Shown here: in pieces, positions 1 through 64,000 of the stretch | Position numbering within the stretch: position 1 is the first letter of the stretch | Layout of the letters: each line of letters starts with the position of its first letter | Source: an uncultured Chromatiales bacterium | Lineage (GTDB): Bacteria > Bacteroidota > Ignavibacteria > SZUA-365 > CAYQST01 | Assembly: GCA_964420295.1 (NCBI GenBank) | Contig: CAYQST010000010.1 | Coordinates: forward strand, 6,554-70,553 | DNA length: 64,000 bases | Direction: 5' to 3' | Made by a program: the position numbers and the translations under genes | The notes under the pieces: model-generated | The model's input: the letters and a program-made list of their open reading frames with translations, nothing else | Database searches by the model: none | Told to the model about the DNA's origin: nothing

Positions 1-2
1 CG

Positions 3-449
3 GACTCCACCTCCCTCAAGGTGGGCGACGGGGTGAGCCGCACCTGGTTCGGCGTCGAGGCTCAGGTGTACTGGGACTTTCTCGGCGGTATGAAGATCAT
101 GGGCGAGTACATCATGGGCAGCGACGTGGATGAGTTCAAGGCCAACACCGCCATCCGCAAACGGGATTTCAACGGCTTCTACGTGTACCTGATCAAGAAC
201 CTCGGCACGGATTTCCAGCTCGCACTCAAGTACGACTCCTTCAATCCCAACACCAAGATCGACGAAAACAAGAAGGACGCCTCCGGCGAACTCAAGATCG
301 ACACCTTCGGCTTTGGTCTGCACAACTACACCTTCACGAACATTCGTCTCACGCTCTGGTACGACATGATCACCACCCAGACGAACGACCTGTTCAAGAA
401 CGATCCCGTCGACAACCTGCTCACCTTCCGCGCCCAGTACAAATTCTGA
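3..449 (+). CDS. Outer-membrane porin, probably phosphate-selective (OprO/OprP-like); 5' end lies outside the window
   Basis: Frame is open from the window edge; alternating beta-strand pattern; C-terminal FRAQYKF ends in the aromatic residue typical of outer-membrane barrels; sits directly before pstS. Confidence 0.65.
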   Translation, partial: DSTSLKVGDGVSRTWFGVEAQVYWDFLGGMKIMGEYIMGSDVDEFKANTAIRKRDFNGFYVYLIKNLGTDFQLALKYDSFNPNTKIDENKKDASGELKIDTFGFGLHNYTFTNIRLTLWYDMITTQTNDLFKNDPVDNLLTFRAQYKF

Positions 450-492
450 TCCGACCTTTTCACGACACGACATCAAGCAAGGTAGATATCCC

Positions 493-1311
493 ATGAAAAG
501 AACGTTCACTCACCTGTTCCTTCTCGCCGGACTCGCCGTTCTCGTTCTGAGCGGATTTAGCGCGGTGGAGAAAATCACGGTCAAGGGTTCCGACACAATG
601 GTCATTCTGGCCCAGCGCTGGGCCGAGCGCTACATGAGCAAGAACTCCGGCGTCGCCATCCAGGTGACCGGGGGCGGCTCGGGCACGGGCATCTCGGCCC
701 TCATCAACGGCACCACGGACATCTGCAACGCCTCCCGTCCGATGAAGTCCTCCGAAATCAAGAAGCTGAAAGAGCGCTTCGGCTCGATGGGCGTGGAAAT
801 TCCCTGTGCCAAGGACGGACTCTCGATCTACGTCAGCGAATCCAATCCCGTCAAGGATCTCACGGTGCAGCAGATCCGTGACATCTACACCAGCAGGATC
901 ACGAACTGGAAGGACGTGGGCGGCAACGACGCGAAAATCGTGCTGTACAGCCGCGAGAACAATTCCGGTACCTACGTGTACTTCAAGGACAACGTGCTCA
1001 AGGGCGCGGACTACGCCCCGTCCTGCCAGAACCTGCCCGGCACCGCGGCCGTGGTGAATGCCGTGTCCAAGGACAAGAACGGCATCGGCTACGGCGGAGC
1101 TGCCTACGGCAAGGGCATTCGCGAAGTGAAGGTGAACGGCTATGCGCCCACCAAGGAAAACGTGATGAACGGGAAATACCCCATCACCCGCTATCTGTAC
1201 ATGTACCTGCGCAACAAGCCCACGGGCGAGATGAAGAAGTATATCGACTGGATCCTGAGCAGTGAGGGCCAGTCCGTCGTCTCCGAAGTCGGGTACTTCC
1301 CCGTCCGTTGA
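493..1311 (+). CDS. pstS: Phosphate ABC transporter substrate-binding protein
   Basis: Signal peptide, then ITVKGSDT, GGGSGTG and SRENNSGT PstS motifs. Confidence 0.95.
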   Translation: MKRTFTHLFLLAGLAVLVLSGFSAVEKITVKGSDTMVILAQRWAERYMSKNSGVAIQVTGGGSGTGISALINGTTDICNASRPMKSSEIKKLKERFGSMGVEIPCAKDGLSIYVSESNPVKDLTVQQIRDIYTSRITNWKDVGGNDAKIVLYSRENNSGTYVYFKDNVLKGADYAPSCQNLPGTAAVVNAVSKDKNGIGYGGAAYGKGIREVKVNGYAPTKENVMNGKYPITRYLYMYLRNKPTGEMKKYIDWILSSEGQSVVSEVGYFPVR

Positions 1312-1335
1312 TCGATACCGTTATCCATCACACAA

Positions 1336-1379
1336 GGCGGACGTGCGCTCTCTCCGGGGAGTGCACGTTTCGCCGTTTT
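1336..1379 (+). terminator. Long stem-loop between pstS and pstC (partial terminator or mRNA-stabilising hairpin)
   Basis: GGCGGACGTGCGCTC pairs imperfectly with GAGTGCACGTTTCGCC, followed by GTTTT. Confidence 0.6.
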
Positions 1380-1401
1380 CCCTCGTTGACCCACATCACA
1401 C

Positions 1402-2721
1402 ATGAGCATGGACATCCCAGATTACACTGACGCCCTTCAACCCGAAGACGGGGATGCCGAACGGCGAGGGCCGGAAAAGGACTACACTCCGGTCAACCGC
1501 TTTCTCGTGCACAAGCCCCTGACCTACGGCAAGAAAATCTACATCGGCGAATTCCTCACCGAACGCTTCGTGCAGGCCATCGCCTTCCTTTCCATCGCCG
1601 CCATCCTCGCGATTTTCTACTACGTGTTTCAGGAATCCACCTGGGCCTTTCGCGGCAAGGAGGAGTCCGTCGCTGTGGCACCCACCTCGGGCGGCAAGAG
1701 CGAAGAGGAATCCCTGAAGTCAGAAACCTACGATCCGGGTCCCACCAGCGAAGGTGAAGCCCTGAAGCCGGAGACCTACGGCCCGGCCCCGGTCGCCGTT
1801 CCTGAGGAGGAGGCCCTGAAGCCGGAATCCTATGGTGCCCCGGTGGCAGAGCCGAGCGCGACAGCCGCCTCCTCCCTGGACGAGGGACGGGAGGCCAGCC
1901 AGTCCCTGGAATCCTCCGGTAACGACACGCCCGTCACGGCTCGTCAGCTCCTGTCGCCCAACGACACCATCGACGGGGAGCCCCGCTACATCTGGCAGCC
2001 CATCGGGCAGGTGCCGAAGTACAGTTTCATCCCACTCTTCGTCGGTGCCCTGAAGGTCACCCTGATCGCCTTGCTGATCGCCGCACCCCTGGCCATCCTT
2101 GCGGCCATCTTCACCGTGGCCTTCGCGCCCCGGTGGATTCGAGAGATCATGAAGCCCGCCATCGAGATTCTCGCGGGCTTTCCCTCGGTGGTCATCGGCT
2201 TCTTTGCACTGATGACCCTGGCCACGGTGATTCAGCAATGGACGGGCGCGGAATACCGACTCAACTCCTTCGTGGGCGGAGTGGGCATGGCTCTGGCGGT
2301 GATCCCCATCATCTACACGGTGACCGAGGACGCCCTGTCGGCGGTGCCGAAGTTCATGAAGGAAGCCAGTCTCGCTCTCGGCGCCTCGCGCTGGCAAACG
2401 GCCTGGCGCGTGCTGCTCCCCGCCGCCACCCCGGGCGTCTTCGCCGCGGTGATCCTCGGCTTCGGGCGGGCCTTCGGCGAAACCATGATCGCCCTGATGG
2501 CCACCGGCAACGCGGCCCTCACCTCCTTCGATCTTTTCGAATCCGTGCGCACCATGTCGGCCACCATCGGGGCCGAAATGGCGGAGGTGGAATTCCACAG
2601 CGTCCACTACGGCATCCTCTTCCTCATCGGATCGGTGCTCTTCGTGGTGACCTTCTCCCTCAACGCGCTCGCGGAATTCTACGTGCGCAATCGTCTTCTC
2701 AAACGGTTTCAGGGGAAATAA
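1402..2721 (+). CDS. pstC: Phosphate ABC transporter permease PstC with a periplasmic repeat insert
   Basis: EILAGFPSVVIG, EASLALGASRWQT and GRAFGETM permease motifs. Confidence 0.93.
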   Translation: MSMDIPDYTDALQPEDGDAERRGPEKDYTPVNRFLVHKPLTYGKKIYIGEFLTERFVQAIAFLSIAAILAIFYYVFQESTWAFRGKEESVAVAPTSGGKSEEESLKSETYDPGPTSEGEALKPETYGPAPVAVPEEEALKPESYGAPVAEPSATAASSLDEGREASQSLESSGNDTPVTARQLLSPNDTIDGEPRYIWQPIGQVPKYSFIPLFVGALKVTLIALLIAAPLAILAAIFTVAFAPRWIREIMKPAIEILAGFPSVVIGFFALMTLATVIQQWTGAEYRLNSFVGGVGMALAVIPIIYTVTEDALSAVPKFMKEASLALGASRWQTAWRVLLPAATPGVFAAVILGFGRAFGETMIALMATGNAALTSFDLFESVRTMSATIGAEMAEVEFHSVHYGILFLIGSVLFVVTFSLNALAEFYVRNRLLKRFQGK

Positions 2722-2723
2722 CC

Positions 2724-4013
2724 ATGGCCCATCCACACGCTCGACGTACCCTGTTCGCGGCCATCGGACTCGTTCTTCTCGGACTGTCCCTGCTCGCTCT
2801 CTTTTCCCTCTTCCTGCCTTGGTACGGTTCCTTCGCCTGCATCGCGGCCCTGGCCGCCGCGGGCACCTATGGGTACAGGCGGCTGACCATACACACCAAG
2901 CGCATGCTGAGCGAGAACATCTTCATCCTGATCTCGGGCATAGCGGCCTTCGCCATCGTCATCTTCGTCGTCTACCTGCTCCTGCACATCTTTCTCGAAG
3001 GTCGGTCCATGCTGAGCTGGAGCTTTCTGACCTCCGATCCTGCGGAAGGACTCACCGAGGGCGGCATCTTTCCGGCCATCATCGGCACGGCCCTGCTGGT
3101 GATCATCATGTCCCTGGCGGGAGTCCCCGTCGGCACCATCACCGCGATCTACCTCACCGAATACGCCAGTGAAAAATCCCTCATCGCCCGCTTTATCCGC
3201 TTCGCGGTGAACACCCTGGCGGGAGTACCCGCCATCGTGTTCGGACTCTTCGGGCTCGGATTCTTTATCGGCACCGTTGGGAAATCGATGGATGCCTGGG
3301 AATTCAACGCCCGCTCCGATCGCATGGAGCAGCTCTTCACCTCGGCCGCGAGTCCCTTCGCCGACGATGGCCGGGCCAGCGTGGAGGAGCTGCGTCGCCT
3401 CTTTACCGCAGACGATGGCACGTATTGGAGCGAGCAGATCCAGGGGTTGAAAATCCTCGAAGAAATCCACGGCGTCGAATCCATGCCGAAGGCGACGGTC
3501 ACTCAGTATTACACCGAGGCCCGGCGCCCGAAATGGGGCCAGCCGGCTCTCATTTGGGCGGCCCTCACCATGGCCCTGCTCACGCTTCCGGTGGTGATCG
3601 TCTCGGTGGAGGAGGCCATCAAGGCCGTGCCCCGGGATCTGCGCGAAGCCAGTCTCGCCCTGGGCGCGACGAAGTGGATGACCATCGTGCGGGTGGTGAT
3701 TCCCGGCTCCCTCACCGGCATCCTCACCGGGGGCATCCTCGCGGTGAGTCGCGGTGCGGGAGAGGTGGCGCCGATCCTCTTTACGGGAGCGGCGTACTAC
3801 CTGCCCGAACTGCCCCATTCCCTGTCCTCGCAATTCATGGAACTCGGCTATCACATCTACGTGCTCACCACCCAATCCACGAACGTGGAAGCCACCAAGC
3901 CCTTGCAGTACGCCACCACCTTCGTCCTTCTCATTCTCACCTTCACGCTGAATTTCTCGGCCATCTTCCTGCGCTCCCGGGTGCGGGCCCGGCTCAACCG
4001 AATCGGCAATTAA
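2724..4013 (+). CDS. pstA: Phosphate ABC transporter permease PstA
   Basis: ATG 2 nt after the pstC stop; GGIFPAIIGT, LAGVPAIVFGLFG and EASLALGATKW motifs. Confidence 0.93.
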   Translation: MAHPHARRTLFAAIGLVLLGLSLLALFSLFLPWYGSFACIAALAAAGTYGYRRLTIHTKRMLSENIFILISGIAAFAIVIFVVYLLLHIFLEGRSMLSWSFLTSDPAEGLTEGGIFPAIIGTALLVIIMSLAGVPVGTITAIYLTEYASEKSLIARFIRFAVNTLAGVPAIVFGLFGLGFFIGTVGKSMDAWEFNARSDRMEQLFTSAASPFADDGRASVEELRRLFTADDGTYWSEQIQGLKILEEIHGVESMPKATVTQYYTEARRPKWGQPALIWAALTMALLTLPVVIVSVEEAIKAVPRDLREASLALGATKWMTIVRVVIPGSLTGILTGGILAVSRGAGEVAPILFTGAAYYLPELPHSLSSQFMELGYHIYVLTTQSTNVEATKPLQYATTFVLLILTFTLNFSAIFLRSRVRARLNRIGN

Positions 4014-4037
4014 TCAGAACTCACACAGCACCGACGC

Positions 4038-4796
4038 ATGAAAGAGATCAAAATTTCCACCAAGGATCTGAACCTGTTCTACGGAAGTAACCAGGCGCTC
4101 AAAAACATCTCCGTGGACATCTACAAAAACCGGGTGACGGCCTTCATCGGACCCTCGGGCTGCGGGAAGTCCACCTTCCTCCGCTCCCTCAATCGCATGA
4201 ACGACCTCATCGACAGTGCCCGGATCACGGGCCTGGTCGAAATCGACGGCCTGAACATCTACGACAAGAACATCGACGTGGTGCAGCTCCGCAAACGCAT
4301 CGGGATGGTGTTCCAGAAGTCCAATCCCTTCCCGAAATCCATCTACGACAACGTGGCCTACGGCCCCCGCGTCAATGGCCAGCGGGATCGCAAAGCCCTG
4401 GACGAGGTGGTGGAGCAGAGTCTGATGCGCGCCGCCATTTGGGACGAGGTAAAGGATCGCCTCCACGATTCGGCCCTCGGTCTCTCGGGCGGCCAGCAGC
4501 AGCGTCTTTGTATTGCCCGCAGTCTTGCGGTCAATCCCGACATCCTGCTGATGGACGAACCGGCCAGCGCCCTCGATCCCATCAGCACGGCCAAGATCGA
4601 AGAACTCATCTTCGAGCTCAAGGATCACTACACCATCGTGATCGTCACCCACAACATGCAGCAGGCGGCCCGGGTCAGCGACTATACCGCCTTCTTCTAC
4701 CTCGGCGAACTGATCGAATACGACAAGACCCGTATTATCTTTACCCGTCCCGGCAAGAAGCAGACCGAAGAATACGTCACCGGCCGTTTCGGCTGA
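4038..4796 (+). CDS. pstB: Phosphate ABC transporter ATP-binding protein
   Basis: Walker [33 protein letters not shown]-terminal YVTGRFG. Confidence 0.97.
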
Positions 4797-4835
4797 TCCA
4801 TCCTTCTCGCTTTCATCACCATTCTCAGTACCGAC

Positions 4836-5510
4836 ATGGCCGAATACCATATTCTCCACAACATCGACGAAGAACTCGAAAAACTGAAAACCCGTCTCAT
4901 CCGCATGGGCTCCATCGTGCAGGAACAGGTGGAACTGGCCCTGAAGGCCCTCGACACCGGCAACACCGAAATCGCCGCCCTCGTCATCGAACGGGACGAG
5001 AAGGTGGACAAACTCGACATCAAGATCGATCGACAGTGCATGCAGCTCTTCGCCCTGCAGCAGCCAGTGGCCAACGATCTGCGCCTCATCATGTCCAGTC
5101 TCTCCATCAACAACAATCTCGAGCGGATTGGGGACCTGGCCGTCAACGTGGCCGAACGCGTGGAACCCCTCCACACGCACCTCGATATCGTCTCCCGATC
5201 GGGCATCGTCGCGATGGGCGGACTGGGGTACGAGATGGTGTCGGGCGCCATCGACGCCTTCATCAACGCCGACATCGACCTGGCCCGCTCCCTGGTGAAA
5301 CGGGATACCGAAATCGATATGCTCGATCGCAAGATGTTTCAGGACCTCACCACCATGATGAGCACCGATCCCGCCCTCGTACTTCCGGGCTCCCACCTGA
5401 TGCTCATCAGCCGCAACATTGAACGCCTCGCCGACCAGGCCACCAACATTTGCGAGGAAGTCCTCTTTCTCGTCGAGGCCGAGATCGTGCGTCACCGACA
5501 GATCGACTGA
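4836..5510 (+). CDS. phoU: Phosphate signalling complex protein PhoU
   Basis: Two PhoU repeats (LERIGDLAVN, IERLADQATNICE); follows pstB. Confidence 0.95.
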   Translation: MAEYHILHNIDEELEKLKTRLIRMGSIVQEQVELALKALDTGNTEIAALVIERDEKVDKLDIKIDRQCMQLFALQQPVANDLRLIMSSLSINNNLERIGDLAVNVAERVEPLHTHLDIVSRSGIVAMGGLGYEMVSGAIDAFINADIDLARSLVKRDTEIDMLDRKMFQDLTTMMSTDPALVLPGSHLMLISRNIERLADQATNICEEVLFLVEAEIVRHRQID

Positions 5511-5550
5511 GAGCCCGGAAAAGGGGACCGCGTCACCACGCCACCCTCGT

Positions 5551-5577
5551 TGCAACAAAGAACGACGGGCCTGCGTA
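5551..5577 (+). promoter_or_regulatory. Candidate ECF-sigma promoter for the pspC operon
   Basis: TGCAAC-N17-CGTA 46 nt upstream of pspC, matching the generic ECF AAC...CGT pattern. Confidence 0.35.
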
Positions 5578-5623
5578 GGCCCTCGGTGAATTCTCCCCAT
5601 AGGAAAAGCGACGAGGTACGTGT

Positions 5624-6067
5624 ATGACGCAGAGATTGTATCGCAAACGGAACGACAAGGTAGTGGCAGGCGTGGCGGCGGGACTGGGTGAGTATTTCGA
5701 TGTGGATCCGGTGTTCATTCGTCTCGTGTTCGTGCTTCTGGCCTTCATTCACGGACTCGGAATCCTCGCCTACATCGTGCTCTGGATTCTGGTGCCGGCT
5801 CGGGAATCAACCTACGCGATGAATCCCCCGGTGGCCGATGTCTCGATGCCCCCTGCCCCCGCGACGCGCAAGGGTGGTGGACAACTGATGAGCCGGGTTC
5901 TGGGCATCATCTTCATCGTGCTTGGAGGACTGTTTCTACTGGATAATCTGGTGGACTGGTTGCCGATCGACGATCTGTGGCCGATTTTGTTGATCGTCCT
6001 GGGCGTGGTGATTCTCCTGGGATCGAAGAAGGAACACGGTCAATCCGGTCAGGAGGTGCTGTCATGA
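5624..6067 (+). CDS. PspC domain membrane protein with C-terminal TM hairpin (LiaI/DUF5668-like)
   Basis: RLYRKRNDKVVAGVAAGLGEYFDVDPVFIRL is the PspC signature. Confidence 0.9.
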   Translation: MTQRLYRKRNDKVVAGVAAGLGEYFDVDPVFIRLVFVLLAFIHGLGILAYIVLWILVPARESTYAMNPPVADVSMPPAPATRKGGGQLMSRVLGIIFIVLGGLFLLDNLVDWLPIDDLWPILLIVLGVVILLGSKKEHGQSGQEVLS

Positions 6068-6984
6068 AACGCGGATCGATTTTCTGGGGCATTCTGATGG
6101 TGGTGTTTGGCAGCCTTTTTCTTATCAACAACACCATCGGTTTCGCCTGGGACTGGAGCGGGGTGTGGGCCTGGTGGCCCCTGGTGCTGATTGCGCTCGG
6201 CGTGAGCATGTTCTTCAAGGGCGAAAAATGGAGCTGGGCGGGATATGGATTCGCCGCCACTCTGTTCGGCGTGATGCTGTTCGCCCTCTTCCATCGCGGC
6301 TGCAATGTGGGCGATCACGAAAGCTCCCTCGCGGGGCGGCAGACGGTCACGCAGAAAATGGATGTGCCCTTCGACTCCGCCGTGCGTACGGCCTCCCTGT
6401 CGATCTCGATGGGGGCCGGCACCCTCGTGCTTCGCGATACCACCTTGCCCTTGTTCGCGGTGGATGCCCGTAGCAGCGTGGGACGGTACGAACTAACCCG
6501 TGAAATCCTCGGAGACAAGGCCACCCTTCAGTTGTTCATGGAAGACAACCACGTCTCCTGGAAGGGCGGCAAACTCAACAACGCCGTATTGCTTGGATTG
6601 AACACCGCCCCGGCCTGGGATGTGGATCTCGATATCGGCGCGGCGGAGGCCGATCTGGATTTTTCGAAAGTGAAGCTCACCACCCTGTCCCTCGACGCCG
6701 GAGCCGCTTCCATCAAGGTGCGCCTGGGCGAACAGATGCAGGATGCCGACGTGTCGATGGACGTGGGCGCCTCCAACGTGGTGATCTATCTGCCCGAATC
6801 CCTCGGCTGTGAGGTCGAATCCCAAACGGCCCTCGCGTCAACGTTCTTCGAAGGCATGACAGAGGAATCCGAAGGACGCTATGTCTCACCCAATTACCAC
6901 TCCGCGCCCCACAAAGTGCGCATGCGGATCGATGGCGGGGTGTCGAGCATCAAGGTGAAGCGCTACAGTGGCAAGGATTTCTGA
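6064..6984 (+). CDS. LiaF-like membrane protein (four TM helices plus a C-terminal beta-rich domain)
   Basis: ATGA overlap with pspC; IFWGILMVVFG...WWPLVLIALG N-terminus; repeated xDxGAxxxxL beta strands. Confidence 0.7.
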   Translation: MKRGSIFWGILMVVFGSLFLINNTIGFAWDWSGVWAWWPLVLIALGVSMFFKGEKWSWAGYGFAATLFGVMLFALFHRGCNVGDHESSLAGRQTVTQKMDVPFDSAVRTASLSISMGAGTLVLRDTTLPLFAVDARSSVGRYELTREILGDKATLQLFMEDNHVSWKGGKLNNAVLLGLNTAPAWDVDLDIGAAEADLDFSKVKLTTLSLDAGAASIKVRLGEQMQDADVSMDVGASNVVIYLPESLGCEVESQTALASTFFEGMTEESEGRYVSPNYHSAPHKVRMRIDGGVSSIKVKRYSGKDF

Positions 6985-7004
6985 TCTCGAACGAATGCGA
7001 AATG

Positions 7005-7037
7005 AAAAGGGGCGACTCCACGGTCGCCCTTTTTTTT
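7005..7037. terminator. Bidirectional intrinsic terminator
   Basis: AAAAGGGGCGAC-TCCACG-GTCGCCCTTTTTTTT between convergent genes. Confidence 0.85.
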
Positions 7038-7055
7038 CATGCACGGGATGGGAGA

Positions 7056-7169
7056 TCAGATGACGCCGAGAAATTTCAACGCCACGATCACGATGCCGAG
7101 GCCCATGGCGCCGGCAACGAGAAGTAATTCCACCGGCACCTTGCCGGAGCGTTCCTTGGATTCAGCCAT
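7056..7169 (-). CDS. 37-aa single-TM small protein, absent from the ORF track: MAESKERSGKVPVELLLVAGAMGLGIVIVALKFLGVI
   Basis: Hand translation; charged N-terminus plus a hydrophobic segment of about 22 aa; host-like codons; ends just before the bidirectional terminator. Confidence 0.7.
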   Translation of the reverse strand: MAESKERSGKVPVELLLVAGAMGLGIVIVALKFLGVI

Positions 7170-7202
7170 GATGGTTTCCGTCTGGTTGGTGAAACGAGAG
7201 GT

Positions 7203-7232
7203 GAGAAAAGAGTCCGGATGGAAATCCGGGAC
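7203..7232 (-). terminator. Terminator-like hairpin between the RAPP ORF and the small ORF
   Basis: Minus strand reads GTCCCGGAT-TTCC-ATCCGGAC followed by TCTTTTCTC. Confidence 0.55.
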
Positions 7233-7241
7233 GCGGGCGTT

Positions 7242-7592
7242 TCAGACCAGAACGGGAGGAGCTCGCGGCGGAGCGCCGGGGACATCGGGAGGGAGGGGAA
7301 GGAGAGGAGAGAAAGGGCGTACATGAATGCGAAGTCGCGCGGGTGGCGATGGCCGTCGCGCAAGCGAGCGGTGTGCCACCACGGGGCGGGATTCTTCCTG
7401 CCTCTGGTCGACGGCCGCCAGGTCCCGCTCGATGACATCGCGGCCAGGGCCTCGCTGCATCGGAGGGAGAAAGGGCGGGAGGGTCGAAAGGGTGCATTCG
7501 CGGGGATCACCGGAGCCGCCGCCCAGGGTTGGCAGGCGGAATTCCGCCAGCAGGGCCAGGATGACGAACAGTATGAGTCCGGTGCGCTTCAT
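7242..7592 (-). CDS. 116-aa exported Pro/Arg-rich protein ending in a RAPP motif; candidate ribosome-arrest leader
   Basis: N-terminal MKRTGLILFVILALLA signal/TM segment; C-terminus ...PGAPPRAPPVLV*. Confidence 0.65.
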   Translation of the reverse strand: MKRTGLILFVILALLAEFRLPTLGGGSGDPRECTLSTLPPFLPPMQRGPGRDVIERDLAAVDQRQEESRPVVAHRSLARRPSPPARLRIHVRPFSPLLPLPPDVPGAPPRAPPVLV

Positions 7593-7700
7593 GCACTCAA
7601 GCTAGAAAATCTTCCCGCAAATGCAAGACGAATCCTTCTCCCGCACGAGGCCGCGGTGTTATATTTCCGCCAACACACGCATCAGACCCGCGAGCCACGC

Positions 7701-8120
7701 ATGGATCATTACATCATCGGGAAAAAGGATCTGGACAATCTTCTCCACATACTCGGTCTCCTGAAACCGGGAGAAAAACTTACCTATGTGGACAATCTCT
7801 CTCTGATCGATCAGAGTCGGGATCAGGTGGGGTTGGGCGTGTGCTCCTCCGAGGAAGCAGTGCCCCTGGGGTCCGATCATGCCCTGCTCACCGATCAGCA
7901 ATTGAAGTATCTGTTCATCCGTATCGCTTCCCTAGAACTGATGCTGCATCAGCAAAAGGGGATGTTGAAAAAGGAAATGGAAAAGGTGCTGGACGAGATG
8001 GAGAAACGCTCCCTGTCCCACCCCGCCACCGAGGATACCCTGCCCCCCGAGATCCAGATTCAGCTGGATGAAGAAATCTCCCGCATCCTGTCCGGCGATT
8101 CCGACCGCGATGAGGACTGA
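7701..8120 (+). CDS. Hypothetical protein, 139 aa, acidic C-terminus
   Basis: Host-like codon use from ATG 7701; ends 11 nt before the next gene. Confidence 0.65.
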   Translation: MDHYIIGKKDLDNLLHILGLLKPGEKLTYVDNLSLIDQSRDQVGLGVCSSEEAVPLGSDHALLTDQQLKYLFIRIASLELMLHQQKGMLKKEMEKVLDEMEKRSLSHPATEDTLPPEIQIQLDEEISRILSGDSDRDED

Positions 8121-8131
8121 TCCTCCACATC

Positions 8132-9718
8132 ATGAGTGAGGTCGTGACCATCGCCCTGCCCTGGGGCCATCGCGAAGAAGAGCTGCAAGCCGCGATCGAA
8201 ATCCGCCTCGGAGCCGGAGCCCCGTACCGCGTGCTCAAACGCAGTCTCGATGCCCGCAATCACCGCGCCATCACGGTTCTGTACTCCATCGAGCCCGAGG
8301 GCCTCGATCCCTGCGAAACCATCCTCGAGAACATCGCCCTCCGCAAATGCCGACTCGCATCCCTGTTCGGAGCCACGCCCCCCCGCGTGGTGATCGTGGG
8401 CGCGGGTCCTGCGGGACTGTTCTGCGCCTGGTGGCTGGTGCTGCACGGACTCCGCCCCATCCTGCTCGAACAGGGTCCCCCGATGCGTGAGCGCATCCGC
8501 GACATGGCCCGGTTCATGAAAACCGGCGACCTCCACCCCCTGTCCAACATCTGTTTCGGAGCCGGTGGCGCCGGGGCCTGGAGCGACGGCAAGCTCATCA
8601 CCCGCATCCGCTCTCCGTACATTCCCTTCGTGATGAAAACCTTCGTGGACCTCGGCGGTCCCGAAGACATCCGCTATCTCTACAATCCCCACCTCGGCTC
8701 CAATCGCATCCGTCGCTGCATCTCCACCATGCTCGATCGCCTGGAAGAGGAAGGAGTGTCTCTGCGCACCAATACCCAGTGGACGGGCCTGGGCGCGGCG
8801 GAAGAAGGTCGCATCGGAACCGTGTGCACCAGCGAGGGTCCCATCGAAAACGTGTCGGCCCTCTTCGTCGCCACGGGACATTCCTCCCGCCTGAGCTTTT
8901 CCCTTCTCCGCGAAGCGGGAGTGGACATGGAAGCCAAGGATTTCGCGGTGGGATTGAGGGTGGAACATCCCGCCGACACCATCAACCGCCTGATGTACGG
9001 AGAGGAATACCGGGAGCGCTATCCGGGTATCGAAACCGCCCAGTACAAATTCGCGCGCACCTGGAAGGAACCCTATCAGGGCGTGTACTCCTTCTGCATG
9101 TGTCCCGGCGGCTACATTTTGAACGCCAGCACGGGACCCGAAGGCGTGGTGACCAACGGCATGAGCAATGCCCTCAAATCGGGCCGCTTCTCCAACGCCG
9201 CCGTGGTGGCGACGGTGACTCGCGAGGATCTGGCAAAGCTCGGCTATCACGGGGTGGACGCCAGTCTCGCCTTTCAGCAGGATCTCGAGGAACGCTTTCG
9301 CGCCTCGGTCAACCGACCCGGCCAGGCTTCGGTGCTGCCCGGACAGAGACTCGCCGATTTCGTGCAGGGTCGCCCCTCGTCCTCCCTCGGTCCCGGTTCC
9401 TGCCTCAATCCCACCCTGCCCGCTTCCCTGCATCAGCTCTTCCCGCCCCATCTCTACGAAGGGCTTCGACGTGGACTGACGAGTCTCGGAGGATCTCTCC
9501 GTCGCTTCTGCGAATCACCGGAAGCCCAGGCGTTCGGTGTGGAAAGCCGCACCAGCTCACCCTATCGCCTGCCCCGCGACCCTGTCACCTTGCAGTCCCC
9601 GTCCCGTCCCCACCTCTATCCCATGGGCGAGGGAGCCGGACACGCGGGAGGGATTACCTCGGCGGCGGTGGATGGTATTCGCTGTGCACAGGCATGGATG
9701 GAAGGGAGTAAAGAGTAA
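8132..9718 (+). CDS. FAD-dependent oxidoreductase (uncharacterised FAD-dependent dehydrogenase type)
   Basis: VVIVGAGPAGL Rossmann motif, GAGGAGAWSDGKL, YSFCMCPGG, GEGAGHAGGITSAAVDG. Confidence 0.88.
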   Translation: MSEVVTIALPWGHREEELQAAIEIRLGAGAPYRVLKRSLDARNHRAITVLYSIEPEGLDPCETILENIALRKCRLASLFGATPPRVVIVGAGPAGLFCAWWLVLHGLRPILLEQGPPMRERIRDMARFMKTGDLHPLSNICFGAGGAGAWSDGKLITRIRSPYIPFVMKTFVDLGGPEDIRYLYNPHLGSNRIRRCISTMLDRLEEEGVSLRTNTQWTGLGAAEEGRIGTVCTSEGPIENVSALFVATGHSSRLSFSLLREAGVDMEAKDFAVGLRVEHPADTINRLMYGEEYRERYPGIETAQYKFARTWKEPYQGVYSFCMCPGGYILNASTGPEGVVTNGMSNALKSGRFSNAAVVATVTREDLAKLGYHGVDASLAFQQDLEERFRASVNRPGQASVLPGQRLADFVQGRPSSSLGPGSCLNPTLPASLHQLFPPHLYEGLRRGLTSLGGSLRRFCESPEAQAFGVESRTSSPYRLPRDPVTLQSPSRPHLYPMGEGAGHAGGITSAAVDGIRCAQAWMEGSKE

Positions 9719-9728
9719 AGAGTGAAGG
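9708..9728 (+). repeat. Heptamer array site A (3 units)
   Basis: GTAAAGA GTAAAGA GTGAAGG; contains the oxidoreductase TAA and runs into the next SD (AGGAGG). Confidence 0.8.
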
Positions 9729-9736
9729 AGGTTGCG

Positions 9737-11794
9737 ATGAGAACGTGGATATGGGTTTTGGTCTTGATGAGTCTGGCGGGGATGCCGATGCGGGCGCAGA
9801 CCGATTTGATGAAAAGGGCCCTGGATGTGTTGCAGCTGGATTCGGCCATGGTGGGGTATCATCCGAAACCCTCGTGGGACGCGGTGGATCGCTCCGATCC
9901 CTTTCGGCTTTCGGTGCATGACGGACTCCTGGCCCACCCCTTCGATCTTCCCACTCACGTTACCGATCTTCTTTTTCAGTACCGCACGGCCCTTACCGCC
10001 GACAGCGCCAATCTGCCCGGATATCGCTGGCCCCAGGTGAGGACTCTCGCTGCCCTTCTCGTGCATTCCGCCCGAAACCTCGGCCTGGACATCGGCAAGG
10101 TGGGTTTCGATTACACGCCTCGTGTGGATTCCACTGAACCCCTGGTGGCGGCTTGGAGGAATCTCTGCATCGCCGCCGGAGCGCAGACAGGGTCCACCAT
10201 CGTCTATCCCCTGCCCACCCAGCATTGGTCCGACGACGAATCCGCTCTGCGTGCCGCCGTGAAGGGTCTGCCCCGGGACTTCGCGCTCGCCCTGGCCGAG
10301 TTGGTGGAGGCCTGTCGCGAGGCCATCGGGTGGAGGCAGAACGCGTTGCGCGCCATTCCCCGGGATCGCTGGGATCACATCTATCGCTCGACGATTCTCG
10401 AACGGTCCCAGTGCGACGCCCACGCCTTCGATCAGGTGGTGTACGACGCCGCCCTGGCCTGCGACGGAGCCAGCATGAGCTATGGCGCCATCCTCCTGGC
10501 CCAGACGGTGGAAAAGGTCCTGCCCCGCCTCGCCGCCTTCGCGGGACGATCCCTGACCCTGGACCTGCCCACGCCCTACGGACGCATTGTCGTGGCGGGG
10601 GCGGAGGCCAACCTGCATGCCTATTCCGACGCCATGATCCTCATCGATCTGGGCGGGAACGATCGGTATCTGGGACCTACGGCCGCTTCGTCTCCCTCCC
10701 TGCCCCTGTCCCTGGTGCTCGATCTGGCCGGAGACGACAGCTATGAATGCGCGGCCCGCGACCTTCCCGCCCAGGGCGCCGGTGTGCTGGGCTACGGGAT
10801 GCTCGTGGATCTGGCGGGCGACGATCGCTACGGCACCGTGACCTTCGGGCAGGGCTGCGGGCGCTTCGGCGTGGGGGTGCTCGACGATCGCGAAGGCGAT
10901 GATCAGTACCGGGCCGAGGGTTTTGCCCAGGGTGCGGGGATGTACGGAATGGGACTTCTCGTCGACCGCCAGGGCGGAGATCGCTACGATCTGGTGTATT
11001 ACGGACAGGGCTATGGCTTTAGCCGCGGGCTGGGGCTTCTGGCCGATGTGCGGGGCGACGATCGCTACACGGCTGACGACGAAACCCTGACGCACGTGGG
11101 AGATGAAACGCCCGAGCACAACGAAAGCAACGCCCAGGGCTTCGGCTCGGGGCGGCGCGGGGATCACACCGACGGGCATAACATGTCCGGCGGCATCGGT
11201 ATTCTCACCGACCTCGACGGCAACGACCAATACTCCGCCGGTGTGTTCGCCCAGGGCAGCGGCTATTGGTTTGGCACCGGCATCCTCAACGACGAAAAGG
11301 GAGACGACCGGTACCGCGGGGTGTTCTTCAACCTGGGCGCGGCGGCCCATTTCGCCATCGGGGCCCTCATCGATCAGCGAGGAAACGACCAATCCGAGCT
11401 GGTACGCACTCTGGGATTCGGCGCGGCCCACGACGGATCGGCGGCCATCTATTTCGATCTGGAAGGGAATGACTCCTACACCATGACCCGGGGCGATGCC
11501 CGATCCGCCAGTCTTGGCGCGGCCCTCAACAGCTCCTTCGCGCTCTTCCTCAACCGGGGTGGAAACGACCGGTACGCGCCCATGGGCGTGAGCTTCGGAC
11601 ATGCTCAATCCCGGCGCGGCGGGGAATATGCCCGACTCGCACCCACGGTGGGACTCTTCTTCGACCTCGGGGGCGAAAACACCTATCCCTCGGGATTCGA
11701 GGCGAAGCCCGGCAAGGAATGGCAGTCGGTGCCCCGGGATCCCGCTCTGGGCATTCATGCCTACGGAATAGACGTCCCGTCCTCAAGCCGCTAG
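9737..11794 (+). CDS. Secreted protein with about 12 hxDxxGxDxY repeats
   Basis: SD AGGAGG; signal peptide MRTWIWVLVLMSLAGMPMRA; repeats LIDLGGNDRY, VLDLAGDDSY, LVDLAGDDRY etc. Confidence 0.8.
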   Translation: MRTWIWVLVLMSLAGMPMRAQTDLMKRALDVLQLDSAMVGYHPKPSWDAVDRSDPFRLSVHDGLLAHPFDLPTHVTDLLFQYRTALTADSANLPGYRWPQVRTLAALLVHSARNLGLDIGKVGFDYTPRVDSTEPLVAAWRNLCIAAGAQTGSTIVYPLPTQHWSDDESALRAAVKGLPRDFALALAELVEACREAIGWRQNALRAIPRDRWDHIYRSTILERSQCDAHAFDQVVYDAALACDGASMSYGAILLAQTVEKVLPRLAAFAGRSLTLDLPTPYGRIVVAGAEANLHAYSDAMILIDLGGNDRYLGPTAASSPSLPLSLVLDLAGDDSYECAARDLPAQGAGVLGYGMLVDLAGDDRYGTVTFGQGCGRFGVGVLDDREGDDQYRAEGFAQGAGMYGMGLLVDRQGGDRYDLVYYGQGYGFSRGLGLLADVRGDDRYTADDETLTHVGDETPEHNESNAQGFGSGRRGDHTDGHNMSGGIGILTDLDGNDQYSAGVFAQGSGYWFGTGILNDEKGDDRYRGVFFNLGAAAHFAIGALIDQRGNDQSELVRTLGFGAAHDGSAAIYFDLEGNDSYTMTRGDARSASLGAALNSSFALFLNRGGNDRYAPMGVSFGHAQSRRGGEYARLAPTVGLFFDLGGENTYPSGFEAKPGKEWQSVPRDPALGIHAYGIDVPSSSR

Positions 11795-11900
11795 GTTCGC
11801 ACCGTGCGACGCCGGAATCGAAGAACGCGGCCTCGGTTGGTGATGCGCTCCACTTTCCGGATATTTGCTTTTCGAATCTCACGTGTAACGACAGGATCAC

Positions 11901-13385
11901 ATGGCACAACAGCAATCCATTCTCGATAAAATCGTCTCCCTGGCCAAACGGCGCGGGTTCGTGTTTCAATCCTCCGAGATTTACGGGGGACTCAACGGCT
12001 GCTGGGACTACGGTCCTTTGGGCGTGGAACTGCTCCGCAACATCAAGGAAAGCTGGTGGAAGGCGATGACCTATCGCGACGATGTCGAGGGAGTGGACGC
12101 GTCCATTCTCATGCATCCCCGGGTATGGGAGGCCTCGGGACACGTGGAAAACTTTACCGATCCCATGGTGGACTGTCGCGAATGCAAGAGCCGGTATCGG
12201 TTGGACGTTCTCTACGAGGGCATGAACGAGAAGAGACGGAAGAAGATCGTGGAGGCCTGGCTCGAGACCTGCGAGCCGGCTCGTCGCGAGCAGCTTCGAG
12301 CTCTCAGTGCCGAAGAGATCCAGGAAGAGGCAGGCAATGCCCTGGTGGACGATGCCGTGGTCTTCGAAGCCCTGAACACGAAGGAGCTTCTCCCCTGTCC
12401 CAACTGCGGGCGGACGGCGACCTTTACCCTGCCGCGAAAATTCAACCTGATGTTCAAGACCTTCGTGGGTCCGGTGGAAGACAGCAGCGCCGTGGTGTAC
12501 CTCCGTCCCGAAACGGCCCAGGGCATCTTCGTCAACTTTCTCAACGTAGCCCAGGCCACGCGTCAGAAGGTCCCGTTCGGCATCGCCCAGATCGGCAAGG
12601 CTTTTCGCAACGAGATCAACACCAAGAATTTCCTCTTCCGCACCCGTGAATTCGAGCAGATGGAAATGCAGTTCTTCGTGCGTCCCGGCACGGACGACGA
12701 GTGGTACGAGGACTGGCGGCAGAGGCGGATGCAGTGGTTCGTGGAAAACGGCATGACGGCCTCCCGGCTCCGTTACCATCCGCACGCGCCCGAAAAGCTG
12801 GCGCACTACGCCAAGGCGGCGGTGGACATCGAATACCAGTTTCCCTTCGGCTGGGGAGAGATCGAAGGCATTCACAATCGCACGAACTTCGATTTGAGTC
12901 GGCACATGGAGTATTCCACCAAGAGCATGGAATACTTCGACGACGAAACGAAGGAGAAGTACGTCCCCTTTGTCATCGAGACCTCAGCCGGAGCCAGTCG
13001 CTCCTTCATGGCCTTTCTGGTGGATGCCTACGAAGAAGAAGTGTTGGAAAAGGAAACCCGCGTGGTGTTGCGCCTCCATCCCCGTCTTGCCCCCTTCAAG
13101 GCGGCCGTGCTTCCGCTGGTCAACCGCGACGGTATGGACGAGATCGGTGCGAAACTACATCGTGAATTGCAGCGCGACGTCAAGGTCTTTTACGACGACA
13201 GCGGCTCCATCGGTCGCCGGTATCGTCGTCAGGATGAAATCGGCACCCCCTGGTGCTTCACGATCGACTCCCAAACCCTCGAGGACGGCACCATCACCGT
13301 GCGCCATCGCGACGCGATGCACCAGGAGCGCATCGCCCTGGCCTCCTGCCGTCGCTTCCTCCTCGACGGCCTCGCCACGCCTTAA
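11901..13385 (+). CDS. glyQS: Glycine--tRNA ligase, homodimeric type
   Basis: KRRGFVFQSSEIYGG, YLRPETAQGIF, FRTREFEQME, IGRRYRRQDEIGTP. Confidence 0.97.
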   Translation: MAQQQSILDKIVSLAKRRGFVFQSSEIYGGLNGCWDYGPLGVELLRNIKESWWKAMTYRDDVEGVDASILMHPRVWEASGHVENFTDPMVDCRECKSRYRLDVLYEGMNEKRRKKIVEAWLETCEPARREQLRALSAEEIQEEAGNALVDDAVVFEALNTKELLPCPNCGRTATFTLPRKFNLMFKTFVGPVEDSSAVVYLRPETAQGIFVNFLNVAQATRQKVPFGIAQIGKAFRNEINTKNFLFRTREFEQMEMQFFVRPGTDDEWYEDWRQRRMQWFVENGMTASRLRYHPHAPEKLAHYAKAAVDIEYQFPFGWGEIEGIHNRTNFDLSRHMEYSTKSMEYFDDETKEKYVPFVIETSAGASRSFMAFLVDAYEEEVLEKETRVVLRLHPRLAPFKAAVLPLVNRDGMDEIGAKLHRELQRDVKVFYDDSGSIGRRYRRQDEIGTPWCFTIDSQTLEDGTITVRHRDAMHQERIALASCRRFLLDGLATP

Positions 13386-13407
13386 CCCTTTACTCTTTAC
13401 TCTTCAC
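13380..13407 (-). repeat. Heptamer array site B (4 units)
   Basis: Minus strand reads GTGAAGA GTAAAGA GTAAAGG GTTAAGG immediately after the stop of the 13408-13740 gene. Confidence 0.8.
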
Positions 13408-13740
13408 TCAGTACGGATACTTCGCCTTCCTCCGCAGTCGTGCTTCGAGGGAGTCGATCACCCGACGGGCCTGGGGCCCGAGTTCGGGGTGTTCCTCCGC
13501 GATCTTACGGGCATCCTCGATATAGGCCCGGGCCAGACTGCGCGGATAGGGAAGAGCGTAGTTCATGGCGTCATTCATGTAATACTCCAGCTTTTCCCGA
13601 GGCGACTTCGGATTCGCGGCGGGAGCCCCCTCCGCATTCGGGTCGGGTCGGGAGGGGAAGAGCAGGACGTAAGAGAGGAACAGAACGACGGCAATGCCGA
13701 TGACATGGATGAGATAGCCGGGACGTTTTTTCACGAACAC
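13408..13740 (-). CDS. Hypothetical membrane-anchored protein, 110 aa
   Basis: N-terminal TM LIHVIGIAVVLFLSYVLLF followed by a helical domain. Confidence 0.7.
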   Translation of the reverse strand: MFVKKRPGYLIHVIGIAVVLFLSYVLLFPSRPDPNAEGAPAANPKSPREKLEYYMNDAMNYALPYPRSLARAYIEDARKIAEEHPELGPQARRVIDSLEARLRRKAKYPY

Positions 13741-13792
13741 ACAAGCCTCGATGGTGAGGATCGAAAAACCGGGAGCAATGTACGGTTTTTGG

Positions 13793-13889
13793 GAAAAGGG
13801 TGGAAGGGGGGGGGTGAATGCGTGAATGGGGGAATGCGTAAATGGCCGCGTTCTCTTCCTCTTAACCCTTCACTCTTTTCTCTCTTGAC
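13793..13889. repeat. Composite palindromic element, site C: purine arm, octamer core, inverse heptamer arm
   Basis: GAAAAGG GTGGAAGG, G9, GTGAATGC GTGAATGG GGGAATGC GTAAATGG, then TCTTAAC CCTTCAC TCTTTTC. Confidence 0.7.
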
Positions 13890-13995
13890 TTTTCTCCGGC
13901 TCTTTCCCAAGTTTCGGCATTGAATTTCCGACGTCATGAAAGTATCCCGCCATGGGATCAGTCCACTACCTTTCACCATTTCGCACGAGGCCATT

Positions 13996-14661
13996 ATGGG
14001 AACCTCTTGTCCCTGTTCTACCCCCCCCCCCCAGAATCCGCTGAGCGGATCGGGCTCCTTTGTTCATGACTGGAACGCGGCCCAGGCTCTGACGCCACGC
14101 AGTCCTCTCGATGTTCTTCTCTTCGCCCAACTCGGAGAAACCGTGGGCACCTTCGAACGCAGCACGATGTACGTCGCACCCGTTGGTGGTTGGGTCACCA
14201 ACAAAGAATCGGGTGAGCCGTTTTGGTATCTCGAAGCCGCACCGGTCTGTACGGCCTATGCCACCGAACAGGGAGAGAAGGTGGCCGATGCCGCCCAGTG
14301 GATGTTTGATCACAAGACCATGTACACCGGCTCAGTATCGGAACCGCGTGAACCCCAGGTCGCGCCACCCGCGACCCGCGTGTTGTATATGCGCGCAGGG
14401 TCGGAATGGAAGAATACCGTGGGAATTCGGTTTAGTGATAATCTTTCCAACGTCCAATTGACCTTCACGCGGAACCTGATGACCCGGGGAGACGAGCAGG
14501 GGACCTATCCGGTGCTTTCCTTTGGTTCCTATCTCCAGGAGACGACCAAGAACCTCATCCTGACCTTCTCGACTCCGGGCATCTACTCCTTTGCCCTGTG
14601 CGGACGGGATGGCAACGATGATTCCGTATGCCTGGAACTGGATATCTGGGCGGTATCATGA
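13996..14661 (+). CDS. Hypothetical protein, 221 aa, beta-rich, no signal peptide
   Basis: GAGG SD before ATG 13996; stop overlaps the next ATG. Confidence 0.7.
   Translation: MGTSCPCSTPPPQNPLSGSGSFVHDWNAAQALTPRSPLDVLLFAQLGETVGTFERSTMYVAPVGGWVTNKESGEPFWYLEAAPVCTAYATEQGEKVADAAQWMFDHKTMYTGSVSEPREPQVAPPATRVLYMRAGSEWKNTVGIRFSDNLSNVQLTFTRNLMTRGDEQGTYPVLSFGSYLQETTKNLILTFSTPGIYSFALCGRDGNDDSVCLELDIWAVS
14021..14032 (+). repeat. C12 homopolymer in codons 9-13
   Basis: TCTA-CCCCCCCCCCCC-AGAAT; longest homopolymer I noticed in the window. Confidence 0.9.
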
Positions 14662-16088
14662 AAACGAGAGATTTCAGGAACATGTCGGTCCCGGACGGGA
14701 TCGACATGTTCTCCACAGCCTTCGACGGTCCCTTTGGTTGGCCACAGAGCAACGCAGCGAGTATGGAACTCCGTCGATCCGATGAGAAGCAAGCAGCTCC
14801 ATGTATCTATTGCTCCGATCTCTTCGATGATTTGGATCTCGACGCACCTCTCCTCACGGCGAATTGCTATGGAGGACAGGGGCTGGGAATGTGGGTGGAT
14901 AGCTACAATTGGCCGGGAGGTGGTCGTCATTGGCAGGAGCTGAATACTGATGGCAAGAAGTATGATTATTTATTTACGCTTCGACTATTGGGTGTACGAA
15001 GCTATATTCTTGGCTCAGAAGATCCTGTTGAATTTCAGAGAATATCATTATTGTCTCGTCAACGAGATGCCAGTTTGCAACTCGGCGAGGTTATATCTGG
15101 ACGTTGGATTGATGGTAACTTAGGGTGGGATCCTATTCGTTTTTCGCCAGAGTCTGGAATAATAACTAGTTTCTATCATGATGAACCGCTAGATACAATG
15201 ATGAATGATGCAAAGGGTGGCGATGCAAACGCAGCGCACCATTGGGAAAGATATCATCCTCTGTTGGATACCTATCTGGCGAATCTCCTTCAATTCCTTT
15301 GTACAATCGATTTTCAAAGCAGCTTCGTCTTTTCCACCTACGACATACTCCTTGTGCAGGATTTTCTCAGTCGACTTCAAACTACTACAGTACCCTGTGG
15401 ACACAATGCGGGAAGATCTATGCTTGATCTTGTGCGAGATGGGACTATCCGAATATACCCGGATTTCTACAGCGAACAAGGGAAGAGGGAGTTCTATCGA
15501 CAACTTCAAGCCACTTATCATATGTATGGCATCCCTACGCAGTGGATCCGGCCTTTCATCAGCACGGGAGCTAACCTGTGCGAATACGAAGAAAAGCGGT
15601 TTGAAACCCAGCCGGTTTCCATCATATGTGAGACGATCTTCCACCAAACGATGGGGTTTGGAGCCCCATACCTGTATACCTCAGGAGGTTGGACCCAGGA
15701 AAAGTGGGACTCGTTGTTCTTTCTCTCCTGGATCCTTGGATGCATCGAACCGGATCGTGTTTCGGGAAGCGGACGCCAGGGTTGTTCCCTGACCCGCCCC
15801 ACCTCGCTTCGCGGCCTGCTTCGACTGCTATGCAATATGTTTCCCATCCAACCGACACGAACCCGGGAGGATGAGCGAATACGATTCCTGGAGTGTTTCT
15901 CGCTGTATAGGGATTATCCGCATCCGCCGGAGAATCCTCAAACCTGTCTTCCCTGTTGCGTAAATGCCGTCGGAGAATCGATCCCCATTGATACCGTCCA
16001 CTATCGAGCGCTTCGCGCGAATTGTGCGACACTTCCAAAATGCTGCAAAGATGTGAACTTGTGTAGAACCACCTCTCCCAATGCATGA
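14658..16088 (+). CDS. Hypothetical Cys-rich protein, 476 aa, AT-rich core
   Basis: Long ORF in AT-rich DNA with ATGA overlaps at both ends; PCIYCS, TCLPCCVN and PKCCKDVNLC clusters. Confidence 0.75.
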   Translation: MKTRDFRNMSVPDGIDMFSTAFDGPFGWPQSNAASMELRRSDEKQAAPCIYCSDLFDDLDLDAPLLTANCYGGQGLGMWVDSYNWPGGGRHWQELNTDGKKYDYLFTLRLLGVRSYILGSEDPVEFQRISLLSRQRDASLQLGEVISGRWIDGNLGWDPIRFSPESGIITSFYHDEPLDTMMNDAKGGDANAAHHWERYHPLLDTYLANLLQFLCTIDFQSSFVFSTYDILLVQDFLSRLQTTTVPCGHNAGRSMLDLVRDGTIRIYPDFYSEQGKREFYRQLQATYHMYGIPTQWIRPFISTGANLCEYEEKRFETQPVSIICETIFHQTMGFGAPYLYTSGGWTQEKWDSLFFLSWILGCIEPDRVSGSGRQGCSLTRPTSLRGLLRLLCNMFPIQPTRTREDERIRFLECFSLYRDYPHPPENPQTCLPCCVNAVGESIPIDTVHYRALRANCATLPKCCKDVNLCRTTSPNA

Positions 16089-18502
16089 GGCCACCAATGA
16101 AACCGACCCTGTGGATCACCATTCTCGTTGCCTTGGTGAGCGCGCCCCTGCCCTGCCAGGCCCAGTGGCGCTGGCTCTACCCTTCCCTGCGCGGAGAGTT
16201 TCGGTCCTGCGTCATGGCGAGCGCCGATCATGCCTACATCCTGACCGCCTCCGACAGCGTGCTGGAGACCAGGGATCAGGGGCGTACCTGGACCACGATG
16301 GAGGTGGACGGACTGCCTACTTTCGGCGTGTTCTTTCGCCCGTCCCTTGGATTCCTGGTGGTGCGGGACCGGGGTGCGGGGTCCAATCTCCTGCTATCCT
16401 GGCATATCCTGAAGACCTCGAACGGGGGACAGAGCTGGCATCGCCTGCCTCCCACCTTCGGGGATGTGGTGGATGTGTACTTCGGCACGGATTCCCTGGG
16501 CTGGGTGACCCTGCGCACGGGAGCGGGTATGCACACGACGGACGGAGGGCAAACATGGGAACCGAACGCGCCGGGGACCCCACCGATCATACGCTGGATG
16601 GATCGGAACACCTGGTATGGATACCGGCATTATTCCACTGAAGTCGGACGAAGGGACAGTGTGCTCTGGTACTCTTTCGATGGAGGCGCCACTTGGAAAA
16701 AAAGAACGTTTACCGCGTTTCCAAGAATAGGTACTGGCTATACACTGCAATCTGAGTGTCTGTCTCTTACACATACTTCCACGGGAACGTTTTTAGCTCT
16801 AAATCATGTATATGCACTTTCGCCTAGCATGCAGACCTTTTTTACATCATTCAGTATTGCCCGATCGAACGACTCAGGACGTACATGGAGTATGGAATAT
16901 AATCCCGTTGTCTTTCAGACAACGGGAAGTAGCCAACGGGCGGAAGGTCAGCATAACAGAGCGTTTCCATATCGATTTCTTTCCTTGGGAGATTCGGTCG
17001 TGGCGGTTGTTTCGGATATTGGAAGGAACTGGCTTCGATTCGTGAATGGGGCCCAAGCGTCCATCACTATCGATATCCTATTTGATGAATTCACAAATTG
17101 CGGCTACGATTCAGACCATGAGGGACGTGTGATCGCGGTTTCGTCTTCGCGAAAGCGCATACAATGGAGTACTGATGTCGGAAACACCTGGACGTGGCGA
17201 AATGACGAGGAGATGATCAACACAAGCATGGTCCGGGCACTCCTTTCTTTTCATTCCACGGGACTCGTGATCGGGTATGCTCCGTACTACGTGGCTCTCT
17301 CGAAGAATGGCTACCTGGTGTTCGATGGGGTGCAAAAGATTCACGATAGCACGAGTAGCATGCATATCGTCGAAGATGGGCCCTGTCAAACTCTTGATGA
17401 TCATCGCGCCCTGCTGGCAAATACAGGATCGAGCACATATCAGATGTTTGAGTTAACAGACAACAAGGAGTGGTTCCCGATCACTTCATACTTTAATAAG
17501 CCAACACCCGTCCAATCACCGCTCGGCACATCCTACTATCTTGGAGCTGGACGTGCCGTTATTGCCGCCGCGGATGGCGTGATTTATGCCCATGTGGAAG
17601 ATACCTGGGAATGGAAGAGAGTGGATTCCGTTATTGATTTCGCTGGATCTGAAGCGGCGAGTCAACGTATGAGATTTTTTTCTCGCGATGAAGGAGTCTG
17701 TGTTGACTATGAACAGGGCTCCTATCGGAGTAGAACGGGACTTGATAGCCTTGTGTATTTTCTTACCGTGAGAACGACCTCGGATGGAGGAAAGTCTTGG
17801 ACCAGAATACAAACTCCTCTTAAGCAGTTCATCCAACTCGTACAGCCATCACTTGCAAACAAATCCTCGCTCGGGATTCTGAATCGTCATTCCTATCTCA
17901 CCGGGAACCCCGATGGAATTCGCAAAACCACGGATTGGGGACATACATGGACCTTAGTTTGTCCCGCGACGGAAGGGATCTTTTCCATTAGCGCGGTGGA
18001 TTCGCTTCGCGCTTTTGCCACGACGGAGCACGAACTACTAGGTACGATTGATGGAGGACAAAGGTGGTCACGTATCACACCACGAGATGCATCGGGACGT
18101 GTTCTTAGTGCGGGAGTCTTTACGAAGGTCTTCACCACGCCCTCCGGCTTCGTGCTCGCCTGCCTGCCGGATGGCTTCATCGGAGGCATGGCGGATTCCA
18201 TCCTCACAGGGGTGGACCGTACGGAGCCCGTGTTCCCCACCGACCCGCTTCGCATCTACCCAAACCCCGGTGTTGCGGGTGGGACTGTCCGCATCCGGTT
18301 TACACAGCAGACAGCGGGGAGTGCCTCGATTACCCTGTACTCCTTGCTGGGCCAGCATCTGCATCACGAGATCCTCGACGACCGTCACGTAGGCCCCCGT
18401 GAGGTTACTCTGTGCACCGCCGGCCTCCCGCCCGGACTCTACTTTGTCGCGGTGTCCACGCCCGAAGGAGTGAGGGTGGGGAAGGTGGTGGTGGGAAGGT
18501 GA
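16085..18502 (+). CDS. Secreted BNR/Asp-box beta-propeller protein with T9SS C-terminal sorting domain
   Basis: Signal peptide; repeated (S/T)xDxGxTW motifs; C-terminal IYPNP...ITLYSLLGQ...LPPGLYFV...KVVV. Confidence 0.88.
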   Translation: MRPPMKPTLWITILVALVSAPLPCQAQWRWLYPSLRGEFRSCVMASADHAYILTASDSVLETRDQGRTWTTMEVDGLPTFGVFFRPSLGFLVVRDRGAGSNLLLSWHILKTSNGGQSWHRLPPTFGDVVDVYFGTDSLGWVTLRTGAGMHTTDGGQTWEPNAPGTPPIIRWMDRNTWYGYRHYSTEVGRRDSVLWYSFDGGATWKKRTFTAFPRIGTGYTLQSECLSLTHTSTGTFLALNHVYALSPSMQTFFTSFSIARSNDSGRTWSMEYNPVVFQTTGSSQRAEGQHNRAFPYRFLSLGDSVVAVVSDIGRNWLRFVNGAQASITIDILFDEFTNCGYDSDHEGRVIAVSSSRKRIQWSTDVGNTWTWRNDEEMINTSMVRALLSFHSTGLVIGYAPYYVALSKNGYLVFDGVQKIHDSTSSMHIVEDGPCQTLDDHRALLANTGSSTYQMFELTDNKEWFPITSYFNKPTPVQSPLGTSYYLGAGRAVIAAADGVIYAHVEDTWEWKRVDSVIDFAGSEAASQRMRFFSRDEGVCVDYEQGSYRSRTGLDSLVYFLTVRTTSDGGKSWTRIQTPLKQFIQLVQPSLANKSSLGILNRHSYLTGNPDGIRKTTDWGHTWTLVCPATEGIFSISAVDSLRAFATTEHELLGTIDGGQRWSRITPRDASGRVLSAGVFTKVFTTPSGFVLACLPDGFIGGMADSILTGVDRTEPVFPTDPLRIYPNPGVAGGTVRIRFTQQTAGSASITLYSLLGQHLHHEILDDRHVGPREVTLCTAGLPPGLYFVAVSTPEGVRVGKVVVGR

Positions 18503-18609
18503 AGTGTGAAGAGAAAAGAGTAAAGGCGTGTATACGTGAATAGGTGAATGAGTGAATACGATAATGGGTGAAGGAGCGCCCCCTTTACTCTTTCCCCTTT
18601 ACTCTTCCC
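18499..18609. repeat. Composite palindromic element, site D
   Basis: GTGAAGT GTGAAGA GAAAAGA GTAAAGG / GTGTATAC GTGAATAG GTGAATGA GTGAATAC GATAATGG GTGAAGG / CCTTTAC TCTTTCC CCTTTAC TCTTCCC; first unit holds the upstream TGA. Confidence 0.8.
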
Positions 18610-18675
18610 TCCTCTTGCCTTTTTCACTATCTCCATTTTTCCTACATTTCGCCTCTTTCATCACACAGGACCATC

Positions 18676-19506
18676 ATGACCACCATACGAATCCTCGCTC
18701 TGTGTCTCACTCTCATCGCGGGAACCACGTTCGCACAGAAACAGAAAGCGGCTCCCGCTCCCACCAAGGAATCCAAAGGAAAAACCACGATGATCATCAT
18801 GAAAACCGATCTGGGCGAAATGGAAATCGAACTCTGGAACGAAGTCGCGCCCAAGACCGTGGACAATTTCGTCGGCCTCGCCATGGGGACGAAGCAATGG
18901 AAGGACCCGAAATCCGGGGAAATGGTCACCCGCCCGTTCTACGACGGCTTGAAATTTCACCGCGTCATCAACGATTTCATGATTCAGGGTGGCTGCCCCA
19001 AGGGAGATGGAACCGGAGATCCCGGATATAAATTTGAGGACGAATGCTTCGATACGGGCAATGCCGCCGTCATCACCGGCAAGATTCCGGATGTGGCCAC
19101 GGCCATGCGGGTGTACGAGGAAATCCTGCTTCCCTATCTGCGCGCCACCCCCCAGCCGAGCAAGGACATCACGTCCATCCTCGAAAAATGTCAGGCCCAG
19201 AACAGCGCGGCTCCCCTGATGGAACAGCCGATCGAATTCTATACCAAGATCACGGGTCGCACCGAACCCTTCCGCAGTCAGGGCACCCTCAAGGCCAAGG
19301 TCGCCTACGGCACCATCTGCATGGCCAACTCGGGTCCCAATACCAACGGCTCCCAGTTCTTTATCGTGACGAAGAAGGAAGGCTGCGACTGGCTCGACGG
19401 CAAGCACACCGTGTTCGGCACCGTGGTCAAGGGCCTGGATGTGCTCCATGCCATCGAAAAGAAAGGCAATGGAGTAGGTATCGTCAGCGTGCGCGTCAAA
19501 AACTGA
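18676..19506 (+). CDS. Exported cyclophilin-type peptidyl-prolyl isomerase with an internal insertion
   Basis: Signal peptide; [44 protein letters not shown]. Confidence 0.93.
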
Positions 19507-19525
19507 CCCCCATTTCTTCCCTAGC

Positions 19526-19556
19526 ACGGCGGCCCTTCCTCTGGATCGGCCGCCGT
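19526..19556 (+). terminator. Hairpin after the cyclophilin gene
   Basis: ACGGCGGCC...GGCCGCCGT 9-bp stem with a weak U tail. Confidence 0.5.
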
Positions 19557-19579
19557 ATTCGTTTCTGGGGATTTCCTCG

Positions 19580-19587
19580 TACTTTTG
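19580..19587 (+). promoter_or_regulatory. Bacteroidota-type -7 box
   Basis: TACTTTTG fits TAnnTTTG, about 70 nt before the DUF362 ATG; no clear -33 box. Confidence 0.3.
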
Positions 19588-19656
19588 TTGCATCCTCGGA
19601 CCCCGCTCCCCCGTACACGGCGGTTTTCGGAATTTTTCCATCATCCGGAGCTTGTC

Positions 19657-20835
19657 ATGGATACCCCGACCCTCGTTTCCGATCTCAGCAGAAGAGACTT
19701 CGTCAAAGTGAGCGCCGCCACTGGCCTGGCCGCCCTCGTCCTGCCTCATCTGCCCTCTTCCTCCGCTCTCGCCTCGCCGCCGGACAAGCCCGCCACCAAC
19801 ATCGCCGAAGCCCTCGCCATCCCGCGCACCGCCGAGTCCCTGCCGGGCAAATACCCCGGCCGCGTGGTGGAGGTGTTCAGCGAATCCTGTCTCCGCGAGG
19901 ATCGCCCCGATCGCGAGGCCTGCCTCCGCATGCTCGACGAGGGCATGACCCAGCTCACCGGGATTCAGGATCCCGTGAAGGCATGGACCACCTTCGTCTC
20001 CCCCAATGATGTCGTGGGTCTCAAGGTCAATCCCATCGGCGGCTCCCTTCTTTCCACGAGCATCGAACTCGTCCACGCCGTGATCGATCGCCTCGTCGAG
20101 GCGGGAATCCCGAAATCCCAGCTCGTGATTTGGGACCGCCGGGAATTCGAACTGCACGAGGCCGGTTTTACCGCGAAAGAATTCCCCGGCATCGAGATCG
20201 TGGGCACCGAAAAGAAGGACGAGAAGGGGAGTTTCCGCGACGCGTCGGGCGCCCTCTACAGCGAGACCATGATCGATCGGAAATGGTACTACTGGGCCGA
20301 CTGCGAGGAGGCCTACGACGAGGAAACCCTGCCCTACATGGTCAATACCGGCAAGCATTCCTACTTCAGCACCATCGTCACCCAAAAGCTGACCAAGATC
20401 ATCAACATGCCGGTGCTGAAAAATGCCGGACCCACCGTCACCCTCTGCCTCAAGAACCTGGCCTATGGGGCCATTTCCAATACGGGACGCCTCCACAAAC
20501 AACTCTGGGGTGAAACCTGCGCCCAGGTGCCCTGCTTTCCCCCGCTGCGTGACAAGACCGTGCTCAATATCGTGGACGGAATTCGGGGCTGCTATCAGGG
20601 CGGACCCGCCGCCGATCCGAAGTATATCACGGATTACAAAGTGCTCCTCTTCGGCACCGATCCCGTGGCCGTGGATCGCATCGGCTACGACATCGTGCTG
20701 AAAAAACGCCTGGAAATGGACGTCCAGAAACAGGAAAGTCCCCGCGGCACCGCCTTTCTGAAGCTCGCCGAGGAGTACAAGCTCGGAATCGCCGAACCCG
20801 CATCCATCATTCACACACGACGAGTTCTCTCATGA
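19657..20835 (+). CDS. Tat-exported DUF362 domain protein
   Basis: SRRDFVK twin-arginine signal; VVGLKVNP, KIINMPVLK, TLCLKN, DPVAVD. Confidence 0.85.
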   Translation: MDTPTLVSDLSRRDFVKVSAATGLAALVLPHLPSSSALASPPDKPATNIAEALAIPRTAESLPGKYPGRVVEVFSESCLREDRPDREACLRMLDEGMTQLTGIQDPVKAWTTFVSPNDVVGLKVNPIGGSLLSTSIELVHAVIDRLVEAGIPKSQLVIWDRREFELHEAGFTAKEFPGIEIVGTEKKDEKGSFRDASGALYSETMIDRKWYYWADCEEAYDEETLPYMVNTGKHSYFSTIVTQKLTKIINMPVLKNAGPTVTLCLKNLAYGAISNTGRLHKQLWGETCAQVPCFPPLRDKTVLNIVDGIRGCYQGGPAADPKYITDYKVLLFGTDPVAVDRIGYDIVLKKRLEMDVQKQESPRGTAFLKLAEEYKLGIAEPASIIHTRRVLS

Positions 20836-21701
20836 AGGTTCTGTCCTCCCTGTTCTTCCTGCTGCTCCTCTCCCTCCCGCTTTCCGCCCAGGAAAAGGAT
20901 TTCGAATTCTCCTCGCGGCCCAAGGACGGGCTAACGGTGGTGGAAACCGAACGCCATCGTGGTCAGCAGTTGTACGGAGTCCTGAACGGGGGCGCCGAAC
21001 TGTACTTCGAGTATGGAGTCCAATCTCTCTGCGTGCAGAAGCTGACTCTCGGCGCGATGCCGGTAAAGGCGGAGATCTGGACTACCGCCACTCCCCTCGA
21101 GGCCTTCGGCCTCTTTTCCTATCTGCGAGGCCCCATTGCCGCCGAGAACGACGAAGGCATTCTCTTCGCCTTTCAGCCGCGTTCTTCGGTGCTACAGAGA
21201 GGGCGATTCTGCATCACGATCTCCACCGAGGGCAAAAACGGACTCACCGAACAGAATCAGACCCAGCTTCTTGCCCTGATCAAGGAAATGACTGCGGGAT
21301 TCGCGGCGTCGGAAACGACCATCCCTCTGCGGGAGGGCATGGAAAGCAATTCCCTCACAGGGTTGCGCCTGGTCCTGGGCCGACTCGCCCTTCAGAACCA
21401 ACCCATTCCCGAGGGCGAACGCTTTCAGGATTTCGAAGGACTGACCCTCGTGTATCTCGCCATGGACGGGAAGCCCGTAAAGGGGTCCTACTACCACGTG
21501 CGATTGAAGGATCGCGGCCAGTTTACCTCTCTGGGAGATCAGTGGGGCTTTCCCTACGACCTCATGGAGCCGGAGACCTGGAGAGCGTCGAAACTCGATC
21601 AGCGGATGTGGGGAAGAAAAACCGAGGATGGATTCATGATTCTCGTTCTGGATGCCGAAGTCCCCGAACTCGCATCGGAACTGATCGACGCCCTGCGCTA
21701 G
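20832..21701 (+). CDS. Secreted hypothetical protein (DUF6599-like)
   Basis: Signal peptide; LYGVLNGGAELYFEYG and AFGLFS motifs; ATGA overlap with DUF362. Confidence 0.65.
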   Translation: MKVLSSLFFLLLLSLPLSAQEKDFEFSSRPKDGLTVVETERHRGQQLYGVLNGGAELYFEYGVQSLCVQKLTLGAMPVKAEIWTTATPLEAFGLFSYLRGPIAAENDEGILFAFQPRSSVLQRGRFCITISTEGKNGLTEQNQTQLLALIKEMTAGFAASETTIPLREGMESNSLTGLRLVLGRLALQNQPIPEGERFQDFEGLTLVYLAMDGKPVKGSYYHVRLKDRGQFTSLGDQWGFPYDLMEPETWRASKLDQRMWGRKTEDGFMILVLDAEVPELASELIDALR

Positions 21702-21710
21702 TCGCCGCCC

Positions 21711-22253
21711 CTACCATTCGAGGGCGCGTTCCCGAAAGTCTGTCACCACGTACACCAGCCCGTACACCAACGCCCCGAACGCGGTGAGAATGCCCAGCCA
21801 GTGAATCCACGCGGCGAGCTCCACCGCGCTGTCCAAAGCGTCGAGCTCGCTCATGATCGTGTGCCAGTCGTGAAGCACGGTCTTGCTGATGAGCTGAAGG
21901 TTCTGGTACTTCGCGTCCTGAATGTACACGGCCGCGTTGCACATGCTCACCCCGGTCCAATACAGCATCGTCCAGGCATGAGGGCGGTAGCGAAAACACA
22001 GAAACACCGCGATTCCCAGAGGAAAGATCACCTGAAAGATGCTTCCACCCATGAAGTACAGCAGGTGCCCGAAGGGAGAAAACACGAAGTGTCCGGCCTC
22101 GTGCACGATGAGGGTCACCGTGTCCACGATGAACACCACGAAGGGCGGGGAATAGCCCGGTGCGACGGGCACGTACCAGAACGCGTAGAACCAGAGGAGC
22201 CAGCCCGCATAGGCCAGTCCCAGACTCTTGAGGATGGGAACGAGGTATTTCAT
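21711..22253 (-). CDS. Membrane protein with an HExxH motif (M50-like zinc metalloprotease candidate)
   Basis: Several TM segments; LIVHEAGH and a downstream HDW motif. Confidence 0.7.
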   Translation of the reverse strand: MKYLVPILKSLGLAYAGWLLWFYAFWYVPVAPGYSPPFVVFIVDTVTLIVHEAGHFVFSPFGHLLYFMGGSIFQVIFPLGIAVFLCFRYRPHAWTMLYWTGVSMCNAAVYIQDAKYQNLQLISKTVLHDWHTIMSELDALDSAVELAAWIHWLGILTAFGALVYGLVYVVTDFRERALEW

Positions 22254-22293
22254 ACAGAGGTCGCGTCCCTGCTGCACTCGGGACGCGAACGGA

Positions 22294-25200
22294 TCAGGAA
22301 CAGCCGCTGGTAGTGCCGCAGTCCTCGCACACCGTGCAGGCCCCGTTGCGCTTGACACGGGAGGAACCGCAGGACAGACACATCTCGCCGGTGTACCCCT
22401 GGGCCTTGGCAAGAAGAATGGCGCCGGCGTCGCCGAGGGACTTCGTGGTCTCCATCACCACTTCGGGTGCGGCCTCCGCAGCCTTGCGTTTCTGCAGCAC
22501 CGGCGGGGTGTTGAAGTGCGTGAGGGGCTTTTCGGCGGGCTCATCCACGGATTTGACGTGGATGAAATCCGTGCGACCGAGGTACTCGAATCCCAGGGCA
22601 CGGAATACGTAATCCAGCACGGAGGTGGCGTTCTTGATGGCCTCGTGTCCCACCACCGTCCCTGCCGGCTCGAAGCGGGTAAAGGTAAAGGAATCCACCA
22701 GCTCCTCGAGAGGCACGCCGTACTGCAGGGCCTTCGAAGCCAGCACGGCGAAGCAGTTGAGCAGACCCTTGTAGGACGCCCCTTCCTTGTACATATCGAT
22801 GAAGATTTCTCCGAGGTTACCGTCTTCGTATTCCCCGGTGCGCAGAAACACCTTGTGCCCGCCCACCACGGCTTCGCGCACGAACCCGTGCCGCTTGGCC
22901 GGGAGCTTGCGGCGATGGGGCTTGTACACGAGCACCTCATGCACTTCCTTCGGTCCCACGCCTTCGTCGAAATTGTCCTCGTCCCCGATTTCCAGAAGCA
23001 CCCGGGCCTCGGGATCGCTGATCGTGTTGAGGGGCTGGGAGAGCTTCGACCCGTCGCGATAGAGGGCGTTGGATTTGAGCATCAACTGCCAGGACAGCTC
23101 GTAGGCGTGGCGCACATCTTCGATGGTGGCCTCGGCCGGCATGTTGATGGTTTTCGAAATGGAACCGGAAATGAAGGGCTGCACGGCCGCCATCATGCGA
23201 ATATGACCCTCGGGCGCGATGAAGCGCTGGCCCCGCTTGCCGCAGGTGTTGGCGGTGTCGAAAATGGGCAGGTCCGCAGGACGCAGACCGGGAGCTCCCT
23301 CGATCATCATGGTGCCGCACACGTATTCATTGGCTCGCTCGATCTGCTCCTCGGTGAACTTGAGGGCCGAGAGCATGTCGAAATCGGGACTGTCGAGCAT
23401 CTCTCGAGTGAATCCCAGTTTGAAGCAGAGATCGTCGCCGAGCACGAAGCGATTGAAGGCGAATCGCAGGTCGAACACCGAATCGAGCTGCTCCTCCACC
23501 TTTTCGATGCCTTCGGACGTGAAGCCCCGCTCAAGCAGACTGTCGCGATGGATGTCGGGACAACCCGCCAGGGTGCCGTGGCCCTTCACGTACTTTTCGA
23601 TCTGCTCGATCTGTCCCGCCGAGTAGCCCAACACGTCGAGGGCCTTGGACACGGACTGATTGACGATCTTGAAATACCCGCCTCCGGCGAGCTTCTTGAA
23701 CTTCACGATGGCGAAATCCGGCTCGATGCCGGTGGTGTCGCAGTCCATCACCAGTCCGATCGTTCCCGTCGGCGCGATCACCGACACCTGCGCGTTACGG
23801 AAGCCATACTCCTCACCGAGGGCCAGGGCCTGGTCCCAGCTTTCGCGGGCAGCCATGGTCAGCGATGCGGGGCAGAGGATATCGTTCAGGGGCTGGGGAA
23901 GGATGGTGAGGCCTTCGTACTCGTCCTTCGGGGCATTCCATGCGGCCCGGCGATGATTGCGGATCACGCGGAGCATGCTGTCCCGATTTGCTTCGAATCG
24001 GGGGAAGGATCCCACGCACCCCGCAATTTCAGCCGACGTGCGATAGGATTCTCCGGTCATCAGCGCGGTGATGCCCGAGGCGATGGCCCGGCCCCGATCG
24101 CTGTCGTAGGGCACGCCCGCCACCATCAGCACGGTGCCGAGATTGGCGTAGCCCAGACCCAGGGTGCGAAAATCATAACTCTTGCGGGCGATGGCCTGGC
24201 TGGGGAACTGGGCCATGAGCACCGAAATCTCGAGCGTGAGGGTCCAGAGCCGCACCACGTGCCGAAACGCGTCCACATCCAAATCCTGCTTCTTCTCGTT
24301 CCAGAAATAGCGCAGGTTGATGGAGGCGAGATTGCAGGCCGTGTCATCGAGAAACATGTACTCGCTGCAGGGATTGCTCGCGTTGATGCGCCCGTCGGCG
24401 GGACAGGTGTGCCATTCGTTGATGGTGGTGTCGAACTGGAGGCCGGGATCCGCCGAGGCCCAGGCGGCGTAACAGATGCGATCCCAGAGCGCGGCCGCTT
24501 GTACCGTCTTGCTGATCACACCCGTGGTCCGATGGGTGAGTTTCCACTCCTCGTCCTTCCGTACCGCATCCATAAAATCGTTGGTCACCCGCACACTGTT
24601 GTTGCTGTTCTGACCACTGACCGTGGAATACGCTTCGGATTCGTAATGCGTGTTGTATTCATCGAAGGGAAAGCTCGTCCGCCCCTGGCTCGCCAATTGC
24701 ATGGCACGGTAGATGTAGTTGACATGCACCCCCGCCTTCCGGGCGCGACGAATAGCCCGGTCGAGGTTCCTGTTCTTCGCCAGGTCGGTGCCGTTGCCGT
24801 CGATCGCGGCTCGGATGATGGCGTTCAGATGACGCCGACTCACCGAACTCCCCGTCACCAAGGCGGCCACCTTCTGCTCCTCCTTTACCTTCCAATCGAT
24901 GAAATCCTCTATATCGGGATGATCGATGTTGAGCACCACCATCTTGGCGGCCCGGCGCGTCGTGCCTCCGGATTTAATGGAGCCTGCAGCCCGGTCGTTG
25001 ATCTTCAGAAAGGACATCAGGCCCGAGGAATAGCCGCCACCGCTCAGGGGCTCGTTCTTTCCCCGCAAAGAGCTGAAATTGGTGCCCGTGCCGCTTCCGT
25101 ATTTGAAAATACGGGCCTCGCGAGTCACCAGATCGAAAATGCCGCCCTCGTTCACCAGATCGTCGTTTACGGACTGAATGAAGCAGGCATGGGGCTGAGG

Positions 25201-25731
25201 ATGGGTGTAGGCGTCCTCGGACTGCCGAAGCTCACCCGTTTCGGGATCGACGTAAAAATGCCCCTGGGCGGGACCCGTGATCCCGTAGGCCCACTGGAGT
25301 CCGGTATTGAACCATTGCGGGGAATTCGGTGCGGCCATCTGCTGAAGAAGAGTGAAGGCCATCTCGTCGTAATAGGACTGGGCATCGTCGGCACTGTCGA
25401 AGTACCCATGCTCCTCACCCCAGTGACGCCAACACCCCACCATTCGATGCACCACCTGCCGAATGCTGGTTTCGGATCCGGTTCGCACCGTGCCGTCTTC
25501 ATTCAACAGCGGAGTGCCATCCTCGGTGAACTGAGGAACCCCCGCCTTACGGAAGTACTTCTGAGCCAGAATGTCGGTGGCCATCTGGGACCAATGTGAA
25601 GGCACCTCGATGTCGCTCAGCTCGAACACCACGCTCCCATCGGGATTGCGAAGCACGGAAGATCGGCGGGTATACGTGAAAAGGGAATACGGATTCTCTC
25701 CGGCCTTGGTGAATCTTCTGCCGATCTTCAT
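22294..25731 (-). CDS. nrdJ: Class II (adenosylcobalamin-dependent) ribonucleotide reductase
   Basis: [30 protein letters not shown]; C-terminal CxxC...CxxC zinc ribbon; GGAG SD before ATG 25731. Confidence 0.96.
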
Positions 25732-26030
25732 GAACACGGTCTCCGGGGGGTGGTCAAAAGAAAAAAAAGGAAATCGCCTCGGTGCCGCTAAGGCGTAAAT
25801 ACAGCTATATCAAACGCTTATCGAAAAGAGAGCGAGTAAAATCGAGACTCTAGGTACGTGATGATTCGAAAAATCGAGGGAGAAAAATACTGGAGAGGGG
25901 GCGTATTGTCAAGAGTTCGTAAATCCAGCAAAAACAACTGCATGGACGCTAAGGGATTCCCTGCCAACGGGTTATAGGAACGAAGCGCGAGAGGATTTTT
26001 TTTCGAAGTGCCGAAATCGAAGCAAATTCC

Positions 26031-27236
26031 CTACCCGATTGCGAAGGATCCCAGGATGGCTCGCTGTGAGGCGCCCGTGACGGCGGGAAGATTGGCGGGA
26101 TGGCCTTGCATCCACTCGTGGGCGAGGATGGCGAAGGCCAGAGCTTCCTTGAGATCGGGGGGAACCCCGAGGGCGTCGCTGGTGCGCACCCGGCACTGAG
26201 GAAGGCTGTGACGGAGCCCGGTGAGAAAGAACTCGTTGAAGGCCCCGCCTCCGCTCACGTAGAGTCCCGTGGCGGTTTCCTCGCCCGCGAGCTGGGCGAT
26301 GACCCGCGAAATGGCGGTGACGGTGGCCTGGGCGGCCGTGGCCACCAGGTCCTCGGGCGTGGAGACCTGGAACTCCCGAGCCAGTTCGAGATAATTGTCC
26401 ATGAACCGCTCGCCGAAGACCTCCCGGCCCGTGGATTTGGGGAAGGGGAGGGAGAAGAATTCGTGGGACAGAATCCAGGCTTTCAGATCGGGATTGATAC
26501 GTCCGCTCCCGGCGATCTTTCCCCCCTCGTCGAATTCCTTTCCATAAAACTTTCGCATGAGTTGATCGACCAGCATGTTTCCCGGACCCACGTCGCTGGC
26601 GAAGATCTCGTCCTCTCCCCTTCCGGCGGGCAGGCAGGTGAGATTGGCGATGCCACCGATATTCAGCATGATGCGATCTTCCTCTTCGCTTCTGAAGAGC
26701 AGGTAATCGACGTAGGGCACCAGGGGCGCCCCCTGCCCTCCGGCGGCGATGTCGGCGGAGCGGAAGTCCGACACCACGGGCAGGCCGAGAAGCCGGGCCA
26801 GCATGGAGCCGTTCCCTGCCTGGAAGGTGGACCGGATGGAGTATCCGGCCACGGTAACCGGCTCGGGGATGTGGTACAGGGTTTGGCCATGGATTCCGAC
26901 CAGGTCGAGATCGGAGATCTCGTGCCCCCATTCGCGGCAGGTCTGATGCACCGCGTCGGCGTACACCTCCGCCAGCACGGCATGGAGCAGGCAGATGTCG
27001 CTCACCGAGCTGGTGGAGGGCGAGGAATTGGCGAAAATCATATCGCGTACCTCTTCGGGAAAAAGGGTGCGATGGGAGTGCAGAATCTCGGCGTCGAGAG
27101 CGAGTCCTCCCCCGCGAATCCGGGCGATGACCACATCCACCGCGTCCACGGAGGTCCCTGTCATGATGCCGCAGACCACATGGGAATCGGCAGTGGAATA
27201 GCGAGTGAGGATGTCGAGGGGAGAAGCGAGAGTCAT
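26031..27236 (-). CDS. anmK: Anhydro-N-acetylmuramic acid kinase
   Basis: GIMTGTSVDAVD, GIHGQT, DFRSADIAAGGQGAPLVP, NIGGIAN, KEALAFA. Confidence 0.95.
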   Translation of the reverse strand: MTLASPLDILTRYSTADSHVVCGIMTGTSVDAVDVVIARIRGGGLALDAEILHSHRTLFPEEVRDMIFANSSPSTSSVSDICLLHAVLAEVYADAVHQTCREWGHEISDLDLVGIHGQTLYHIPEPVTVAGYSIRSTFQAGNGSMLARLLGLPVVSDFRSADIAAGGQGAPLVPYVDYLLFRSEEEDRIMLNIGGIANLTCLPAGRGEDEIFASDVGPGNMLVDQLMRKFYGKEFDEGGKIAGSGRINPDLKAWILSHEFFSLPFPKSTGREVFGERFMDNYLELAREFQVSTPEDLVATAAQATVTAISRVIAQLAGEETATGLYVSGGGAFNEFFLTGLRHSLPQCRVRTSDALGVPPDLKEALAFAILAHEWMQGHPANLPAVTGASQRAILGSFAIG

Positions 27237-27252
27237 GGGAATATCGAGAGGA

Positions 27253-29739
27253 TTACATGGTGTCGTGGGGATCCACGTCCACAAGAAGGTGGACGCGGCG
27301 CTGGTGGCGACGAAGCTCGGGGTCCGACAGGACTTCGGTCAACGCCGTGCGAAAACGGGAATTGTCGGGATCCCGGGCCTTGTCGATGCGAATCAAAATC
27401 TGATACCGCCAGACCCGCTTGAGTCGCTTGAGCAGGGCGGGTTGCGGGGGATGGAGGATGGCGCCGGACAGACGGGTCGAAAGGGCGGAAAAGAGCAGAC
27501 GGGAGAAGCTCAGTACCTGATTCTCGTCAGGATCGGACAGGGTGAGGAGCACAAGGCGGGAATAAGGAGGATAGCGAAGATGGCGACGCTGGTCCAGCTC
27601 CTTTTCCATGAAGCCTTCGTAGTCGTGCGCCAGCAGATGGGCGTAGACCGGATGGAAGGGACGATGGGTTTGAATGAACACGGTGCCGGGACGCTCCCCC
27701 CGGCCTGCCCGCCCCGCCACCTGGGTGAGGAGCTGAAAGGTGCGCTCGGTGGCGCGAAAATCGGGAAAGAGGAGGGACTGATCCGCAGAAATCACTCCCA
27801 CCAGAGTGACTCGGTGAAAGTCCAGCCCCTTCGCCACCATCTGAGTGCCGAGAAGCACGTCAGCTTCTCCTTCTCCGAAGGTGGTGAGCATGATGTCGTG
27901 AGCCCCCTTTTTTCGTGTGCTGTCGGCATCCATCCGAATCACCCGGGCCTCGGTGAGGGATTCCCCCAGTTCCTCTTCGAGGCGCTGGGTGCCCGATCCC
28001 ACCAGCAGGAGGGCCGAACTGCCGCATTGGGGACAGTGGGGGGGAAGACGGCGTCCGTCTCCGCAATAATGACAGCGGAGCTGGTCTCTATCCTTGTGAA
28101 AGGTGAGCGAGATGCTGCAATTGTCGCAGGTTTCCACATGCCCGCATTCCTCGCATTCGAGACTCGGGGCATAGCCCCGTCGATTCTGGAAGAGAATGAT
28201 GCCCTCGTCCCGCTCCTGTCTCTGTCGAACCTCGGCGAGAAGACGGGGCGTGATGGAACCGTGAAATGAGGTCCGCTTTTTCTCCTCTCCCACATCGATC
28301 AGCACCATGTCGGGAAGACGGGCTCCATCCATGCGGCGGGGCAGGCTCAGGAGGGTGTACTTGCCACGACGCGTGTTTTCCAGGCTTTCGGCGGAAGGGG
28401 TGGCGGAGCCCAGCAGGATGGTGGCCTGTTCGAAGCGGGCCCGCACGACGGCCACGTCGCGGGCATGATAGCGGGGGGAAAGGTCCGACTGTTTATAACT
28501 CGGTTCGTGCTCCTCGTCCACCACGATGAGTCCGATGCCGTCGAGTGGTGAGAACACCGCCGAACGGACTCCCAGCACCACTCGGGCCTTTCCGTCACGG
28601 ATGAGCTTCCAGGCGTCGTGGCGTTCGCCAAGCGAGAGACGGCTGTGCACCACCACCACATCGGCGCCGAAGGCCTGGGTAAAGCGGTACTGAAGCTGGG
28701 GAGTGAGGGCAATTTCGGGAACGAGCACGAGGGCGGTGCGGCCCCGGGCGAGGGTTTCGCGAACAGCGTGGAGGTACAGGAGGGTCTTTCCTGAAGCGGT
28801 GACCCCGTGCAGGAGAAAAGGGGAGAAGGACTTCGTATCGAGAGCGCCGCGAATCGCCTCGGCGGCGGAGCGCTGATCCTCGTTGAGCTCGGGTTCCTCG
28901 AGGTGTTCCGCGAACCGGAGGGAGGGACGGCGCACCCATTCCATATCCTCGACGACGAGAACGTCTTTTTCCACCAGGGCGGAGACCTGGGCATGGGTCG
29001 CATTCGCGGCACGCAGGGCCTCGGTCATCGGGAGGGTGGTTTCTCCATCGCGTCGTGCCTGCCAAAGGATAGTCACCAGATCGGCCTGCTTCGGAGCACG
29101 TTTTTCGAGCTCCACCATCAGATCGTGCATGTGCTCGGACTCTGTCCATGGGGGCAACAGACGCAGGGCCTTCACCGTTCTCGCGTGCGCTTTCGGAGGG
29201 TCGAGGGCCAGGGTGACGCGCACGAGTCCCAGCTCCTCGAGAGCGTGCAGGGTGGAATTCAGCTCCCGTACCCCGAGGCGAACACAGAGTTCGTCCTCGG
29301 TCATTTCCTCCCCGGTCACGAGCTGATCCAGCACGGCGCGGCGCAGGCGGGATCGGGCTCCGGCCCTCGCGATGGCCTCCTGATCGGAAGAGCACAGCGA
29401 GACACGCTTCACGGGCTTCTGCATCATGCCCTGGGGCAGGCAGGCCTTGAGAGCGTCACCGAGGGATGTGCAATAGTAGGACGCGGTCCATTGCGCCAGG
29501 GTAAGCTGGGCGGCGGTGAGCACGGGCTCAGGGTCCAGCACCTCGAGCAGGGCCCGGGTTTTCGCGGGGAGCGTGTCCACGGAGTGGAGTTCGGTACAAA
29601 ACCCCGCCAGGATCCGTTTGCCGAGGGGCACGGAAACCCGCATCCCGACCTGAAGGGAGTCGCGAAGGGCAGCCGGGACCTCGTAGGTCAGGAGATCCAG
29701 CGGAAGATCGGGAAGGGCCACCTGGGCGAGGACGGGCAT
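27253..29739 (-). CDS. priA: Primosomal protein N'
   Basis: LLHGVTASGKT, VDEEHEPSYKQ, CxxC repeats, GTQMVAKGLDF, QVAGRAGR. Confidence 0.97.
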   Translation of the reverse strand: MPVLAQVALPDLPLDLLTYEVPAALRDSLQVGMRVSVPLGKRILAGFCTELHSVDTLPAKTRALLEVLDPEPVLTAAQLTLAQWTASYYCTSLGDALKACLPQGMMQKPVKRVSLCSSDQEAIARAGARSRLRRAVLDQLVTGEEMTEDELCVRLGVRELNSTLHALEELGLVRVTLALDPPKAHARTVKALRLLPPWTESEHMHDLMVELEKRAPKQADLVTILWQARRDGETTLPMTEALRAANATHAQVSALVEKDVLVVEDMEWVRRPSLRFAEHLEEPELNEDQRSAAEAIRGALDTKSFSPFLLHGVTASGKTLLYLHAVRETLARGRTALVLVPEIALTPQLQYRFTQAFGADVVVVHSRLSLGERHDAWKLIRDGKARVVLGVRSAVFSPLDGIGLIVVDEEHEPSYKQSDLSPRYHARDVAVVRARFEQATILLGSATPSAESLENTRRGKYTLLSLPRRMDGARLPDMVLIDVGEEKKRTSFHGSITPRLLAEVRQRQERDEGIILFQNRRGYAPSLECEECGHVETCDNCSISLTFHKDRDQLRCHYCGDGRRLPPHCPQCGSSALLLVGSGTQRLEEELGESLTEARVIRMDADSTRKKGAHDIMLTTFGEGEADVLLGTQMVAKGLDFHRVTLVGVISADQSLLFPDFRATERTFQLLTQVAGRAGRGERPGTVFIQTHRPFHPVYAHLLAHDYEGFMEKELDQRRHLRYPPYSRLVLLTLSDPDENQVLSFSRLLFSALSTRLSGAILHPPQPALLKRLKRVWRYQILIRIDKARDPDNSRFRTALTEVLSDPELRRHQRRVHLLVDVDPHDTM

Positions 29740-29773
29740 GGAAAGAGGAGGCGAAGGGGGACGTGGAACAAGA

Positions 29774-29808
29774 ATGGGTTAACGGGAAGATCGCACCCAT
29801 TAACCCAT
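29774..29808 (-). terminator. Hairpin after the TonB-domain gene
   Basis: ATGGGTTAA...TTAACCCAT perfect 9-bp stem, followed by TCTTGTT on the minus strand. Confidence 0.6.
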
Positions 29809-29829
29809 CGAAAAAGGAAAAACGAAAAA

Positions 29830-30651
29830 TCAGAGGTAGGCGCGCTTCAGCTCCAACTCCTCGGAAATCTGTTCGAGCGAAACAGGCATAGCCTCAAGAC
29901 CGGCGGGAGCCGAGGTCACGACATTGTAGCCGGGAAGAGCCAGCTCGGGCTGGGGTGCGGCATCGACGGTAGCAAGCGAGCCTTTCTCCTTGTTCATGCC
30001 GAGAGCGAGCTGGTCCCGAAGCCGATTGATGGCCGCTTCCTTTTTGGATGCGAGAATATTCTGCAGGCGCTTGGTCTGAGCCACCAGCTTTTCCAATTCC
30101 GTGCACAGTTTTTTCGCGCGGGGCGAGAGGCGGGACTTCCCCGTCTTCAATTGTGGCTGGAATTCCCTCATTCCGGCATCATACTGCTGCTCGATGCGGG
30201 CCATTTCGAGGCGGGTGTGCCAGTACTGCTCGGGATCAGCGCTCAACAGGAAATAGTACGGAACGAGAGTGGTGAAATCAGATCCGATGCCATCGATCGT
30301 TGCGTAGTCCTGGGGAAAGCGGGATGCCTTCGCACTCTCGAGGGCCGCGCGATCGAGAAGAGCGTTGCCCGAACTCACCGAGATTTCGGCCTTCTCCACC
30401 CGTCCGCTTCGATTCACATACATTTTGATTTCCAGACAGCCTTCCACCTTCTCCCGCAGGCAGGCCTCCGGATACACCGGCCTCACCAACTGCACGGGCG
30501 AGAAGGATGAAAAACGCATCCGAGCGCAGTTACCCTGTTCACTAAAGCTGGAACACAGGGATCCAAGCGATTGCATCACCGGCTGAGCCGAGGCCACCGC
30601 CATTCCCCACAGCAACATTCCCATCGAAACACCCAGTATCCGATTGATCAT
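29830..30651 (-). CDS. Exported TonB C-terminal domain protein with a helical C-terminal extension
   Basis: Signal peptide ending AVASA; PVYPEAC.REKVEG...VNRSGRV...SSGNALLDRAALE; start codon uncertain. Confidence 0.75.
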   Translation of the reverse strand: MINRILGVSMGMLLWGMAVASAQPVMQSLGSLCSSFSEQGNCARMRFSSFSPVQLVRPVYPEACLREKVEGCLEIKMYVNRSGRVEKAEISVSSGNALLDRAALESAKASRFPQDYATIDGIGSDFTTLVPYYFLLSADPEQYWHTRLEMARIEQQYDAGMREFQPQLKTGKSRLSPRAKKLCTELEKLVAQTKRLQNILASKKEAAINRLRDQLALGMNKEKGSLATVDAAPQPELALPGYNVVTSAPAGLEAMPVSLEQISEELELKRAYL

Positions 30652-30910
30652 CAAGACTGTCTCCGTGGCAGGTGAGGGAACGGAATGCATACAGCGCATA
30701 AACGTGGAAATATATTGGGATTTTTGATGAAAACACAACAGAAAAATGGAAAAACGAGGAAAAACCACTGTGCATTTCGCGAAAAACAGCACGATTCGCG
30801 CCCTATGGGGCTGCGGGAGCAGAGTGCATATAATCGATTGTTGTGTAAAGAGATACGGATAATCGGCGATTCCGGGAACCTTGATCTGTTCCAAGATAAG
30901 TAACGAAGAA

Positions 30911-32080
30911 TCAAGGGTTAGAAGAAAATGAACGATAGAGGGTCCAAAGAGGGGAAGAGGTGAGGTCCCAGCGATAATTATCACGGGCCACATTCAGGGC
31001 TCGGGTGCGGATTTCGAGGCGTCGTTGAGGGGAGGAGAGGGAGAGCAGGGCGTGGGCGAGGTCTTGCGGGTCCTCGGGATCGGCAACGGCCCCTAGATCT
31101 GCCTTTTCGATGAGGGGGGTGATGGAGGGCAGGCGCGCACCGAGCACGGGGAGACCGGCCTGCCAGTACTCGTAGAGTTTGTTGGGAGCGCAGAAGCGAT
31201 TGTTGGTGCAGTCGTCGCGGTAGAGGAGGACGCCAATATCGGCACCGGAGGTCCAGGCGGGAAGCTCGTGCCAGGGCACCGGATCGAGGATCCATACCCG
31301 GTTTCGGATTCTATGGTCTTCGGCGTGACGGTGCAGGGAGGCGATGACCTCCTTGGAGCCCCGTCCCATAAGGACGAGGACAAACGAGGGAGGGAGAAGC
31401 GCGAAGGCGGACACGAGGGCGTGGAGCCCCCGTCCGGGATCGAGGAGTCCCTGATAGAGCACCAGAATTCCCTCTCGTGCGGACTCGGGGAGTTGGTTGC
31501 GAAGGACGGGAGTGGGATGGGGCTCCCTGTATGGCGGACAGTTGGGAACGAGGAGGGGAAGAGCGCGGGCTCCGTAGCGATCCCGGTAATGGGCGGCGCG
31601 GTGAATTTCGGGCACGACCATCGCGTCCACACGCGGACAAAAGAACCGATCGAGTCGTCTCCACAGACCCTCGGCCGGTGCGGTGACTCCATTGGCTTCT
31701 CCCCAGATTTCGTGGGCATGGTAGATGATGCGGCGCCCGGTGAGACGAGCCGCGAACCAGGCCGGAATCACGGCGGGAAGGTCGTGGGCGACGATGACGC
31801 GGGTGGGAGTCACCAGAAGCCGACCCCAGGCACGAACGAGGAATTCCAGAAAGCGCAGGATTTTCCATGCCGGGTGCTGGGATCGGGTGAGGGCGGTAAG
31901 AAGCAGGGAGAGCGGCAGTATCCGCACCCCCGTTCCCTCCAGGAGTCTCGGGGCCGTATCGTCGTTCACGCCGAGGTAGAGCCGACGGTATCCAATCCCC
32001 TCCGGAGAGCGGAGCTCATGCTGCAGAGGAGGCAGGTGAGCCAGCGCGTTGAAGGTGATATGGATCTGATCGTACGGCAT
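30911..32080 (-). CDS. Glycosyltransferase family 4
   Basis: YHAHE, LYQGLLDPGRG, PNKLYEYWQAGLPV. Confidence 0.88.
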   Translation of the reverse strand: MPYDQIHITFNALAHLPPLQHELRSPEGIGYRRLYLGVNDDTAPRLLEGTGVRILPLSLLLTALTRSQHPAWKILRFLEFLVRAWGRLLVTPTRVIVAHDLPAVIPAWFAARLTGRRIIYHAHEIWGEANGVTAPAEGLWRRLDRFFCPRVDAMVVPEIHRAAHYRDRYGARALPLLVPNCPPYREPHPTPVLRNQLPESAREGILVLYQGLLDPGRGLHALVSAFALLPPSFVLVLMGRGSKEVIASLHRHAEDHRIRNRVWILDPVPWHELPAWTSGADIGVLLYRDDCTNNRFCAPNKLYEYWQAGLPVLGARLPSITPLIEKADLGAVADPEDPQDLAHALLSLSSPQRRLEIRTRALNVARDNYRWDLTSSPLWTLYRSFSSNP

Positions 32081-32236
32081 GAAAACATCGCTCCAAATGT
32101 GACGCCGAACCGCTTCTTTTCAAAGCGGGACGCGAAACGGTTTTGAGAAAATAGGTGTTCTGGTATCCGAATCGAGGATTCATCCTCATCAACACTAATT
32201 GTTATCGTTCATCATTTGTCGTATCAGGAGTATTCC

Positions 32237-32773
32237 ATGTTAACTGTCGGAGATGTATTCCCCTCCTTTACACTTCAGGCCACCGTCAGCAGAGAAAAGG
32301 GCAAGGAATTCGCGGAGATCAGCAACGCGACCTATGCCGGAAAGTGGATGGTCGTGTTTTTCTGGCCCATGGACTTCACGTTCGTCTGTCCCACCGAGAT
32401 CGCCGAGTTCGGCAAGCGCAACGCCGATTTCGCCGATCGCGACGCCCAGGTGTTGGGAGCAAGCACCGATTCGCATTTCGTGCATCTGGCCTGGCGCAAC
32501 AACCACGAGGATCTGAAGGATCTGCCGTTCCCGATGTTGGCCGACGTCAAGCATGAGCTCAGCCAGGCTCTCGGCATTCTGCACAAGACGGATGGCGTGG
32601 ATCTGCGTGCCACCTTCATCGTCGATCCCCAGGGCATTATCCGCTGGGTAAGCGTCAACGATCTCAGCGTGGGTCGTAACGTACCCGAAGTGCTGCGCGT
32701 GCTCGACGCGCTGCAGACCGACGAACTCTGCCCCTGCAACTGGGAAAAGGGCCAGGATACCCTCCATGTCTAA
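32237..32773 (+). CDS. ahpC: Peroxiredoxin AhpC
   Basis: FWPMDFTFVCPTE and C-terminal DELCPCNW; AGGAG SD. Confidence 0.95.
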   Translation: MLTVGDVFPSFTLQATVSREKGKEFAEISNATYAGKWMVVFFWPMDFTFVCPTEIAEFGKRNADFADRDAQVLGASTDSHFVHLAWRNNHEDLKDLPFPMLADVKHELSQALGILHKTDGVDLRATFIVDPQGIIRWVSVNDLSVGRNVPEVLRVLDALQTDELCPCNWEKGQDTLHV

Positions 32774-33296
32774 TCCCATGGTTCAGATCAATGCCCTTCG
32801 GGAGCGTCTGCCCGAGGCGGCCAAGGATATGCGGCTCAATCTGCAGACCGTCTTGTCCGAAAGCTCCCTCAGCGAGGAACAGGTGTGGGGCGTGGCCGCC
32901 TCCTGTGCCATTGCCTCCCGCAACGCGGATCTGATCCGGGCGGTGCTCGAGGATGCGGCCGCTTCGGCCTCTCCGGCGACCCTCGAAGATGCCCGGGCCG
33001 CGGCGGTCATCATGGGGATGAACAACGTGTATTATCGGTTCCGCCACATGATCGGCAAGGAAGACTACAGCACCCGCCCCGCACGTCTGCGCATGAACTA
33101 CCTCGCCCGTCCCCAGAGCAGCAAGGCCGATTTCGAACTGTACTGTCTCGCCGTGAGCGCGATCAACGGCTGTGAAAGCTGTGTCCGCAGTCACGAACAG
33201 ACGGTGCTCGGCGCGGGACTGAGCATGGACCAGGTGCACGACGCCGTGCGCATCGCTTCGGTGATGCATGCCACGGCCATTGCCGTCGAGATGTAA
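32766..33296 (+). CDS. ahpD: Alkyl hydroperoxide reductase AhpD
   Basis: MGMNNVYYRF and AVSAINGCESCVRSHE (CxxC plus His). Confidence 0.93.
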   Translation: MSNPMVQINALRERLPEAAKDMRLNLQTVLSESSLSEEQVWGVAASCAIASRNADLIRAVLEDAAASASPATLEDARAAAVIMGMNNVYYRFRHMIGKEDYSTRPARLRMNYLARPQSSKADFELYCLAVSAINGCESCVRSHEQTVLGAGLSMDQVHDAVRIASVMHATAIAVEM

Positions 33297-33312
33297 TTCG
33301 CTCAACACGGAT

Positions 33313-33362
33313 CCGCCGGATCGGAACGGATTCCTCTGTTCCGGTCCGGCGGTTCTTCTTTT
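33313..33362 (+). terminator. Intrinsic terminator of ahpCD
   Basis: 17-bp stem CCGCCGGATCGGAACGG/CTGTTCCGGTCCGGCGG (two G-U pairs), then TTCTTCTTTT. Confidence 0.8.
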
Positions 33363-33449
33363 ACCTTGACCCTCGTGGAAATACTCCTTAGATTTCCTTC
33401 GTTCCTCAGGGTCCATCGTACTCCCCACAACCACACGTAAGAGGTGTTT

Positions 33450-33923
33450 ATGAACTTGCCGAATTTCGAAGCCGAGTGGGATGGCTTCCGCGGGTACGTG
33501 GCGATGACGTGGGATGAGCTCAGCGACGCGGAGCTCATTCGGGTTCAGGGCGACGTCTCTGAACTCGTGCGTCTCATCATGGCGAAATACCATGAAAAGA
33601 AAAACGACATTGAAGACAAGGTCGAAACGCTGTACTCCACCTACCTCGATGCGAAGGTGGGACTCCAAAACGATATCGAACAATTCAGGAAATCCACCAT
33701 GGACGACGTGAACACCATTACCCAGAATCTCAAGGACAAGGCCTCCGAGATGCAGAACGCCGCGAAGGAGCAGTTCCGCAAGGTTCGCGAAGAAAAAATC
33801 GATCCCATCATCAAGGAGAGCGAGGAATACATCAAGGTGCATCCTTTCGGCATGGTGCTGGGTGCCTTCGGGGTCGGTGTGCTGCTCGGCAGCATCGTGA
33901 CCATGCTGTCCCGCCGGGATTGA
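33450..33923 (+). CDS. CsbD-like N-terminus fused to a DUF883/ElaB-like tail anchor
   Basis: W...RG.V...W.ELSD.EL..VQG CsbD pattern; C-terminal YIKVHPFGMVLGAFGVGVLLG. Confidence 0.65.
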   Translation: MNLPNFEAEWDGFRGYVAMTWDELSDAELIRVQGDVSELVRLIMAKYHEKKNDIEDKVETLYSTYLDAKVGLQNDIEQFRKSTMDDVNTITQNLKDKASEMQNAAKEQFRKVREEKIDPIIKESEEYIKVHPFGMVLGAFGVGVLLGSIVTMLSRRD

Positions 33924-33978
33924 TCGGAGGTCCGGGGCGGGCCGTTTCGCCCTCGCACTCCGTCCGGCGCACACCATC

Positions 33979-34845
33979 ATGAAGATTTCTCCATACATCG
34001 TCACGCCTGGGGAAAAGGTGTCCCTGAAAAAACGGGACAGTGGCGACACCGGGTCCTACGCCGACCGCAAGGCCGCCGAGTCAGACCTGAAAAAGAGCGT
34101 GGAACGATTGGCGCGGTATCAGGACGTGCTCTACGCTCAGGATACCCACGCCCTGCTCATCATTTTCCAAGCCATGGATGCCGCCGGCAAGGATGGTACC
34201 ATCAAGCACGTCATGTCGGGTATCAACCCCCAGGGCTGTCAGGTGTACAGCTTCAAGGCACCCTCGGCGGAGGAGCTGGATCACGATTACCTCTGGCGCT
34301 GCATGAAGGCCCTGCCGGAACGGGGAAGGATCGGCATCTTCAATCGCTCGTACTATGAGGAAGTGCTCATCACCCGGGTCCACCCCGAGGTGCTCGCCCG
34401 TCAGAAACTGCCGAAGGAAGGAAAGCCGGAAAAGGTGATCTGTCGCCGTTTCGAAGAAATCAATCACTTCGAACGCTACCTCGAGCGCAACGGCATCCAC
34501 GTTCTCAAATTTTTCCTCCATGTTTCGAAGGAGGAGCAGAGAAAGCGGTTTCTCGAGCGCCTCGAGGATCCCGCCAAGCACTGGAAGTTCTCCTCGAGCG
34601 ATCTGGCCGAGCGGGAGCACTGGAACGAGTACATGAAGGCCTACGAGGATCTCCTGACCCATACCAGCACGGAATGGGCGCCCTGGCACATCATTCCCGC
34701 CGATCACAAGTGGTTTACCAGGGTGCTTGCCGCCTCCATCATCGTCGAGAGACTCAAGGCGCTGAAGCTGTCCTATCCCTCCGTGAGCGAGGAGCAGCTG
34801 GGGCGCATCGAAGCCGCCCGAGCAGCCCTGAAGGAAAAAGTCTGA
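33979..34845 (+). CDS. ppk2: Polyphosphate kinase 2 family (polyP:nucleotide phosphotransferase)
   Basis: QAMDAAGKDGTIKHV, FNRSYYEEVL, WKFSSSDLAER. Confidence 0.95.
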   Translation: MKISPYIVTPGEKVSLKKRDSGDTGSYADRKAAESDLKKSVERLARYQDVLYAQDTHALLIIFQAMDAAGKDGTIKHVMSGINPQGCQVYSFKAPSAEELDHDYLWRCMKALPERGRIGIFNRSYYEEVLITRVHPEVLARQKLPKEGKPEKVICRRFEEINHFERYLERNGIHVLKFFLHVSKEEQRKRFLERLEDPAKHWKFSSSDLAEREHWNEYMKAYEDLLTHTSTEWAPWHIIPADHKWFTRVLAASIIVERLKALKLSYPSVSEEQLGRIEAARAALKEKV

Positions 34846-34908
34846 CGTCGTTTTGTCCTTCTCACAACGCCTGCCCCGCTCCGCTGCTCCGAAGCGGCGG
34901 TGAGTGGT

Positions 34909-35613
34909 TTACTCCGCCATCGTCGGTGGCGGGTCGGTAGCTCGTTTCCGTTCCTCTGCCTGTCGAGCGCCGATCCGCGAGGTGTGTGCCTCCCAATCGT
35001 GGGGACAGGCAATACGCATGCCCGAGGAGTGGAGATAGGGATTGGGAAGAAGGCAGTGCTTCAGCACACCCGTGCGAATTTTGTAATGGGCGTCACATAC
35101 ATTTTCAAGCTCCATGACGCGTCGTCCGCGGGGAATGACAACATGGACCTGTTTTGACGGGAACCTCGATTTGACAAGCTCGATCGCCGGAACCAGATCG
35201 GTATCACCAGAAATCAACAAAGCTGTATCGAAGTCGTTTCGATACGCTCCATCGATCAGATGGATTCCGATGTTCACGTCCGTCCGTTTCTCTTCATGCG
35301 TGAAATAGCGAAGATGCAGGGAAAGATCGTGTGCGTATTCCCGATGACAGGTCCGTGAGATTCGTTTGAATTTTCCAAATACGACCTCCACGCCTGTGTC
35401 TTTCAAGACATTGACATAGCATCGGTGCCGTTCGACTTTTTCGGGATTCCAATTCGCGTATGACGTGAAATACAATACGCGTTGGATGATCCAATCCTTC
35501 TGCTTGAAACTCCTTGCGAGTTTGAAATAGTCGAGCCACTTGAATGGAGGGAAATCGAGATGGACCAGTGAATGATAGACATTGAATCCATCGATGAAGG
35601 CGGATACTCGCAT
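34909..35613 (-). CDS. NYN (LabA/DUF88) domain protein, PIN-like nuclease fold
   Basis: FIDGFNVYH, EEKRTDVNIG, LISGDTDLVPA; AT-richer than its neighbours. Confidence 0.9.
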   Translation of the reverse strand: MRVSAFIDGFNVYHSLVHLDFPPFKWLDYFKLARSFKQKDWIIQRVLYFTSYANWNPEKVERHRCYVNVLKDTGVEVVFGKFKRISRTCHREYAHDLSLHLRYFTHEEKRTDVNIGIHLIDGAYRNDFDTALLISGDTDLVPAIELVKSRFPSKQVHVVIPRGRRVMELENVCDAHYKIRTGVLKHCLLPNPYLHSSGMRIACPHDWEAHTSRIGARQAEERKRATDPPPTMAE

Positions 35614-35624
35614 AGTTCCCTCCC

Positions 35625-35659
35625 AAAGAAAATCCCCGAGCCCTCGCAAGAACTCGGGG
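35625..35659 (-). terminator. Terminator-like hairpin directly 5' of the NYN SD
   Basis: CCCCGAGTTC-TTGCGA-GGGCTCGGGG-ATTTTCTTT-GGGAGGG-AACT-ATG on the minus strand. Confidence 0.6.
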
Positions 35660-35887
35660 GACCAGCCGATGGACATCGGTCAGGTGAAGATGTTTGAAAC
35701 AAACATATATCCTTCACGGAATCATGTCAAGGAGTTCCGTGCTTTTCCCGTGGCAGCTCCCGAAATCCGGAATGACGGGCCCACGATGATCGATCCTCCC
35801 CGCCATCAAGGATGAAGAACGGGCGAAAAACGCGATGAGGGGGAGAGCGCCTCGCCGCACGCAGTTCCGGAAGTCCCGGAGCCGGGC

Positions 35888-35895
35888 TATCTTTG
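35888..35895 (+). promoter_or_regulatory. Bacteroidota-type -7 box before ftcD
   Basis: TATCTTTG fits TAnnTTTG, 37 nt before the ATG. Confidence 0.35.
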
Positions 35896-35932
35896 TGATC
35901 GATACGGACCCAACCACAACGAACCGATCTCC

Positions 35933-37552
35933 ATGAAAAAACTCGTCGAATGCGTTCCCAATTTTTCCGAAGGGAGAAACCCCGAAATTATCGAAGCCAT
36001 CGCCGACAGCATCAGAAAAACCCCGGGTTGCACGTTGTTGGACGTGGATCCGGGCAAGTCCACCAATCGCACCGTGGTCACCTTCGTGGGGAGTCCCGAG
36101 GCCGTGGTGGAAGGCGCTCTGAGCGCCGCGCGGGTGGCCCGACGACTGATCGACATGAGGACCCACACGGGGGAGCATCCCCGCATGGGAGCGATGGACG
36201 TGTGTCCCTTCGTGCCGGTGGCGAACGTGACGATGGAGGAATGCGTGGAATGCGCCAGGGAATTCGGGCGCCGCGCCGCCGAGGAGCTGGGCATTCCCCT
36301 GTATCTGTATGAAGAGGCCCAGACCATCGAATACCGTAAGGCGCTCAAGCAGATTCGGGCGGGGGAATACGAGGGACTGGCCGAGAAAATCGTGAAGCCG
36401 GAATGGAAGCCCGATTTCGGTTCCGCCGCCTTCGTGCCCGAGTGGGGCGCCACGGCCACCGGAGCCCGGTTCTTTCTCATCGCCTATAACGTGAACATTC
36501 TGGGAACCCGCGAGCAGGCCCATCGCATCGCCCTCAACCTGCGCGAGCAGGGACGGGGTCCCGAAGAACCCGGTCGCCTGGCGGCCGTCAAGGGTATCGG
36601 CTGGTATGTGGACGAGTACGGGATGGCCCAGGTCTCCATGAATCTCGACAACTATCAGGTGACCCCGCCTCATGTCGCTTTCGAGGAATGCGTGGCCGAC
36701 GCACGCGCGATGAACCTCGCGGTGGCGGGCTCGGAGCTCGTCGGCCTGATTCCCCTCGAAGCCATGCTACAGGCGGCGGACTACTACATCGCAAAGGAAA
36801 ACCTCTTCATCATCGACGAAGCCCAGAAGATCCGACTGGTCGTCGAACGGCTGGGCCTCAACTCGGTGTCCCGTTTCGATCCCGAAAAGCGCATCATCGA
36901 ATACATGATCAAGGAAGAAGGCACCGAACCTCTCGCCTCGATGACAGTGCGGGATTTTGTTGAACTCCTGGGCGCCCGCACCTCGGCTCCGGGCGGAGGA
37001 TCGGCTTCGGCTCTCGTTGCCGCGATGGGCGCGGGACTTGGCGCCATGGTGGGGTGGATGACGTATGGGAAGAGGAAGTTCGAAGACAAGGACGCCGCCA
37101 TGCGTCGCCTGATTCCTCCTCTCCACGAGGCGATGGAAGCCCTCATCCCGATGATCGACGCCGATACCAACGCGTTCAACGACTACATGGAGGCGCTGGG
37201 ACTGCCGAAGGACACCGACGAACAGAAGGCCCAGCGTTCGGCCGCCCTCCAGGCCGGGCTCAAGAAAGCCGTGGACGTGCCCCTCACCACCATGCGTCTC
37301 GCCGATCAGTGCTGGGAGGCCATGCGGGACATGGCCGATCACGGAAACCTTGCCTCCCGGTCGGATCTCGAGGTGGGCGCTCGCTCCCTCGAAACCGGCA
37401 TCTGGGGGGCCTGGCGCAACGTGGTGATCAACCTCGCCTCGATCAAGGACGAGGAGTATCGCACCCGCATCGGCACTGAGGCCGAGGCAATCAAGAACCG
37501 CGCGGCCCAGCGCTGCGCCGAGGTTCTCGCCGCCCTCGATGCCCGATCCTGA
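35933..37552 (+). CDS. ftcD: Bifunctional glutamate formimidoyltransferase / cyclodeaminase
   Basis: VECVPNFSEGR, HPRMGAMDVCPF, and C-terminal APGGGSASAL cyclodeaminase motif. Confidence 0.95.
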   Translation: MKKLVECVPNFSEGRNPEIIEAIADSIRKTPGCTLLDVDPGKSTNRTVVTFVGSPEAVVEGALSAARVARRLIDMRTHTGEHPRMGAMDVCPFVPVANVTMEECVECAREFGRRAAEELGIPLYLYEEAQTIEYRKALKQIRAGEYEGLAEKIVKPEWKPDFGSAAFVPEWGATATGARFFLIAYNVNILGTREQAHRIALNLREQGRGPEEPGRLAAVKGIGWYVDEYGMAQVSMNLDNYQVTPPHVAFEECVADARAMNLAVAGSELVGLIPLEAMLQAADYYIAKENLFIIDEAQKIRLVVERLGLNSVSRFDPEKRIIEYMIKEEGTEPLASMTVRDFVELLGARTSAPGGGSASALVAAMGAGLGAMVGWMTYGKRKFEDKDAAMRRLIPPLHEAMEALIPMIDADTNAFNDYMEALGLPKDTDEQKAQRSAALQAGLKKAVDVPLTTMRLADQCWEAMRDMADHGNLASRSDLEVGARSLETGIWGAWRNVVINLASIKDEEYRTRIGTEAEAIKNRAAQRCAEVLAALDARS

Positions 37553-37591
37553 TTCCGAACCTGTCTTTCATCACCCTTGGAGAACGCTTTC

Positions 37592-37960
37592 ATGACACGA
37601 ACCCTCGCTTCCCTGGTTCTTCTTGCCGCCCTCCTCTTCGGCGCCTGCGGAAAATCCGACACAAAAAAAGAGGCATCCGGCACCGACGTTCCGGGCAAGC
37701 AGCTCTTCAGTCAATACAATTGCGCCATGTGCCATGGCGAGACCGGCGAAGGCAAGACCTCGGCTCCGGCCCTGCGGGGACTGACTGCGCACTGGGACCG
37801 CGCCACCCTTGTTCGCTACCTGCAGGATCCGACCACCTTCGCCAAGGACGATCCCCGTCTGACCGGCATGAAGGAAACCTATTCGATGTCCATGCCCAGC
37901 TATGCCCATCTCGGAGATGAGAGGCTGGGGCAATTGGCGGACTATATTCTGGGACTCTGA
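37592..37960 (+). CDS. Monoheme cytochrome c lipoprotein
   Basis: Lipobox LLFGAC; CAMCH heme site; distal SMP methionine. Confidence 0.88.
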   Translation: MTRTLASLVLLAALLFGACGKSDTKKEASGTDVPGKQLFSQYNCAMCHGETGEGKTSAPALRGLTAHWDRATLVRYLQDPTTFAKDDPRLTGMKETYSMSMPSYAHLGDERLGQLADYILGL

Positions 37961-37963
37961 TCC

Positions 37964-39091
37964 CTACGCCAGGCGGGCGCAGAGCTCGTCGCAGACGAGG
38001 AACCCGCGATGGGTCAGTTCGAGACGGCCATCCGATATTCGGATCAGGCCGTCTTTTTTTGCTCCCGTGAGCACGTCCTTGCGTTCGACGGCCAGGTCTC
38101 GATCGTAGCGCTCGCGAAAGTCCTCGAGATTCAGTACCCCGCGGCGGAGCCCAAGAAATATGGCTTCGATGGCACGCTGTTCGGGCGTGAGAATTTCTAC
38201 CTCGCGCTCGGGCCTCGAGTCGGCCTGGAGGGAGCGGGTCCATTCGGCCACGGAGCGGGGATGTCTCCAACGCCGTCCGCCCCACGTGCTTGCCGCTGAG
38301 GGGCCGAAGCCGAGATAGTCCTCCTGCAGCCAGTACGAGAGATTGTGACGACTCCGGAAGCCGGGTTTGGCATAGTTCGACACCTCGTAATGCTCGTATC
38401 CGGCCTTGTTCAGCACCTCCATCGTGCGGAGAAAGAGGTCGGCGTCCACCTCGATATCGGGCAGGCGAACCTCTCCGTGGCGGACGAGATGGTCCAGGGG
38501 CGTGGAGGGCTCCACGGTCAGCGAATAGCAACTCAAATGCGGCACTTCATGGTCGAGAGCGAGGGAGAGGGTATGAATCCATCTCTCGAGCGTCTGGCCA
38601 GGCAGGGAGAACATGAGGTCGATACTGAAGTTGTCGAAGCCCGCCCTTCTCGCGGAAGCGATGGCGTCGCGGGCCTGCCGGGCATCGTGGATGCGATCCA
38701 GGGCGCGAAGATCCTCATCGAAAAAGGACTGAATGCCGATGCTCAGTCTGGTGACTCCGGCAGAGCGGAGGTCCGCGAACAGGGCCTGATCCGTGGTGCC
38801 GGGATTGCATTCCACCGTGATTTCCGCGTCAGGCGCCAGCCGAAGGCGGGAGGAGAGATCTTCGATGATCCCCCCGATGGTAGACGCGTCGAGGGCTGTG
38901 GGCGTTCCTCCTCCAAAGAAAAGAGAGCCGAACTCCCGATCCCCGGGCGCGAGGTCGCGGAGGAGGAGGTCCCTCTCCCGAGCCACCAGGGCGCGGAAGT
39001 TCTCGGACCCCCGGAAATCCGTGATGGAATAGAAGTCGCAGTACACGCATTTGGCGTGGCACCAGGGCACGTGAACGTAGAGGGAAGGCAT
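37964..39091 (-). CDS. hemW: Radical SAM heme chaperone HemW
   Basis: LYVHVPWCHAKCVYCDF, FFGGGTPT, YEVSNY, NLSYW. Confidence 0.92.
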   Translation of the reverse strand: MPSLYVHVPWCHAKCVYCDFYSITDFRGSENFRALVARERDLLLRDLAPGDREFGSLFFGGGTPTALDASTIGGIIEDLSSRLRLAPDAEITVECNPGTTDQALFADLRSAGVTRLSIGIQSFFDEDLRALDRIHDARQARDAIASARRAGFDNFSIDLMFSLPGQTLERWIHTLSLALDHEVPHLSCYSLTVEPSTPLDHLVRHGEVRLPDIEVDADLFLRTMEVLNKAGYEHYEVSNYAKPGFRSRHNLSYWLQEDYLGFGPSAASTWGGRRWRHPRSVAEWTRSLQADSRPEREVEILTPEQRAIEAIFLGLRRGVLNLEDFRERYDRDLAVERKDVLTGAKKDGLIRISDGRLELTHRGFLVCDELCARLA

Positions 39092-39117
39092 GGGGGCGGG
39101 GCGGGGGCTGGTGGTCG

Positions 39118-40161
39118 TCAGTGGATGAACGTCAGAATGCGATTCCAGCGGATGGACGTGAAGCGGCGGAAGAAGGAGTTGGAGGTACCCGGATCCCAGG
39201 ACCAGAACACCACCAGCACCTCACCGAGGATTTCGCGTTCTGGCACAAAGCCCCAGTAGCGGCTGTCTCGGCTGTTGTCGCGATTGTCTCCCAGGAAGAA
39301 GTAATAATCGCGTTCCACCACATAGCGACTGCTCAGGTGCTCGTCGATCTCGATCTGTCCATAGGTGTTGAAGCGGATGGAATGTCCCTCTGCCTGTATA
39401 AAGCCCCTCCATTGATCGAGATTATCGTAGGTCAGGTGGATCTCCATGCCTTCATAGGGAACGACCACCGGTCCCCACCAATCCTTGTTGAACGGAAGGC
39501 CCTTCGGAAAAATGTCCGGCTCGATTTCACCCCGTCTCATGGAGAAGGCATCGAAGGACGCGGAGGAAGGGGGCGGCTCAGGATTCCCATTGATATAGAG
39601 ACGCTTTCCCGCCAGTTCCACGGTGTCCCCCGGCAGGCCCACGCAGCGTTTGACAAACCAGGTGGGTACGGAAGGAAGATCCACACCTCGGGAAACGGTA
39701 TGGCGAAACACCGTCACGTCTCCGCGATCCACCGCGCCGATACCGGGCATCAGATTCAAAAATGGCAGGGGAATTCCCAGCAAGGGCACCGAACGAGGGG
39801 TGAAGAACCCGTACGCCACTTTGTTGACCAGGACCGCGTCACCCGGAAGAAGCGTGTCCTCCATGGATGGCGAGGGGATGGTAAAGGATTCGAGGAAGAA
39901 GAGATTGATGAGGAGGGCGACGCTCAGTCCCCAAAGGAGGGGACCCCGCATCAGCCGAAGGGCGCGGGCGGTGCGAGGACTGAGGCGCACTGTCTGAGAC
40001 GATGTCGTGGGAGGAGACATCGATGCCTCCACAAGAGGATCCGATGACTCGACAGGAGGAACCGATGACTCGACAGGAGGTGCTGATGACTCGACAGGAG
40101 GTATCGATACCTCGGCAGGATGCGTCGTTGTCGAGGCAGAGGGATCGGGTTCCTCGCTCAT
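39118..40161 (-). CDS. lepB: Signal peptidase I (second copy) with an N-terminal repeat
   Basis: IPSPSMEDTL catalytic Ser, FVKRCVG Lys, GDNRDNSRDSRYWG. Confidence 0.92.
   Translation of the reverse strand: MSEEPDPSASTTTHPAEVSIPPVESSAPPVESSVPPVESSDPLVEASMSPPTTSSQTVRLSPRTARALRLMRGPLLWGLSVALLINLFFLESFTIPSPSMEDTLLPGDAVLVNKVAYGFFTPRSVPLLGIPLPFLNLMPGIGAVDRGDVTVFRHTVSRGVDLPSVPTWFVKRCVGLPGDTVELAGKRLYINGNPEPPPSSASFDAFSMRRGEIEPDIFPKGLPFNKDWWGPVVVPYEGMEIHLTYDNLDQWRGFIQAEGHSIRFNTYGQIEIDEHLSSRYVVERDYYFFLGDNRDNSRDSRYWGFVPEREILGEVLVVFWSWDPGTSNSFFRRFTSIRWNRILTFIH
40021..40125 (-). repeat. Five 21-bp tandem units encoding a PPVESSx heptapeptide
   Basis: Core CGATGACTCGACAGGAGG repeated with a period of 21 nt. 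Confidence 0.85.
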
Positions 40162-41111
40162 CAGTCGATCAGCTTGCCGATGCGACTGAAGCGCAGGGAG
40201 CCGAGTTTCTTGAAAATGTTGAAGAAAGGTACATCGGGATCGAAGGAGAGGTAGACGAGGATGGGTGTTCCCACCACATATTCCTTCGGGATCAGGCCCC
40301 AGAAGCGGCTGTCGAGGGAGCGATCGCGGTTGTCTCCCATGCCGAATACATAGTCACGTTCCACGGTGTATCGCGTGGCGGGTTTGTCATCGATATAGAT
40401 GGTGCTATCCACCGTGCGAACCGCGTGTCCTTCTCTTTGGATGAGGATGGCCCATTCATGCAGGTTTTCCAGGGACAGGGGGATCTGGTCTCCCTTTCCG
40501 GGGATGACGAAGGGACCCCAATTGTCCTTGTTCCAGGGCTTTCCCTTCGGAAAGATGGAGGGATCGATGGTACCTTCGGGCAGAATGGTGTAGTCCTCGA
40601 AGTGCACGCCCGGAGCCGACGGGAGAATCTGCCCGTTGACGCGCACTCGTTTATTGACGATCTGCAGGGTATCGTGGGCCGTGGCCACGCAGCGTTTGAG
40701 GTAGAACATAAACTGCCCGGATTTGAGCTCGTCCCGATCGCCCGGATAGATAAACACGATGACGTCGCCCTTTTTCGGGTCGCGGAATCCGGGCACGCGG
40801 AAGTACGGAATTTCGACTTCGGTGCCGAACAGGCCCAGCAGGGGAATGGTGGGTGGAGTGGTGCCTCCGTACAGGAATTTGTTGACGAAGAGCATGTCTC
40901 CGGCCATCACGGTGTATTCCATGGAAGGGGTGGGTACCTGAAACGAAGCCACGAGGAAGCTGTTGAGCACGATCACCGCGCCCAGGGCGATGCCGATGGT
41001 TTTCAGGAATTCGAGCACCCGATCCTTCAGGGGGAGCTGTTTCAGATCCTTCTTTTTCCGGCCCGACAGAATGTCCTTGGCGGAACGGGTTTTGTTCTGT
41101 TGTCCGAGCAT
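40161..41111 (-). CDS. lepB: Signal peptidase I (first copy)
   Basis: VPTPSMEYT, YLKRCVA, GDNRDRSLDSRFWG; TGATG overlap with the next copy. Confidence 0.93.
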   Translation of the reverse strand: MLGQQNKTRSAKDILSGRKKKDLKQLPLKDRVLEFLKTIGIALGAVIVLNSFLVASFQVPTPSMEYTVMAGDMLFVNKFLYGGTTPPTIPLLGLFGTEVEIPYFRVPGFRDPKKGDVIVFIYPGDRDELKSGQFMFYLKRCVATAHDTLQIVNKRVRVNGQILPSAPGVHFEDYTILPEGTIDPSIFPKGKPWNKDNWGPFVIPGKGDQIPLSLENLHEWAILIQREGHAVRTVDSTIYIDDKPATRYTVERDYVFGMGDNRDRSLDSRFWGLIPKEYVVGTPILVYLSFDPDVPFFNIFKKLGSLRFSRIGKLID

Positions 41112-41131
41112 GGGGATTCCGGTTGTGGGGA

Positions 41132-42931
41132 TTAATCTTCCATCGAGAGAATGGCGAGGAAGGCTTCCTGGGGAATTTCTACCGAGCCGACCTGCTTCAT
41201 GCGCTTCTTCCCTTCCTTCTGCTTTTCGAGCAGTTTTCGCTTCCGGGAAATGTCGCCGCCGTAGCATTTGGCGGTGACGTTCTTGCGCAGGGGCTTTACG
41301 ACGTCGCGCGAGATGATTTTGTTTCCAATGGCACCCTGAATGACCACTTCGAACATCTGGCGGGGGATGAGCTGTTTGAGCTTGCTGCAGAGTTTGCGGC
41401 CCCATTCGTAGGACTTGGACCGATGCACGATGCTGCTGAGGGCGTCGACGGGTTCTCCGTTGAGGAGGATGTCGAGCTTGATAAGGTCCGATTCGCGGTA
41501 CTCATGAAAGTCGTAATCGAAGGAGGCATAGCCGCGGGACACCGATTTCAGCTTGTCGTAGAAGTCGAAGATGATTTCCGACAGTGGGAGTTCGTAATGC
41601 ACGTCGGCGCGGGTGGGATCGATGTAGGTGGTGTTGATATACACGCCCCGTCGGTCCATGCACAGCTTCATGATGTTGCCCAGGTATTCGGTGGGCACGA
41701 TGATCTGGGCCTTGATGTAAGGCTCCTTGATATGGTCGATCTTTCCGGCGTCGGGCAGGAAGGAGGGATTGTCCACGATCACCTCTTCACCCGTTTCGCG
41801 GATCACCACGATGTATTCCACGTTTGGAACGGTGGTGATGATGGACTGATTGAACTCACGCTCGAGGCGCTCCTGCACGATTTCCATGTGCAGGAGTCCC
41901 AAAAACCCGCAGCGGAATCCGAATCCCAGGGCGGCCGAAGTTTCGGGTTCGTACACGATGGAGGAGTCGTTGAGCTTGAGTTTCGAGAGGGAGTCCCGGA
42001 GTTCCTCGAATTCCTCGCTCACCGTGGGATAGAGTCCGCTGAACACCATCGGCTTGACGGCCTTATATCCGGGCAGGGGGTTCGGAGCCCCGTGTTTTAC
42101 CGTGGTGATGGTGTCGCCCACCTTGGTGTCGGCCACGTCCTTGACCCCGCTGATCAGGTAGCCGACGTCACCGGCCCGAAGGACGCCGGTGCGCTTCTTT
42201 TTCATGAGCAGGACCCCGACTTCCTCGGCCTCGAATTCCTTGTCCGTCGCGAAGAAGCGAATGTGATCGCCCTCGCGCAGAGTGCCTTCCATCACGCGAA
42301 TATAGGTGACGGCGCCCCGGTAGCTGTCGAACACCGAATCGAAGATGAGGGCCTGGAGAGGGGCCTCCGGATTTCCAACGGGAGGAGGGATGCGTTCGAC
42401 GATGGCGGTGAGCAGCTCGGGGATGCCGATACCGGCTTTGGCGCTGACGGAGATGCAGTCCTCGGGCTTGCACCCGATCAGGTCGACGATGCTCTGGCGC
42501 ACGGTATCGATCATCGCGCTGGCCAGGTCCACCTTGTTGATGACGGGGATGATGTCGAGTCCCGCCTCGATGGCGAGGTACAGGTTGCTGATGGTTTGGG
42601 CCTCGATGCCCTGGGTGGCGTCGACGACGAGGATGGCGCCTTCGCAGGCATTGAGGGATCGTGACACCTCATAGGCGAAGTCCACATGGCCCGGTGTGTC
42701 GATGAGATTGAGGGTGTACTCCTGTCCATCGCCATGGTGATATTTCATCTGGATCGCGTGGAGCTTGATCGTGATGCCCCGCTCCTGTTCCAGATCCATG
42801 TCGTCGAGGATCTGGTTCATGGTGAAATCCCGCTTGGACACCGTTTCGGTGATTTCGAGCAGACGATCGGCGAGGGTGGATTTCCCATGATCGATGTGGG
42901 CGATGATACAGAAGTTTCGAAGGAGTTGCAT
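41132..42931 (-). CDS. lepA: Elongation factor 4
   Basis: [52 protein letters not shown]. Confidence 0.98.
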
Positions 42932-43116
42932 GGATTCGGTGTGATCGGGGATTCTACAAACTTTCAATATATCCCGGAGCGGGGAGAGGAGCAACGGAAA
43001 ATGACGTCGCCCGGCACTTTCCGATTGCCGAAACCGGGTTTCCCTCCGTATCTTTAAAAACTAGAGAAGAATCTGAATTCACGTTTTCCGTTCATATCTC
43101 AAAGGAAGAAGCATTC

Positions 43117-43866
43117 ATGAACATTTATGTGTGCGTCAGCCATGTGCCCGACACCACGACGAAGGTTCAGATCGGATCCGATGGAAAGCACATCGATCCG
43201 GCCGGAGTCACGTGGATCCTCAATCCCTATGACGAATTTGCGCTCGAGGCGGGATTGCAGCTCAAGGAAGCCCGGGGCGGAGAAGTGACCGCGGTGTGTG
43301 TCGGTCCCGAAGCCGTCAAGGAAACCATTCGCAAGGCCCTGGCCATGGGAGTGGACAAGGGGTTGCATATTGTGACCGATGGAGAGCAGGACACCTTCGC
43401 CACCGCCAAAGCCATTGCCGACACCCTCGCCACGCGAGGAGCGGACATGGTGTTTTGCGGGAGGCAGTCCATCGACTATGATAGCTGGCAGATGGCCGGC
43501 ATGCTCGGCGAACTGCTGGGAATGCCCAGTCTTTCGGTGGTATCGACCCTGACCATCGGCGAAGACGGGGTGATTTCGGCGGAGCGGGACATCGAGGGAG
43601 GAAAGGAAACCCTGAACGCGATGCTGCCTGCAGTGATTTCCACGCAGAAGGGATTGAACAGTCCCCGGTATCCGAAACTGCAGGGCATCATGGCCGCGAA
43701 GAAGAAGCCGATCGAAGAAGTGGCGGTGACGGTAACCCCGGCCCGCGTGGAGACGGTGGAAATGACCAAGCCTCCCGTCAAGCAGGCGGGCAAGATTGTC
43801 GGCACCGGCCCCGAGGCCGTCAAGGAACTCGTGCGACTCCTGCACGAGGAAGCGAAAGTGATGTAA
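43117..43866 (+). CDS. etfB: Electron transfer flavoprotein beta subunit
   Basis: VCVSHVPD, LNPYDEFALE, CGRQSIDYD, PRYPKLQGIMAAKKK. Confidence 0.95.
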   Translation: MNIYVCVSHVPDTTTKVQIGSDGKHIDPAGVTWILNPYDEFALEAGLQLKEARGGEVTAVCVGPEAVKETIRKALAMGVDKGLHIVTDGEQDTFATAKAIADTLATRGADMVFCGRQSIDYDSWQMAGMLGELLGMPSLSVVSTLTIGEDGVISAERDIEGGKETLNAMLPAVISTQKGLNSPRYPKLQGIMAAKKKPIEEVAVTVTPARVETVEMTKPPVKQAGKIVGTGPEAVKELVRLLHEEAKVM

Positions 43867-43899
43867 CGGTTTCCCCACAGCAACAAAGGATTCGATATC

Positions 43900-44856
43900 A
43901 TGCGCATACTCGTATTCATGGAAGTCAGAGACAAGGGCATTAAAAAAAGCTCTCTCGAAGCCCTGCGCGCGGCGTCCGGATTCGGTGGCGACGCCGTGGC
44001 CGTAGTGCTGGGCGAAGCCACCGGAGTGGATCAGTTGGGGGGATACGGAGCATCGAAGGTGCTGCACGCGGCTGATGCCCGGCTGAACGCGTATTCCACG
44101 ACCGCCTATGCCAAGGCTTTGTTTCAGGCCGTGGAGCAAACTCAGGCCGACGTCGTGTTCCTGTCCGCCACATCGATGGGCAAGGATCTTGGTCCCCGTC
44201 TGGCAGTGAAAATCGAAGCCGGACTGGCCGCCGACGTGACGGTGCTTCGCGAGGAGGCGGGACAGTTGACCGCTGTTCGTCCGGTGTACGCCGGCAAGGC
44301 CCTCGAGGCGGTTCGGATCACCACTCCGAAGCAGATTTTCACTCTGCGTCCCAATGTGTTTTCGGCAGGAACGCCGAACGGCGACTCCTGTCCAGTGGAA
44401 GACCTCCCCGTGACGCTGGAAGACAAGGATTTCGCGGTGAAGGCCACGGGCACCTCGATCGCCACCGGAAAACTCGACGTGTCGGAAGCGTCCATCATCG
44501 TATCAGGAGGTCGGGGCATGCAGGGTCCGGAGCATTGGGGCCTTATCGAGGATCTCGCCGCTGTGCTGGGAGCCGCGACCGGAGCGTCCCGCGCGGTGGT
44601 GGATGCCGGGTGGCGCCCGCACGGTGAGCAGGTGGGTCAGACCGGAAAGACGGTGTCGCCGACCCTGTATGTGGCGTGCGGCATCAGCGGTGCCATTCAG
44701 CATCTGGCGGGCATGAGCTCGTCGAAGGTGATCGTGGCGGTGAACAAGGACAAGGATGCCCCAATCTTCCAGGTGGCCGATTACGGCATCGTGGGAGATG
44801 TGTTTGAGGTGCTTCCGGTACTGACCGAGGAGCTGAAAGGACATTTCGCCCGTTAA
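43900..44856 (+). CDS. etfA: Electron transfer flavoprotein alpha subunit
   Basis: IVSGGRG, GASRAVVDAGW, QVGQTGK, GISGAIQH. Confidence 0.96.
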   Translation: MRILVFMEVRDKGIKKSSLEALRAASGFGGDAVAVVLGEATGVDQLGGYGASKVLHAADARLNAYSTTAYAKALFQAVEQTQADVVFLSATSMGKDLGPRLAVKIEAGLAADVTVLREEAGQLTAVRPVYAGKALEAVRITTPKQIFTLRPNVFSAGTPNGDSCPVEDLPVTLEDKDFAVKATGTSIATGKLDVSEASIIVSGGRGMQGPEHWGLIEDLAAVLGAATGASRAVVDAGWRPHGEQVGQTGKTVSPTLYVACGISGAIQHLAGMSSSKVIVAVNKDKDAPIFQVADYGIVGDVFEVLPVLTEELKGHFAR

Positions 44857-44875
44857 CGACGGGCACGAACGAGGG

Positions 44876-44922
44876 AACCCCTTTTCGGTACCGTGCCGCG
44901 AGGTCCGGCGAAAAGGGGTTTT
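44876..44922 (+). terminator. Intrinsic terminator after etfA
   Basis: AACCCCTTTTCG...CGAAAAGGGGTT followed by TT. Confidence 0.7.
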
Positions 44923-44983
44923 ACCTTGTGAAAATGGCAGAGAACACCTAGATTCCCACGTCGATATCAGTCACAGGAGTGTT

Positions 44984-45562
44984 GTGGTGGAACGGATACA
45001 AGTTGATATTCTCGGATTATCAACGAGTCCGGCAAGTGGAGGGGCTTATGCCCTGATTCTCAAGGAACTGGAAGGACCCCGGCGTCTGCCGATCATCATT
45101 GGGGCATTCGAGGCCCAGGCCATCGCCCTGGAAATCGAAGGCATCAAGCCGCCCCGCCCCATGACCCATGATCTGCTCAAGACCACCATCGAGACTTTGG
45201 GCTGCAGTGTCACCGAAGTCACCATCACCGAGCTGCGTGATGGGACCTTTTACGCCATCGTGGCGATCGACAATCCGGTCAACGACGAGATCGATGCCCG
45301 CCCTTCAGACGCCATCGCCTTGGCGGTGCGCTTCCGGGCTCCGATCTACGTCAGTCAGGACGTCTTTTCCGAAGCCGGATTCGTTCCGGAAGACGAAGAA
45401 GAGGAATCGGACCCTGACGCGCCCTCCGACGAAGGGTTGCCCTCGAAAGACCGGCATGTGGACGACCTGCGCAAGCGCTTGCAGGACGCCATCGCGAACG
45501 AGGATTACGAAGCGGCGGCACAGCTCCGTGATCAGATTAACGCTCTGCTCAGAGAGGAATGA
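44984..45562 (+). CDS. Bifunctional nuclease family (DUF151) protein with a UVR domain
   Basis: LPIIIGAFEAQAI, RPMTHDL, DARPSDAIALA, and AIANEDYEAAAQLRD. Confidence 0.92.
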   Translation: MVERIQVDILGLSTSPASGGAYALILKELEGPRRLPIIIGAFEAQAIALEIEGIKPPRPMTHDLLKTTIETLGCSVTEVTITELRDGTFYAIVAIDNPVNDEIDARPSDAIALAVRFRAPIYVSQDVFSEAGFVPEDEEEESDPDAPSDEGLPSKDRHVDDLRKRLQDAIANEDYEAAAQLRDQINALLREE

Positions 45563-45750
45563 CGACCACCCTCCCCTGCCCTGGCCCACGTCGGGTTTGT
45601 TTTCCCACGCCACCGCCTGTTGCCCGAATGACGTCCGATCTCGGACGCACATGACCTCCCGCGCCCACGCGGCGAGGGATTTTTCCCGACCATCGCGAAG
45701 CAACCTCCCGGTCGACTCCTGCTCGGTCCCTGTGACTGAATTGGCGGAGC

Positions 45751-46284
45751 ATGCCTAAAACTCCATCCGATATATCCGACTCCTCCACACCGCCACCTCG
45801 CTGGTTGGTGCTCTGTGTTCGTCCCCGCTACGAGCGGCGCGTGGATCTTCGATGTCAGCAGGCGGGAATCACGCGTTTTCTCCCTCTGCGCATGGAAGTG
45901 CGGCAGTGGTCCGACCGCAAGAAGATGGTGGAAGTTCCTCTCTTTCCCGGCTACCTGTTCGTTCGGGTTCGGGAACGAGAGCGCATCGCCGCCCTCGAGA
46001 TTGACGGCGCCCTCCACTATGTGGTGTTCGGAGGTCGGCCGGCCGTGGTGCCCGCCGCCGTAATGGATGGACTCCGCGCCCTGGTGGCCAGCTCCTGTCC
46101 GGTGGAGGCCCAAGCCCTTCCCCTGCAGCCCGGACGCCGCATTCGCGTGCTTCGGGGTCCCCTGTGTGGCGTGACCGGCGAGCTTCTCGAAACGAGAGGC
46201 AGCCACCGCCTTTTGATTCGCATCGATGCCATCGGCCAGGCAGCCGGGGTGGAGGTGGGAACCGACGACATTGAAATTCTGTAA
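45751..46284 (+). CDS. UpxY/NusG-family transcription antiterminator
   Basis: WLVLCVRP..E, RQWSDRKKMVEVPLFPGYLFV, KOW-like GRRIRVLRGPLCG; heads the polysaccharide locus. Confidence 0.9.
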   Translation: MPKTPSDISDSSTPPPRWLVLCVRPRYERRVDLRCQQAGITRFLPLRMEVRQWSDRKKMVEVPLFPGYLFVRVRERERIAALEIDGALHYVVFGGRPAVVPAAVMDGLRALVASSCPVEAQALPLQPGRRIRVLRGPLCGVTGELLETRGSHRLLIRIDAIGQAAGVEVGTDDIEIL

Positions 46285-46302
46285 CACTTCACATCGATCA
46301 TC

Positions 46303-47259
46303 ATGAAAAAAGCACTCATCACTGGAATCACGGGTCAGGACGGCAGCTATCTGGCGGAACTCCTTCTTGCGAAGGGCTATGAGGTTCATGGCATCGTTCG
46401 TCGCGTGGCGATCGAGGACCATGAACACCGGCTCGGTCGGATCAAGCATCTGCTCAGCGACATCCGCATCCATCCCGCTTCCCTGGAAAGCTACCCGAGT
46501 CTGTTCAACGTGGTGCGCGCCGTGGAGCCCGACGAATGCTACCACCTGGCGGCGCAGAGCTTCGTGAGTTATTCCTTCGAGGACGAGTTTTCCACCTTCA
46601 ACACCAACATCAATGGCACCCATTACATGCTGTCGTCGATCAAGCAGGTGGTACCCGACTGTCGGTTCTACTTCGCTGGTTCGAGCGAGATGTTCGGCAA
46701 GGTGGAGGAAGTCCCGCAGAACGAAAACACCCGCTTCCATCCTCGTTCCGCCTACGGTATCACCAAGGTGGCTGGCTACGAGCTGACGCGGAATTATCGC
46801 GAAGCCTACGGTTTGAAGACTGCCAACGGGATTCTGTACAATCACGAATCTCCCCGTCGCGGTTTCGAATTCGTCACCCGGAAGATTACCTCCACCGTTG
46901 CCCGGATCAAGAAAGGGCAGGCGAAGGAACTCCGACTGGGCAATCTCGATGCCAAGCGGGACTGGGGCTATGCGAAGGAGTATGTGGAGGCGATGTGGAT
47001 GATCCTTCAGCAGGAACAGCCTCAGGACTTTGTGATCAGCACCGGCGAGACCCACAGCGTGCGCGAATTCGTCGAAATCGCGTTTTCCAGCGTGGGCCTG
47101 AACTGGCAGGACCATGTCGTCGTCGATCCCATTCTCTTCCGCCCCGCCGAAGTGGATATCCTCCTCGGCAACCCCGCCAAGGCCGAACGAGAGCTCGGGT
47201 GGAAGTCCTCGACCTCGTTTCGGGAATTGGTGGAGTTGATGGTAATGAGTGAAGAGTAA
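46303..47259 (+). CDS. gmd: GDP-mannose 4,6-dehydratase
   Basis: ALITGITGQDGSYLAE, PRSAYGITK, NHESPRRG, LGNLDAKRDWG. Confidence 0.96.
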   Translation: MKKALITGITGQDGSYLAELLLAKGYEVHGIVRRVAIEDHEHRLGRIKHLLSDIRIHPASLESYPSLFNVVRAVEPDECYHLAAQSFVSYSFEDEFSTFNTNINGTHYMLSSIKQVVPDCRFYFAGSSEMFGKVEEVPQNENTRFHPRSAYGITKVAGYELTRNYREAYGLKTANGILYNHESPRRGFEFVTRKITSTVARIKKGQAKELRLGNLDAKRDWGYAKEYVEAMWMILQQEQPQDFVISTGETHSVREFVEIAFSSVGLNWQDHVVVDPILFRPAEVDILLGNPAKAERELGWKSSTSFRELVELMVMSEE

Positions 47260-47318
47260 AGAGTGAAGAGTAAAGAGTGAAGAGTAAAGAGTAAAGAGTA
47301 AAGAGTTAAGGGTAAAGT
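47249..47318 (+). repeat. Heptamer array site E (10 units)
   Basis: (GTGAAGA GTAAAGA)x3, GTAAAGA x2, GTTAAGG, GTAAAGT; the gmd TAA lies in unit 2. Confidence 0.92.
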
Positions 47319-47360
47319 CGCCCTCCTTCCCGACCATTTTCGTATTCATACAGGTAAGTC

Positions 47361-48557
47361 ATGAACGTTCCTCTTCTTGATCTCAAGCCGCAGTATCAGG
47401 CCCTCAAGGCCGAACTGGATTCCGCTCTCCTTCGTGTTGCCGAGAGCCAGTACTTTATTTTGGGTCCCGAAGTCAAGCAGCTCGAGGCCAATATCGCCGA
47501 GTATGTCGGCACGAAGCATGCCATCGGCGTGTCCTCGGGCACCGATGCCCTTCTCCTTGCTCTGATGGCCCTGGGCATTGGGCCGGGTGACGGAGTGATC
47601 GTGCCCACCTTCTCCTTTTTCGCGACGGCCGGGGTGGTGTCGCGGCTGGGGGCGACTCCGATTTTCGTGGACAATGATCCGGTGACCTTCAACATCGATC
47701 CGAAGGCCGTGGAGGCCGCGCTGGAGTGTTACGCGCATTCCGACATCACGGTCAAGGCCATCACGCCCGTACATCTGTTCGGGCAGGCGGCAGACATGGA
47801 TGGCATCATGGCCATCGCCGCGCAGCACGGCCTGAAGGTGGTGGAAGACTGTGCCCAGGCCATCGGGGTGCAGTACAAGGACGGACGCCGCGTCGGGAGC
47901 ATCGGCGACGTGGGGTGTTTCTCTTTCTTCCCGAGCAAGAACCTCGGATGTTTCGGAGACGGTGGCATCATCACGGTGAACGACGACGCTCTGGCTCACA
48001 TGATCGAGATCATGCGGGTGCATGGCGGCGAGCCCAAGTACTACCACAAGGTGATCGGCGGCAATTTCCGCATCGATGCCATCCAGGCGGCGGTGCTGAA
48101 CGTGAAGCTACCTCATCTGGATAGTTGGCACGAGGGACGTCGGCGTAACGCGGCCTTCTATACCAAGCATTTCGTGGAAGCGGGACTTGCCGAAGGAACC
48201 GGAAGAACCGCGTTCGACGACAAGAATGCCGTGCTTCTGCCCGCCAGTGTGTACGAGGATCAGGGTCACGCCCATCCCTACCTGCACATCTACAACCAGT
48301 ACTGCATCCGCGTACAGGATCGGGACGGACTCATCGATCACTTGCGCGCCCATTCCATCGGATGCGAAATCTATTATCCGGTTCCCTTCCACAAGCAGGA
48401 ATGCTTCCAGGACGTGCCCTCGTCCCGCGGTACCTATCCGCAGGCGGACGCGGCAGCCGGGTCGATCCTCGCCCTGCCGATTTTTCCGGAATTGACGGAA
48501 GAGCAGTTGGGGTATGTGGTGGAGGTGGTAAGGATGGGGGTAAAGAGTAAAGTGTAA
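47361..48557 (+). CDS. DegT/DnrJ/EryC1/StrS aminotransferase (WbpE-like)
   Basis: VEDCAQAIG, FSFFPSKNLGCFGDGG (PLP lysine), GGNFRIDAIQAA. Confidence 0.93.
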   Translation: MNVPLLDLKPQYQALKAELDSALLRVAESQYFILGPEVKQLEANIAEYVGTKHAIGVSSGTDALLLALMALGIGPGDGVIVPTFSFFATAGVVSRLGATPIFVDNDPVTFNIDPKAVEAALECYAHSDITVKAITPVHLFGQAADMDGIMAIAAQHGLKVVEDCAQAIGVQYKDGRRVGSIGDVGCFSFFPSKNLGCFGDGGIITVNDDALAHMIEIMRVHGGEPKYYHKVIGGNFRIDAIQAAVLNVKLPHLDSWHEGRRRNAAFYTKHFVEAGLAEGTGRTAFDDKNAVLLPASVYEDQGHAHPYLHIYNQYCIRVQDRDGLIDHLRAHSIGCEIYYPVPFHKQECFQDVPSSRGTYPQADAAAGSILALPIFPELTEEQLGYVVEVVRMGVKSKV

Positions 48558-48574
48558 AGAGTAAAGCGTAAAGC
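48540..48574 (+). repeat. Heptamer array site F (5 units), left arm of the four-helix-bundle cassette
   Basis: GTAAAGA GTAAAGT GTAAAGA GTAAAGC GTAAAGC; encodes the last residues and the stop of the aminotransferase. Confidence 0.9.
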
Positions 48575-48590
48575 AACGGGGGAGGTTGCA

Positions 48591-48962
48591 ATGGAAATCA
48601 AATTTCGACGATCTCATACGAAGCTGTTGGTTTGGAAAAGGGCGATCGAGCTCGTTGTTCTGGTATATCGTACGACGGAGCACTTTCCTCGTAGCGAAAG
48701 CCTTGGTCTTGTTACGCAGATGCGGCGAGCCGCCGTGTCCATCCCAAGCAATATTGCCGAAGGTGCTGGTCGCGGCTCCACAAAGGAGTTTCTTCGACAC
48801 CTCCGCATCGCACGGGGATCCCTCAGTGAGCTGGAGACCCAGATGTTCATTGCCCAAGAACTCACGCTCTGCATCCAACCCGAAATCACTCTCTCGCTCT
48901 GTCACCAAGTATCACGACTCCTGAGCGGCCTCATCAATCGTCTCAATCGAGCAGATCCCTAA
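48591..48962 (+). CDS. Four helix bundle protein (23S rRNA intervening-sequence protein family)
   Basis: LLVWKRAIEL, FPRSESLGLVTQMRRAAVSIPSNIAEGAGR, FLRHLRIARGSLSELETQ. Confidence 0.95.
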   Translation: MEIKFRRSHTKLLVWKRAIELVVLVYRTTEHFPRSESLGLVTQMRRAAVSIPSNIAEGAGRGSTKEFLRHLRIARGSLSELETQMFIAQELTLCIQPEITLSLCHQVSRLLSGLINRLNRADP

Positions 48963-48991
48963 CCCTTCACCCTTCACCCTTCACTCTTTAC
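48957..48991 (-). repeat. Inverse heptamer array (5 units), right arm of the cassette
   Basis: Plus strand CCCTAAC CCTTCAC CCTTCAC CCTTCAC TCTTTAC, starting across the four-helix-bundle stop. Confidence 0.9.
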
Positions 48992-48995
48992 CATC

Positions 48996-49862
48996 TTGAA
49001 AGGCCTCATCCTTGCCGGGGGCTCCGGCACCCGGCTCTATCCGTTGACGCGGGTGGTGAGCAAGCAGCTCCTTCCCGTGTACGACAAGCCGATGATCTAC
49101 TATCCCCTCACCACGCTGATGCTGGCGGGGATTCGGGAGATCTGCATCATTTCCACGCCCACGGACCTGCCACGATTTCGGGATCTGCTCGAAGATGGAT
49201 CCCGGTTCGGGGTGTCGTTTACGTATGTGGTGCAGGAGAGTCCCGACGGACTAGCTCAGGCCTTCATCCTCGGAGAGGAATTCATCGGGGGAGAGCCGAG
49301 CTGTCTGATTCTGGGGGACAATCTCTTTCATGGGTCACACCTGGCGCGCACCCTGCAGGAGGCCTCGCAGTTGACGGAGGGGGGCTGCATCTTCGCCTAT
49401 CAGGTGAGGGATCCCGAACGGTATGGCGTGGTGGAGTTCGATGCCGGCGGACGGGCGGTTTCCATTGAAGAAAAGCCCACGCGGCCCCGATCGACCTTTG
49501 CCGTGCCGGGCATCTACTTCTATGATGGCACGGCGTCGGCGCGGGCCCGCGCCCTTCGACCCTCGGCGAGAGGAGAGCTGGAAATCACCGATCTGAATCG
49601 GGTCTATCTCGAGGAAGGGCATCTGCAGGTGAAGATTCTCAGCCGGGGCACGGCCTGGCTCGACACGGGCACCCACGAATCCCTGCTTCAGGCCTCGCAG
49701 TTCATCCAGACGATTGAATTACGTCAGGGACTCAAGATTGGCTGTCCCGAGGAGGTGGCGTATCGGATGGGATTCATCGATCGGGAAACCCTGAGAAAGG
49801 CCGGGGAAGAGATGAGAAAGAACGAGTATGGGCTGTATTTGTTGGAAGTGAGTGAAGAGTAA
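48996..49862 (+). CDS. rfbA: Glucose-1-phosphate thymidylyltransferase
   Basis: [35 protein letters not shown]; TTG start. Confidence 0.96.
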
Positions 49863-49879
49863 AGGGTGAAGAGTGAAGG
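49852..49879 (+). repeat. Heptamer array site G (4 units)
   Basis: GTGAAGA GTAAAGG GTGAAGA GTGAAGG; holds the rfbA TAA and ends in the rfbC SD. Confidence 0.88.
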
Positions 49880-49883
49880 AGGG

Positions 49884-50456
49884 ATGGTGACGTTTATCGA
49901 GCTGAGTATTCCGGGAGTGATCGTGGTGGAGCCCGTGGTGCATGGGGACGAGAGGGGCTTTTTCATGGAGACGTTTCGGGAGTCGTTGTTTCGGGAGGCG
50001 GGAATCGATGGTCCCTTTGTGCAGGACAATCATTCGCGGTCCGGGAAGGGGGTGTTGCGGGGGCTGCATGTGCAGAATCCGTTTGCACAGGGGAAGTTGG
50101 TGCGGGTGATCGTGGGAGAGGTGTTCGATGTCGCGGTGGATGTCAGACCCGGTTCGCCGACGTTTGGGCGTTGGGAGGGAGAGGTACTGTCCGCCGACAA
50201 TCGCAGGATGTTGTGGATACCACCGGGCTTTGCGCATGGATTCTGTGTCCTGTCGGAGCAGGCGGAATTCGTGTACAAGTGTACCGAGTATTATCACCCC
50301 GAGGCGGAACAGAGCATTCTTTGGAATGATCCCCGCATCGGAATTCTCTGGCCCATTGCCGAGCCCCTGCTGTCGGAGCGGGATCGTCGCGGCATGAGTC
50401 TGGACGAATACCAGCGCCATCTCAACGATCACGTTCTTGAAGGACTACGGGTATGA
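49884..50456 (+). CDS. rfbC: dTDP-4-dehydrorhamnose 3,5-epimerase
   Basis: DERGFFME, QDNHSRS, VLRGLH, PGFAHGF. Confidence 0.96.
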   Translation: MVTFIELSIPGVIVVEPVVHGDERGFFMETFRESLFREAGIDGPFVQDNHSRSGKGVLRGLHVQNPFAQGKLVRVIVGEVFDVAVDVRPGSPTFGRWEGEVLSADNRRMLWIPPGFAHGFCVLSEQAEFVYKCTEYYHPEAEQSILWNDPRIGILWPIAEPLLSERDRRGMSLDEYQRHLNDHVLEGLRV

Positions 50457-51421
50457 CACCCAGGAATTTCGCCCTCATCGGAGCAGCCGGGTACATCGCG
50501 CCCCGGCATCTGCGCGCCATTCACGAAACCGGGAACCGTCTGGTGACAGCCACCGACCCTCACGACGCCGTGGGGATTCTGGATCAGTATTTTCCGGAAA
50601 GCAGTTTCTTTGTGGAATTCGAACGGTTTGACCGCCACCTGGAGAAGCTCCGGCGCCAGGGGGAAGAGTCACGCGTGCATTACGTAACGATCTGTTCTCC
50701 CAATTATTTGCACGATGCACATATCCGTACGGCGCTGCGAGTACATGCCAATGCCATCTGCGAAAAACCGCTCGTGCTGAATCCCTGGAACCTCGACGCC
50801 CTCTCGGTGCTGGAACAGGAATCGGGCAACAGGGTTCACACCATCCTGCAACTGCGCCACCATTCCTCCATCATCGCCCTCAAGGAAGCCTTCGGACAGC
50901 GCTCCAGCTCAACCCGTCACCAGGTGGTGCTCACGTACATCACATCGCGAGGCATGTGGTACCATTATTCGTGGAAGGGGATTCTCGAGAAGTCGGGAGG
51001 CCTGGCCACGAACATCGGCATTCATTTCTTTGACATGCTGATGTGGATTTTCGGATCTCCGCGTCGACTGGAAGTGCATCACATGGATTCCAACAAATGC
51101 GGGGGCTTTCTGGAGCTTCCCAACGCCGACGTGCGCTGGTTTCTCTCGGTGGATCCTCATGACCTCCCCCCGGACGCGATTGATCGGAAGCAGCGCACCT
51201 ATCGCTCCATCACCATCGATGGGGAGGAAGCGGAATTCTCCGAAGGCTTCACCGATTTGCACACCATCAGTTATCGACACATTCTCGCGGGTGAGGGGTA
51301 TGGTTTGGAAGATGCCCGTCCCTCGATCGAGGTGGTGCAGAAAATCCGCACGACAAAACCCAGCATGAACCCCGATACCGCTCATCCCGCGCTTCTGGCG
51401 GGACTTTCCCCCACGACCTGA
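50453..51421 (+). CDS. Gfo/Idh/MocA oxidoreductase, WbpB-like (UDP-GlcNAcA 3-dehydrogenase)
   Basis: FALIGAAGYIAPRH, CSPNYLHDAH, CEKPLV, SWKG...GGLATNIGIHFFD. Confidence 0.9.
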   Translation: MTPRNFALIGAAGYIAPRHLRAIHETGNRLVTATDPHDAVGILDQYFPESSFFVEFERFDRHLEKLRRQGEESRVHYVTICSPNYLHDAHIRTALRVHANAICEKPLVLNPWNLDALSVLEQESGNRVHTILQLRHHSSIIALKEAFGQRSSSTRHQVVLTYITSRGMWYHYSWKGILEKSGGLATNIGIHFFDMLMWIFGSPRRLEVHHMDSNKCGGFLELPNADVRWFLSVDPHDLPPDAIDRKQRTYRSITIDGEEAEFSEGFTDLHTISYRHILAGEGYGLEDARPSIEVVQKIRTTKPSMNPDTAHPALLAGLSPTT

Positions 51422-51432
51422 GGAACCGCTCC

Positions 51433-52077
51433 ATGTCATACTACAAACACGAATCCGCTTATGTGGACGAGCCCTGCGAGATCGGTGAGGGCACAAAGAT
51501 CTGGCATTTCTGCCATGTGATGAAAAACGCACGCCTGGGAAAGAACTGCATCCTGGGTCAGAACGTGCTGATCGCGAACGACGTGGTGTTGGGCGATAAC
51601 GTCAAGATTCAAAACAATGTGTCCATCTATACCGGCACCGTGGTGGAGGACGATGTGTTTCTGGGTCCGTCCTGCGTGTTGACCAACGTCACCAATCCCC
51701 GCTCCCAGGTGCTGCGCCATCACCTCTACGAAAAGACCCTGCTGCGCCGAGGATGCAGCATCGGCGCCAACGCCACCATCGTGTGCGGCATCACCGTGGG
51801 GCGCTATGCCTTCGTGGCCGCCGGGGCCGTGGTAGCCAAGGACGTGCCGGATTACGCCTTGATGATGGGAGTGCCGGGACGGCAGGTGGGGTGGATGAGT
51901 CGACACGGTCATCGCCTGACCTCGCCCGATGCTTCCGGCGTGTACACCTGTCCCGAGAGCGGGCTGCGCTATCAGGAAACCGATGGCCTGCTGCGCTGTC
52001 TCGACGTGGATGAGGATGCCCCGCTTCCGGAAGCGCTGAGAATGGGCGACAAGTTGTACGACGAGTACAAGTCCTGA
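51433..52077 (+). CDS. Hexapeptide-repeat N-acetyltransferase, WbpD-like
   Basis: IGEGTKIWHFCH, KIQNNVSIY, FLGPSCVLTNV.NPRS, GANATIVCG. Confidence 0.9.
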   Translation: MSYYKHESAYVDEPCEIGEGTKIWHFCHVMKNARLGKNCILGQNVLIANDVVLGDNVKIQNNVSIYTGTVVEDDVFLGPSCVLTNVTNPRSQVLRHHLYEKTLLRRGCSIGANATIVCGITVGRYAFVAAGAVVAKDVPDYALMMGVPGRQVGWMSRHGHRLTSPDASGVYTCPESGLRYQETDGLLRCLDVDEDAPLPEALRMGDKLYDEYKS

Positions 52078-52090
52078 CCCTTTCGCCGCC

Positions 52091-53596
52091 ATGCCCCCGA
52101 CCTCGGTTTCCCGCAATGCCCTGTACAATCTGATCGGGCATGGGGCCCTGCTGGTGGCCGGGGTGGTGACGGTACCGCTTCTGACCAGGGCCCTCGGGGT
52201 GGAGAGATTCGGACTGCTGAGTCTGGTTCGGGTTCTCGTCATTTACTTTTCGATCCTGGATTTTGGGTTTACCTCGGCAGTGACCCAGAGGGTGGCCGAA
52301 GCCGTGGGGCGGGGAGAGTCGGATCGTGTGCCCGCCATTTTTCACACCGCCACCGTGTTTCTGTTCTGGATGGGCATTCTCGGAGGGGGGCTTCTGGCGC
52401 TGGCCGCGCCCCTGCTGGTGACCCGGGTGCTGGATGTCCCGCCCGCCCTGCACGCGGAAGGGATTCAGAGTCTGACCATTGCGGCCCTGGCCTTCCCGCT
52501 GGTGACTCTCACATCCTCGGTAACGGGGATGTTGCAGGGGCTCCAGCGTTTCGGGAGGATCAACATGGTACTCGCCCCGATGAACATCGCCCAGTTCGTG
52601 CTCCCCCTTGGCGCGGCCTGGATGTTCGGTACCCTGCCAGCCGCCGTGGCGGCCATCTTCCTGTCGCGGGGAGCCGCCTACCTCGCCCTGCGTCTGTTTG
52701 TTCGTGAGGTGACACCACGCGTAGAGCACCGTCCACACTATAGTCGAACCGAGTTTCGCTCCCTCTTCCAATTCGGCAAGTGGATGACGGTGTCGAATTT
52801 GGTCAGCCCCATCATCGGCTACACCGATCGTGTGTTTCTGGGCATCGTGCGTCCCATCGATCACCTCACCTACTACACCGTGCCGGCCGATATCGCCAAT
52901 CGGCTGCAGGTCTTTCCGAAAAGTCTGCTCGTCGCTCTCTATCCCGTGCTCAGCGGGATGAATGACACCGAGAAAATGCGAGACCTGGGACTGCGGTCCC
53001 TGCGCCTGATTCTCGTGCTTCTGGTGCCGGGCTTTCTGACCGTGATCCTTTTTTCCCACGAGCTTCTGACGCTTTGGATGGGAGCGGCTTTCGCGGAACG
53101 AAGCACGATGGCCCTGCAAATCGTGGTGCCGGGGATGGCGGCGGCGGCCTTGAGTCTGGCACCCCAGTATGTGTTGCAGAGCCAGGCCCGCACCGATCTG
53201 ATCGGAAAGATACATGTGTGGTTGAGCGTGGCCTATGTGCCGCTCGCCTTTCCGGTGATTCTGTATTGGGGCGTGGAGGGCGCGGCCCTGATGTGGACCC
53301 TGCGTTCCGTGGCCGAGGCGGTGTGGATGGTGCAGGTCGTCTATCCGATCTCCACGCTCGAGCATCGCCGGGCTCTCGGGATCATGGTTGGTCCCTTCGC
53401 TCTGATCTTTTCCATTCAACTTCTGCTCAGCGCCCTGGCCTGGCTGCTGCTTCCGTCGCTCGCGCGTTCAGGAGCCTGGCTCGGGATCGCTCTCGTCGCC
53501 CAAATCGCGCAGATGCGCGTCGGGCTGGCTCGGGAGGATCGGCAGGCCCTGTGGGGACTGGTACGACCGGGCAAGTCCCGGAAGCGGCTGGCATGA
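52091..53596 (+). CDS. Wzx-type flippase 1
   Basis: About 12 TM segments; [23 protein letters not shown]...DR. Confidence 0.88.
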
Positions 53597-53660
53597 CGCA
53601 GATTTCGAACTCCACGCGGCGACAGTCGCCCATCCGTACATACTCACGAAAGGTAACGGC

Positions 53661-54671
53661 GTGCATATTCTCGTGACCGGCGCGGCCGGATTCATCGGTT
53701 TTCATCTGACCCGGAAGCTCATCGCCCGGGGCGACACGGTGCTGGGAGTGGACAATCTCAACGCCTATTACGACGTGACCCTGAAACAGGCCCGCCTCCA
53801 CCAACTCCTGGCGTTGCCGGGCTTCACGTTCGAGAAGGTGGACATCGGCGATCGGCGGGAGATGGAGCGCATCTTCGGGGGGCAGCGCTTCGACGCCGTG
53901 GTGAACCTCGCGGCCCAGGCCGGGGTGCGGTATTCCCTCACCAATCCGTATTCGTATGTGGACAGCAATCTGATGGGATTTCTGAATATCCTCGAGGGCT
54001 GTCGTCATCACGGAGTGGGACATCTGGTGTACGCCTCCTCGAGCTCGGTGTATGGAGCGAATACTAAGATGCCGTTCTCGGTACACGACAATGTGGATCA
54101 TCCCATCTCCCTCTATGCTGCGACGAAGAAGGCCAACGAGCTGATGGCCCACACCTATTCCGCGCTCTACGGCATTCCCACCACGGGCCTGCGTTTCTTT
54201 ACGGTGTACGGCCCCTGGGGCCGTCCCGACATGGCGCTCTTTCTGTTCACGAAGGCCATTCTGGAAGGCCGGCCCATCGATGTGTACAACGACGGGAAGA
54301 TGCGCCGGGACTTCACCTATGTGGACGACATCGTCGAGGGCGTGGCTCGGGTGATCAAAACCGTGCCGACGCCGAACCCCGCCTGGACGGGGGATGAGCC
54401 CGACAATGCCACGAGCTTCGCGCCGTATCGGCTGTTCAACATCGGCAACAGCAATCCCGTGGAGTTGATGACCTTCATCGAGGCCATCGAGAAGGAGCTC
54501 GGCCGGGAAGCCGTCAAAAACTTTCTGCCCATGCAGCCGGGGGATGTGCCTGCCACGAGCGCCGACGTGAAGGATCTGGAGGAGGCCGTGGGGTTTGCAC
54601 CCAACACCTCGGTGCAGGACGGGATCGCGCGGTTCGTCCGCTGGTATCTCGAGTATTTCGAACACGCATAA
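53661..54671 (+). CDS. NAD-dependent epimerase (UDP-glucuronate 4-epimerase-like)
   Basis: [40 protein letters not shown]. Confidence 0.93.
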
Positions 54672-54701
54672 CGCCCACAGACACGAAGGAAAGGCAGAGG
54701 G

Positions 54702-55532
54702 ATGGAATCCACCGAAAAACGACACTACGAAATCGAGGGCATGTGGGCCGAGGAGCGATTCGACGAAGGGAATCAAAATAGATTTCGGATCACGGCCGAG
54801 GCCATTCCCGCCGAGGTCAGGACACTGGCCGACATCGGGTGCGGCAACGGACTCTTTCTGCGCTATCTCACCGCGAGTCCGCGCTCCTTCGATCGCCTGG
54901 TCGGTGTGGATCGCAGTGAGACGGCCCTCAAACAGGTGGAAACAGAAAAACAGGTGGCCTCGATCGATGCCCTGCCCTTTGCAGACGGGGAATTCGATCT
55001 GACCACGTCCTTCGAGGTGCTCGAGCATCTTCCCGTCTCCGTCTTCCAGGCCGCGCGGTCGGAGCTGGCCCGGGTCAGTCGGCGTTTCATCATGGTGTCG
55101 GTGCCCTACGCCCAGGATCTGGAAGAGAGTTTTGTGGAGTGTCGCGCCTGTCGCACCAAGTTCAATCCCTACCACCACGTGCGGTCCTTCAACGAAGCCG
55201 TGATGCGGGATCTCTTCTCGGATTTCGGATACACGTGTCGGAAATTGGAAAAAATCGAATCCATCACGCACCTGAAATACCGATCGCTGCTTCACCTGTT
55301 CGTGGGCGAACGCTACGCGAGCACGAGTCCCTTCGGTTTCCCCATCGCCTGCCCCATGTGCGACAGCGAGATTCCGGGCTCGCGACGCACGAACGGGGGA
55401 GAGGCGTCGCGGAACGCACCGGCGCGGAGGGGGCTCAAGGCGAGACTCAAGGGCCTCTGGCCCAGTGAAACCCGGGCCCGCTGGATTCTGGGCGTGTATG
55501 AAAAAGGGAAAGGAGGGGAGATCTCGGCGTGA
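54702..55532 (+). CDS. Class I SAM-dependent methyltransferase
   Basis: LADIGCGNG, LPFADGEFD...EVLEHLP; two CxxC pairs. Confidence 0.85.
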   Translation: MESTEKRHYEIEGMWAEERFDEGNQNRFRITAEAIPAEVRTLADIGCGNGLFLRYLTASPRSFDRLVGVDRSETALKQVETEKQVASIDALPFADGEFDLTTSFEVLEHLPVSVFQAARSELARVSRRFIMVSVPYAQDLEESFVECRACRTKFNPYHHVRSFNEAVMRDLFSDFGYTCRKLEKIESITHLKYRSLLHLFVGERYASTSPFGFPIACPMCDSEIPGSRRTNGGEASRNAPARRGLKARLKGLWPSETRARWILGVYEKGKGGEISA

Positions 55533-56998
55533 AGCTGTTCCGGTCCTCGGTAGGAAAGCAGATTTCCTACGTTGTCGTGGGCGATGCACTGACCGTTCTC
55601 GCAATCACCGTTGCGGGAATGATCCTGGCGCGGGTGATCAGCAAGGCCGATATGGGCACCTATCGTCAGGTGACCTATCTGACGGCCTTCGCGATGAATC
55701 TCGTGGAGTTCGGACTCTCGGCGAGCATTTATCGTTTCTGGAATTTGTTGGATGAAGACCGACGAACGGTGTTTGTCAAGAGTTTGACCCTCTTTGCCGG
55801 GATTGCGGGATTGGTGAGTTTGGTGGGACTGGCTGTAGTGGGCGAGCCCCTGGCCACGGCCTATCACAATCCCGAACTGGCGTTGGCCATTCTGATCGCG
55901 GCAGCCTGGCCCCTGGCGCAGATTCCGCTGATGTTTCTCCGGCCCGTGCTGATCTCGAAGGGCGCGTCCTTCAAAGCCACCACCCTCGAGGCGGTGTTCA
56001 CCACGGTGCCGGTGTTCGCTCTCATCGCGCCTCTGTTCTTCGGATGGAGTTTTCTCGATGCCCTGATTCTGTGGATGGTGGTGAGCGCATTGCGGCTCGT
56101 GGCGGTGCCGATGTTTCTCGGGACGTATTACCGCAGGCCGGGACCCTGGTGGGATCGGTCCTTGGTACGCGAAGTGTGGGATTACATCTGGCCCATCCAG
56201 GTCAGTCGGTTGCCGGGAATTTTTTCCCGCAACATCGACCAGTTTGTCATGTCTTTTCTTCTCCCTCCCCATGCCTTCGCCATTTACGCGATCGGAGCGA
56301 GGGAGCTTCCCCTCGTCGGTACCATCGGCCCATCGGTGTCGAGTGTCCTCATTCCCCACATGGTGGAGGACTATCAGCGGGGAGACATGCGAAGGATCTG
56401 CGAACGCTGGAAGAACGCCGTGCTCCGCACCTCGTTGCTCACCTATCCCATTGCGGCCATCTCGGTGGTGTTTGCCGGCGCGATCATGAGTTTTCTTTTC
56501 TCGGACGCATACGAGGAGAGTCGGATTCCCTTTCAAATTTTTTCCCTTATCACCCTCGTGCGTGTGATCGACTACGCGAGCATCGCGAAGGTGATCGGAA
56601 AGACGACCCACATCATGAAATCCGCGTTCCTTTCCTCGGCCTCGATTTTCGTGCTGGCCTGGCCCTTCGTGGCTTTGTGGGGAATTGCGGGGATGGCGAC
56701 GGTGGTGTTTCTCAGTTACGTGATCGGGGCTCTGTATTACCTGGTCGTGTATCGTCGCGCCTTCGGCATGAGACTGTTCTCGTTCTTTCCTCTCCACATC
56801 ATGGTTTTGCTCACGGTCTACTCCTTCGCCTGCGCCTTTGCCGGGCAATGGATCGGGGCCCGGATCCTTCCGCCTCAACCTCATCATTTTCTGTCGCTCG
56901 GACTCTGGCTCGCGGTGCAGGTAACGATCGTGACGCTGTTGTATAGTCTCATTTTCATTCCACGCAAGACCCGCACCTTGCTCTTTCAGGGAGCCTGA
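55529..56998 (+). CDS. Wzx-type flippase 2
   Basis: Multi-TM; MGTYRQV, IDQFVMS..L.P..FAIYAIG. Confidence 0.82.
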   Translation: MKLFRSSVGKQISYVVVGDALTVLAITVAGMILARVISKADMGTYRQVTYLTAFAMNLVEFGLSASIYRFWNLLDEDRRTVFVKSLTLFAGIAGLVSLVGLAVVGEPLATAYHNPELALAILIAAAWPLAQIPLMFLRPVLISKGASFKATTLEAVFTTVPVFALIAPLFFGWSFLDALILWMVVSALRLVAVPMFLGTYYRRPGPWWDRSLVREVWDYIWPIQVSRLPGIFSRNIDQFVMSFLLPPHAFAIYAIGARELPLVGTIGPSVSSVLIPHMVEDYQRGDMRRICERWKNAVLRTSLLTYPIAAISVVFAGAIMSFLFSDAYEESRIPFQIFSLITLVRVIDYASIAKVIGKTTHIMKSAFLSSASIFVLAWPFVALWGIAGMATVVFLSYVIGALYYLVVYRRAFGMRLFSFFPLHIMVLLTVYSFACAFAGQWIGARILPPQPHHFLSLGLWLAVQVTIVTLLYSLIFIPRKTRTLLFQGA

Positions 56999-56999
56999 G

Positions 57000-58283
57000 A
57001 TGACGGAACGTCCTCCTCGTTTGCTCTTTGTCGTTCGATCGTTTCCACCCATCGCCAGCACCGCTGCCACGCGGTCCCGCAATCTCACCACCGCGTTGCT
57101 CGATCTGGGCTGGGACATCACGGTACTGACTCTGGATCCCGCGATGATGGATCCCACGGTAGTGGACGAGGGAATCGCGATTCGCCACGAGCGTCTGCAT
57201 GTTCGGTACACAGGCCATCGCCGTCGCTTTCTTCTGCCGGGGTACTTTCGCGAAAGTCCCTATCCAGTCATCCGCAAGGGACTGCGATTGGTGCAGCGCG
57301 TGTATGGTCGGCTGCATCTGAACCGGGACGCGGGGTGGATTGCTCCCCTCGCCTCGGCCCTGCGGAAATTGGATGGAGAGGATTTCGATGCCGTGGTGGT
57401 GACCGGTCCCCCGTTTGTGGCGTTTCCCATAGTGGCGGACTATGCACGACGCAACGGTCGCCGCCTCTTTTTGGATTATCGCGATCCCTGGACCATCAAC
57501 GCTCATGGCGAGGGAGCGGTGTCACCCACCCTGCTCGCCCGGGAGAGAGCGATTTTGGAGGGCGCCGAGAAGGCGGTATTTGTTTCTGAGCCCTGGGCGA
57601 AAGCGGTACAGGAGGTTCATGGATTCGCCTTTCCCTATGCCGTGATCTCCAATGGCTACGATCCTGCCCGTTTTGTGGGAGTAGAGGCCGAGGTTCCTGC
57701 CCGACCTACCTTTGTGTATGCCGGGGTGCTCTATCCACCTAAGAGGGTGTTGGATCCCGTGATCGAGGCGATGAAGATTCTGAACGTCGAGCTTGGTTGC
57801 GATGCGGCGTTGCACGTGTACGGTCCAGGAAAGGACGAGATCACTGCTGCCATTCACCAGCGGAACGCAGGTGCCGTGGTGGAGTACAAGGGCTTCCGAC
57901 CTCAGGGCGAAATCTTTCGTGCCATCAAGGGAGCCGCAGGCTCGGTGGTCATCACGAGCGTCTTCCGCGACGGGGATCAGTTGGATCGGGGGATCGTAAC
58001 CGGAAAAATATTCGAGAGCATGGGGCTTCGATCTCCCATCCTGCTCATCGCCCCCGAGGGCAGCGAGGCGAGGAAGGTGGTGGAGTCCAGCCAATGTGGT
58101 TTTTCGACAACGGGAGAGGATCCGCGCCATATCGCATCTCTGCTCGCGAAGATGGTTGAGAACCCAAACCAGTTCTCTTTCGCGGGCTCCGAGCAATACA
58201 GTTGGAAAGCACTCATCGGGAGATATCATCGCATCCTGCGTCCCGATGGAACACCGGACGATGATTGTGGAAAGGGCAAGTAA
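57000..58283 (+). CDS. Glycosyltransferase (GT4-like)
   Basis: RSFPP, VVTGPPF, LDYRDPW, ISNGYD, TGKIFE. Confidence 0.85.
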   Translation: MTERPPRLLFVVRSFPPIASTAATRSRNLTTALLDLGWDITVLTLDPAMMDPTVVDEGIAIRHERLHVRYTGHRRRFLLPGYFRESPYPVIRKGLRLVQRVYGRLHLNRDAGWIAPLASALRKLDGEDFDAVVVTGPPFVAFPIVADYARRNGRRLFLDYRDPWTINAHGEGAVSPTLLARERAILEGAEKAVFVSEPWAKAVQEVHGFAFPYAVISNGYDPARFVGVEAEVPARPTFVYAGVLYPPKRVLDPVIEAMKILNVELGCDAALHVYGPGKDEITAAIHQRNAGAVVEYKGFRPQGEIFRAIKGAAGSVVITSVFRDGDQLDRGIVTGKIFESMGLRSPILLIAPEGSEARKVVESSQCGFSTTGEDPRHIASLLAKMVENPNQFSFAGSEQYSWKALIGRYHRILRPDGTPDDDCGKGK

Positions 58284-59600
58284 ATGATCATTGACGAGCA
58301 TCCCGCGATCGCGGTCTCCTCAAAGGAGATTCAGAAGGCGAAGAGGCGCAATCTCACGATTCGCCTTACCGAGGTGGCCCTGATTATCTTCTTTATGGGC
58401 TCGGTGATTTTCGAAATTCCGGAACTGGGTGGGCTGCTTACGATGGTGAAGGCCTTCGGGATCATGTTCGCCCTGCTCGGATTTCACAACATTCAGTTCC
58501 ATCCCCTCTCCCCCACAGCAAAGAGAATCTTCAAGTATCAGCTCGCCTTTTTGGCCTGGCTGCTGCTGACCGGAATTTTCGTCAGCCTGGACTACGAGTT
58601 GTTCTGGGGCACGTACCGTTCCGTGCTGCAGGGGGTGGCCCTGAGTTTCGGGATTTCCACCTATATCGTCCTGAAGCGGAAGGAGGAACTGATCTTCGTC
58701 AGCTTCGCGCTCGTCACGATTCTGTTGGCCTATTATTCCTACTCGATGGGAGAGTTTTCGGTGGGAGCCCTATTGAGGGAAGGCAAGCGAGCGACCTCCA
58801 TTCTCGCCAATCCCAACTATCTCGGTGTTTTGGCCGTGTACGGCATGTTCGCGATCGCCTATCTGTGGCATCGCATGAGGAGGCGCTATCGTCTGCTTCT
58901 CTTGATCCCCGCCGCGATGGACCTGGCCCTCATCGTCATCTCGGCGTCTCGCAAGGCCTTTCTGGCCATGACGGTGTTCGCGGTGCTGTATCTCCTGCTC
59001 TGCAATGCAGGAGTAGCGAAGCGGAAAATTCGACTCCTGTTCGGCATGGTGGTTCTCGTCGTTGCGATGAGCTATCTGATGGACTACGTTCGTGAAAACA
59101 CCTATCTCGGGCGTCGGTGGGAAAAGCTGGAAACAAACGAGGATCTCGGAGAAGGTCGGGAAACACTGATCGACGAAGGGTGGGAACGAACATTGGGGAG
59201 TCCCCTCATCGGGATCGGCCTGGCCAACTTCCAGATGGTGTCGGACGAAGGTCAGGTGACGCATTCCGACTACATTGAAGTGCTCGTGTCGTCGGGATTT
59301 CCGGGACTGATCCTCTATCTCATTCCCTACTTCATCATCCTGAGGCGGGTACTGCGCATTCGGCGAACCACGGAAGAACCCGACGTAAAATTTCTGATGG
59401 GACTCTTCCTGGCGATCCTCATTACCACCTTCGTGAATGGGACGAGCTTCATGAACTTCGTCTCCTACGCGCACTGGATCATGTTCTCGGCCATCCTGGG
59501 CGCCACGGAATACATCGACGAAACCAATCCCCGCGTTCCCGCTCCCCAACCACGACCGCCATATGGCGCCCACCTGGTGCCTCCCGGTATGCGTGCGTGA
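58284..59600 (+). CDS. O-antigen ligase / Wzy polymerase family protein
   Basis: Multi-TM; NPNYLG, SASRKAF, PLIGIGLANF, HSDYIEVLVSSGFPG. Confidence 0.85.
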   Translation: MIIDEHPAIAVSSKEIQKAKRRNLTIRLTEVALIIFFMGSVIFEIPELGGLLTMVKAFGIMFALLGFHNIQFHPLSPTAKRIFKYQLAFLAWLLLTGIFVSLDYELFWGTYRSVLQGVALSFGISTYIVLKRKEELIFVSFALVTILLAYYSYSMGEFSVGALLREGKRATSILANPNYLGVLAVYGMFAIAYLWHRMRRRYRLLLLIPAAMDLALIVISASRKAFLAMTVFAVLYLLLCNAGVAKRKIRLLFGMVVLVVAMSYLMDYVRENTYLGRRWEKLETNEDLGEGRETLIDEGWERTLGSPLIGIGLANFQMVSDEGQVTHSDYIEVLVSSGFPGLILYLIPYFIILRRVLRIRRTTEEPDVKFLMGLFLAILITTFVNGTSFMNFVSYAHWIMFSAILGATEYIDETNPRVPAPQPRPPYGAHLVPPGMRA

Positions 59601-59622
59601 TGGGATTTTTCGGGGAAGTGCG

Positions 59623-60438
59623 ATGACCGCCGACACCTATGCCCGGCAGCAGTCCCGATACTACACGGGACAGGTGCATGAACACGATGGGGTGTGGTGG
59701 TTTTCGTGGACCCCGCAGTACTGCAAGCCGGTGCTGCCCTACGAGCCCGTGCCCCATCCCGACGTGCGCCCCGCACCCTCCCGCAGTGTGCTTGGATATG
59801 GCATGGTGGTGCCCGAAGGACATCCCGCCAACGATCAGGTGCATGTGATGGTGCGGTGTGCTCCCGAGCCCGGCGAGCTCTATTCTCTGAAGGATGTCGA
59901 GAAGTCCAAGCGAAGTCAGGTTCGCAAGGGACTGACCCGGTGCGAAGTAGGGCGGATTACGGATCTGGAGCCCTGGATCGGGGACTTGAAGGACATCAAC
60001 ATTTCGACTCATGAACGCACCAGGTATGGCCGGCCCGCGTCCTACTACACCGAGAAGTACGACGAATGGAAGCGAGGCATTCTGGCCCTGTTCGCGGTGG
60101 AGGAGAGGGATTGGTGGGGAGCCTGGCACGAAGGGCATCTGGTGGCCTTCCTGTACGGATACGAAGTGGAAGGGGTGTATTACATCGACACCTTCAAGAG
60201 TAACAGTGCCGCCTTTCACGCCAGTCCCAACGACGCCCTGCAATATCATGTGATGGAACAGGCGTTGAATGTCCGCTCCTGTCGTGAGGTGATCAACAGC
60301 GAGTGGGCGGAATCGAATCCCAAACTCAACGCGTACAAGGAACAGTTCGGCTTCGTCAAACAGACCCGGCCCATGGTGAAGCACCTCAATCCTCTCGTGC
60401 GTCCGTTTCTCGGTCTCGCCAAGAAGCTGTTTCCGTAG
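59623..60438 (+). CDS. GNAT/FemAB-like acyltransferase
   Basis: KRSQVRKGL, GHLVAF, PNDALQYHVM, LNAYKEQFGF. Confidence 0.7.
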   Translation: MTADTYARQQSRYYTGQVHEHDGVWWFSWTPQYCKPVLPYEPVPHPDVRPAPSRSVLGYGMVVPEGHPANDQVHVMVRCAPEPGELYSLKDVEKSKRSQVRKGLTRCEVGRITDLEPWIGDLKDINISTHERTRYGRPASYYTEKYDEWKRGILALFAVEERDWWGAWHEGHLVAFLYGYEVEGVYYIDTFKSNSAAFHASPNDALQYHVMEQALNVRSCREVINSEWAESNPKLNAYKEQFGFVKQTRPMVKHLNPLVRPFLGLAKKLFP

Positions 60439-60446
60439 AGCCGTCC

Positions 60447-61781
60447 GTGAGCTCCCTTCTTCGCACCAGTTCCTTTTCCATTCTGGCCCAGGGCATCCAG
60501 TTCGTGACCTCGATCGCCAGTGGCATTGTCCTGTCGCGGGTGCTGGGTCCCTCGGGCAAGGGCGAGGTGTTTCTTGTCATCCAATATGCCTCCATCCTGA
60601 GTCTCGTGTTTTCGTTCGGGCTGGGACCGTCCTATCTCTTTCACCTGAAGAAGAAGGTCCTCACCCTCACCGAAGCTCTGGTTCACGCCTCCTCTCTCAT
60701 TCTCATCGTTGGCCTGCTGGGATTCGGATTGTTCCTACTGTATCCGGAGGCCTATCGAGTGCTGACCGGATCGAGTCTCGATCGCACTCTGATCGGTGTG
60801 ATGGTTACCCTCACGGTGTTCCAGCTTCTTTCTCTGTTGCAGGGGTATATGCTGATGAGCACCGACGACGGGGTGTCCTGGTCCTCGGGGTTCAGTTCCG
60901 TGGCGAGTCTGGGCTATCTCACCGGGATCGTCTTGTGTGTCGCCGTATGGAAATGGGGTCCTCTCGGTGCACTCTTCGCCACCTTTCTTCATGTGGGAAT
61001 AAAGACCACGCCCGGACTCTGGATGGTGGTGAGGCGGCGGGTTGGTGATAACGCGACACAGGTGTTTCGCAAGACGCCGATCCTGGTGAAGTACGGGCTG
61101 GCGTCCTTTTTCGCCAACGTGATGATGACGAGCGTGCTTCGGGTGGACACCTTTCTGCTCAATGCCATGAAGGGAGTGGGGGAGGTGGGAGTATACTCCA
61201 ACGCGGTGAATCTGGCAGAACTGGTGTTGATGATCCCGACGGCTCTCGGCACGGCCATCTTTCCACACATGTCGGGACGGAGCAACGACGAAAACCTGCC
61301 CCTGTTGGCGATGACCACCCGACTGACCCTTCTCCTGGGCGCGGTGGGCGCGGTGGGACTGGCGATGATCGGCCGTCCGCTCATTATCCTGGCCTTCGGC
61401 GAAGCCTTCGCGGGGGCCTATGTACCGATGCTGCTTCTTCTGCCCGGGGTGATCGCCATGAGCGCCATCATCAGCGGGTTCGCCAATTACATCAGCAGTT
61501 CCGGCCAGCCCGTGCTCAATGCCTGGGTGTTGGGCCTCGGCACTGTGCTCAACATTGCCATCAACGCTGCACTTATCCCCCCCTTCGGAATCCACGGCGC
61601 GGCCCTCGCGTCCTCGATCGCCTATATCATGATTCTCGCCCTGTATTTTCGTGTGATTCGACGCACCGGCGTTCTGCTCGCCGCACGGGATGCCCTCGTG
61701 CCTCGGCGGGAGGATGTGGAAATCCTCGTGCACAAAGCCCGAACGGCTCTGGCCTCGCGGCGCGGAAAGGGGCAACGCTAG
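60447..61781 (+). CDS. Wzx-type flippase 3
   Basis: SRVLGPSGKG, RVDTFLLN...EVGVYS, PPFGIHGAALASSIAY; GTG start inferred. Confidence 0.85.
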   Translation: MSSLLRTSSFSILAQGIQFVTSIASGIVLSRVLGPSGKGEVFLVIQYASILSLVFSFGLGPSYLFHLKKKVLTLTEALVHASSLILIVGLLGFGLFLLYPEAYRVLTGSSLDRTLIGVMVTLTVFQLLSLLQGYMLMSTDDGVSWSSGFSSVASLGYLTGIVLCVAVWKWGPLGALFATFLHVGIKTTPGLWMVVRRRVGDNATQVFRKTPILVKYGLASFFANVMMTSVLRVDTFLLNAMKGVGEVGVYSNAVNLAELVLMIPTALGTAIFPHMSGRSNDENLPLLAMTTRLTLLLGAVGAVGLAMIGRPLIILAFGEAFAGAYVPMLLLLPGVIAMSAIISGFANYISSSGQPVLNAWVLGLGTVLNIAINAALIPPFGIHGAALASSIAYIMILALYFRVIRRTGVLLAARDALVPRREDVEILVHKARTALASRRGKGQR

Positions 61782-61782
61782 C

Positions 61783-63711
61783 ATGTGTGGGTTTCTCGCG
61801 GTGATGGAGCCGGGAGGAGTCGAGGTCCGGACCTGTGTTCGGGCGCTTCGCACCCTGCGGCACCGGGGTCCCGACGACGAAGGAGTTCTGCTCGTGGACT
61901 CCACGTTTCGTGAGGCACGACCCTGCCGCACGGAGGAATCCACGTCGATCGATCTTCCCGAACTCGATCCCTCGGCACCGGCCTCCCTGTTTCTGGGGCA
62001 CCGCCGTCTCTCGATTCTCGATGTGAGTTCCGCCGGCCATCAGCCGATGTCCGACGCATCGGGGGAAGTCTGGATCACCTATAACGGAGAAGTGTACAAC
62101 TACCTGGAGCTGCGGGAGCAGCTGCGGGACCGGGGCTGGACCTTTCGCACCGGCACCGACACGGAGGTGATTCTCGCGGCCTGGCGGGAATGGGGTATTG
62201 CCATGGTGGAGCGCTTCACGGGCATGTTCGCCTTCGCACTCTGGGATCTGCCCACCCGTACGCTGTGGCTGGTTCGGGATCCCTTTGGCATCAAGCCCCT
62301 GTACTGGAAAAAGACCGAGCGCGGCCTCCGTGCCGCCTCGGAGCTGAAAGCCCTCCTCCGTCTCGAAGAGCAGCGTCCCGCGCCGAATGAGGACACGGTG
62401 CTCACCTTTCTCGATCTGGCCGTCAGCGATGCCGAGCGATCGACCTTCTTTCGCGGCATTGAACAGGTGCCTCCCGGATCCTGGGTGCGGATACGTCTGG
62501 ACGACGGGACCGTGACGGAAGGACGGTATTGGAGTCCCGGTGCGGATGTGGACGAAGGATTGGACTGGGACAATGCCCGGCGTCAGGTACGTGAGCTGGT
62601 GGTGGACAGTGTGGACAAGCATTTGCGCAGCGATGTTCCTGTGGGAGCCTGCCTGTCGGGAGGCATCGATTCGTCGACCCTCGTGTCCTGCATGCGGCAT
62701 CTGCACGACGAGCTCCCCATTCACGGCATTAGCTTCATCGCCGAGGATCCCCGCATCAGTGAAGAAAAGTGGATCGCCGCGGTGGTCCGGGAAAAGCGGG
62801 CGACCCTGCATCCGGTGACGCCCCGGGCGGAGGACTTTGTTGCGGACCTTCCCACTCTCATCCGTCATCAGGACGAGCCCTTTTGCACCACGAGCATCTA
62901 TGCGCAGTATCGGGTGTTTCAGGAAGCGCGGGCCCAGGGGGTGACGGTGATGCTCGACGGGCAGGGAGCCGACGAACTCTTCGCGGGGTACACCTCGTTC
63001 TACATCCCCCGCCTGCGCCGCGAACTCCTTCATCTGCGCCTGGCCGCCGTGAGACGCCTCGCGGCGGGCTATGGACTCGCGAGCGGGATCTCTCCTTCGG
63101 AGGCCATTCGGGCCGCAGTACCGGGACTCGCCCCTCGCGTCATCCGGAGACTCCTGCGTGGGAAGAGGACCCAGAACAAGCCCTGGCTCGCGGGCCGGGC
63201 CCGGCAGGCGGAGGCTGACCTCGATCGCGATCCCACGAACCTCAACGCCGTGCTCAACGAATCCCTCACCTTCACCTCCCTGCCCATGCTGCTGCGTTTC
63301 GAGGATCGCAACTCTATGGCGCATTCCATCGAGAGCCGGGTGCCCTTCCTTACCACGGCGATTGCGGACCTCGTGCGCCGCTGTGCGCCGTCCCACCTCA
63401 TCTCACCCGATGGCGTTACCAAGCATGTCCTGCGCGAGGCCATGCGGGGCATCGTGCCGGATCTGATTCTGGATCGAAGAGATAAGATCGGCTTCAAGCC
63501 CCCCGAGGCCGACTGGATGCGGGGCATGGCACAACGGGTAACCGACGTGTTCGACGGCGCGAGAACGGACCAGTTTCCGATGGTCCGATTGGACCTCGTG
63601 CGAACCCACTGGCGGGACATCGTGCGTGGAGAGCGCGCCTACGCCACAGAGATGTGGAGACTGTTCAACCTCTATGTCTGGGCCGACCAGATGCACGACA
63701 CGCTCGACTGA
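61783..63711 (+). CDS. asnB: Asparagine synthase (glutamine-hydrolysing)-like amidotransferase
   Basis: N-terminal MCG, HRGPD, HRRLSILD, CLSGGIDSS, DGQGADE, SIESRVPF. Confidence 0.93.
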   Translation: MCGFLAVMEPGGVEVRTCVRALRTLRHRGPDDEGVLLVDSTFREARPCRTEESTSIDLPELDPSAPASLFLGHRRLSILDVSSAGHQPMSDASGEVWITYNGEVYNYLELREQLRDRGWTFRTGTDTEVILAAWREWGIAMVERFTGMFAFALWDLPTRTLWLVRDPFGIKPLYWKKTERGLRAASELKALLRLEEQRPAPNEDTVLTFLDLAVSDAERSTFFRGIEQVPPGSWVRIRLDDGTVTEGRYWSPGADVDEGLDWDNARRQVRELVVDSVDKHLRSDVPVGACLSGGIDSSTLVSCMRHLHDELPIHGISFIAEDPRISEEKWIAAVVREKRATLHPVTPRAEDFVADLPTLIRHQDEPFCTTSIYAQYRVFQEARAQGVTVMLDGQGADELFAGYTSFYIPRLRRELLHLRLAAVRRLAAGYGLASGISPSEAIRAAVPGLAPRVIRRLLRGKRTQNKPWLAGRARQAEADLDRDPTNLNAVLNESLTFTSLPMLLRFEDRNSMAHSIESRVPFLTTAIADLVRRCAPSHLISPDGVTKHVLREAMRGIVPDLILDRRDKIGFKPPEADWMRGMAQRVTDVFDGARTDQFPMVRLDLVRTHWRDIVRGERAYATEMWRLFNLYVWADQMHDTLD

Positions 63712-63714
63712 TCC

Positions 63715-64000
63715 ATGGGTTCCGACCTTCGCATTCTCCTGCTCGCACGATCCTTCCCACCGGGGGAGAGTGTCGCCGCCCTGCGGGCCCGCCACCTCGC
63801 CACGCATCTCGTACGCCTGGGATGTGAGGTCGAGGTCGTGACCGTGGATCCCGTCCTGTTGGAACGGCCCGGTGTGCCCTGGCACGAGGGCAGCAGCGGG
63901 GCGCGGGTTCGGTATTCGGGACATCGCGGCCGAGTTCTGTTGCCGGGCTATCTCCGCTATGGAATGGGGTGGAAGGCGACCCGTCTCGATCGCATAGCCC
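63715..64000 (+). CDS. Glycosyltransferase, 3' end outside the window; paralog of 57000-58283
   Basis: MGSDLRILLLARSFPP...VTVDP...VRYSGHRGRVLLPGY. Confidence 0.8.
   Translation, partial: MGSDLRILLLARSFPPGESVAALRARHLATHLVRLGCEVEVVTVDPVLLERPGVPWHEGSSGARVRYSGHRGRVLLPGYLRYGMGWKATRLDRIA

Follow-up and report, generated by a model that had tools for sequence, protein, structure and literature searches.

A strong fold-back RNA helix over the start of a lineage-restricted small membrane-protein gene, with an upstream reading frame that has a RAPP motif near its end

The window considered here is the whole stretch of 64,000 nucleotides of DNA that was analysed, and within it a short unit on the minus strand is flanked by diverging and converging genes. 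On that strand the order is ORF116, a spacer of exactly 9 unpaired nucleotides, a hairpin with a U-rich tail, sORF37, and a strong two-way terminator. ORF116 (7592..7242, minus strand) is open over 116 codons; it has a signal-like start (MKRTGLILFVILALLAEF) and the C-terminus DVPGAPPRAPPVLV directly before its stop codon, and it is uncertain whether it codes for protein. The hairpin (7232-7212, minus strand) has an 8-bp stem with one bulge and an energy of -9.2 kcal/mol, and together with its tail, UCUUUUCUC at 7211-7203, it makes a terminator-like pattern. sORF37 (7169..7056, minus strand), a real gene for the 37-aa protein MAESKERSGKVPVELLLVAGAMGLGIVIVALKFLGVI, starts on the same strand 72 nt downstream of ORF116. 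The intrinsic terminator behind it (7003..7034, stem 7029-7010, -14.3 kcal/mol) is of the two-way kind, read on both strands, and is common to sORF37 and the converging LiaF-like gene. Genes for PhoU, PspC and the LiaF-like protein converge on the sORF37 unit, and a 139-aa gene and the gene for an FAD-dependent protein diverge from it. A preliminary description of this DNA had drawn much the same map, and the following parts of it are borne out: a 116-aa ORF that ends in APPRAPPVLV, with RAPP at 7254-7265; an N-terminal signal or transmembrane segment, which is signal-like by hydropathy (3.51 on the Kyte-Doolittle scale over the 11 residues that follow K2 and R3, this being a hydropathy test only); a hairpin with a U-rich tail 9 nt past the ORF116 stop (7232-7203); a strong terminator after sORF37; and a neighbourhood of housekeeping genes on the divergent side and an envelope-stress operon, here PspC and the LiaF-like gene, on the convergent side.

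The diverging 139-aa gene (7701..8120, plus strand) has its start at 7701, which corresponds in an alignment to the position at which all six of its homologues from Bacteroidota genome bins begin. A 300-aa call from 7218 was rejected as an over-extension of this gene, since the added part scores non-coding.

sORF37 is a real, coding gene under purifying selection. Its codon score of +0.55 bits per codon lies in the range of the trusted genes in the window and is surpassed by no off-frame window of the same length, and its GC content at codon positions 1, 2 and 3 (0.63, 0.37 and 0.74) is typical of the same genes. Among the variants found by DNA similarity, strain differences fall at 7057, 7059 and 7110, and every one of them is silent, also the paired change from ATC TGA to ATT TAA, in which isoleucine and stop are retained alike. 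At its N-terminus the protein is polar, and a single membrane-spanning segment lies at its C-terminal side, without a charged tail. Gene finders call sORF37 on 13 contigs and it is present in an NCBI record, so that of the 'unannotated 37-codon single-TM ORF' of the preliminary description, the ORF and its one transmembrane segment stand, whereas the gene had been annotated already.

sORF37 is a small membrane-protein gene confined to this lineage. Relatives were sought with ORF116, sORF37 and three genes of the neighbourhood. sORF37 matches itself alone among 1.84 billion representative proteins, and its clusters contain this species only; paralogues are absent and the gene is single-copy. 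No homologue of ORF116 was found among 5.8 billion proteins, and Pfam, NCBIfam and PDB gave no match for ORF116, sORF37 or the alternative frames. Genome and protein searches with the 139-aa gene yielded nothing, and its distant homologues came to light only by tblastn in loci that had been retrieved with the FAD-dependent protein, where the upstream gene is a different one. Where Bacteroidota genome bins and metagenomes contain the neighbouring genes, ORF116 and sORF37 are both absent from the loci, and a metagenome scan returned one locus, in which the gene order is not shared. Homologues of the LiaF-like protein, at most 35% identical, keep the PspC-LiaF pair, with nothing resembling sORF37 or ORF116. 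A relative of about 90% identity, present in run X16, stays unassembled across 7056-7700 even at 80% likeness.

The evidence on RNA consists throughout of unstranded assembled contigs, in which zero depth does not prove absence. Four metatranscriptomes were compared with the first 20 kb of the window, and over these 20 kb the RNA of sORF37 is abundant and the one most consistently detected: besides its contig there is no genuine match in X28, where its depth is 20.6, or in X27, and it is the strongest match in X26 and joint first in X29. The RNA contigs end at 7279 (X26), 7280 (X29), 7281 (X31) and 7271 (X27); these four runs belong to three studies, and three of them are labelled metatranscriptome, the type of X31 not being on record. 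The DNA contigs of six runs assemble uninterrupted across 7281. Because the RNA contigs end near 7281 where the DNA is continuous, an RNA 5′ end is placed at about 7281, which falls at codon 104 of ORF116. The main sORF37 RNA extends from there as far as the terminator, near 7003, and the ORF116 start codon is not included in it. Five runs with signal here, four of them labelled RNA, assemble only the sORF37 part, and sORF37 RNA is detected where ORF116 RNA is not, both as judged from unstranded contigs. The ORF116 region is nevertheless transcribed in some samples, on one strand or the other, since contigs of X20 and X30 cross 7281 and a contig of X25 covers 7286-7793. Shorter RNA forms are indicated by contig ends at 7196 (X34) and 7180 (X28). 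Each of these two ends comes from a single run, and coverage artefacts are possible.

No promoter is recognisable upstream of the end at 7281: neither a pattern search nor a reading of the sequence revealed one of sigma-70-like type, and there is no enrichment of TAnnTTTG, the promoter motif of Bacteroidetes. The end may therefore reflect processing, or the stop of an exonuclease, on a longer transcript that includes ORF116. The preliminary description had named a promoter of the small ORF's own as a finding that would refute control by the upstream frame, and an sORF37 RNA that starts at about 7281, inside ORF116, comes close to that situation.

At its 5′ end the main sORF37 RNA carries 44 nt that coincide with the last 13 codons of ORF116 and its stop (PGAPPRAPPVLV, then stop). 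In the predicted fold these nucleotides are the 5′ arm (7238..7281, minus strand) of a helix of about 38 bp with interruptions, in which 7281-7238 pairs with 7196-7130. The 3′ arm (7130..7196, minus strand), on which the predicted structure and the opening cost bear, spans the leader just before the sORF37 AUG as well as sORF37 codons 5-13; the AUG itself is predicted to sit in an internal loop, and the hairpin at 7232-7212 is the tip of the whole structure. RNA contig ends, pair probabilities and duplex energy all bear on the 5′ arm. Pair probabilities are about 1 starting exactly at nucleotide 7281, and the duplex energy amounts to -52 kcal/mol, against -25.3 ± 5.6 kcal/mol for 3458 genomic 44-mers. 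The pairing of leader to start region is the strongest among 26 genes, and the fold of the whole sORF37 transcript has a z-score of -3.7; the 370 nt upstream (7282-7650) hold no significant structured RNA on either strand. The helix is thus strong and statistically unusual. Neither an Rfam family nor a tRNA was found in the region, and the helix is without covariation support because no relatives were found.

Such a structure would weigh on translation. Opening sORF37 positions -15 to +16 costs 18.2 kcal/mol, compared with 9.2 ± 3.5 kcal/mol (maximum 15.6) for the start regions of 17 other genes, and the helix doubles the opening cost of the sORF37 start site. For RNAs starting at 7196 or 7180, the corresponding costs are 8.7 and 6.5 kcal/mol.

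The reading that we favour, and to which we give about an even chance, is that sORF37 has an abundant RNA of its own, whose 5′ end near 7281 arises by initiation or by processing, and that the fold-back helix stabilises this RNA and throttles its translation. The first 44 nt would fold onto the region around the start codon; with its 5′ end fully paired, the RNA would be stable and abundant, and the helix would restrain translation initiation until opened. Opening might be brought about by removal of the 5′ arm, as the shorter forms ending at 7180-7196 suggest, or else by temperature, a helicase or a ribosome that comes from upstream. On this account the APPRAPP near the end of ORF116 would be the chance outcome of reading the C/G-rich 5′ arm in that frame, and the supposed RAPP arrest peptide may be no more than a side effect of the fold. 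If this simple reading is true, the locus is an ordinary but clear case of a small-protein gene with a fold-back leader, from an almost unsampled lineage, and it serves as a warning that in GC-rich DNA constraints at the RNA level can produce RAPP close to a stop codon.

Locking of an mRNA by fold-back of its 5′ end has been described for the type I toxin mRNAs dinQ, tisB, zorO and aapA1 (PMC5066626, PMC7708055, PMC5416894, PMC11228461), and in dinQ an inert transcript is activated by removal of its first 44 nt (PMC5066626). sORF37 resembles these systems in that a short hydrophobic peptide is encoded by an abundant, structured mRNA whose 5′ end sequesters the start region, and, according to the folding model, its shorter 5′ forms would be open. 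By analogy, sORF37 could be a type I toxin-like module whose mRNA, with its 5′ end at 7281, is locked by the 5′ fold-back and becomes translatable only after removal of the first 85-100 nt (5′ ends 7196-7180); an antisense RNA would then be expected. We hold this to be quite improbable. The small size and hydrophobicity of the peptide, its orphan status within this lineage, the unusual abundance of its RNA, the sequestration of the start region by the 5′-terminal 44 nt, which parallels dinQ (PMC5066626), and the shorter RNA forms in X28 and X34 are all in keeping with such a module. The 7180 and 7196 ends, however, are single-run observations and perhaps coverage artefacts, and no antisense RNA is known for sORF37: neither one nor a plus-strand promoter or terminator pattern was found, in contigs that are unstranded. 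The gene also departs from the toxin genes in being single-copy, without paralogues, and in having codon usage that matches the host genes, and its membrane segment is C-terminal and lacks a charged tail, so that a toxin role is at best putative.

The favoured reading has also to be set against the attenuator proposed in the preliminary description, in which ribosome stalling at RAPP decides termination at the hairpin before sORF37. An attenuator of the terminator type requires an alternative pairing that the ribosome can select. The unit is like the trp, his and pheA attenuators in that ORF116 ends just ahead of a hairpin with a U-rich tail, and it is unlike them in having no antiterminator pairing, no regulatory codon run in ORF116, a hairpin that is read through, and more RNA downstream than in the leader. 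The terminator-like pattern of hairpin and tail, and their placement between ORF116 and sORF37, are as the proposal would have them. Yet whether the nascent RNA carries 0, 40 or 90 nt of preceding sequence, the hairpin forms at a probability of about 1, and no competing antiterminator pairing appeared in any context tested. The only pairing partner of the RAPP region sits downstream of the U-tract, too late for a termination decision, and a ribosome at RAPP would leave about 10 nt free in front of the stem. The hairpin is moreover weak (-9.2 kcal/mol), the RNA contigs cross it at constant depth, and the excess of sORF37 RNA over leader RNA, as seen in unstranded contigs, is the opposite of the attenuator pattern. 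With no antiterminator and with RNA reading through, the analysis gives no support to the terminator-attenuator model; on the favoured reading the hairpin does not act as a regulated terminator, and we regard termination controlled by RAPP stalling as very improbable indeed.

Whether ORF116 is translated at all is a separate matter, on which its two ends give different answers. Codons 1-60 look coding, with a full score of 0.34 and a synonymous-only score of 0.24, and less than 1% of stop-free off-frame windows score above them. Codons 81-116, RAPP included, look non-coding (-0.71 full, -0.42 synonymous-only), and the overall codon score of -0.05 is lower than that of every one of 165 real-gene windows of equal length. 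The single strain difference in ORF116, at 7446, is silent in its frame. When 7170-7700 is shuffled by dinucleotides, 9% of the shuffles contain an ORF that begins with ATG and has 116 codons or more, and the GC-rich, strand-skewed stretch that ORF116 occupies is open in four of its six frames. The ORF116 start may well be translated, and the ORF116 tail is shaped by something besides protein coding. A point that stands against the favoured reading is that codons 1-60 look coding and that a start in use would necessarily bring ribosomes to RAPP and to the 5′ arm. Two other interpretations of the frame were tried and rejected: for ORF116 as a frameshifted pseudogene, with a switch near 7380 to the frame 7510..7088, the second frame scores weakly and nothing speaks in support, and an apparent 34-nt deletion within ORF116 in locus L004 proved to be a scaffold run of N.

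The motif itself occupies residues R110, A111, P112 and P113 (codons CGA GCT CCT CCC, 7265-7254, minus strand), three residues before the ORF116 stop and about 90 residues past the signal, and all of its codons are paired in the fold-back helix. In the six-frame translation of the window, RAPP, RAGP or RAPG occurs 28 times, 10 of these being RAPP, and seven of the 28 lie at most 15 residues from a stop; in 12,230 residues of trusted genes there are none. The RAPP of ORF116 is not beyond chance, the motif being present at the chance rate for unused frames. Two meanings are possible: either the tail of ORF116 is not normal protein-coding sequence, or the motif is a deliberate arrest site. For the first, the base-pairing constraint is a sufficient non-protein account of the C/G-rich codons of the RAPP region.

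The second meaning draws on a growing class of RAPP/RGPP arrest peptides, among them ApdA, ApdP, CruR and upstream ORFs of Streptomyces lividans (PMC7897499, PMC10951233, PMC10987492, PMC12992588). Across proteomes RAPP and RGPP are depleted, but small exported proteins encoded upstream of diverse genes are enriched in them at their C-termini, and in Streptomyces lividans all seven of seven such proteins stall ribosomes (PMC12992588). ORF116 is like these peptides in its small size, its N-terminal export signal, its RAPP near the C-terminus and the close, co-directional gene that follows, and in the fold model the RNA structure would open under a ribosome at RAPP. ORF116 could accordingly be pictured as a translated, exported arrest peptide or a translationally coupled leader, in which a ribosome at RAPP would unmask the sORF37 start; this is the idea of the preliminary description, shifted from transcription attenuation to translational unmasking, and we rate it as rather unlikely, though as a contender. 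Release of the stall by export of the N-terminus, which would pull on the nascent chain, belongs to the same picture and is given the same limited credence.

Several features are as this alternative would predict. A stalled ribosome with P112 in the P-site and P113 in the A-site would be predicted to cover about 7273-7241, and when 7273-7241 is held single-stranded in the calculation the opening cost of the sORF37 start falls from 18.2 to 9.4-9.6 kcal/mol, the average of other genes; with the RAPP codons in the 5′ arm of the helix, a ribosome there would halve the cost. The signal-like N-terminus, the coding appearance of codons 1-60 and the silence of the lone polymorphism point the same way, as do RAPP three codons before the stop with a co-directional gene 72 nt downstream, the complete lack of RAPP-like motifs in the 12,230 trusted-gene residues, and the published enrichment and stalling (7/7) of small exported RAPP/RGPP proteins (PMC12992588). 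Set against these are the lack of any homologue of ORF116, the non-coding score of its last 36 codons, the occurrence of RAPP at the rate expected by chance for unused frames, and the finding that most sORF37 RNA is without the ORF116 start and is detected where ORF116 RNA is not. Unmasking by arrest can work only on transcripts that include ORF116, and the contigs of X20, X25 and X30 indicate that such RNA may exist. An indirect point is that the copper-related class of these upstream ORFs is reported to be absent from Bacteroidota (PMC12992588).

Bacteroidota is the phylum of the host's nearest relatives, and the absence of the copper class from it bears on ORF116 only indirectly. Lack of kinship with the CruR/DUF2946 leaders is visible in ORF116 itself, which has a single cysteine, hence no CxxC, and no match to DUF2946 or Pfam even at E = 10; the remark in the preliminary description that the CxxC of copper-sensing CruR is missing holds good. 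ORF116 further differs from the established RAPP/RGPP arrest peptides in having no homologues, in a tail that is non-coding by statistics, and in that most of the target RNA lacks the leader ORF. The target differs too: known RAPP/RGPP peptides regulate secretion machinery, a TonB-dependent receptor, a copper or thiol-redox gene or a sigma factor, and here it would be a 37-aa orphan membrane protein.

Unmasking of a start site has its model in SecM-secA and MifM-yidC2, where the stalled ribosome melts a stem that conceals the downstream start site. The sORF37 helix is built alike in that the arrest codons lie in the 5′ arm and the 3′ arm lies over the downstream start region. It is unlike those systems in three respects: at about 38 bp it extends into the downstream coding sequence, there is no Shine-Dalgarno motif in this genome to hide, and it starts exactly at the 5′ end of the main RNA. 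A fuller version of the arrest idea, in which ORF116 is a genuine exported RAPP arrest peptide that opens the 38-bp helix, the end at 7281 is a protected, processed product, and the whole is a secretion or membrane monitor with sORF37 as its only output, seems to us unlikely. If the arrest reading were true, the RAPP class would gain a deep-branching relative of Bacteroidota as a lineage that does without Shine-Dalgarno-guided initiation, together with a tiny membrane-protein target beside the PspC/LiaF envelope-stress genes, and a connection of export monitoring with the response to membrane stress would be suggested.

Directly upstream of the RNA 5′ end lies a pyrimidine-only tract, CGCCCTTTCTCTCCTCTCCTTCCCCTCCCTCCC (7282..7320, minus strand), marked by a strong strand skew. 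On a strand that consists of pyrimidines only, stop codons are impossible, and the ORF116 frame stays open because this tract, which precedes the 5′ arm, can hold none. The motif CGCCCTTTCTC of the tract recurs at 7467-7477, and comparable C/T-rich sequence is also found upstream of other genes.

Gene callers and an NCBI record annotate a 300-aa protein at 7218-8120 (+), on the side that diverges from the unit of sORF37, the 37-codon membrane-protein gene. The true gene is the 139-aa portion with its start at 7701, as alignment with six homologues shows. The remaining 161-codon extension runs antisense to ORF116, the 116-codon open frame upstream of sORF37, and is non-coding by coding score. 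The 139-aa protein (7701-8120), in which no Pfam domain was found, belongs to a small uncharacterised family with the pattern M-x-I-I-R-Y-A-I-R-K-x-D-L-H..., whose other members lie in compared loci from other assemblies (L007:1164-1604, L008:891-1322, L009:872-1288, L010:980-1411, L011:899-1330, L012:867-1274, and L023:951-1379). The family was recovered by tblastn and missed by a word-indexed protein search.

On the converging side, a PspC-domain gene (5624-6067) and a LiaF-like gene of DUF5668 type (6064-6984) overlap by 4 nt, and the pair is kept in distantly related genome bins of Bacteroidota and Ignavibacteriales. The LiaF-like protein shares 33-35% identity with its nearest relatives, and the conserved 528-aa FAD-dependent protein shares 57-64% identity with the nearest species representatives, which are labelled Bacteroidota genome bins. 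The host organism, assessed over the whole window and loci L007-L012 and L022, is poorly sampled, and it is present in metagenomes from wastewater, biofilm, sediment, and wetland.

Strain differences are concentrated at 6996-7110, where seven fall within a 108-nt stretch that crosses the two-way terminator and the 3′-untranslated region and reaches into sORF37; the adjoining 590 nt carry only two. At least three haplotypes are present across 6996-7110, namely that shared by L001 and the sequencing runs X19 and X25, that of run X34, and that of the window itself. This pattern suggests either that recombination has acted locally or that the 3′-untranslated region is under relaxed constraint.

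The initiation signals of this lineage appear unusual. Within the window, most start codons lack a visible Shine-Dalgarno motif upstream, and no enrichment of TAnnTTTG was detected; the regions 5′ of start codons are A/C-rich and frequently end in ...CCATC ATG, as does that of sORF37. Several start codons are directly preceded by C/T-rich tracts. Separately, a 7-nt unit, GTRAAGA (complement TCTTYAC/ACCCTTC), forms arrays of up to 10.9 copies between genes at several places (13812-13845, 18511-18606, 47242-47317, 48540-48573, 48962-48992, and 49850-49879). Both the arrays and the C/T-rich tracts may serve the host as promoter or leader elements.

Follow-up and report, generated by a model that had tools for sequence, protein, structure and literature searches.

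What are the short tandem repeats that stand at the ends of so many genes in this locus, and do they serve those genes? In the window (the whole 64-kb stretch of DNA analysed here), a 3-unit GTRAAGN pattern scan and TRF located nine arrays, with period 7 at every site and 3 to 11 copies. Allowing up to 2 mismatches, the 3-unit pattern matches 26 times against 0.03 expected from dinucleotide shuffles, far above chance. The initial annotation had described six arrays, all of which are found where it placed them; its count was too low, as three minus-strand arrays (13860-13880, 18582-18609 and 48958-48991) bring the total to nine. Two of these additions, at 18582-18609 and 48958-48991, turn the sites at 18499 and 48540 into inverted pairs in which the purine arm comes first. 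Dispersed heptamer repeats are known, and GTRAAGN is this bacterium's version, of the same kind as the repeats of Xanthomonas, Nostoc and Beggiatoa. The window ties such repeats to PF05635, a small protein family that ranks among the most abundant of those with no known function.

The window displays the element in three states: a complete cassette, a hairpin that lacks an ORF, and five orphan arms. The cassette (48540-48991) lies between degT and rfbA, where an inverted pair of arrays brackets an intact PF05635 gene (48591-48962, plus strand) with a GGAGG of its own. The 123-aa product, a four-helix-bundle / 23S rRNA IVS protein, matches PF05635 (E 3.6e-33), TIGR02436 (E 4.4e-34) and PDB 2GSC (XCC0516; E 1.2e-26). 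Its upstream purine arm (48540-48574, plus strand) has five units and stands 16 nt ahead of the ATG; the downstream pyrimidine arm (48958-48991, minus strand; four units plus GTTAGGG) ends 5 nt ahead of the TTG start of rfbA (48996). Both arms are built from a single unit family in opposite orientation and are paired in both the MFE and centroid folds, with a predicted duplex dG of -26.7 (z -0.7 against composition-matched shuffles). The best predicted partner of the downstream arm is the orphan array at 49852-49879, and the poor pairing of the cassette's own arms makes RNase III cleavage at this particular site doubtful. The hairpin (18499-18609) consists of a four-unit purine arm (18499-18526, plus strand), a loop region of 8-nt GTGAATNN repeats (18528-18572, plus strand) and a four-unit pyrimidine arm (18582-18609, minus strand), 3' of which the cyclophilin gene starts at 18676. 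Its surroundings (18485-18625) fold at -51 kcal/mol with a z of -4.35.

Eight genes terminate within array units, and their annotated ends are fixed by the arrays. The gene of an FAD-dependent protein (8132-9718) ends in TAA (9716-9718) in unit 2 of the orphan purine arm at 9708-9728 (plus strand; three units, GTAAAGA GTAAAGA GTGAAGG), and that of a BNR/T9SS-sorted protein (16085-18502) in TGA (18500-18502) in unit 1 of the hairpin's first arm. Likewise, gmd (46303-47259) ends in TAA (47257-47259) in unit 3 of the longest array, an orphan purine arm of 11 units (47242-47318, plus strand); the DegT-type aminotransferase gene (47361-48557) in TAA (48555-48557) in unit 3 of the cassette's upstream arm; and rfbA (48996-49862) in TAA (49860-49862) in unit 2 of the four-unit orphan purine arm at 49852-49879 (plus strand). 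These five had been reported earlier, and the protein endings given for them (SKE, GR, SEE, KSKV and SEE, each followed by the stop) are as described. Three further genes join them: the PF05635 gene itself, whose TAA (48960-48962) lies inside the antisense GTTAGGG unit, and two convergent genes, glyS (11901-13385) and a conserved small minus-strand ORF (13408-13740). The entire spacer between the latter two is occupied by one orphan arm (13380-13414, minus strand; four units plus a partial GTACTGA unit), within which the small ORF finds its TGA (13408-13410) and glyS, in an antisense GTTAAGG unit, its TAA (13383-13385). The remaining arm, at 13860-13880 (minus strand; three units, GAAAAGA GTGAAGG GTTAAGA), lies in a divergent spacer between starts at 13740 (minus strand) and 13936 (plus strand), beside an 8-nt array of GTGAATGC type (13812-13845, plus strand, about 4 copies).

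The capacity of the arrays to stop all three frames is a matter of arithmetic: every unit contains TAA or TGA and the period is 7, so any ORF that reaches an arm terminates there. Similarly, the unit is purine-rich, so its last copy can fuse with an adjacent Shine-Dalgarno sequence. This is the case twice, as the initial annotation had noticed: GTGAAGGAGG precedes an ATG at 9722-9739 and again at 49873-49886. At the first site the last unit merges into GGAGG (9727-9731), 5 nt ahead of the ATG at 9737, and at the second into GGAGGG, followed by the rfbC ATG at 49884. The suggestion that the arrays had overwritten native 3' ends holds for the last few codons only, the C-termini being essentially native. 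GlyRS is as long as its orthologs, the T9SS sorting domain runs to 2 residues from the stop, and the alignments of RfbA and Gmd reach to 4 to 8 residues from the ends of solved homologues.

Do these arrangements reach beyond one locus? GTRAAGN arrays were collected in 117 genomes, and across phyla they obey the same positional and topological rule. At solo arrays (118 loci), a sense ORF of 100 codons or more ends at the 5' edge in 81 of 134, an antisense ORF stands at the 3' edge in 24 of 124, and random positions give 13%. Between co-directional genes, sense arrays outnumber antisense ones by 44 to 17. These counts support what had been proposed from the window, that the arrays abut or overlap gene 3' ends with the purine strand as sense. 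Along the purine strand, the median distance to the nearest gene is 28 nt at the 5' edge and 91 nt at the 3' edge (p=0.003), and arrays also occur antisense and in convergent and divergent spacers. The topology is strict: 50 of 148 arrays have a complementary partner on the downstream side of the purine arm, only 1 of 157 has one on the upstream side, and 1 of 161 controls has one at all. A third of the arrays thus form one half of a hairpin.

The link to PF05635 is best seen from the side of the gene. At 69 of 70 metagenomic PF05635 loci the flanking inverted repeats outscored the 95th percentile of controls taken from shifted windows (median score 19, versus 8 in the controls). Arms scored as tandem repeats in 32 of 75 left and 35 of 77 right flanks, and the period was 7 in 29 of those 32 and 30 of those 35. 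In the sampled loci, then, nearly every PF05635 gene is bracketed and the readable arm has period 7. G makes up 41% and C 12% of the tandem-scoring left arm; in the right arm the bias is reversed, with 42% C and 8% G. The unit differs from lineage to lineage; an AGT core is common to the units of 32 of 50 arms, where 7.6 would be expected. The same layout is found in Vreelandella sp. TE19, with (ACTCACG) repeated about 17 times, and in Desulfomarina profundi. PF05635 genes adjoin GTRAAGN arrays proper in two Campylobacterota loci (L004 and L014) and in a third locus (L091). Seen from the side of the arrays, such genes are rare, with one nearby in 3 of the 117 genome loci and in none of the 77 viral loci: the association runs from the gene to the arms, not from the arrays to the gene. 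The idea that every array marks a cassette was accordingly rejected, since phmmer with the window's PF05635 protein against array-near ORFs of the 117 genomes returned one match and a small iterated HMM three. All-against-all clustering of array-adjacent ORFs yielded mostly spurious antisense translations of the arrays.

Several known systems share parts of this anatomy. The heptamer repeats of Xanthomonas (GGGAATC) and Nostoc (GGGGA(C/T)T), whose function is unknown (Rehm et al. 2015, PMC4692102), are likewise tandem 7-nt units, typically in about four copies, at many dispersed intergenic sites per genome, with convergent inverted pairs and with length and sequence varying among close relatives. 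In Xanthomonas they average 28 nt to one neighbour and 160 nt to the other, overlap stop codons and form 70-75 convergent pairs (PMC4692102). GTRAAGN arrays too lie closer to the ORF that precedes them (28 nt) than to the next one, and all nine arrays of the window follow the Xanthomonas-type rule, standing near the gene that lies 5' of their purine strand. There are also differences: sense and antisense placements are roughly equal in Xanthomonas (PMC4692102), unlike the sense excess seen here in solo arrays, and Rehm et al. (PMC4692102) do not mention a link to S23p/PF05635. The G-quadruplex that these authors propose is ruled out here, as GTRAAGN has no G-tracts (units such as GTGAAGA and GTAAAGA contain no run of 3 G). 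TAACTGA direct repeats, found in marine Beggiatoaceae, cyanobacteria and Bacteroidetes (MacGregor 2015, PMC4679880), also stop all frames in their forward orientation, are intergenic, sometimes overlap the upstream stop and are patchy across phyla. However, they lie a few nucleotides ahead of start codons, mostly without a Shine-Dalgarno sequence, whereas GTRAAGN is tied to the end of the upstream gene; and a single inverted repeat is reported for them (PMC4679880), whereas inverted GTRAAGN pairs are frequent.

The closest parallel is the intervening sequence (IVS) of 23S rRNA genes that carries an S23p ORF. In Coxiella, this ORF lies within a 28-bp terminal stem, with strain-variable tandem heptamers (GACAGAT) 5' of the ORF and an RNase III cut at the first repeat (Warrier et al. 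2016, PMC4990558). The cassette resembles the Coxiella and Leptospira elements in having a PF05635 ORF between terminal inverted repeats with tandem heptamers in the upstream arm. Copy number in S23p IVSs varies among strains, and their sporadic phylogenetic distribution suggests mobility (PMC4990558). Unlike them, the window cassette is flanked by protein-coding genes within a polysaccharide operon rather than lying in rRNA helix 45 or 25, and its arms consist wholly of heptamers and are poorly complementary. REP/BIME and MITE elements are similar in being short intergenic inverted repeats at gene 3' ends that far outnumber any protein-coding master copy; their arms are unique sequence rather than tandem heptamers, and their transposases (RAYT, IS) are known, whereas none is evident here, and no target-site duplication was obvious by eye at the cassette borders.

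Taken together, we consider it likely, on balance, that GTRAAGN arrays are a genome-specific family of dispersed heptanucleotide repeats that form the arms, or the orphaned arms, of IVS-type stem-loop elements bracketing PF05635 genes. Such elements would settle in short spacers at gene ends, always with the purine arm 5' of its partner, and unit number would presumably shift by slippage. Solo arms would be tolerated mainly where their G/A-rich, C-poor strand lies in the mRNA, which may be the cause of the strand bias. The termination of ORFs and the fusion with Shine-Dalgarno sequences would then be consequences rather than a selected function; in fact, the stops and ribosome-binding sites provided by the arrays look like by-products rather than their purpose. 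Once transcribed, paired arms would form long duplexes, and we infer, by analogy with the S23p-bearing IVSs of 23S rRNA, that these could be RNase III substrates whose processing would cut polycistronic RNA; excision by RNase III is shown for the S23p IVS (PMC4990558). In the window, none of the array arms matches an intrinsic terminator (a small stem inside the hairpin, 18566-18581, is all that was found), terminator-like sites are at or below shuffle expectation, and no sigma-70 promoter is tied to an array. Several observations count against the IVS-arm reading, among them that most arrays have no PF05635 gene nearby, that the two arms of the window cassette pair poorly, that the exact placement of orphan arms at native stop codons is left unaccounted for, and that the window cassette is outside any rRNA gene; neither rRNA, nor any other Rfam family at the gathering threshold, nor tRNA was found in the window.

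A bolder version of the IVS-arm reading would make heptamer arrays and PF05635 genes one widespread, undescribed system, in which a pentameric Avd-like ring acts on the arms by binding, propagating or protecting them, the far commoner hairpins and orphan arms are its non-autonomous copies, and STRR, GGGAATC, TAACTGA and the rRNA IVSs are all members. We hold this only tentatively, as something that could be true but probably is not. STRR repeats were reportedly described in 1990, and heptamer repeats are said to have gone without an agreed function since then; such a system would resolve this 35-year-old puzzle. The likeness to the STRR heptamers of cyanobacteria, drawn in the initial annotation, is apt in form: both are dispersed tandem heptamers, with different sequences. 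Whatever becomes of this proposal, the general link to PF05635 is a useful lead.

Alternatively, a trans-acting protein could recognise the arrays in cis. The most plausible candidate would be the PF05635 pentamer, or else a cold-shock/S1-type single-strand binder with one protein per heptamer, and orphan arms and hairpins would be non-autonomous copies, comparable to MITEs and their transposase. The almost constant embedding of PF05635 genes in heptamer arms and the shared AGT(G) core would fit, as would two pairs of loci (L398/L403 and L366/L374) in which related PF05635 genes have related units in unrelated contexts, and the further arrays of the cassette's own unit near 6 of 50 PF05635 cassettes with a scorable left arm. 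Furthermore, the homologue Avd is a nucleic-acid binder of diversity-generating retroelements (PMC10053308), and binding of heptamer repeats by CspB is cited in PMC4679880. Yet the correlation between gene and unit is equally expected from co-inheritance, PF05635 genes are far fewer than arrays and are missing from the surrounding 8 kb at many loci, and the RNA element of Coxiella persists although its ORF is decaying (PMC4990558). We therefore regard a dedicated binding site as unlikely.

The arrays might also be nothing but slippage-born microsatellites without element identity, heptamers being on this view the most slippage-prone repeat unit in bacteria and the purine-rich ones persisting in spacers, and we find this just as improbable as a binding site. 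Copy number spans 3 to 29, close relatives differ in unit and period, and heptamers are over-represented among bacterial simple repeats according to work cited in PMC4679880 and PMC4692102. Moreover, GTRAAGN is unexceptional in abundance: viral contigs of IMG/VR hold 77 GTRAAGN arrays, compared with 69 for GATRGAN, 43 for GAGRTAN, 33 for GGARATN, 29 for GAARTGN and at least 120 for GARTAGN, composition-matched heptamers of which GAARTGN and GARTAGN are closely related to the target or rotations of it (GAATAGT = GTGAATA) and the other three lack the AGT core. For this reason we abandoned the notion that a single mobile element had spread across phyla, and slippage could yield much of the cross-phylum recurrence, which counts against the IVS-arm reading. 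Slippage alone leaves unexplained, however, why one unit family occupies nine sites in 64 kb, why the purine arm strictly comes first, why distances to neighbouring genes are asymmetric, why PF05635 genes are near-universally bracketed, and why arm units share an AGT core.

Less probable again is the proposal that the arrays are portable stop-and-restart linkers, selected to stop all frames and pass the ribosome to a Shine-Dalgarno sequence at the array end. In its favour, six sense-strand genes of the window stop in array units, two window arrays run into GGAGG 5 nt ahead of an ATG, arrays favour the sense strand at gene 3' ends, and the G-rich arms of PF05635 cassettes show a mild excess of units with a stop triplet (28 of 50, 37% expected, p=0.005). 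Downstream starts, however, are not enriched: an ATG-ORF begins within 60 nt downstream in 31 of 159 arrays (19.5%) and 221 of 1180 control positions (18.7%). A Shine-Dalgarno core stands at the end of 17 of 159 arrays and precedes an ORF in only 4, three of them from this window. The distance to the next gene, the antisense, convergent and divergent placements, the many hairpin halves, and the absence of a stop triplet on either strand in 17 of the 50 related PF05635-arm units all argue against it too. Finally, a CRISPR array is ruled out by the lack of spacers.

Turnover of the repeats is seen among relatives. In those at 79% GlyRS identity, 8-nt arrays occupy the same glyS spacer; another relative carries different heptamers at different positions, and three relatives have almost none. 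A literal literature search for the repeat sequence gave unrelated primer matches only. No variation in unit number came to light: the short arrays are identical in seven same-strain contigs and in one near-identical strain (5 SNPs/1.7 kb), and at the long array the contigs only break. Heptamer arrays could be mistaken for CRISPR-like arrays, and they break short-read assemblies: the long array at 47242-47318 is a breakpoint of short-read assemblies from the same strain.

In the best reading, the GTRAAGN arrays of the window are arms, paired or orphan (unpaired), of IVS-type elements like those that carry PF05635 genes (four-helix-bundle, 23S rRNA intervening-sequence or S23p proteins). A unit-by-unit scan finds nine arrays. 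On the plus strand they lie at 9708-9728 (three units), 18499-18526 (four), 47242-47318 (11), 48540-48574 (five) and 49852-49879 (four), and on the minus strand at 13380-13407 (four units, with a partial unit to 13414), 13860-13880 (three), 18582-18609 (four) and 48964-48991 (four, with GTTAGGG from 48958). A three-unit pattern with at most two mismatches has 26 hits, where dinucleotide-preserving shuffles predict 0.03, and Tandem Repeats Finder independently called period-7 arrays at every site. The six arrays listed by the initial annotation are all where it placed them, but on the minus strand it had only 13380 and missed three of four (13860, 18582 and 48964). Two of these matter because they turn 18499/18582 and 48540/48958 into inverted pairs, with 18499 and 48540 as the purine (GTRAAGN) arms of a hairpin and of a cassette respectively. 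Arrays of 8 nt (GTGAATNN) adjoin the 7-nt arrays at 13812-13845 and 18528-18572.

Directly between the two inverted arrays of the cassette, 48540 and 48958, an ORF (48591-48962) encodes an intact four-helix-bundle protein. It matches PF05635 (E 3.6e-33), TIGR02436 (E 4.4e-34) and X. campestris XCC0516 (PDB 2GSC, E 1.2e-26). The cassette's own two arms are predicted to pair poorly (dG -26.7 kcal/mol, z -0.7), whereas the pyrimidine arm at 48958-48991 is predicted to pair far better with the 49852 array (-51.8, z -6.2), and also with the long gmd array at 47242-47318 (-38.6, z -3.9). Alternative long-range pairings inside one operon transcript are possible on these predictions. The ORF-less hairpin 18499/18582 is predicted to fold well (-51 kcal/mol, z -4.35). 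The best predicted partner of the pyrimidine arm, 49852-49883, carries the rfbC Shine-Dalgarno. The surrounding polysaccharide operon, which holds four of the nine arrays, begins with a NusG-like (UpxY/RfaH-type) gene at 45751-46284 and continues, by Pfam, with gmd (46303-47259), a DegT aminotransferase (47361-48557), rfbA (48996-49862), rfbC (49884-50456) and further genes.

Is this layout peculiar to the window? PF05635 genes adjoin GTRAAGN arrays at two Campylobacterota loci (L004, L014) and a third locus (L091), and we retrieved 80 metagenomic loci with genes for proteins related to the window's (44-62% identity). Among the 70 with both flanks, the inverted repeat across the gene exceeds the 95th percentile of shifted-window controls in 69 (median score 19 versus 8). 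About four flanks in ten give a clear tandem signal (32/75 left, 35/77 right), and period-7 repeats make up 29 of the 32 tandem-scoring upstream arms and 30 of the 35 downstream ones. The tandem-scoring upstream arm is 41% G and 12% C; the downstream arm is its mirror. Units vary by locus (GGTGAGT, AGTGGGC, GTGGTTA, CAGGATT, CAGTTGT and others); 32 of 50 share an AGT core, against 7.6 expected; related PF05635 genes in unrelated contexts have related units. Named isolates have the layout too, Desulfomarina profundi and Vreelandella sp. TE19, the latter with about 17 copies of ACTCACG after its PF05635 gene. Further arrays of the cassette's own unit lie nearby at 6 of 50 loci with a scorable left arm. 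The converse fails: only 3 of the 117 GTRAAGN genome loci listed, and none of 77 viral ones, have a PF05635 gene. As a separate observation, particular junctions of nucleotide-sugar operons repeatedly hold PF05635 cassettes. Homologues of the window gmd, degT, rfbA or rfbC stand beside the cassette at 16 of 85 PF05635 loci; it lies directly before rfbA, as in the window (48591-48996), at four (L357, L360, L376, L408) and downstream of gmd at L352, L356, L393 and L439.

Across genomes, scanned at one per species for four exact units, GTRAAGN arrays occur at no fewer than 117 loci, in very diverse phyla and at G+C from 34 to 74%. In IMG/VR, where GTRAAGN gives 77 stretches, composition-matched heptamers are similarly frequent (GAARTGN 29, GGARATN 33, GAGRTAN 43, GATRGAN 69, GARTAGN at least 120). 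Arrays of many heptamer sequences are therefore common, and cross-phylum recurrence of GTRAAGN is not by itself a sign of one mobile element.

The arrays follow positional rules. Counting the listed loci and the window, 81 of 134 solo arrays have the end of a sense ORF (100 codons or more) at their 5' edge, and 24 of 124 have the end of an antisense ORF at their 3' edge (random positions, 13%). By simple gene calls, the nearest gene is at a median of 28 nt from the purine-strand 5' edge and 91 nt from the 3' edge (p=0.003), and co-directional contexts are sense in 44 cases and antisense in 17. Of 148 arrays, 50 have a complementary partner no more than 600 nt downstream of the purine arm, but only 1 of 157 has one upstream (controls 1/161); hairpins thus always have the purine arm first, whichever strand is read. 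Their median loop is 64 nt long. Selection against transcripts that expose a C-rich, putatively Rho-loading arm might explain both this strict topology and the preference of solo arms for the sense strand. Three Prevotellaceae loci (L031 1905-2008, L042 7207-7373, L051 7401-7522) have a common nested element, (GTGAAGA)4-AATTTGCTGCCGCC...GGCGGCAGCAAATT-(TCTTCAC)n, which in L031 apparently sits between two tRNA genes, judging the flanks by eye.

The arrays had been proposed to act as all-frame stop cassettes, and in the window they do close all frames, because the period is 7 and every unit contains TAA or TGA. The five protein endings cited for this are correct, and array units also supply the stops of a small minus-strand ORF (13408-13740), of glyS and of the PF05635 gene, in the last two as TAA on the opposite strand of a terminal GTTARGG unit. 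Elsewhere, stop triplets are mildly enriched in the G-rich arm of PF05635 loci (28/50 units versus 37% expected, p=0.005), and 17 of 50 units have one on neither strand. The proposal that arrays overwrite gene ends stands only marginally, with no more than two to five final residues array-encoded. Genes outside the operon with ends near arrays encode an FAD-dependent protein (8132-9718), a class II tRNA synthetase whose homologues are glycine-tRNA ligases (glyS, 11901-13385) and a BNR-repeat protein with a T9SS sorting domain (16085-18502); a cyclophilin gene follows at 18676-19506 (all by Pfam). GlyRS has the length of its orthologues, the T9SS model is matched to its final position two residues short of the stop, the alignment of RfbA reaches residue 289 of 293 in the E. 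coli enzyme and that of Gmd stops about eight residues or less from the end of the P. aeruginosa enzyme. Thus, the arrays lie at native C-termini. Shine-Dalgarno endings are locally real but not general: the core ends 17 of 159 arrays; an ORF follows within 25 nt in only four of these, and the window accounts for three. Nor is a restart gene a general feature, since an ATG-ORF follows within 60 nt in 31 of 159 arrays and at 221 of 1180 random positions. Locally, the arrays do supply stops and now and then part of a Shine-Dalgarno, a consequence that is probably not their selected function.

As dispersed genome-specific heptamer repeats, the arrays belong to a known kind, of which the GTRAAGN family is new. 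Their positional rules are those of GGGAATC in Xanthomonas and GGGGA(C/T)T in Nostoc, which lie on average 28 nt from the 5' neighbour versus 160 nt from the next ORF, form 70-75 convergent pairs per genome and differ in length between close species; that study assigned them no function and does not mention S23p (Rehm et al. 2015, PMC4692102). TAACTGA repeats share the all-frame stops but, unlike GTRAAGN, lie directly upstream of start codons (MacGregor 2015, PMC4679880). The Coxiella 23S rRNA IVS has an S23p ORF within a 28-bp terminal stem and, upstream of it, two or three strain-variable GACAGAT heptamers, at the first of which RNase III cuts (Warrier et al. 2016, PMC4990558). By analogy only, processing of paired arms by RNase III would be the likeliest molecular activity. 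That PF05635 genes are generally associated with heptamer arms is worth following up; we found no statement of this link in the literature searched. A figure legend of a large CRISPR survey includes '23S rRNA IVP' in a list of proteins newly linked to CRISPR arrays or adaptation modules (PMC10910872); as a lead only, heptamer arms around such genes might be what the array finders detected.

The source organism, itself uncultured, falls in the Bacteroidota/Ignavibacteria group, its closest GlyRS matches being 79-81% identical. Short arrays are identical in seven same-strain contigs and one near-identical strain, and short-read contigs of the same strain end within the 11-unit array. The starts of L118, L119 and L436 fall in it (window 47263-47290); the first unit of L436, at the contig edge, is GTAAAGA versus GTGAAGA in the window, through an artefact of the edge or a genuine difference in the order of units. 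Two relatives (79% GlyRS identity) retain the convergent glyS/small-ORF pair, the small ORF being 41% identical, and their glyS spacer holds 8-nt arrays and a different hairpin. These arrays are CCTTTTCA/GTAAAAAG (L126 11493-11652, L433 9600-9624). In a third relative, other heptamers and an 8-mer occur, at different positions, and in three more there are almost no arrays. From these comparisons, array position can persist while unit, period and presence change fast. Of two adjacent minus-strand S26 signal peptidase genes (39118-40161, 40161-41405), the second has another tandem repeat, of 21 nt in 4.8 copies (40021-40120), in its 5' part, where it would encode a 7-residue repeat.

Follow-up and report, generated by a model that had tools for sequence, protein, structure and literature searches.

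Why should the most AT-rich block of genes in a 64,000-nt stretch of DNA from an uncultured Chromatiales bacterium (the window) lie between two elements of the same design, each consisting of a purine-rich heptamer arm, a short array of octamers and an inverse, pyrimidine-rich heptamer arm? The initial annotation took the two for emptied derivatives of a four-helix-bundle cassette that may bound an acquired island. Judged by sequence comparison within the genome, elements 1 and 2 are the junctions that flank, upstream and downstream, a single copy of a multicopy operon, which encodes gene 1 with its poly-C tract, gene 2, and a T9SS-secreted BNR protein (Table 1).

Table 1. Features of elements 1 and 2 and of the operon between them (positions counted from the first letter of the window)
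Feature	Position	Strand	Remark
Element 1, purine arm, degenerate (GAAAAGG GTGGAAGG), running into a G9 tract	13793..13813	+	Compared with paralogous junctions
Element 1, octamer array x4: GTGAATGC GTGAATGG GGGAATGC GTAAATGG	13814..13845	+	Homology to the C23 copy starts here
Element 1, GC loop CCGCGT and pyrimidine heptamer arm TCTCTTC CTCTTAA CCCTTCA CTCTTTT CTCTC	13846..13884	+	
Promoter-like module TTGACT-N17-CAAGTT	13885..13913	+	Conserved in 11 copies, always directly 3' of the pyrimidine arm
Conserved leader, from the promoter-like module to the conserved ATG of gene 1	13914..13995	+	
Gene 1, orphan beta-sandwich protein, 221 aa if counted from the conserved ATG	13996..14661	+	At least 8 paralogues, 79-93% identity
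Gene 2, 486 aa, orphan without family match	14628..16088	+	One 72% paralogue, several ~24%
Gene 3, 805 aa, BNR/sortilin-type repeat protein with T9SS C-terminal sorting domain	16085..18502	+	
Element 2, purine arm, four heptamers GTGAAGT GTGAAGA GAAAAGA GTAAAGG	18499..18526	+	
Element 2, octamers x5 GTGTATAC GTGAATAG GTGAATGA GTGAATAC GATAATGG and one GTGAAGGA unit	18528..18575	+	
Element 2, GC loop GCGCCC and four-heptamer pyrimidine arm CCTTTAC TCTTTCC CCTTTAC TCTTCCC	18576..18609	+	
Family promoter module, remnant of its beginning (TCCTCTTGCC versus CCTCTTGAC)	18610..18623	+	Paralogue homology ends here

The two composite palindromes are real and lie far beyond chance. Element 2 (18499-18609) is clean, with 4 + 4 heptamers around five octamers and arms of 26 nt that are 85% complementary, whereas element 1 (13793-13889) combines a good pyrimidine arm with a degenerate left arm of about two units plus the G9 run, the counterpart of the final two units in the purine arm of the family; the arms of element 1 measure 15 nt and show 80% complementarity. 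The three-unit octamer pattern, with at most three mismatches allowed, has seven matches in the window, all within elements 1 and 2 (0.05 in shuffles), and the three-unit heptamer pattern has 28 (0.04 expected). Folding of the elements, proposed earlier as a check, gave strong RNA structures for both on the plus strand, at -43.5 kcal/mol (z = -3.7) for element 1 and -41.9 kcal/mol (z = -5.25) for element 2. Their loops hold 55-58 nt of octamers without an ORF, and the block that they flank has, as described at the outset, the lowest GC content of the window (0.486-0.559 in 1-kb bins versus ~0.6 elsewhere). At the elements, Rfam returned only sub-threshold microRNA-precursor look-alikes, which reflect the generic hairpin, and a simple sigma-70 promoter scan returned none. 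An intrinsic terminator scan found no canonical terminator there (no T run), reporting only a 5-bp inner stem at 18566-18581 that lacks a proper T run, with counts not above those of shuffles. Inspection of 13793/18623 revealed no target-site duplication, nor was an empty site found; a MITE-like element was rejected on the missing duplication and on the differences among copies in unit number and order.

Gene 1 carries a C12 tract at 14021-14032; among its copies, three have an in-frame C12 tract, and in two others a length of C10 or C14 goes with an early stop. An upstream ATG at 13936, within the leader, is ATA in several paralogues. No sequence match to gene 1 was found in Pfam, NCBIfam or PDB, and its AlphaFold model, of moderate quality (pLDDT 68), is a beta-sandwich with only generic Ig-like fold matches (TM ~0.25). 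Gene 3 has four to five paralogues in the genome, and its TGA stop codon (18500-18502) is part of the heptamer with which element 2 opens. Downstream of the promoter remnant, the cyclophilin gene begins at 18676.

Positions 13814-18623 of the window align end to end with positions 4937-129 of another contig of the genome, C23, at 77.5% identity over 4872 nt. The homology begins within element 1 and ends within element 2, which places the elements exactly at the ends of a paralogous unit and bears out the suggestion that they bound a recombining or duplicated segment. In addition, the unit shows mosaic homology with contigs C6, C7, C21 and C24. The genome holds at least six full copies, with unit sizes of 4.4-4.7 kb (about 4.8 kb for the copy in the window) and a GC content of 53-56% versus 58.7% genome-wide. 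The reading as an acquired island finds no support: the block is one of at least six paralogous units, and 12 of 29 genomes of the order contain distant homologues of gene 1. The synteny comparison between glyS and the cyclophilin gene covered one distant genome, G014; the sole genome of the same family is too fragmented. In G014, glyS, the small gene and the cyclophilin gene are kept, but the slot between them holds three unrelated genes.

Beyond this genome, a scan of the genome collection with gene 1 gave no match, and one with GlyRS gave only distant Ignavibacteria and Melioribacter relatives. A metagenome scan found relatives of gene 1 at 29-34% identity only, with no arrays upstream of the gene in the three loci checked, and a large protein search with gene 1 returned only the copies of this genome and one Logan contig.

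The usual family junction begins with the stop codon of a T9SS tail in the first repeat, followed by a variable octamer array, a 4 + 4 heptamer hairpin, the TTGACT-N17-CAAGTT module and gene 1. In twelve T9SS tails of the family the first repeat unit contains the stop codon, and the pyrimidine arm directly precedes the promoter-like module at all 11 occurrences; on contig L118 of a related organism (gene 1 at 80% amino-acid identity), a pyrimidine array abuts the same promoter-like box. The layouts found (A, heptamer; O, octamer) are O5-A4-A4, A4-A4, A4-O13-A6, A5-O3 and A4-O4-A4. The number of octamers ranges over 0, 3, 4, 5, 13 and >20 across paralogous junctions, while the heptamer arms stay at four units. 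Nine family junctions contain both repeat types, and seven of these carry the octamers outside the hairpin, which has a loop of 9 nt; the heptamer-octamer-heptamer arrangement with a pyrimidine arm, which puts the octamers inside the hairpin, was seen in this window only. A promoterless hairpin is located between two convergent T9SS genes (C8:4381-4477), and octamer arrays also follow genes that have a convergent neighbour, where there is no promoter. The arms match their own partner no better than they match the arms of other loci (0.81 versus 0.83, permutation p = 0.95), and thus carry no locus-specific compensatory signal for pairing. We note that many of the hairpin copies are paralogues of one module, so that the common layout may reflect descent and not selection.

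Rather than forming a discrete family of elements, the junctions draw their building blocks from a genome-wide superfamily of 262 arrays of five unit types, among them 111 arrays of GTRAAGN and 50 of GTGAATNN; a reversed-pattern control for the heptamer search gave 0 matches. By a crude gene caller, 88 of the 111 heptamer arrays and 46 of the 50 octamer arrays are intergenic. The arrays are closer to the 3' ends of genes than to the 5' ends and are depleted between divergent genes, and they are over-represented downstream of T9SS cargo genes (20 of 81, compared with 131 of 2313 genes; p = 7e-9, odds ratio 6.3). Exactly four units are present in 56 of the 111 heptamer arrays, and a sharp four-unit preference is seen in three heptamer families; octamer arrays spread from 3 to 16 units. 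Where two arms occur, the purine arm always precedes the pyrimidine arm (13:0 in the GTRAAGR family and 10:0 in family B, 23:0 together). Solitary arrays, which make up 74 of the 111 heptamer arrays, cannot form local hairpins. Heptamer and octamer arrays are interleaved in many orders, which supports the idea that one repeat family is nested in another.

Arrays lie within 500 nt of 20 of the 66 contig ends. In relatives, arrays of other 7-, 8- and 9-nt units follow stop codons, and any given unit is patchily distributed among the genomes of the order; a relative with 78% GlyRS identity keeps an array at the glyS stop, but with other units. A role of arrays as brackets on the scale of genes was rejected: at distances of 1-6 kb there is one purine-then-pyrimidine pair versus six in the opposite order, and the pair of arrays at 9708 and 13387 in the window is therefore probably coincidental.

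The explanation that we favour, and hold to be probably correct, is that the elements are junctions of a multicopy operon, modular and repeat-built, with a putative RNA 3'-end hairpin followed by a promoter. Each junction is a modular intergenic unit assembled from the genome-wide superfamily of short tandem repeats, with four parts: (i) a stop codon, that of the T9SS cargo gene upstream, placed within the first repeat unit; (ii) the GTGAATNN octamer tract, with a copy number of 0 to >20, which differs so widely between copies that growth and shrinkage by slippage are probable; (iii) the hairpin, in which a short GC loop joins an arm of four purine heptamers (GTRAAGR) to one of four pyrimidine heptamers; and (iv) the conserved promoter-like TTGACT-N17-CAAGTT with the leader of the next operon, abutting the hairpin. 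In the upstream transcript, the 26-28-bp hairpin would form a 3'-end structure that could terminate transcription, be cut by RNase III or stabilise the mRNA, and that would shield the upstream gene from the promoter that follows, with the octamer tract as a hypervariable spacer of modulating role at most. The predicted stems are long enough for RNase III (at least ~20 bp of dsRNA), and an rnc gene is present in the genome. The strong folds of both elements, the pyrimidine array beside the promoter-like box of the related organism and, by analogy, the RNase III-cut heptamer stems of Coxiella and hmw described below speak for these roles; against them stand the negative terminator and sigma-70 scans, the arms without a locus-specific pairing signal, the many solitary arrays and the possibility of common descent. 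Our best guess at the function, which we infer, is that a hairpin at the RNA 3' end serves as terminator or as RNase III site and is followed by a promoter, with a slippage-prone octamer tract.

The two elements of the window are variants of this junction with octamers between the arms. Element 1 has lost the tail of the upstream gene and half of the purine arm, and element 2 the promoter past the -35 box. Truncated ends of this kind would be expected had recombination inside the repeats excised one period of an alternating series of junctions and operons and inserted it into the slot that separates the cyclophilin gene from the small gene beside glyS.

Foremost among the alternatives, though unlikely, is a phase-variable switch, in which the octamer tract upstream of the promoter and the poly-C tract of gene 1 would tune or switch T9SS cargo operons by slippage, much like the repeats in promoters and leaders of surface-protein genes in other bacteria. 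The octamer number indeed varies between paralogous junctions with constant four-unit arms, the poly-C tract exists in intact (C12, three copies) and interrupted (C10/C14, two copies) forms, the products are secreted or surface proteins, and in the hmw system of H. influenzae the number of heptamer repeats sets the adhesin level via a hairpin cut by RNase III (PMC12721329). However, the octamers sit upstream of both the hairpin and the -35 box, and not between promoter elements or in the leader; where they follow a gene with a convergent neighbour there is no promoter to tune, and differences between paralogues do not equal switching.

It also seems improbable that the arrays are neutral by-products, i.e., lineage-specific 7-9-nt repeats that spread in non-coding DNA, became inverted by chance and matter only as sites of unequal recombination. 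The strictly fixed arm order (23:0) speaks against this, as do the sharp preference of three heptamer families for exactly four units while octamers spread broadly, the depletion between divergent genes with enrichment at 3' ends and after T9SS genes, and the array kept at the glyS stop of the 78% relative even though its units differ. Neutral spread would nevertheless suit the five unit families of this genome and the other 7-, 8- and 9-nt units after stop codons in relatives, the patchy distribution of any one unit in the order, the arms without a compensatory signal, and the 20 of 66 contig ends near arrays.

More speculative still, and to our mind decidedly improbable, is that the junctions act as recombination sites of an integrase-free cassette system, in which a T9SS cargo operon would loop out between two junctions and re-enter at any array of the same family, while the poly-C and octamer tracts set each copy on or off or adjust its level. 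Such a system would explain the heptamer-octamer-heptamer layout at both ends, the at least six copies and their mosaic nature; if it were real, an Ignavibacteria-type bacterium would possess a shuffling, phase-variable repertoire of secreted proteins.

The emptied or non-autonomous four-helix-bundle (PF05635) cassette of the initial annotation, which supposes that a unit like 48540-48991 lost its gene while an octamer array grew in its place, is very unlikely: although that cassette has the same heptamer family and purine-then-pyrimidine order, the ~28-nt arms resemble those of cassettes and of intervening-sequence stems (PMC4990558), heptamers of TGAATGA, the octamer's closest kin, arm a four-helix-bundle cassette next to glyS in G014, and cassettes of relatives can carry 8-nt units in an arm, there are 111 heptamer arrays for one four-helix-bundle gene with these arms. 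The PF05635 genes of the genome are only three (C10:55174, C2:6076 and C2:13809), none of them between the arms of element 1 or 2, and the other two such genes use CAATGAW arms. Another genome, G012, has cassette arms of GTTAAAC despite 329 GTRAAGR matches, and across 30 genomes the presence of arrays is only weakly coupled to, and does not track, that of close four-helix-bundle homologues. Finally, the octamers usually lie outside the 9-nt-loop hairpin (the seven of nine junctions noted above), and elements 1 and 2 are homologous to junctions with a promoter and a gene tail, not to a cassette.

In sum, the label of a decayed mobile cassette or foreign island gives way to a plainer reading, that of end junctions of a home-grown multicopy operon. 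The junctions of hairpin plus promoter, together with the T9SS/poly-C family, offer a testable system for the role of repeats at operon boundaries and in gene-family expansion, and possibly a view of phase variation outside the well-studied pathogens.

Like the Correia elements of Neisseria and the REP/BIME sequences of enterobacteria, the junctions are small palindromes dispersed in intergenic DNA. Those elements can end transcription, serve as RNase III targets, stabilise the upstream mRNA or provide outward promoters, which are the roles proposed for the junction here. Correia and REP elements are inverted repeats of unique sequence, the former with target duplications and the latter with a cognate RAYT transposase, whereas the arms here are tandem repeats and no duplication was seen. 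A REP/RAYT link was considered and rejected: the genome yielded just two weak partial matches to the Y1-transposase family PF01797 (23.1 and 17.8 bits, at C4:121.5 kb and C5:75.5 kb), far from any array.

Kindred genome-wide intergenic repeats are the STRR heptamers of cyanobacteria. The closely similar intergenic heptamers of Xanthomonas and Nostoc, GGGNATC and GGGGAYT (Rehm et al. 2015, PMC4692102), share with the arrays here the genome-wide tandem 7-nt units with a strong non-coding bias, the enrichment just after stop codons and depletion between divergent genes, the occurrence as both inverted pairs and solitary arrays, and the presence between the same genes in relatives with varying sequence. 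By these features the heptamer arrays of this genome (111, with 88 intergenic and 56 of exactly four units) fall into the same class. In contrast, the units here (GTRAAGR, ATTTSCG, ATTGGAR and CAATGAW) have no G tracts, and GTGAAGA, GTAAAGA and GTGAAGG contain no run of three G's as a G-quadruplex requires; the published idea that G-quadruplex formation underlies the four-unit preference hence cannot apply, and the genome is a clear counter-example to it. With three G-tract-free families sharing the preference, its cause may be common to all, e.g., a favoured arm of ~28 nt. Also different are the additional 8-nt variant family and the incorporation of arrays into the promoter-bearing junction of a multicopy operon.

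In Coxiella, RNase III cleaves the 28-bp heptamer-bearing stem of the ORF-bearing intervening sequence in 23S rRNA (Warrier et al. 2016, PMC4990558). Such sequences and the PF05635 cassettes with heptamer arms resemble the elements in having a heptamer-repeat stem of ~28 bp, with a repeat number that varies between strains, in transcribed DNA; the inverted four-heptamer stem is recognisable in element 2 (26 nt, 85%) and, in shortened form, in element 1 (only 15 nt, 80%). The window itself contains one true cassette built on this heptamer family, at 48540-48991. Elements 1 and 2 differ in having no gene in the loop and a promoter-like module on one side, and such elements far outnumber the four-helix-bundle genes of the genome. 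In the leader of H. influenzae hmw, a heptamer-repeat hairpin is processed by RNase III and expression follows the repeat number (PMC12721329). There, as here, 7-nt repeats rich in pyrimidines can pair with an arm rich in purines, giving a long hairpin beside an operon for surface proteins. The hmw repeat, however, is in the 5' leader downstream of the promoter, whereas the predicted hairpin here is upstream of the promoter-like box and would thus form part of the transcript that comes before, at its 3' end.

Elements 1 and 2, the composite palindromes flanking the three-gene operon, both carry the heptamer–octamer–heptamer layout described in the initial annotation, at a frequency far above chance: of the octamer pattern the window has seven matches, where 0.05 would be expected, and all seven fall within the two elements; the heptamer pattern matches 28 times, with 0.04 expected. 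The arms of element 2 comprise 26 nt with 85% complementarity; the purine arm of element 1 is degenerate, with about two units followed by a G9 run (15 nt, 80% complementary). Both elements are predicted to fold strongly as RNA (z = -3.7 and -5.25 for elements 1 and 2), and the block between them is the GC minimum of the window, in keeping with its description as AT-rich.

This block is one of at least six operon units of 4.4–4.7 kb, each with a GC content of 53–56%, lower than the genome's 58.7%. For gene 1 there are at least eight paralogues (79–93% identity), for gene 3 four to five (59–69%), and for gene 2 one at 72% and several at ~24%. By blastn, 13814-18623 aligns in a single piece with C23:4937-129 (C-numbers denote contigs of this genome), with 77.5% identity across 4872 nt; element 1 is thus where the homology starts and element 2 where it stops, and the two do mark boundaries, as had been suggested, namely those of a repeated unit. 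Further copies align only in pieces: C6 and C7 match gene 1 at 83–91%, and C21 matches different parts of gene 3 at 90% and 80%, a pattern that indicates mosaic copies. Of 29 genomes from the same order, 12 have distant homologues of gene 1 (30–41% identity, one to three copies). Given the paralogous units and these homologues, the block is a locally expanded family and not evidently the acquired island that had been proposed.

The poly-C tract of gene 1 (codons 9-13) is 12 nt long in three copies, where it keeps the 221-aa ORF in frame, 10 nt in the C23 copy and 14 nt in the C5 copy, each of which stops after 23-24 codons, and is interrupted in the copy on contig C14; it is also the end point of two contigs. 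These length differences fit, without proving, slipped-strand on/off switching.

Twelve genes of the gene 3 family with a T9SS tail terminate in ...VSTPEGVRVGKVVVGR, and the stop codon lies within the first repeat unit in 12/12. Across the junctions, the repeat-built boundaries of the operon copies, octamer number is hypervariable and the arm is fixed at four units; the layout of element 2, in this comparison four heptamers, four octamers and a pyrimidine arm, occurs once among the twelve tails. Directly 3' of the pyrimidine arm, 11 copies carry a conserved CTCTTGACTTTTCTCCGGCTGTTTTCCAAGTTTCGGCATTG that includes TTGACT, 17 nt and CAAGTT; the gene 1 leader comes next, except in C21 and C24, where a gene 3-like gene follows directly. 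This module is the only sequence common to the upstream side of all copies, and so the natural site for their promoter; it is the putative promoter of the next operon. A hairpin in C8, between two convergent T9SS genes, lacks it. Judged by sequence comparison, element 1 is a junction that has neither an upstream gene tail nor the initial half of its purine arm, and element 2 a junction without everything past CCTCTTGCC. In L118, a contig from another sample (gene 1 80% identical in amino acids), six pyrimidine heptamers adjoin CCTTGACTTT...TAAAGTT, plus a C10 tract; with both array and promoter-like box there, the arrangement is older than the expansion in this genome.

The elements had also been read as emptied or non-autonomous derivatives of the four-helix-bundle (PF05635) cassette, which in the window is wedged between an aminotransferase gene and rmlA. 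Cassette and junctions share arm family and arm order, and hence draw on one repeat pool. The derivation itself is unlikely: a gene would not fit into either element, and the sequences homologous to them are junctions. The other two of the genome's three PF05635 genes have CAATGAW arms. The closest four-helix-bundle homologues in relatives (47–53% identity) have arms of other units, namely GTTAAAC in G012 (G-numbers denote other genomes of the order) despite its 329 GTRAAGR hits, GGGAAGA in G014, AGTTAAGG in G018 and CGTAAAGG/CTTCACC in G008, and arrays do not co-track with close four-helix-bundle homologues across 30 genomes.

A scan of the whole genome (3.37 Mb, 33 contigs, an Ignavibacteria-type bacterium), in which the window is C10:6554-70553, yields 262 arrays: 111 of heptamer GTRAAGN (family A), 50 of octamer GTGAATNN (O), 55 of ATTTSCG (B), 28 of ATTGGAR (C) and 18 of CAATGAW (D). 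Although the genome is ~88% coding, 88/111 heptamer (A) and 46/50 octamer arrays are intergenic, as counted with a crude gene caller for which several "inside" arrays are over-long ORF calls. About twice as many arrays lie close to the 3' end of a gene as to the 5' end, and they are least frequent between divergent gene pairs. Exactly four units are preferred in the heptamer families (A 56/111, B 34/55, D 9/18); octamer unit number is broad, 3 to 16. Most arrays are solitary, and same-family inverted pairs less than 100 nt apart take one fixed order, 13:0 (A) and 10:0 (B). Families B, C and D form nested composites in the fixed order C-D-B ... B'-D'-C', so that the nesting of one family in another, as initially supposed, is a general habit of this genome. 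What these composites enclose are inserts, short and themselves repeated, in part within gene-poor stretches, and the same CTCTTGACTTT box lies 3' of some. T9SS genes are enriched for a following array (20/81 versus 131/2313, odds ratio 6.3, p = 7e-9). In a second T9SS-tail subfamily (...MGKVVVR), the arrays that follow are of ATTGGAR and ATTTSCG, not of the GTRAAGR/GTGAATNN set. Of 66 contig ends, 20 have an array within 500 nt, against ~2.5 expected; repeats and the multicopy operon limit assembly, and true copy numbers may exceed those assembled.

Coordinates and layouts of repeat-associated features (bare numbers, window positions)
Feature	Position	Description
Element 1	13793-13889	octamers GTGAATGC GTGAATGG GGGAATGC GTAAATGG; good pyrimidine arm
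Element 2	18499-18609	four heptamers GTGAAGT GTGAAGA GAAAAGA GTAAAGG; five octamers GTGTATAC GTGAATAG GTGAATGA GTGAATAC GATAATGG, one GTGAAGGA unit, GC loop; four heptamers CCTTTAC TCTTTCC CCTTTAC TCTTCCC
Gene 1	13996 (conserved ATG)	221 aa
Gene 2		486 aa
Gene 3		805 aa; BNR/sortilin repeats, T9SS sorting domain
Poly-C tract, gene 1	14021-14032	
Poly-C, paralogues	C6:81808, C7:115261, C23:4754, C5:162925, C14:32776	
Junctions	C8, C21, C24	five octamers, four purine heptamers, 9-nt GC loop, four pyrimidine heptamers
Junction	C23	three octamers, four purine heptamers, 9-nt GC loop, four pyrimidine heptamers
Junctions	C7:115053, C21:22172	hairpin without octamers
Junction	C6:86369	four heptamers, 13 octamers, six heptamers
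Junction	C7:119923	five heptamers, three octamers
Cassette	48540-48991	PF05635 gene 48591-48962 (E = 3.6e-33); arms (GTAAAGA)5, (CCCTTCA)4
Other PF05635 genes	C2:6076-6378, C2:13809-14108	
B/C/D composites	C27:1200-4300, C4:100-9300, C7:62300-62800, C7:78880-79620, C9:5420-5545, C12:13040-13470	
MGKVVVR tails	C14:137-376, C18:59847-60086, C19:60144-60383, C23:50737	
Pyrimidine array	13387-13407	three units, directly after glyS stop
Purine array	9708-9728	spans junction at 9718/9722
Sugar-nucleotide operon arrays	47242-47318, 48540-48574, 48964-48991, 49852-49879	
G014 glyS locus (L096)	5961-6009	GGAAAGG and CATTCAT arrays after glyS stop; four-helix-bundle-like ORF, TGAATGA arms, just upstream of glyS
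L105 (G012:C1:4672000-4686000)	11431-11492	inverted 9-nt arrays GATCACAGA / TCTCTGTGT, directly after 932-aa ORF
L105	12499-12533	8-nt array GTAAAAAG x4.4, after next gene

Among 30 genomes of the order, GTRAAGR arrays are patchy, occurring in 12 and in none of the other 18; behind G012, the hits number 208 in G003, 118 here, 115 in G014 and 89 in G017. The GTGAATNN octamer gives 83 hits here and 0 in the 29 other genomes. Its nearest kin is the heptamer TGAATGA/TGAAGGA of G014, G023 and G020, which is absent from this genome; the octamer thus seems to be a local variant, longer by one base, within the same repeat superfamily. Synteny between glyS and the cyclophilin gene could be followed only in the distant G014, the one genome that keeps glyS, a small minus-strand gene (37% identical) and cyclophilin together. 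There the slot is occupied by unrelated genes, for a 5'-nucleotidase with a T9SS tail, for an ABC ATPase and for a UPF0014 protein; our genome lacks the ATPase and the UPF0014 protein and has only a distant match to the 5'-nucleotidase elsewhere. The slot is thus variable, though the two genomes are separated by a large evolutionary distance. Past the glyS stop, G014 has GGAAAGG x2.7 and CATTCAT x3.7 and the window has CCTTTACTCTTTACTCTTCAC, an array position shared with different units. With arrays of 9 and 8 nt units after genes of L105, a G012 locus, repeat structures past the stop are order-wide, with unit length varying. The sugar-nucleotide operon of the window has a heptamer array at every cistron junction; these encode the last codons and stop of upstream genes (gmd ...MSEE, rmlA ...VSEE, aminotransferase ...GVKSKV) and end in GAAGGAGG, close before the next start. 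A three-unit purine-strand array has stops in all three frames.

In sum, elements 1 and 2 delimit a multicopy operon that is home-grown; they are its junctions, and are made of repeats from the genome's own superfamily. The value lies less in the two elements themselves than in the repeat system across the genome and how it is linked to T9SS operons. The hairpin might serve the upstream cargo gene as a structure at the RNA 3' end, be it a terminator, an RNase III site or a stabiliser, and the adjoining box might be the promoter of the following operon; octamer tracts would change length through slippage, and the operon unit would be copied via recombination within the repeats. The genome has an RNase III gene. 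Scans of the elements found no T run or sigma-70 match, and there is no compensatory signal between the arms; these results, and the mostly solitary arrays, weigh against these proposals.

Heptamer hairpins processed by RNase III are known from the Coxiella intervening sequence, with a 28-bp heptamer-bearing stem (PMC4990558), and from the H. influenzae hmw leader (PMC12721329). The closest published repeat class is that described from Xanthomonas and Nostoc, with the unit GGGNATC (PMC4692102). Whereas their four units are explained there by G-quadruplex formation, an explanation that fails in this genome, where the units have no G tracts, the four-unit preference and the position near stop codons are common to both.

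Follow-up and report, generated by a model that had tools for sequence, protein, structure and literature searches.

A four-helix-bundle gene enclosed by inverted heptamer arrays in a polysaccharide operon shares the layout of 23S rRNA intervening sequences

Results

A bracketed gene between degT and rfbA

The window, by which we mean the whole 64-kb stretch of DNA analysed, carries a polysaccharide operon headed by a NusG-family gene. Between degT and rfbA of this operon lies a 452-bp segment in which a small gene of the S23p/four-helix-bundle family stands between two heptamer arrays of opposite orientation. The features of the junction are as follows.

45751–46284, plus strand: NusG-family gene, head of the polysaccharide operon (PF02357, E 7.7e-13)
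47361–48557, plus strand: degT-family aminotransferase gene, the upstream host gene (PF01041, E 8.9e-112)
48540–48574, plus strand: 5' arm, five direct GTAAAGN heptamers, G/A-rich and C-poor
48575–48590, plus strand: spacer of 16 nt with SD-like GGGGGAGG at 48578–48585, 5 nt before the ATG
48591–48962, plus strand: four-helix-bundle (S23p) gene, 123 aa, matching PF05635 and TIGR02436
48957–48991, minus strand: 3' arm, a degenerate unit over the stop, then GTGAAGG three times and GTAAAGA once; C-rich on the plus strand
48996–49862, plus strand: rfbA, glucose-1-phosphate thymidylyltransferase type, the downstream host gene (PF00483, E 9.8e-73)

The 5' array reads GTAAAGA, GTAAAGT, GTAAAGA, GTAAAGC and GTAAAGC, and ends 16 nt before the ATG, exactly as a first-pass annotation of this DNA had described it. 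That annotation also placed five inverse units across the stop codon. Four of these are clean (48964–48991, reverse complement GTAAAGA, GTGAAGG, GTGAAGG, GTGAAGG), whereas the fifth, CCCTAAC at 48957–48963, which spans the TAA stop of the gene, is in phase but degenerate.

The fit to the neighbouring genes is close. The last five codons of degT and its TAA stop (48555–48557) fall within the 5' array, and the C-terminus of DegT diverges from its relatives from the array onward. Downstream, rfbA begins with a TTG start 4 nt past the 3' arm, without an SD motif, and its stop lies within the next array (49852–49879). The cassette sits at this junction and not in helix 25 or 45 of a 23S rRNA gene; no Rfam match was found in 47000–50200, and no promoter-like or terminator-like sites adjoin the cassette. 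Its transcription presumably arises from read-through of the operon. The NusG-family gene, whose position is kept in three relatives with syntenic operons (L003, L004 and L006), is likely an operon-specific antiterminator.

Three other contigs of the source population were compared. Two contigs from the same sample (L001 and L002) show 100% identity with it. The third (L167) was compared across the cassette region alone, where a single SNP, within the ORF, sets it apart. The arrays match the window in all three, with no polymorphism in array copy number or presence.

The encoded protein belongs to a large and constrained family

The protein matches PF05635 (23S_rRNA_IVP; E 3.6e-33) and TIGR02436 ('four helix bundle protein'; E 4.4e-34) with scores of 114.4 and 117 bits, which exceed the curated cut-offs of 33.8 and 24, respectively. 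It is homologous to XCC0516 (PDB 2GSC; E 1.2e-26). PF05635 is the only Pfam assignment for the enclosed gene, the match to bAvd being weak (E 0.19). In an alignment of 34 homologues R46, S50, N54 and E57 are invariant, so that the protein has the RxxxSxxxNxxE motif whose conservation in the family was noted by Lin et al. 2006 and Zhang & Ye 2013 (PMC3936711). No nuclease, recombinase or transposase domain is recognisable in it.

Searched at E ≤ 0.001, 21,248 clusters at 50% identity match the window protein. In six pairs of family members dN/dS is 0.06–0.12, which indicates purifying selection; judged by these ratios, the four-helix-bundle protein is functional. SD-like motifs also occur upstream of many other family members. 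By tblastn, this is the only four-helix-bundle gene in the 64-kb window.

The repeat recurs in the window without the gene

With at most one mismatch allowed, the window contains 34 copies of GTRAAGNGTRAAG; shuffles give an expectation of 0.54, and none of them reached 34. The first-pass annotation had reported the repeat without the gene at six other sites; we find it at seven other places, which include the following.

47242–47318, plus strand: solo array at the gmd/degT junction, 11 GTRAAGA units, containing the gmd stop
49852–49879, plus strand: solo array at the rfbA/rfbC junction, 4 units, containing the rfbA stop
18499–18609, both strands: arm–arm hairpin without ORF, heptamers at 18499–18526 (plus) facing inverse heptamers at 18582–18609 (minus)
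9708–9728, plus strand: solo array of 3 units, holding the TAA stop of a gene for an FAD-dependent protein (8132–9718)
13380–13407, minus strand: solo array of 4 units between convergent genes
13812–13880, both strands: octamer and heptamer pair, GTGAATNN octamers at 13812–13845 facing three inverse heptamers at 13860–13880 (minus)

The hairpin at 18499–18609 lies between genes that Pfam identifies as encoding a BNR/T9SS-tail protein and a cyclophilin; the TGA stop of the former is within its first unit. Octamers at 18528–18576 add to its first arm, and it folds strongly (-41.9 kcal/mol; z -5.25 on both strands). The octamer and heptamer pair, which lies between divergent genes, has weak structure, with fold z scores of -1.84 (plus strand) and -0.27 (minus strand). 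The array at 9708–9728 ends 8 nt ahead of the next ATG (9737), and that at 13380–13407 overlaps the stop of a class II aminoacyl-tRNA synthetase gene (11901–13385).

Inverted arrays enclose most sampled members of the family

To compare the flanks of family members with those of other genes, we aligned each upstream flank locally with the reverse-complemented downstream flank and took the alignment score. The duplex energy of 100-nt flanks had been dropped as a statistic after high-GC proteobacterial control genes scored best; raw RNA duplex energy was replaced because it is dominated by GC content, and duplex folding repeated on long flanks was again uninformative. The inverted-flank score of conserved control genes is 16 at the median and 23 at the 95th percentile.

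Complementary flanks are present in 59 of the 83 family members from unrelated contigs (71%), compared with about 5% of control genes; the enrichment of inverted arrays that the first-pass annotation had proposed to look for thus exists. Across these 83 elements, 72% of true arm pairs reach a score of at least 24, as against 5.7% of mismatched arm pairs. Four-helix-bundle genes adjoining degT score at least 26 in 10 of 17 cases (Mann-Whitney p 1.1e-5). The arm–gene–arm layout is present in unrelated phyla. 'Family-wide' here covers only this part of the ~21,000-cluster family, because elements were sampled by similarity to the window protein.

The arrays have a characteristic geometry. Of 406 tandem arrays, 130 lie within 80 nt of a four-helix-bundle gene end where 4.9 are expected (~27-fold), and 104 of 120 arrays at such ends (87%) have period 7. 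The distance between paired arms clusters at 350–530 nt, the size of the gene. Handedness is fixed: pairs that enclose a gene are G-first in 66 cases and C-first in 4. ORF-less hairpins are G-first in 6/6 classifiable cases, and such G-first hairpins, found in the window and at other loci, have loops of 6–73 nt. Among 52 cases with a co-oriented upstream gene, 45 have the host stop within the 5' array or no more than 15 nt ahead of it, and the median gap from the 3' array to the next start codon is 11 nt. Period, spacing and composition were the only uses made of a strict home-made array caller, which called arrays in 31–32 of 83 elements, compared with 76 of 92 for TRF. The idea that the arrays act as insulators carrying 'stops in all three frames' was rejected, since all-frame stops occur in only 15 of 31 upstream arrays.

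Arrays also live independently of the gene: in comparable loci 127 of 145 heptamer or octamer arrays do not adjoin a four-helix-bundle gene. These arrays, together with those at the seven other places in the window, would fit a trivial explanation in which this genome abounds in heptamer arrays as an intergenic simple-sequence repeat, and two of them in opposite orientation enclose an ordinary small gene by chance; rfbA itself is flanked by inverted arrays, with a score of 41. Coincidence is nevertheless very improbable given the enrichment of arrays at the ends of four-helix-bundle genes, the gap between true and mismatched arm pairs, the fixed handedness and a layout shared by unrelated phyla and by rRNA.

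Related operons contain an empty site and non-orthologous occupants

The first-pass annotation had suggested aligning the degT–rfbA junction with relatives in search of an empty site, and one is present. In L023 the operon runs gmd, 38 nt, degT, 38 nt, rfbA, 16 nt, rfbC, without arrays or insert, and this is an empty orthologous site. Other relatives have occupants at these junctions. L047 has a complete arm–gene–arm element with GTAAAGG-type arms at gmd/degT, L007 has four-helix-bundle elements both at gmd/degT and after degT, L006 has one after degT, and L003 has a PDDEXK_3 gene at degT/rfbA. Junction occupants are 26–51% identical to the window protein, whereas unrelated database matches reach 57–60%; on sequence identity, the genes at the same junctions are not orthologues of one another. 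Even the closest operons are only 71–79% identical to the window in the host DegT, which leaves the exact limits of the insertion and any target duplication undefinable.

The bracket around most sampled members makes the gene look like a self-contained insertable unit and not a part of the operon. The first-pass annotation had interpreted arm, ORF and arm as such a unit, and the family-wide inverted arrays, the empty operon of L023 and the non-orthologous occupants bear this out.

We also considered the gene as an operon accessory, encoding an RNA-binding regulator that acts on purine-rich heptamer leaders, for example in anti-polarity or translational coupling, with the arrays serving as operon spacers. 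The solo arrays at successive operon junctions would suit this role: as RNA, both are rich in purines and lack structure (fold z 0.42 for the array at 47242–47318), and both end in SD-like sequence, which at 49852–49879 is an AAGGAGG ahead of rfbC. Relatives are often found in nucleotide-sugar operons, with gmd, rfbA, rfbC or degT homologues within 4 kb of the four-helix-bundle gene in 13 of 80 metagenome loci, and all three cultured examples are within polysaccharide loci. Furthermore, 45 of 75 four-helix-bundle genes are co-oriented with both neighbours. Against this stand the orthologous operon of L023 that has no such gene, the non-orthologous or nuclease-fold occupants elsewhere, and the atypical codon usage of the gene for its operon (GC3 0.556 vs 0.685–0.777 in adjoining genes). 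The same architecture also occurs in 23S rRNA, in cas operons, where PF05635 genes are also located (PMC3936711), and beside housekeeping genes of the window. We consider a regulatory accessory unlikely.

Across elements, pairing of the arms is symmetric between strands

The arms had been described as complementary. In the sense RNA of the window this holds for the outermost 10 bp, which pair perfectly, but the remainder of the stem is broken by A·C mismatches. Folded alone, the arms reach -20.7 kcal/mol (z -2.65) as sense RNA and -44.7 kcal/mol (z -8.67) as antisense. Folding of 48530–49000, a check that the first-pass annotation had proposed, pairs the arms in both the MFE and the centroid structures, but the whole 471 nt has a z of only 0.14.

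Across elements, arm mismatches comprise 63 G·U of the sense type, 55 of the antisense type and 128 transversions, and stem stability is strand-neutral, with 25 elements favouring sense and 25 antisense. With neither a G·U bias nor a strand difference, we rejected the proposal of selection on the arms to form a stem in sense RNA; given these symmetric mismatches and stabilities, nothing shows selection for an RNA stem in mRNA. For most elements an RNA-level stem is plausible on physical grounds.

This symmetry brings to mind mobile elements that act in DNA. In REPtrons, RAYT genes are flanked by inverted REP sequences, of which many gene-less REP or REPIN copies exist. The RAYT proteins belong to the HUH tyrosine transposases and have been shown to cleave REP hairpins. 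The cassette resembles a REPtron in having one small gene between inverted repeats and in the gene-less dispersal of the same repeat, often as hairpins. It differs in that the four-helix-bundle protein has no catalytic motif, unlike the HUH/Y1 transposase, in that its arms are tandem heptamer arrays and not the single palindromes of REPs, and in that four-helix-bundle genes recur in the sampled loci, each with its own arms.

In a REPtron-type element, the inverted arrays would be terminal repeats with a role in DNA, either as hairpins in single strands or as sites of recombination; the RNA stem would be a by-product, and the protein would bind the arrays and, with host enzymes, move the cassette and its gene-less derivatives. 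The strand symmetry argues for this, as do the far better antisense pairing of the window arms, the gene-less copies scattered in the window and other loci (G-first hairpins among them) and the differing occupants of the same junctions. Members of a protein subfamily also have repeat unit types in common despite dS of at least 1.3, at which synonymous sites are saturated, and this conservation may hint, indirectly, that the protein recognises the repeats. However, the window and L047 both have GTAAAG-type arms around proteins that are only 48% identical, which fits arms that track the host lineage and not the protein. Counter to the REPtron-type reading are also the lack of a catalytic domain, the lack of a target-site duplication definable at the available DegT identities, the absence of copy-number or presence/absence polymorphism in the one population sampled, and the RNA-level role demonstrated for the stem of rRNA intervening sequences (PMC4990558). 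We regard an element that works in DNA as a rather doubtful alternative; it overlaps with the cassette reading discussed below, the sole distinction being the level of arm function.

Discussion

We think it probable, if by no means settled, that the 452-bp segment is a promoter-less cassette of the intervening sequence (IVS) type, inserted in the degT–rfbA spacer and transcribed with the operon. An S23p/four-helix-bundle gene with its own ribosome-binding site would have entered a spacer of ~38 nt in a conserved gmd-degT-rfbA-rfbC operon. The fit is exact, the 5' array giving degT its stop and the 3' array ending 4 nt short of the rfbA start. Read-through of the operon would transcribe the cassette, and the single-stranded arms would pair into a long hairpin with the ORF extruded in its loop, as in a helix 45 IVS. 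The arms may lower the cost of sitting in a busy transcript and probably yield a separately processed small mRNA, possibly through RNase III cleavage. The encoded protein, predicted to be pentameric, would act on its own heptamer arrays, and the solo arrays and arm–arm hairpin of the window may be derivatives of such an element that lack the gene, or sites at which one can land.

The precedent for this cassette lies in rRNA. The statements of the first-pass annotation that the family was first found in the IVS of 23S rRNA, is related to Avd and has no assigned function all hold. IVSs that encode S23p occur in the 23S rRNA of Leptospira, Coxiella burnetii, Brucella and Haemophilus (Ralph & McClelland 1993; Warrier et al. 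2016, PMC4990558). The Coxiella IVS has a 28-bp terminal stem, within which RNase III cuts, and two to three tandem GACAGAT heptamers upstream of S23p, in a copy number that varies among strains (PMC4990558). Another example comes from one of the metagenomic contigs compared here (L146), in which a 23S rRNA gene, with a score of 1512 bits for Rfam LSU and with 5S next in line, has a four-helix-bundle ORF in a helix-45 insert. The insert ends just before the conserved GGUAGGAGAGCGU and is flanked by GGGGCGA/GGCGAGA heptamers on the 5' side and their complement on the 3' side; a fold of just these arms reaches -93.6 kcal/mol (z -10).

The window cassette has the same layout. It shares with 23S rRNA IVSs the protein family in the loop, the complementary termini, which here may form a stem, and a total length of ~430–530 nt, with the Coxiella IVS the tandem heptamers directly upstream of the S23p ORF, and with the helix-45 IVS of L146 heptamer arrays that are G-rich 5' of the ORF and complementary to this 3' of it. 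There are differences. The host of the window cassette is a polycistronic mRNA, in which it replaces the intergenic spacer and supplies the upstream stop, and its sense-strand stem is much weaker than that of an rRNA IVS. Whereas the Coxiella ORF is decaying and probably untranslated, the window ORF has a strong SD and relatives under purifying selection.

The first-pass annotation offered the locus as a candidate for an undescribed system. This is overstated, because the upstream heptamers and RNase III-cut stem of the Coxiella IVS, the classical S23p-bearing layout, are already published (PMC4990558). Paywalled papers aside, we found inverted heptamer arrays around four-helix-bundle genes described only in the paper on that IVS. 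What seems to be new here is the arm–ORF–arm layout outside rRNA, and how general it is.

The relationship to Avd, the accessory protein of diversity-generating retroelements (DGRs; PDB 4DWL; CDD cd16375; PMC10053308), is one of fold: the window protein is predicted to share the homologous pentameric four-helix bundle, and Avd binds nucleic acid in a complex. Membership of a DGR was rejected, as the neighbours are the sugar genes degT and rfbA and no RT-like YxDD protein occurs among window ORFs of at least 200 aa.

A broader scheme can be put forward tentatively, as a possibility that we hold less probable than the IVS-type cassette itself. PF05635 genes and their inverted heptamer arrays may form one very large class of autonomous, hairpin-bracketed insertable elements, of which 23S rRNA IVSs would be the copies that landed in rRNA. 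The pentameric ring protein would read the heptad register of the arms in RNA or single-stranded DNA and so drive processing or spread, and solo arrays and hairpins would be non-autonomous derivatives, as REPINs are to RAYTs. If so, polysaccharide operons would be a preferred habitat, and arrays at their junctions might help to shuffle sugar genes.

The function of S23p/four-helix-bundle proteins and the origin of rRNA intervening sequences are questions that have stood since 1993. With arms, a loop ORF and insertion sites, a 'hypothetical protein' becomes a defined genetic unit. A bracket that occurs in both mRNA operons and rRNA would explain why four-helix-bundle genes appear in operons as unrelated as polysaccharide and cas operons; it would also account for assembly breaks at such junctions, and for how nearby short arrays could pass for other repeat systems. 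Among cultured bacteria, arm–gene–arm elements are present in polysaccharide operons of Vreelandella titanicae (GCA_007786325.1, contig VNFE01000008.1, at about 21.6–27.0 kb) and of Desulfomarina profundi (AP024086.1, at about 815–820 kb). Processing, binding and mobility are measurable in these two carriers.

A similar kind of repeat is known from another lineage. Mazel et al. (1990) reportedly described short tandemly repeated heptamers (STRR) in cyanobacteria. We found no reported link between STRR and PF05635 genes in the literature. Compared from description, the cyanobacterial repeats have other unit sequences and another host lineage; like the arrays of the window, they are tandem heptanucleotide arrays that lie between genes within operons and occur in both orientations.

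An inverted-array bracket around a four-helix-bundle gene

Inverted heptamer arrays of fixed hand bracket most sampled members of the four-helix-bundle family (~21,000 clusters), a generalisation that merits follow-up. Our literature search found no report of inverted arrays as a general feature of these genes. In the window, the product of the gene at 48591-48962 clearly belongs to PF05635 (23S_rRNA_IVP) and TIGR02436 (four helix bundle protein) and is homologous to XCC0516, a pentameric protein of solved structure (2GSC, E 1.2e-26). The gene is flanked by a DegT-family aminotransferase gene and rfbA, in an operon ordered NusG-like, gmd, degT, four-helix-bundle gene, rfbA, rfbC, followed by oxidoreductase and acetyltransferase genes. 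Reading the sequence gave these features:

48540-48574, plus strand: 5' arm, five direct heptamers GTAAAGN
Between 5' arm and ATG: 16-base spacer containing GGGGGAGG
ATG 48591 to TAA 48960-48962, plus strand: four-helix-bundle ORF, 123 codons
48964-48991, minus strand: 3' arm, GTAAAGA GTGAAGG GTGAAGG GTGAAGG
Spanning the ORF stop, phase kept: degenerate fifth 3' unit, CCCTAAC

The first-pass annotation had counted five units on each side; the five direct units stand, and the inverse side resolves into four clean units and one degenerate unit across the stop. The two-unit heptamer pattern is found 34 times in the window, where 0.54 occurrences would be expected. The degT stop codon falls in the third unit of the 5' array, and rfbA starts at a TTG four bases past the 3' array. 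The cassette gene has its own SD and an atypical third-position GC (0.556 versus 0.685-0.777); promoter, terminator and Rfam searches at the site gave no match. The TTG of rfbA, in frame with the cassette-gene TAA and 12 codons further down (48960-48998), is a weak start codon without an SD, and lies at the base of the arm stem in the full-length fold.

Generality of the bracket

A profile was built from 120 homologues and every ORF of all loci was scored. Nearly all four-helix-bundle genes beside degT are preceded by a short purine-rich tandem array and followed by the array's reverse complement, with a unit that varies by element (GACACGGA, GAATGNNT, GAGTAAGTAGT and others). Flanks were compared by local alignment, the upstream flank against the reverse-complemented downstream flank (the inverted score). 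In 447 conserved control genes the median score was 16 and the 95th percentile 23; 10 of 17 four-helix-bundle genes reached at least 26 (p 1.1e-5). Scanning metagenomes with a 34-homologue alignment added 80 unrelated loci, and in most of them the bracket is obvious by eye. The enrichment of inverted arrays that the first-pass annotation had proposed to look for in relatives is evident: 59-60 of 83 elements with full flanks score at least 24 (71-72%, by alignment settings), versus only 5.7% of mismatched pairs, made from the upstream flank of one element and the downstream flank of another. Divergent subfamily members absent from the first-profile matches have the same bracket. Within 1.35 Mb, 130 of 406 tandem arrays lie no more than 80 nt from a four-helix-bundle gene (4.9 expected). 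Of 120 arrays near these genes, 104 have a period of 7 and 15 a period of 8; paired arms are mostly spaced by 350-530 nt.

In 66 pairs the order is G-rich arm, then C-rich arm, versus 4 of the opposite hand. Since the G-first form is its own reverse complement, this handedness is not polarity relative to the ORF; all six classifiable ORF-less hairpins are G-first. The elements fit the intergenic gap exactly: of 52 cases, 45 have the host stop inside the 5' array or no more than 15 nt ahead of it, and the next gene's start is a median of 11 nt past the 3' array. Purifying selection on the proteins is strong (dN/dS 0.06-0.12).

The highest inverted score among control genes (135) belongs to a hexapeptide acetyltransferase gene between long arrays (L007:11217-12028); this pair is C-first, meaning that the gene sits between two neighbouring elements. 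A predicted protein of 2474 aa, P0241, has 30 separate matches to four-helix-bundle query residues 35-80, which could reflect an artefact of repeats or an unusual fusion.

Occupants of the junction in related operons

A DegT scan of the genome collection yielded 80 more loci. The nearest DegT proteins share 78-79% identity with that of the window, and their contigs retain the order NusG-like, gmd, degT and differ from one another at the junction that follows. Locus L003 has a PDDEXK_3 (PF13366) gene there, with an inverted repeat on its flanks, and L006 a different four-helix-bundle gene, degraded in part, with purine-rich octamer-like units on one side and their complement on the other. L047 carries a four-helix-bundle gene with GTAAAGG/GTGAAGG arms at gmd|degT, a junction that in the window holds just a solo array of 11 units, and L007 has one such gene on either side of degT. 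The L023 operon reads gmd-38 nt-degT-38 nt-rfbA-16 nt-rfbC, with arrays and inserts absent; it is an empty site of the kind for which the first-pass annotation had suggested comparing relatives.

Junction occupants in relatives share only 26-51% identity with the window protein and so are no closer to it than its best matches anywhere, at 57-60% (Vreelandella, Gemmataceae, Desulfomarina and others); host genes of the operon relatives are 71-83% identical. These comparisons indicate that the occupants are independent insertions or replacements and not a vertically inherited operon member.

Relatives of the window protein are frequent in nucleotide-sugar operons: gmd, rfbA, rfbC or degT homologues lie no more than 4 kb away in 13 of the 80 metagenome loci (seven with an rfbA homologue), and all three cultured examples are in such operons. 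The other modules at these junctions, nucleotidyltransferase/HEPN-type pairs, PDDEXK_3 and a RAYT-like gene, are small and selfish-looking:

L003:11416-11805: PDDEXK_3 (PF13366, nuclease-fold) gene at the degT|rfbA junction of a relative; inverted repeat, score 34
L162:2327-2704 and L088:7606-7998: second and third PDDEXK_3 examples, one with inverted CGCAGAT repeats (score 27), the other with direct repeats
L007:7767-8556; L035:10765-12907; L170:328-1135; L003:13165-13678: nucleotidyltransferase/HEPN-type (toxin-antitoxin-like) pairs, same operon junctions
L018:5972-6568, minus strand: 198-aa ORF between degT and rfbA, Bacteroidota MAG

PDDEXK_3 may be a second small-gene family of the same lifestyle. 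Judged by eye, the L018 ORF resembles a tyrosine transposase of the IS200/RAYT type, with an HVHxxV motif. Some nucleotidyltransferase/HEPN-type pairs are enclosed by heptamer arrays. A ~175-bp tandem repeat with copies beginning CCCCTTTGTGTCTTAGTGG lies downstream of the L003 PDDEXK_3 gene (11800-12290), with an assembly gap within.

Arm pairing and the 23S rRNA intervening sequence

In the fold of 48530-49000 the arms are paired in both MFE and centroid structures, but the segment as a whole does not exceed shuffled sequences in stability (z 0.14). Folded by themselves, the arms reach -20.7 kcal/mol as sense RNA (z -2.65) and -44.7 kcal/mol as antisense (z -8.67). Beyond ten perfect basal pairs the sense helices are interrupted by A·C, as the first-pass annotation had correctly anticipated in describing pairing with mismatches, and the sense stem of the window copy is marginal. 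Of 83 elements, 43 have an uninterrupted arm helix of 12 bp or more, and in 14 it extends to 20 bp or more; folding the Vreelandella arms yields -65.7 kcal/mol.

At metagenome locus L146 the host is a genuine 23S rRNA gene (Rfam LSU, 1512 bits) with 5S behind it. An insert ending directly before the conserved GGUAGGAGAGCGU, a position that we take to be the helix-45 site, contains the four-helix-bundle ORF, which is flanked by GGGGCGA/GGCGAGA heptamers and their complement (fold -93.6 kcal/mol, z -10, 24-bp perfect base). The Coxiella burnetii intervening sequence has a terminal stem of 28 bp cut mid-stem by RNase III, and two to three tandem GACAGAT heptamers plus a degenerate one just before the S23p start, in copy numbers that differ among strains (PMC4990558). 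The window unit thus has the architecture of an S23p intervening sequence; the latter sits in an rRNA helix, whereas the window unit sits in an mRNA spacer. Being outside rRNA, the cassette is not a strict 23S intervening sequence, but it is built like one. Four-helix-bundle genes are also known wedged within cas operons, one such position being the cmr3-cmr2 junction (PMC3936711), and their relation to Avd has been noted (PMC10053308).

Cassette or DNA-level mechanism

The best-supported reading is an insertable, promoter-less cassette. Mechanism aside, the empty L023 site, the non-orthologous occupants and the family-wide bracket support the earlier proposal that arm, ORF and arm form a self-contained unit. 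Such a cassette would ride host transcription; it carries its own SD, and its arms could extrude it as a hairpin loop. Arms are long enough in most elements for the co-transcribed RNA to be a potential RNase III substrate, and by analogy with the rRNA intervening sequence we would expect processing.

Arm mismatches across elements comprise 55 A·C versus 63 G·U plus many transversions, and stems have the same stability in sense and antisense. These two results argue that arm complementarity is not maintained for sense RNA as such, which keeps alive the main rival, a REPtron-like DNA mechanism: symmetrical mismatches and equal strand stability fit arms that arise or are homogenised in DNA, or that act on either strand. 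Elements with proteins 67-85% identical and dS of at least 1.3 share unit types (GGATTCA; GAGTCNY; GTGGATA; GTGGYYA), some of them, such as L155 and L102, in different sequence surroundings, and this points to arms that are not neutral. Protein-repeat co-evolution would give such shared units. Counter to this, GTAAAG-type units are common to the window and L047, where the two proteins share only 48% identity, and most arrays in comparable loci (127 of 145) stand alone.

The repeat elsewhere in the window

Recurrence of the repeat without the gene was borne out, at seven further places instead of the six first counted, each at a gene end. One (18499-18609) is an arm-arm hairpin without an ORF (fold z -5.25); solo arrays as RNA are purine-rich and unstructured. 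An octamer repeat, GTGAATNN, is a second kind of unit and lies beside heptamers at 13812-13845 and 18528-18576; the octamer-like units flanking the L006 four-helix-bundle gene are similar to it. Two independent short-read contigs of the window's population (L001 and L002) start inside the 11-unit gmd|degT array (47263, 47277); such arrays break assemblies. A T9SS sorting domain encoded in the window, together with the best operon matches, assigns the source organism to the FCB group (Ignavibacteriota/Bacteroidota-like). The window also holds, at 40021-40120, 4.8 copies of a 21-nt tandem repeat (CGATGACTCGACAGGAGGATC) unrelated to the heptamers.
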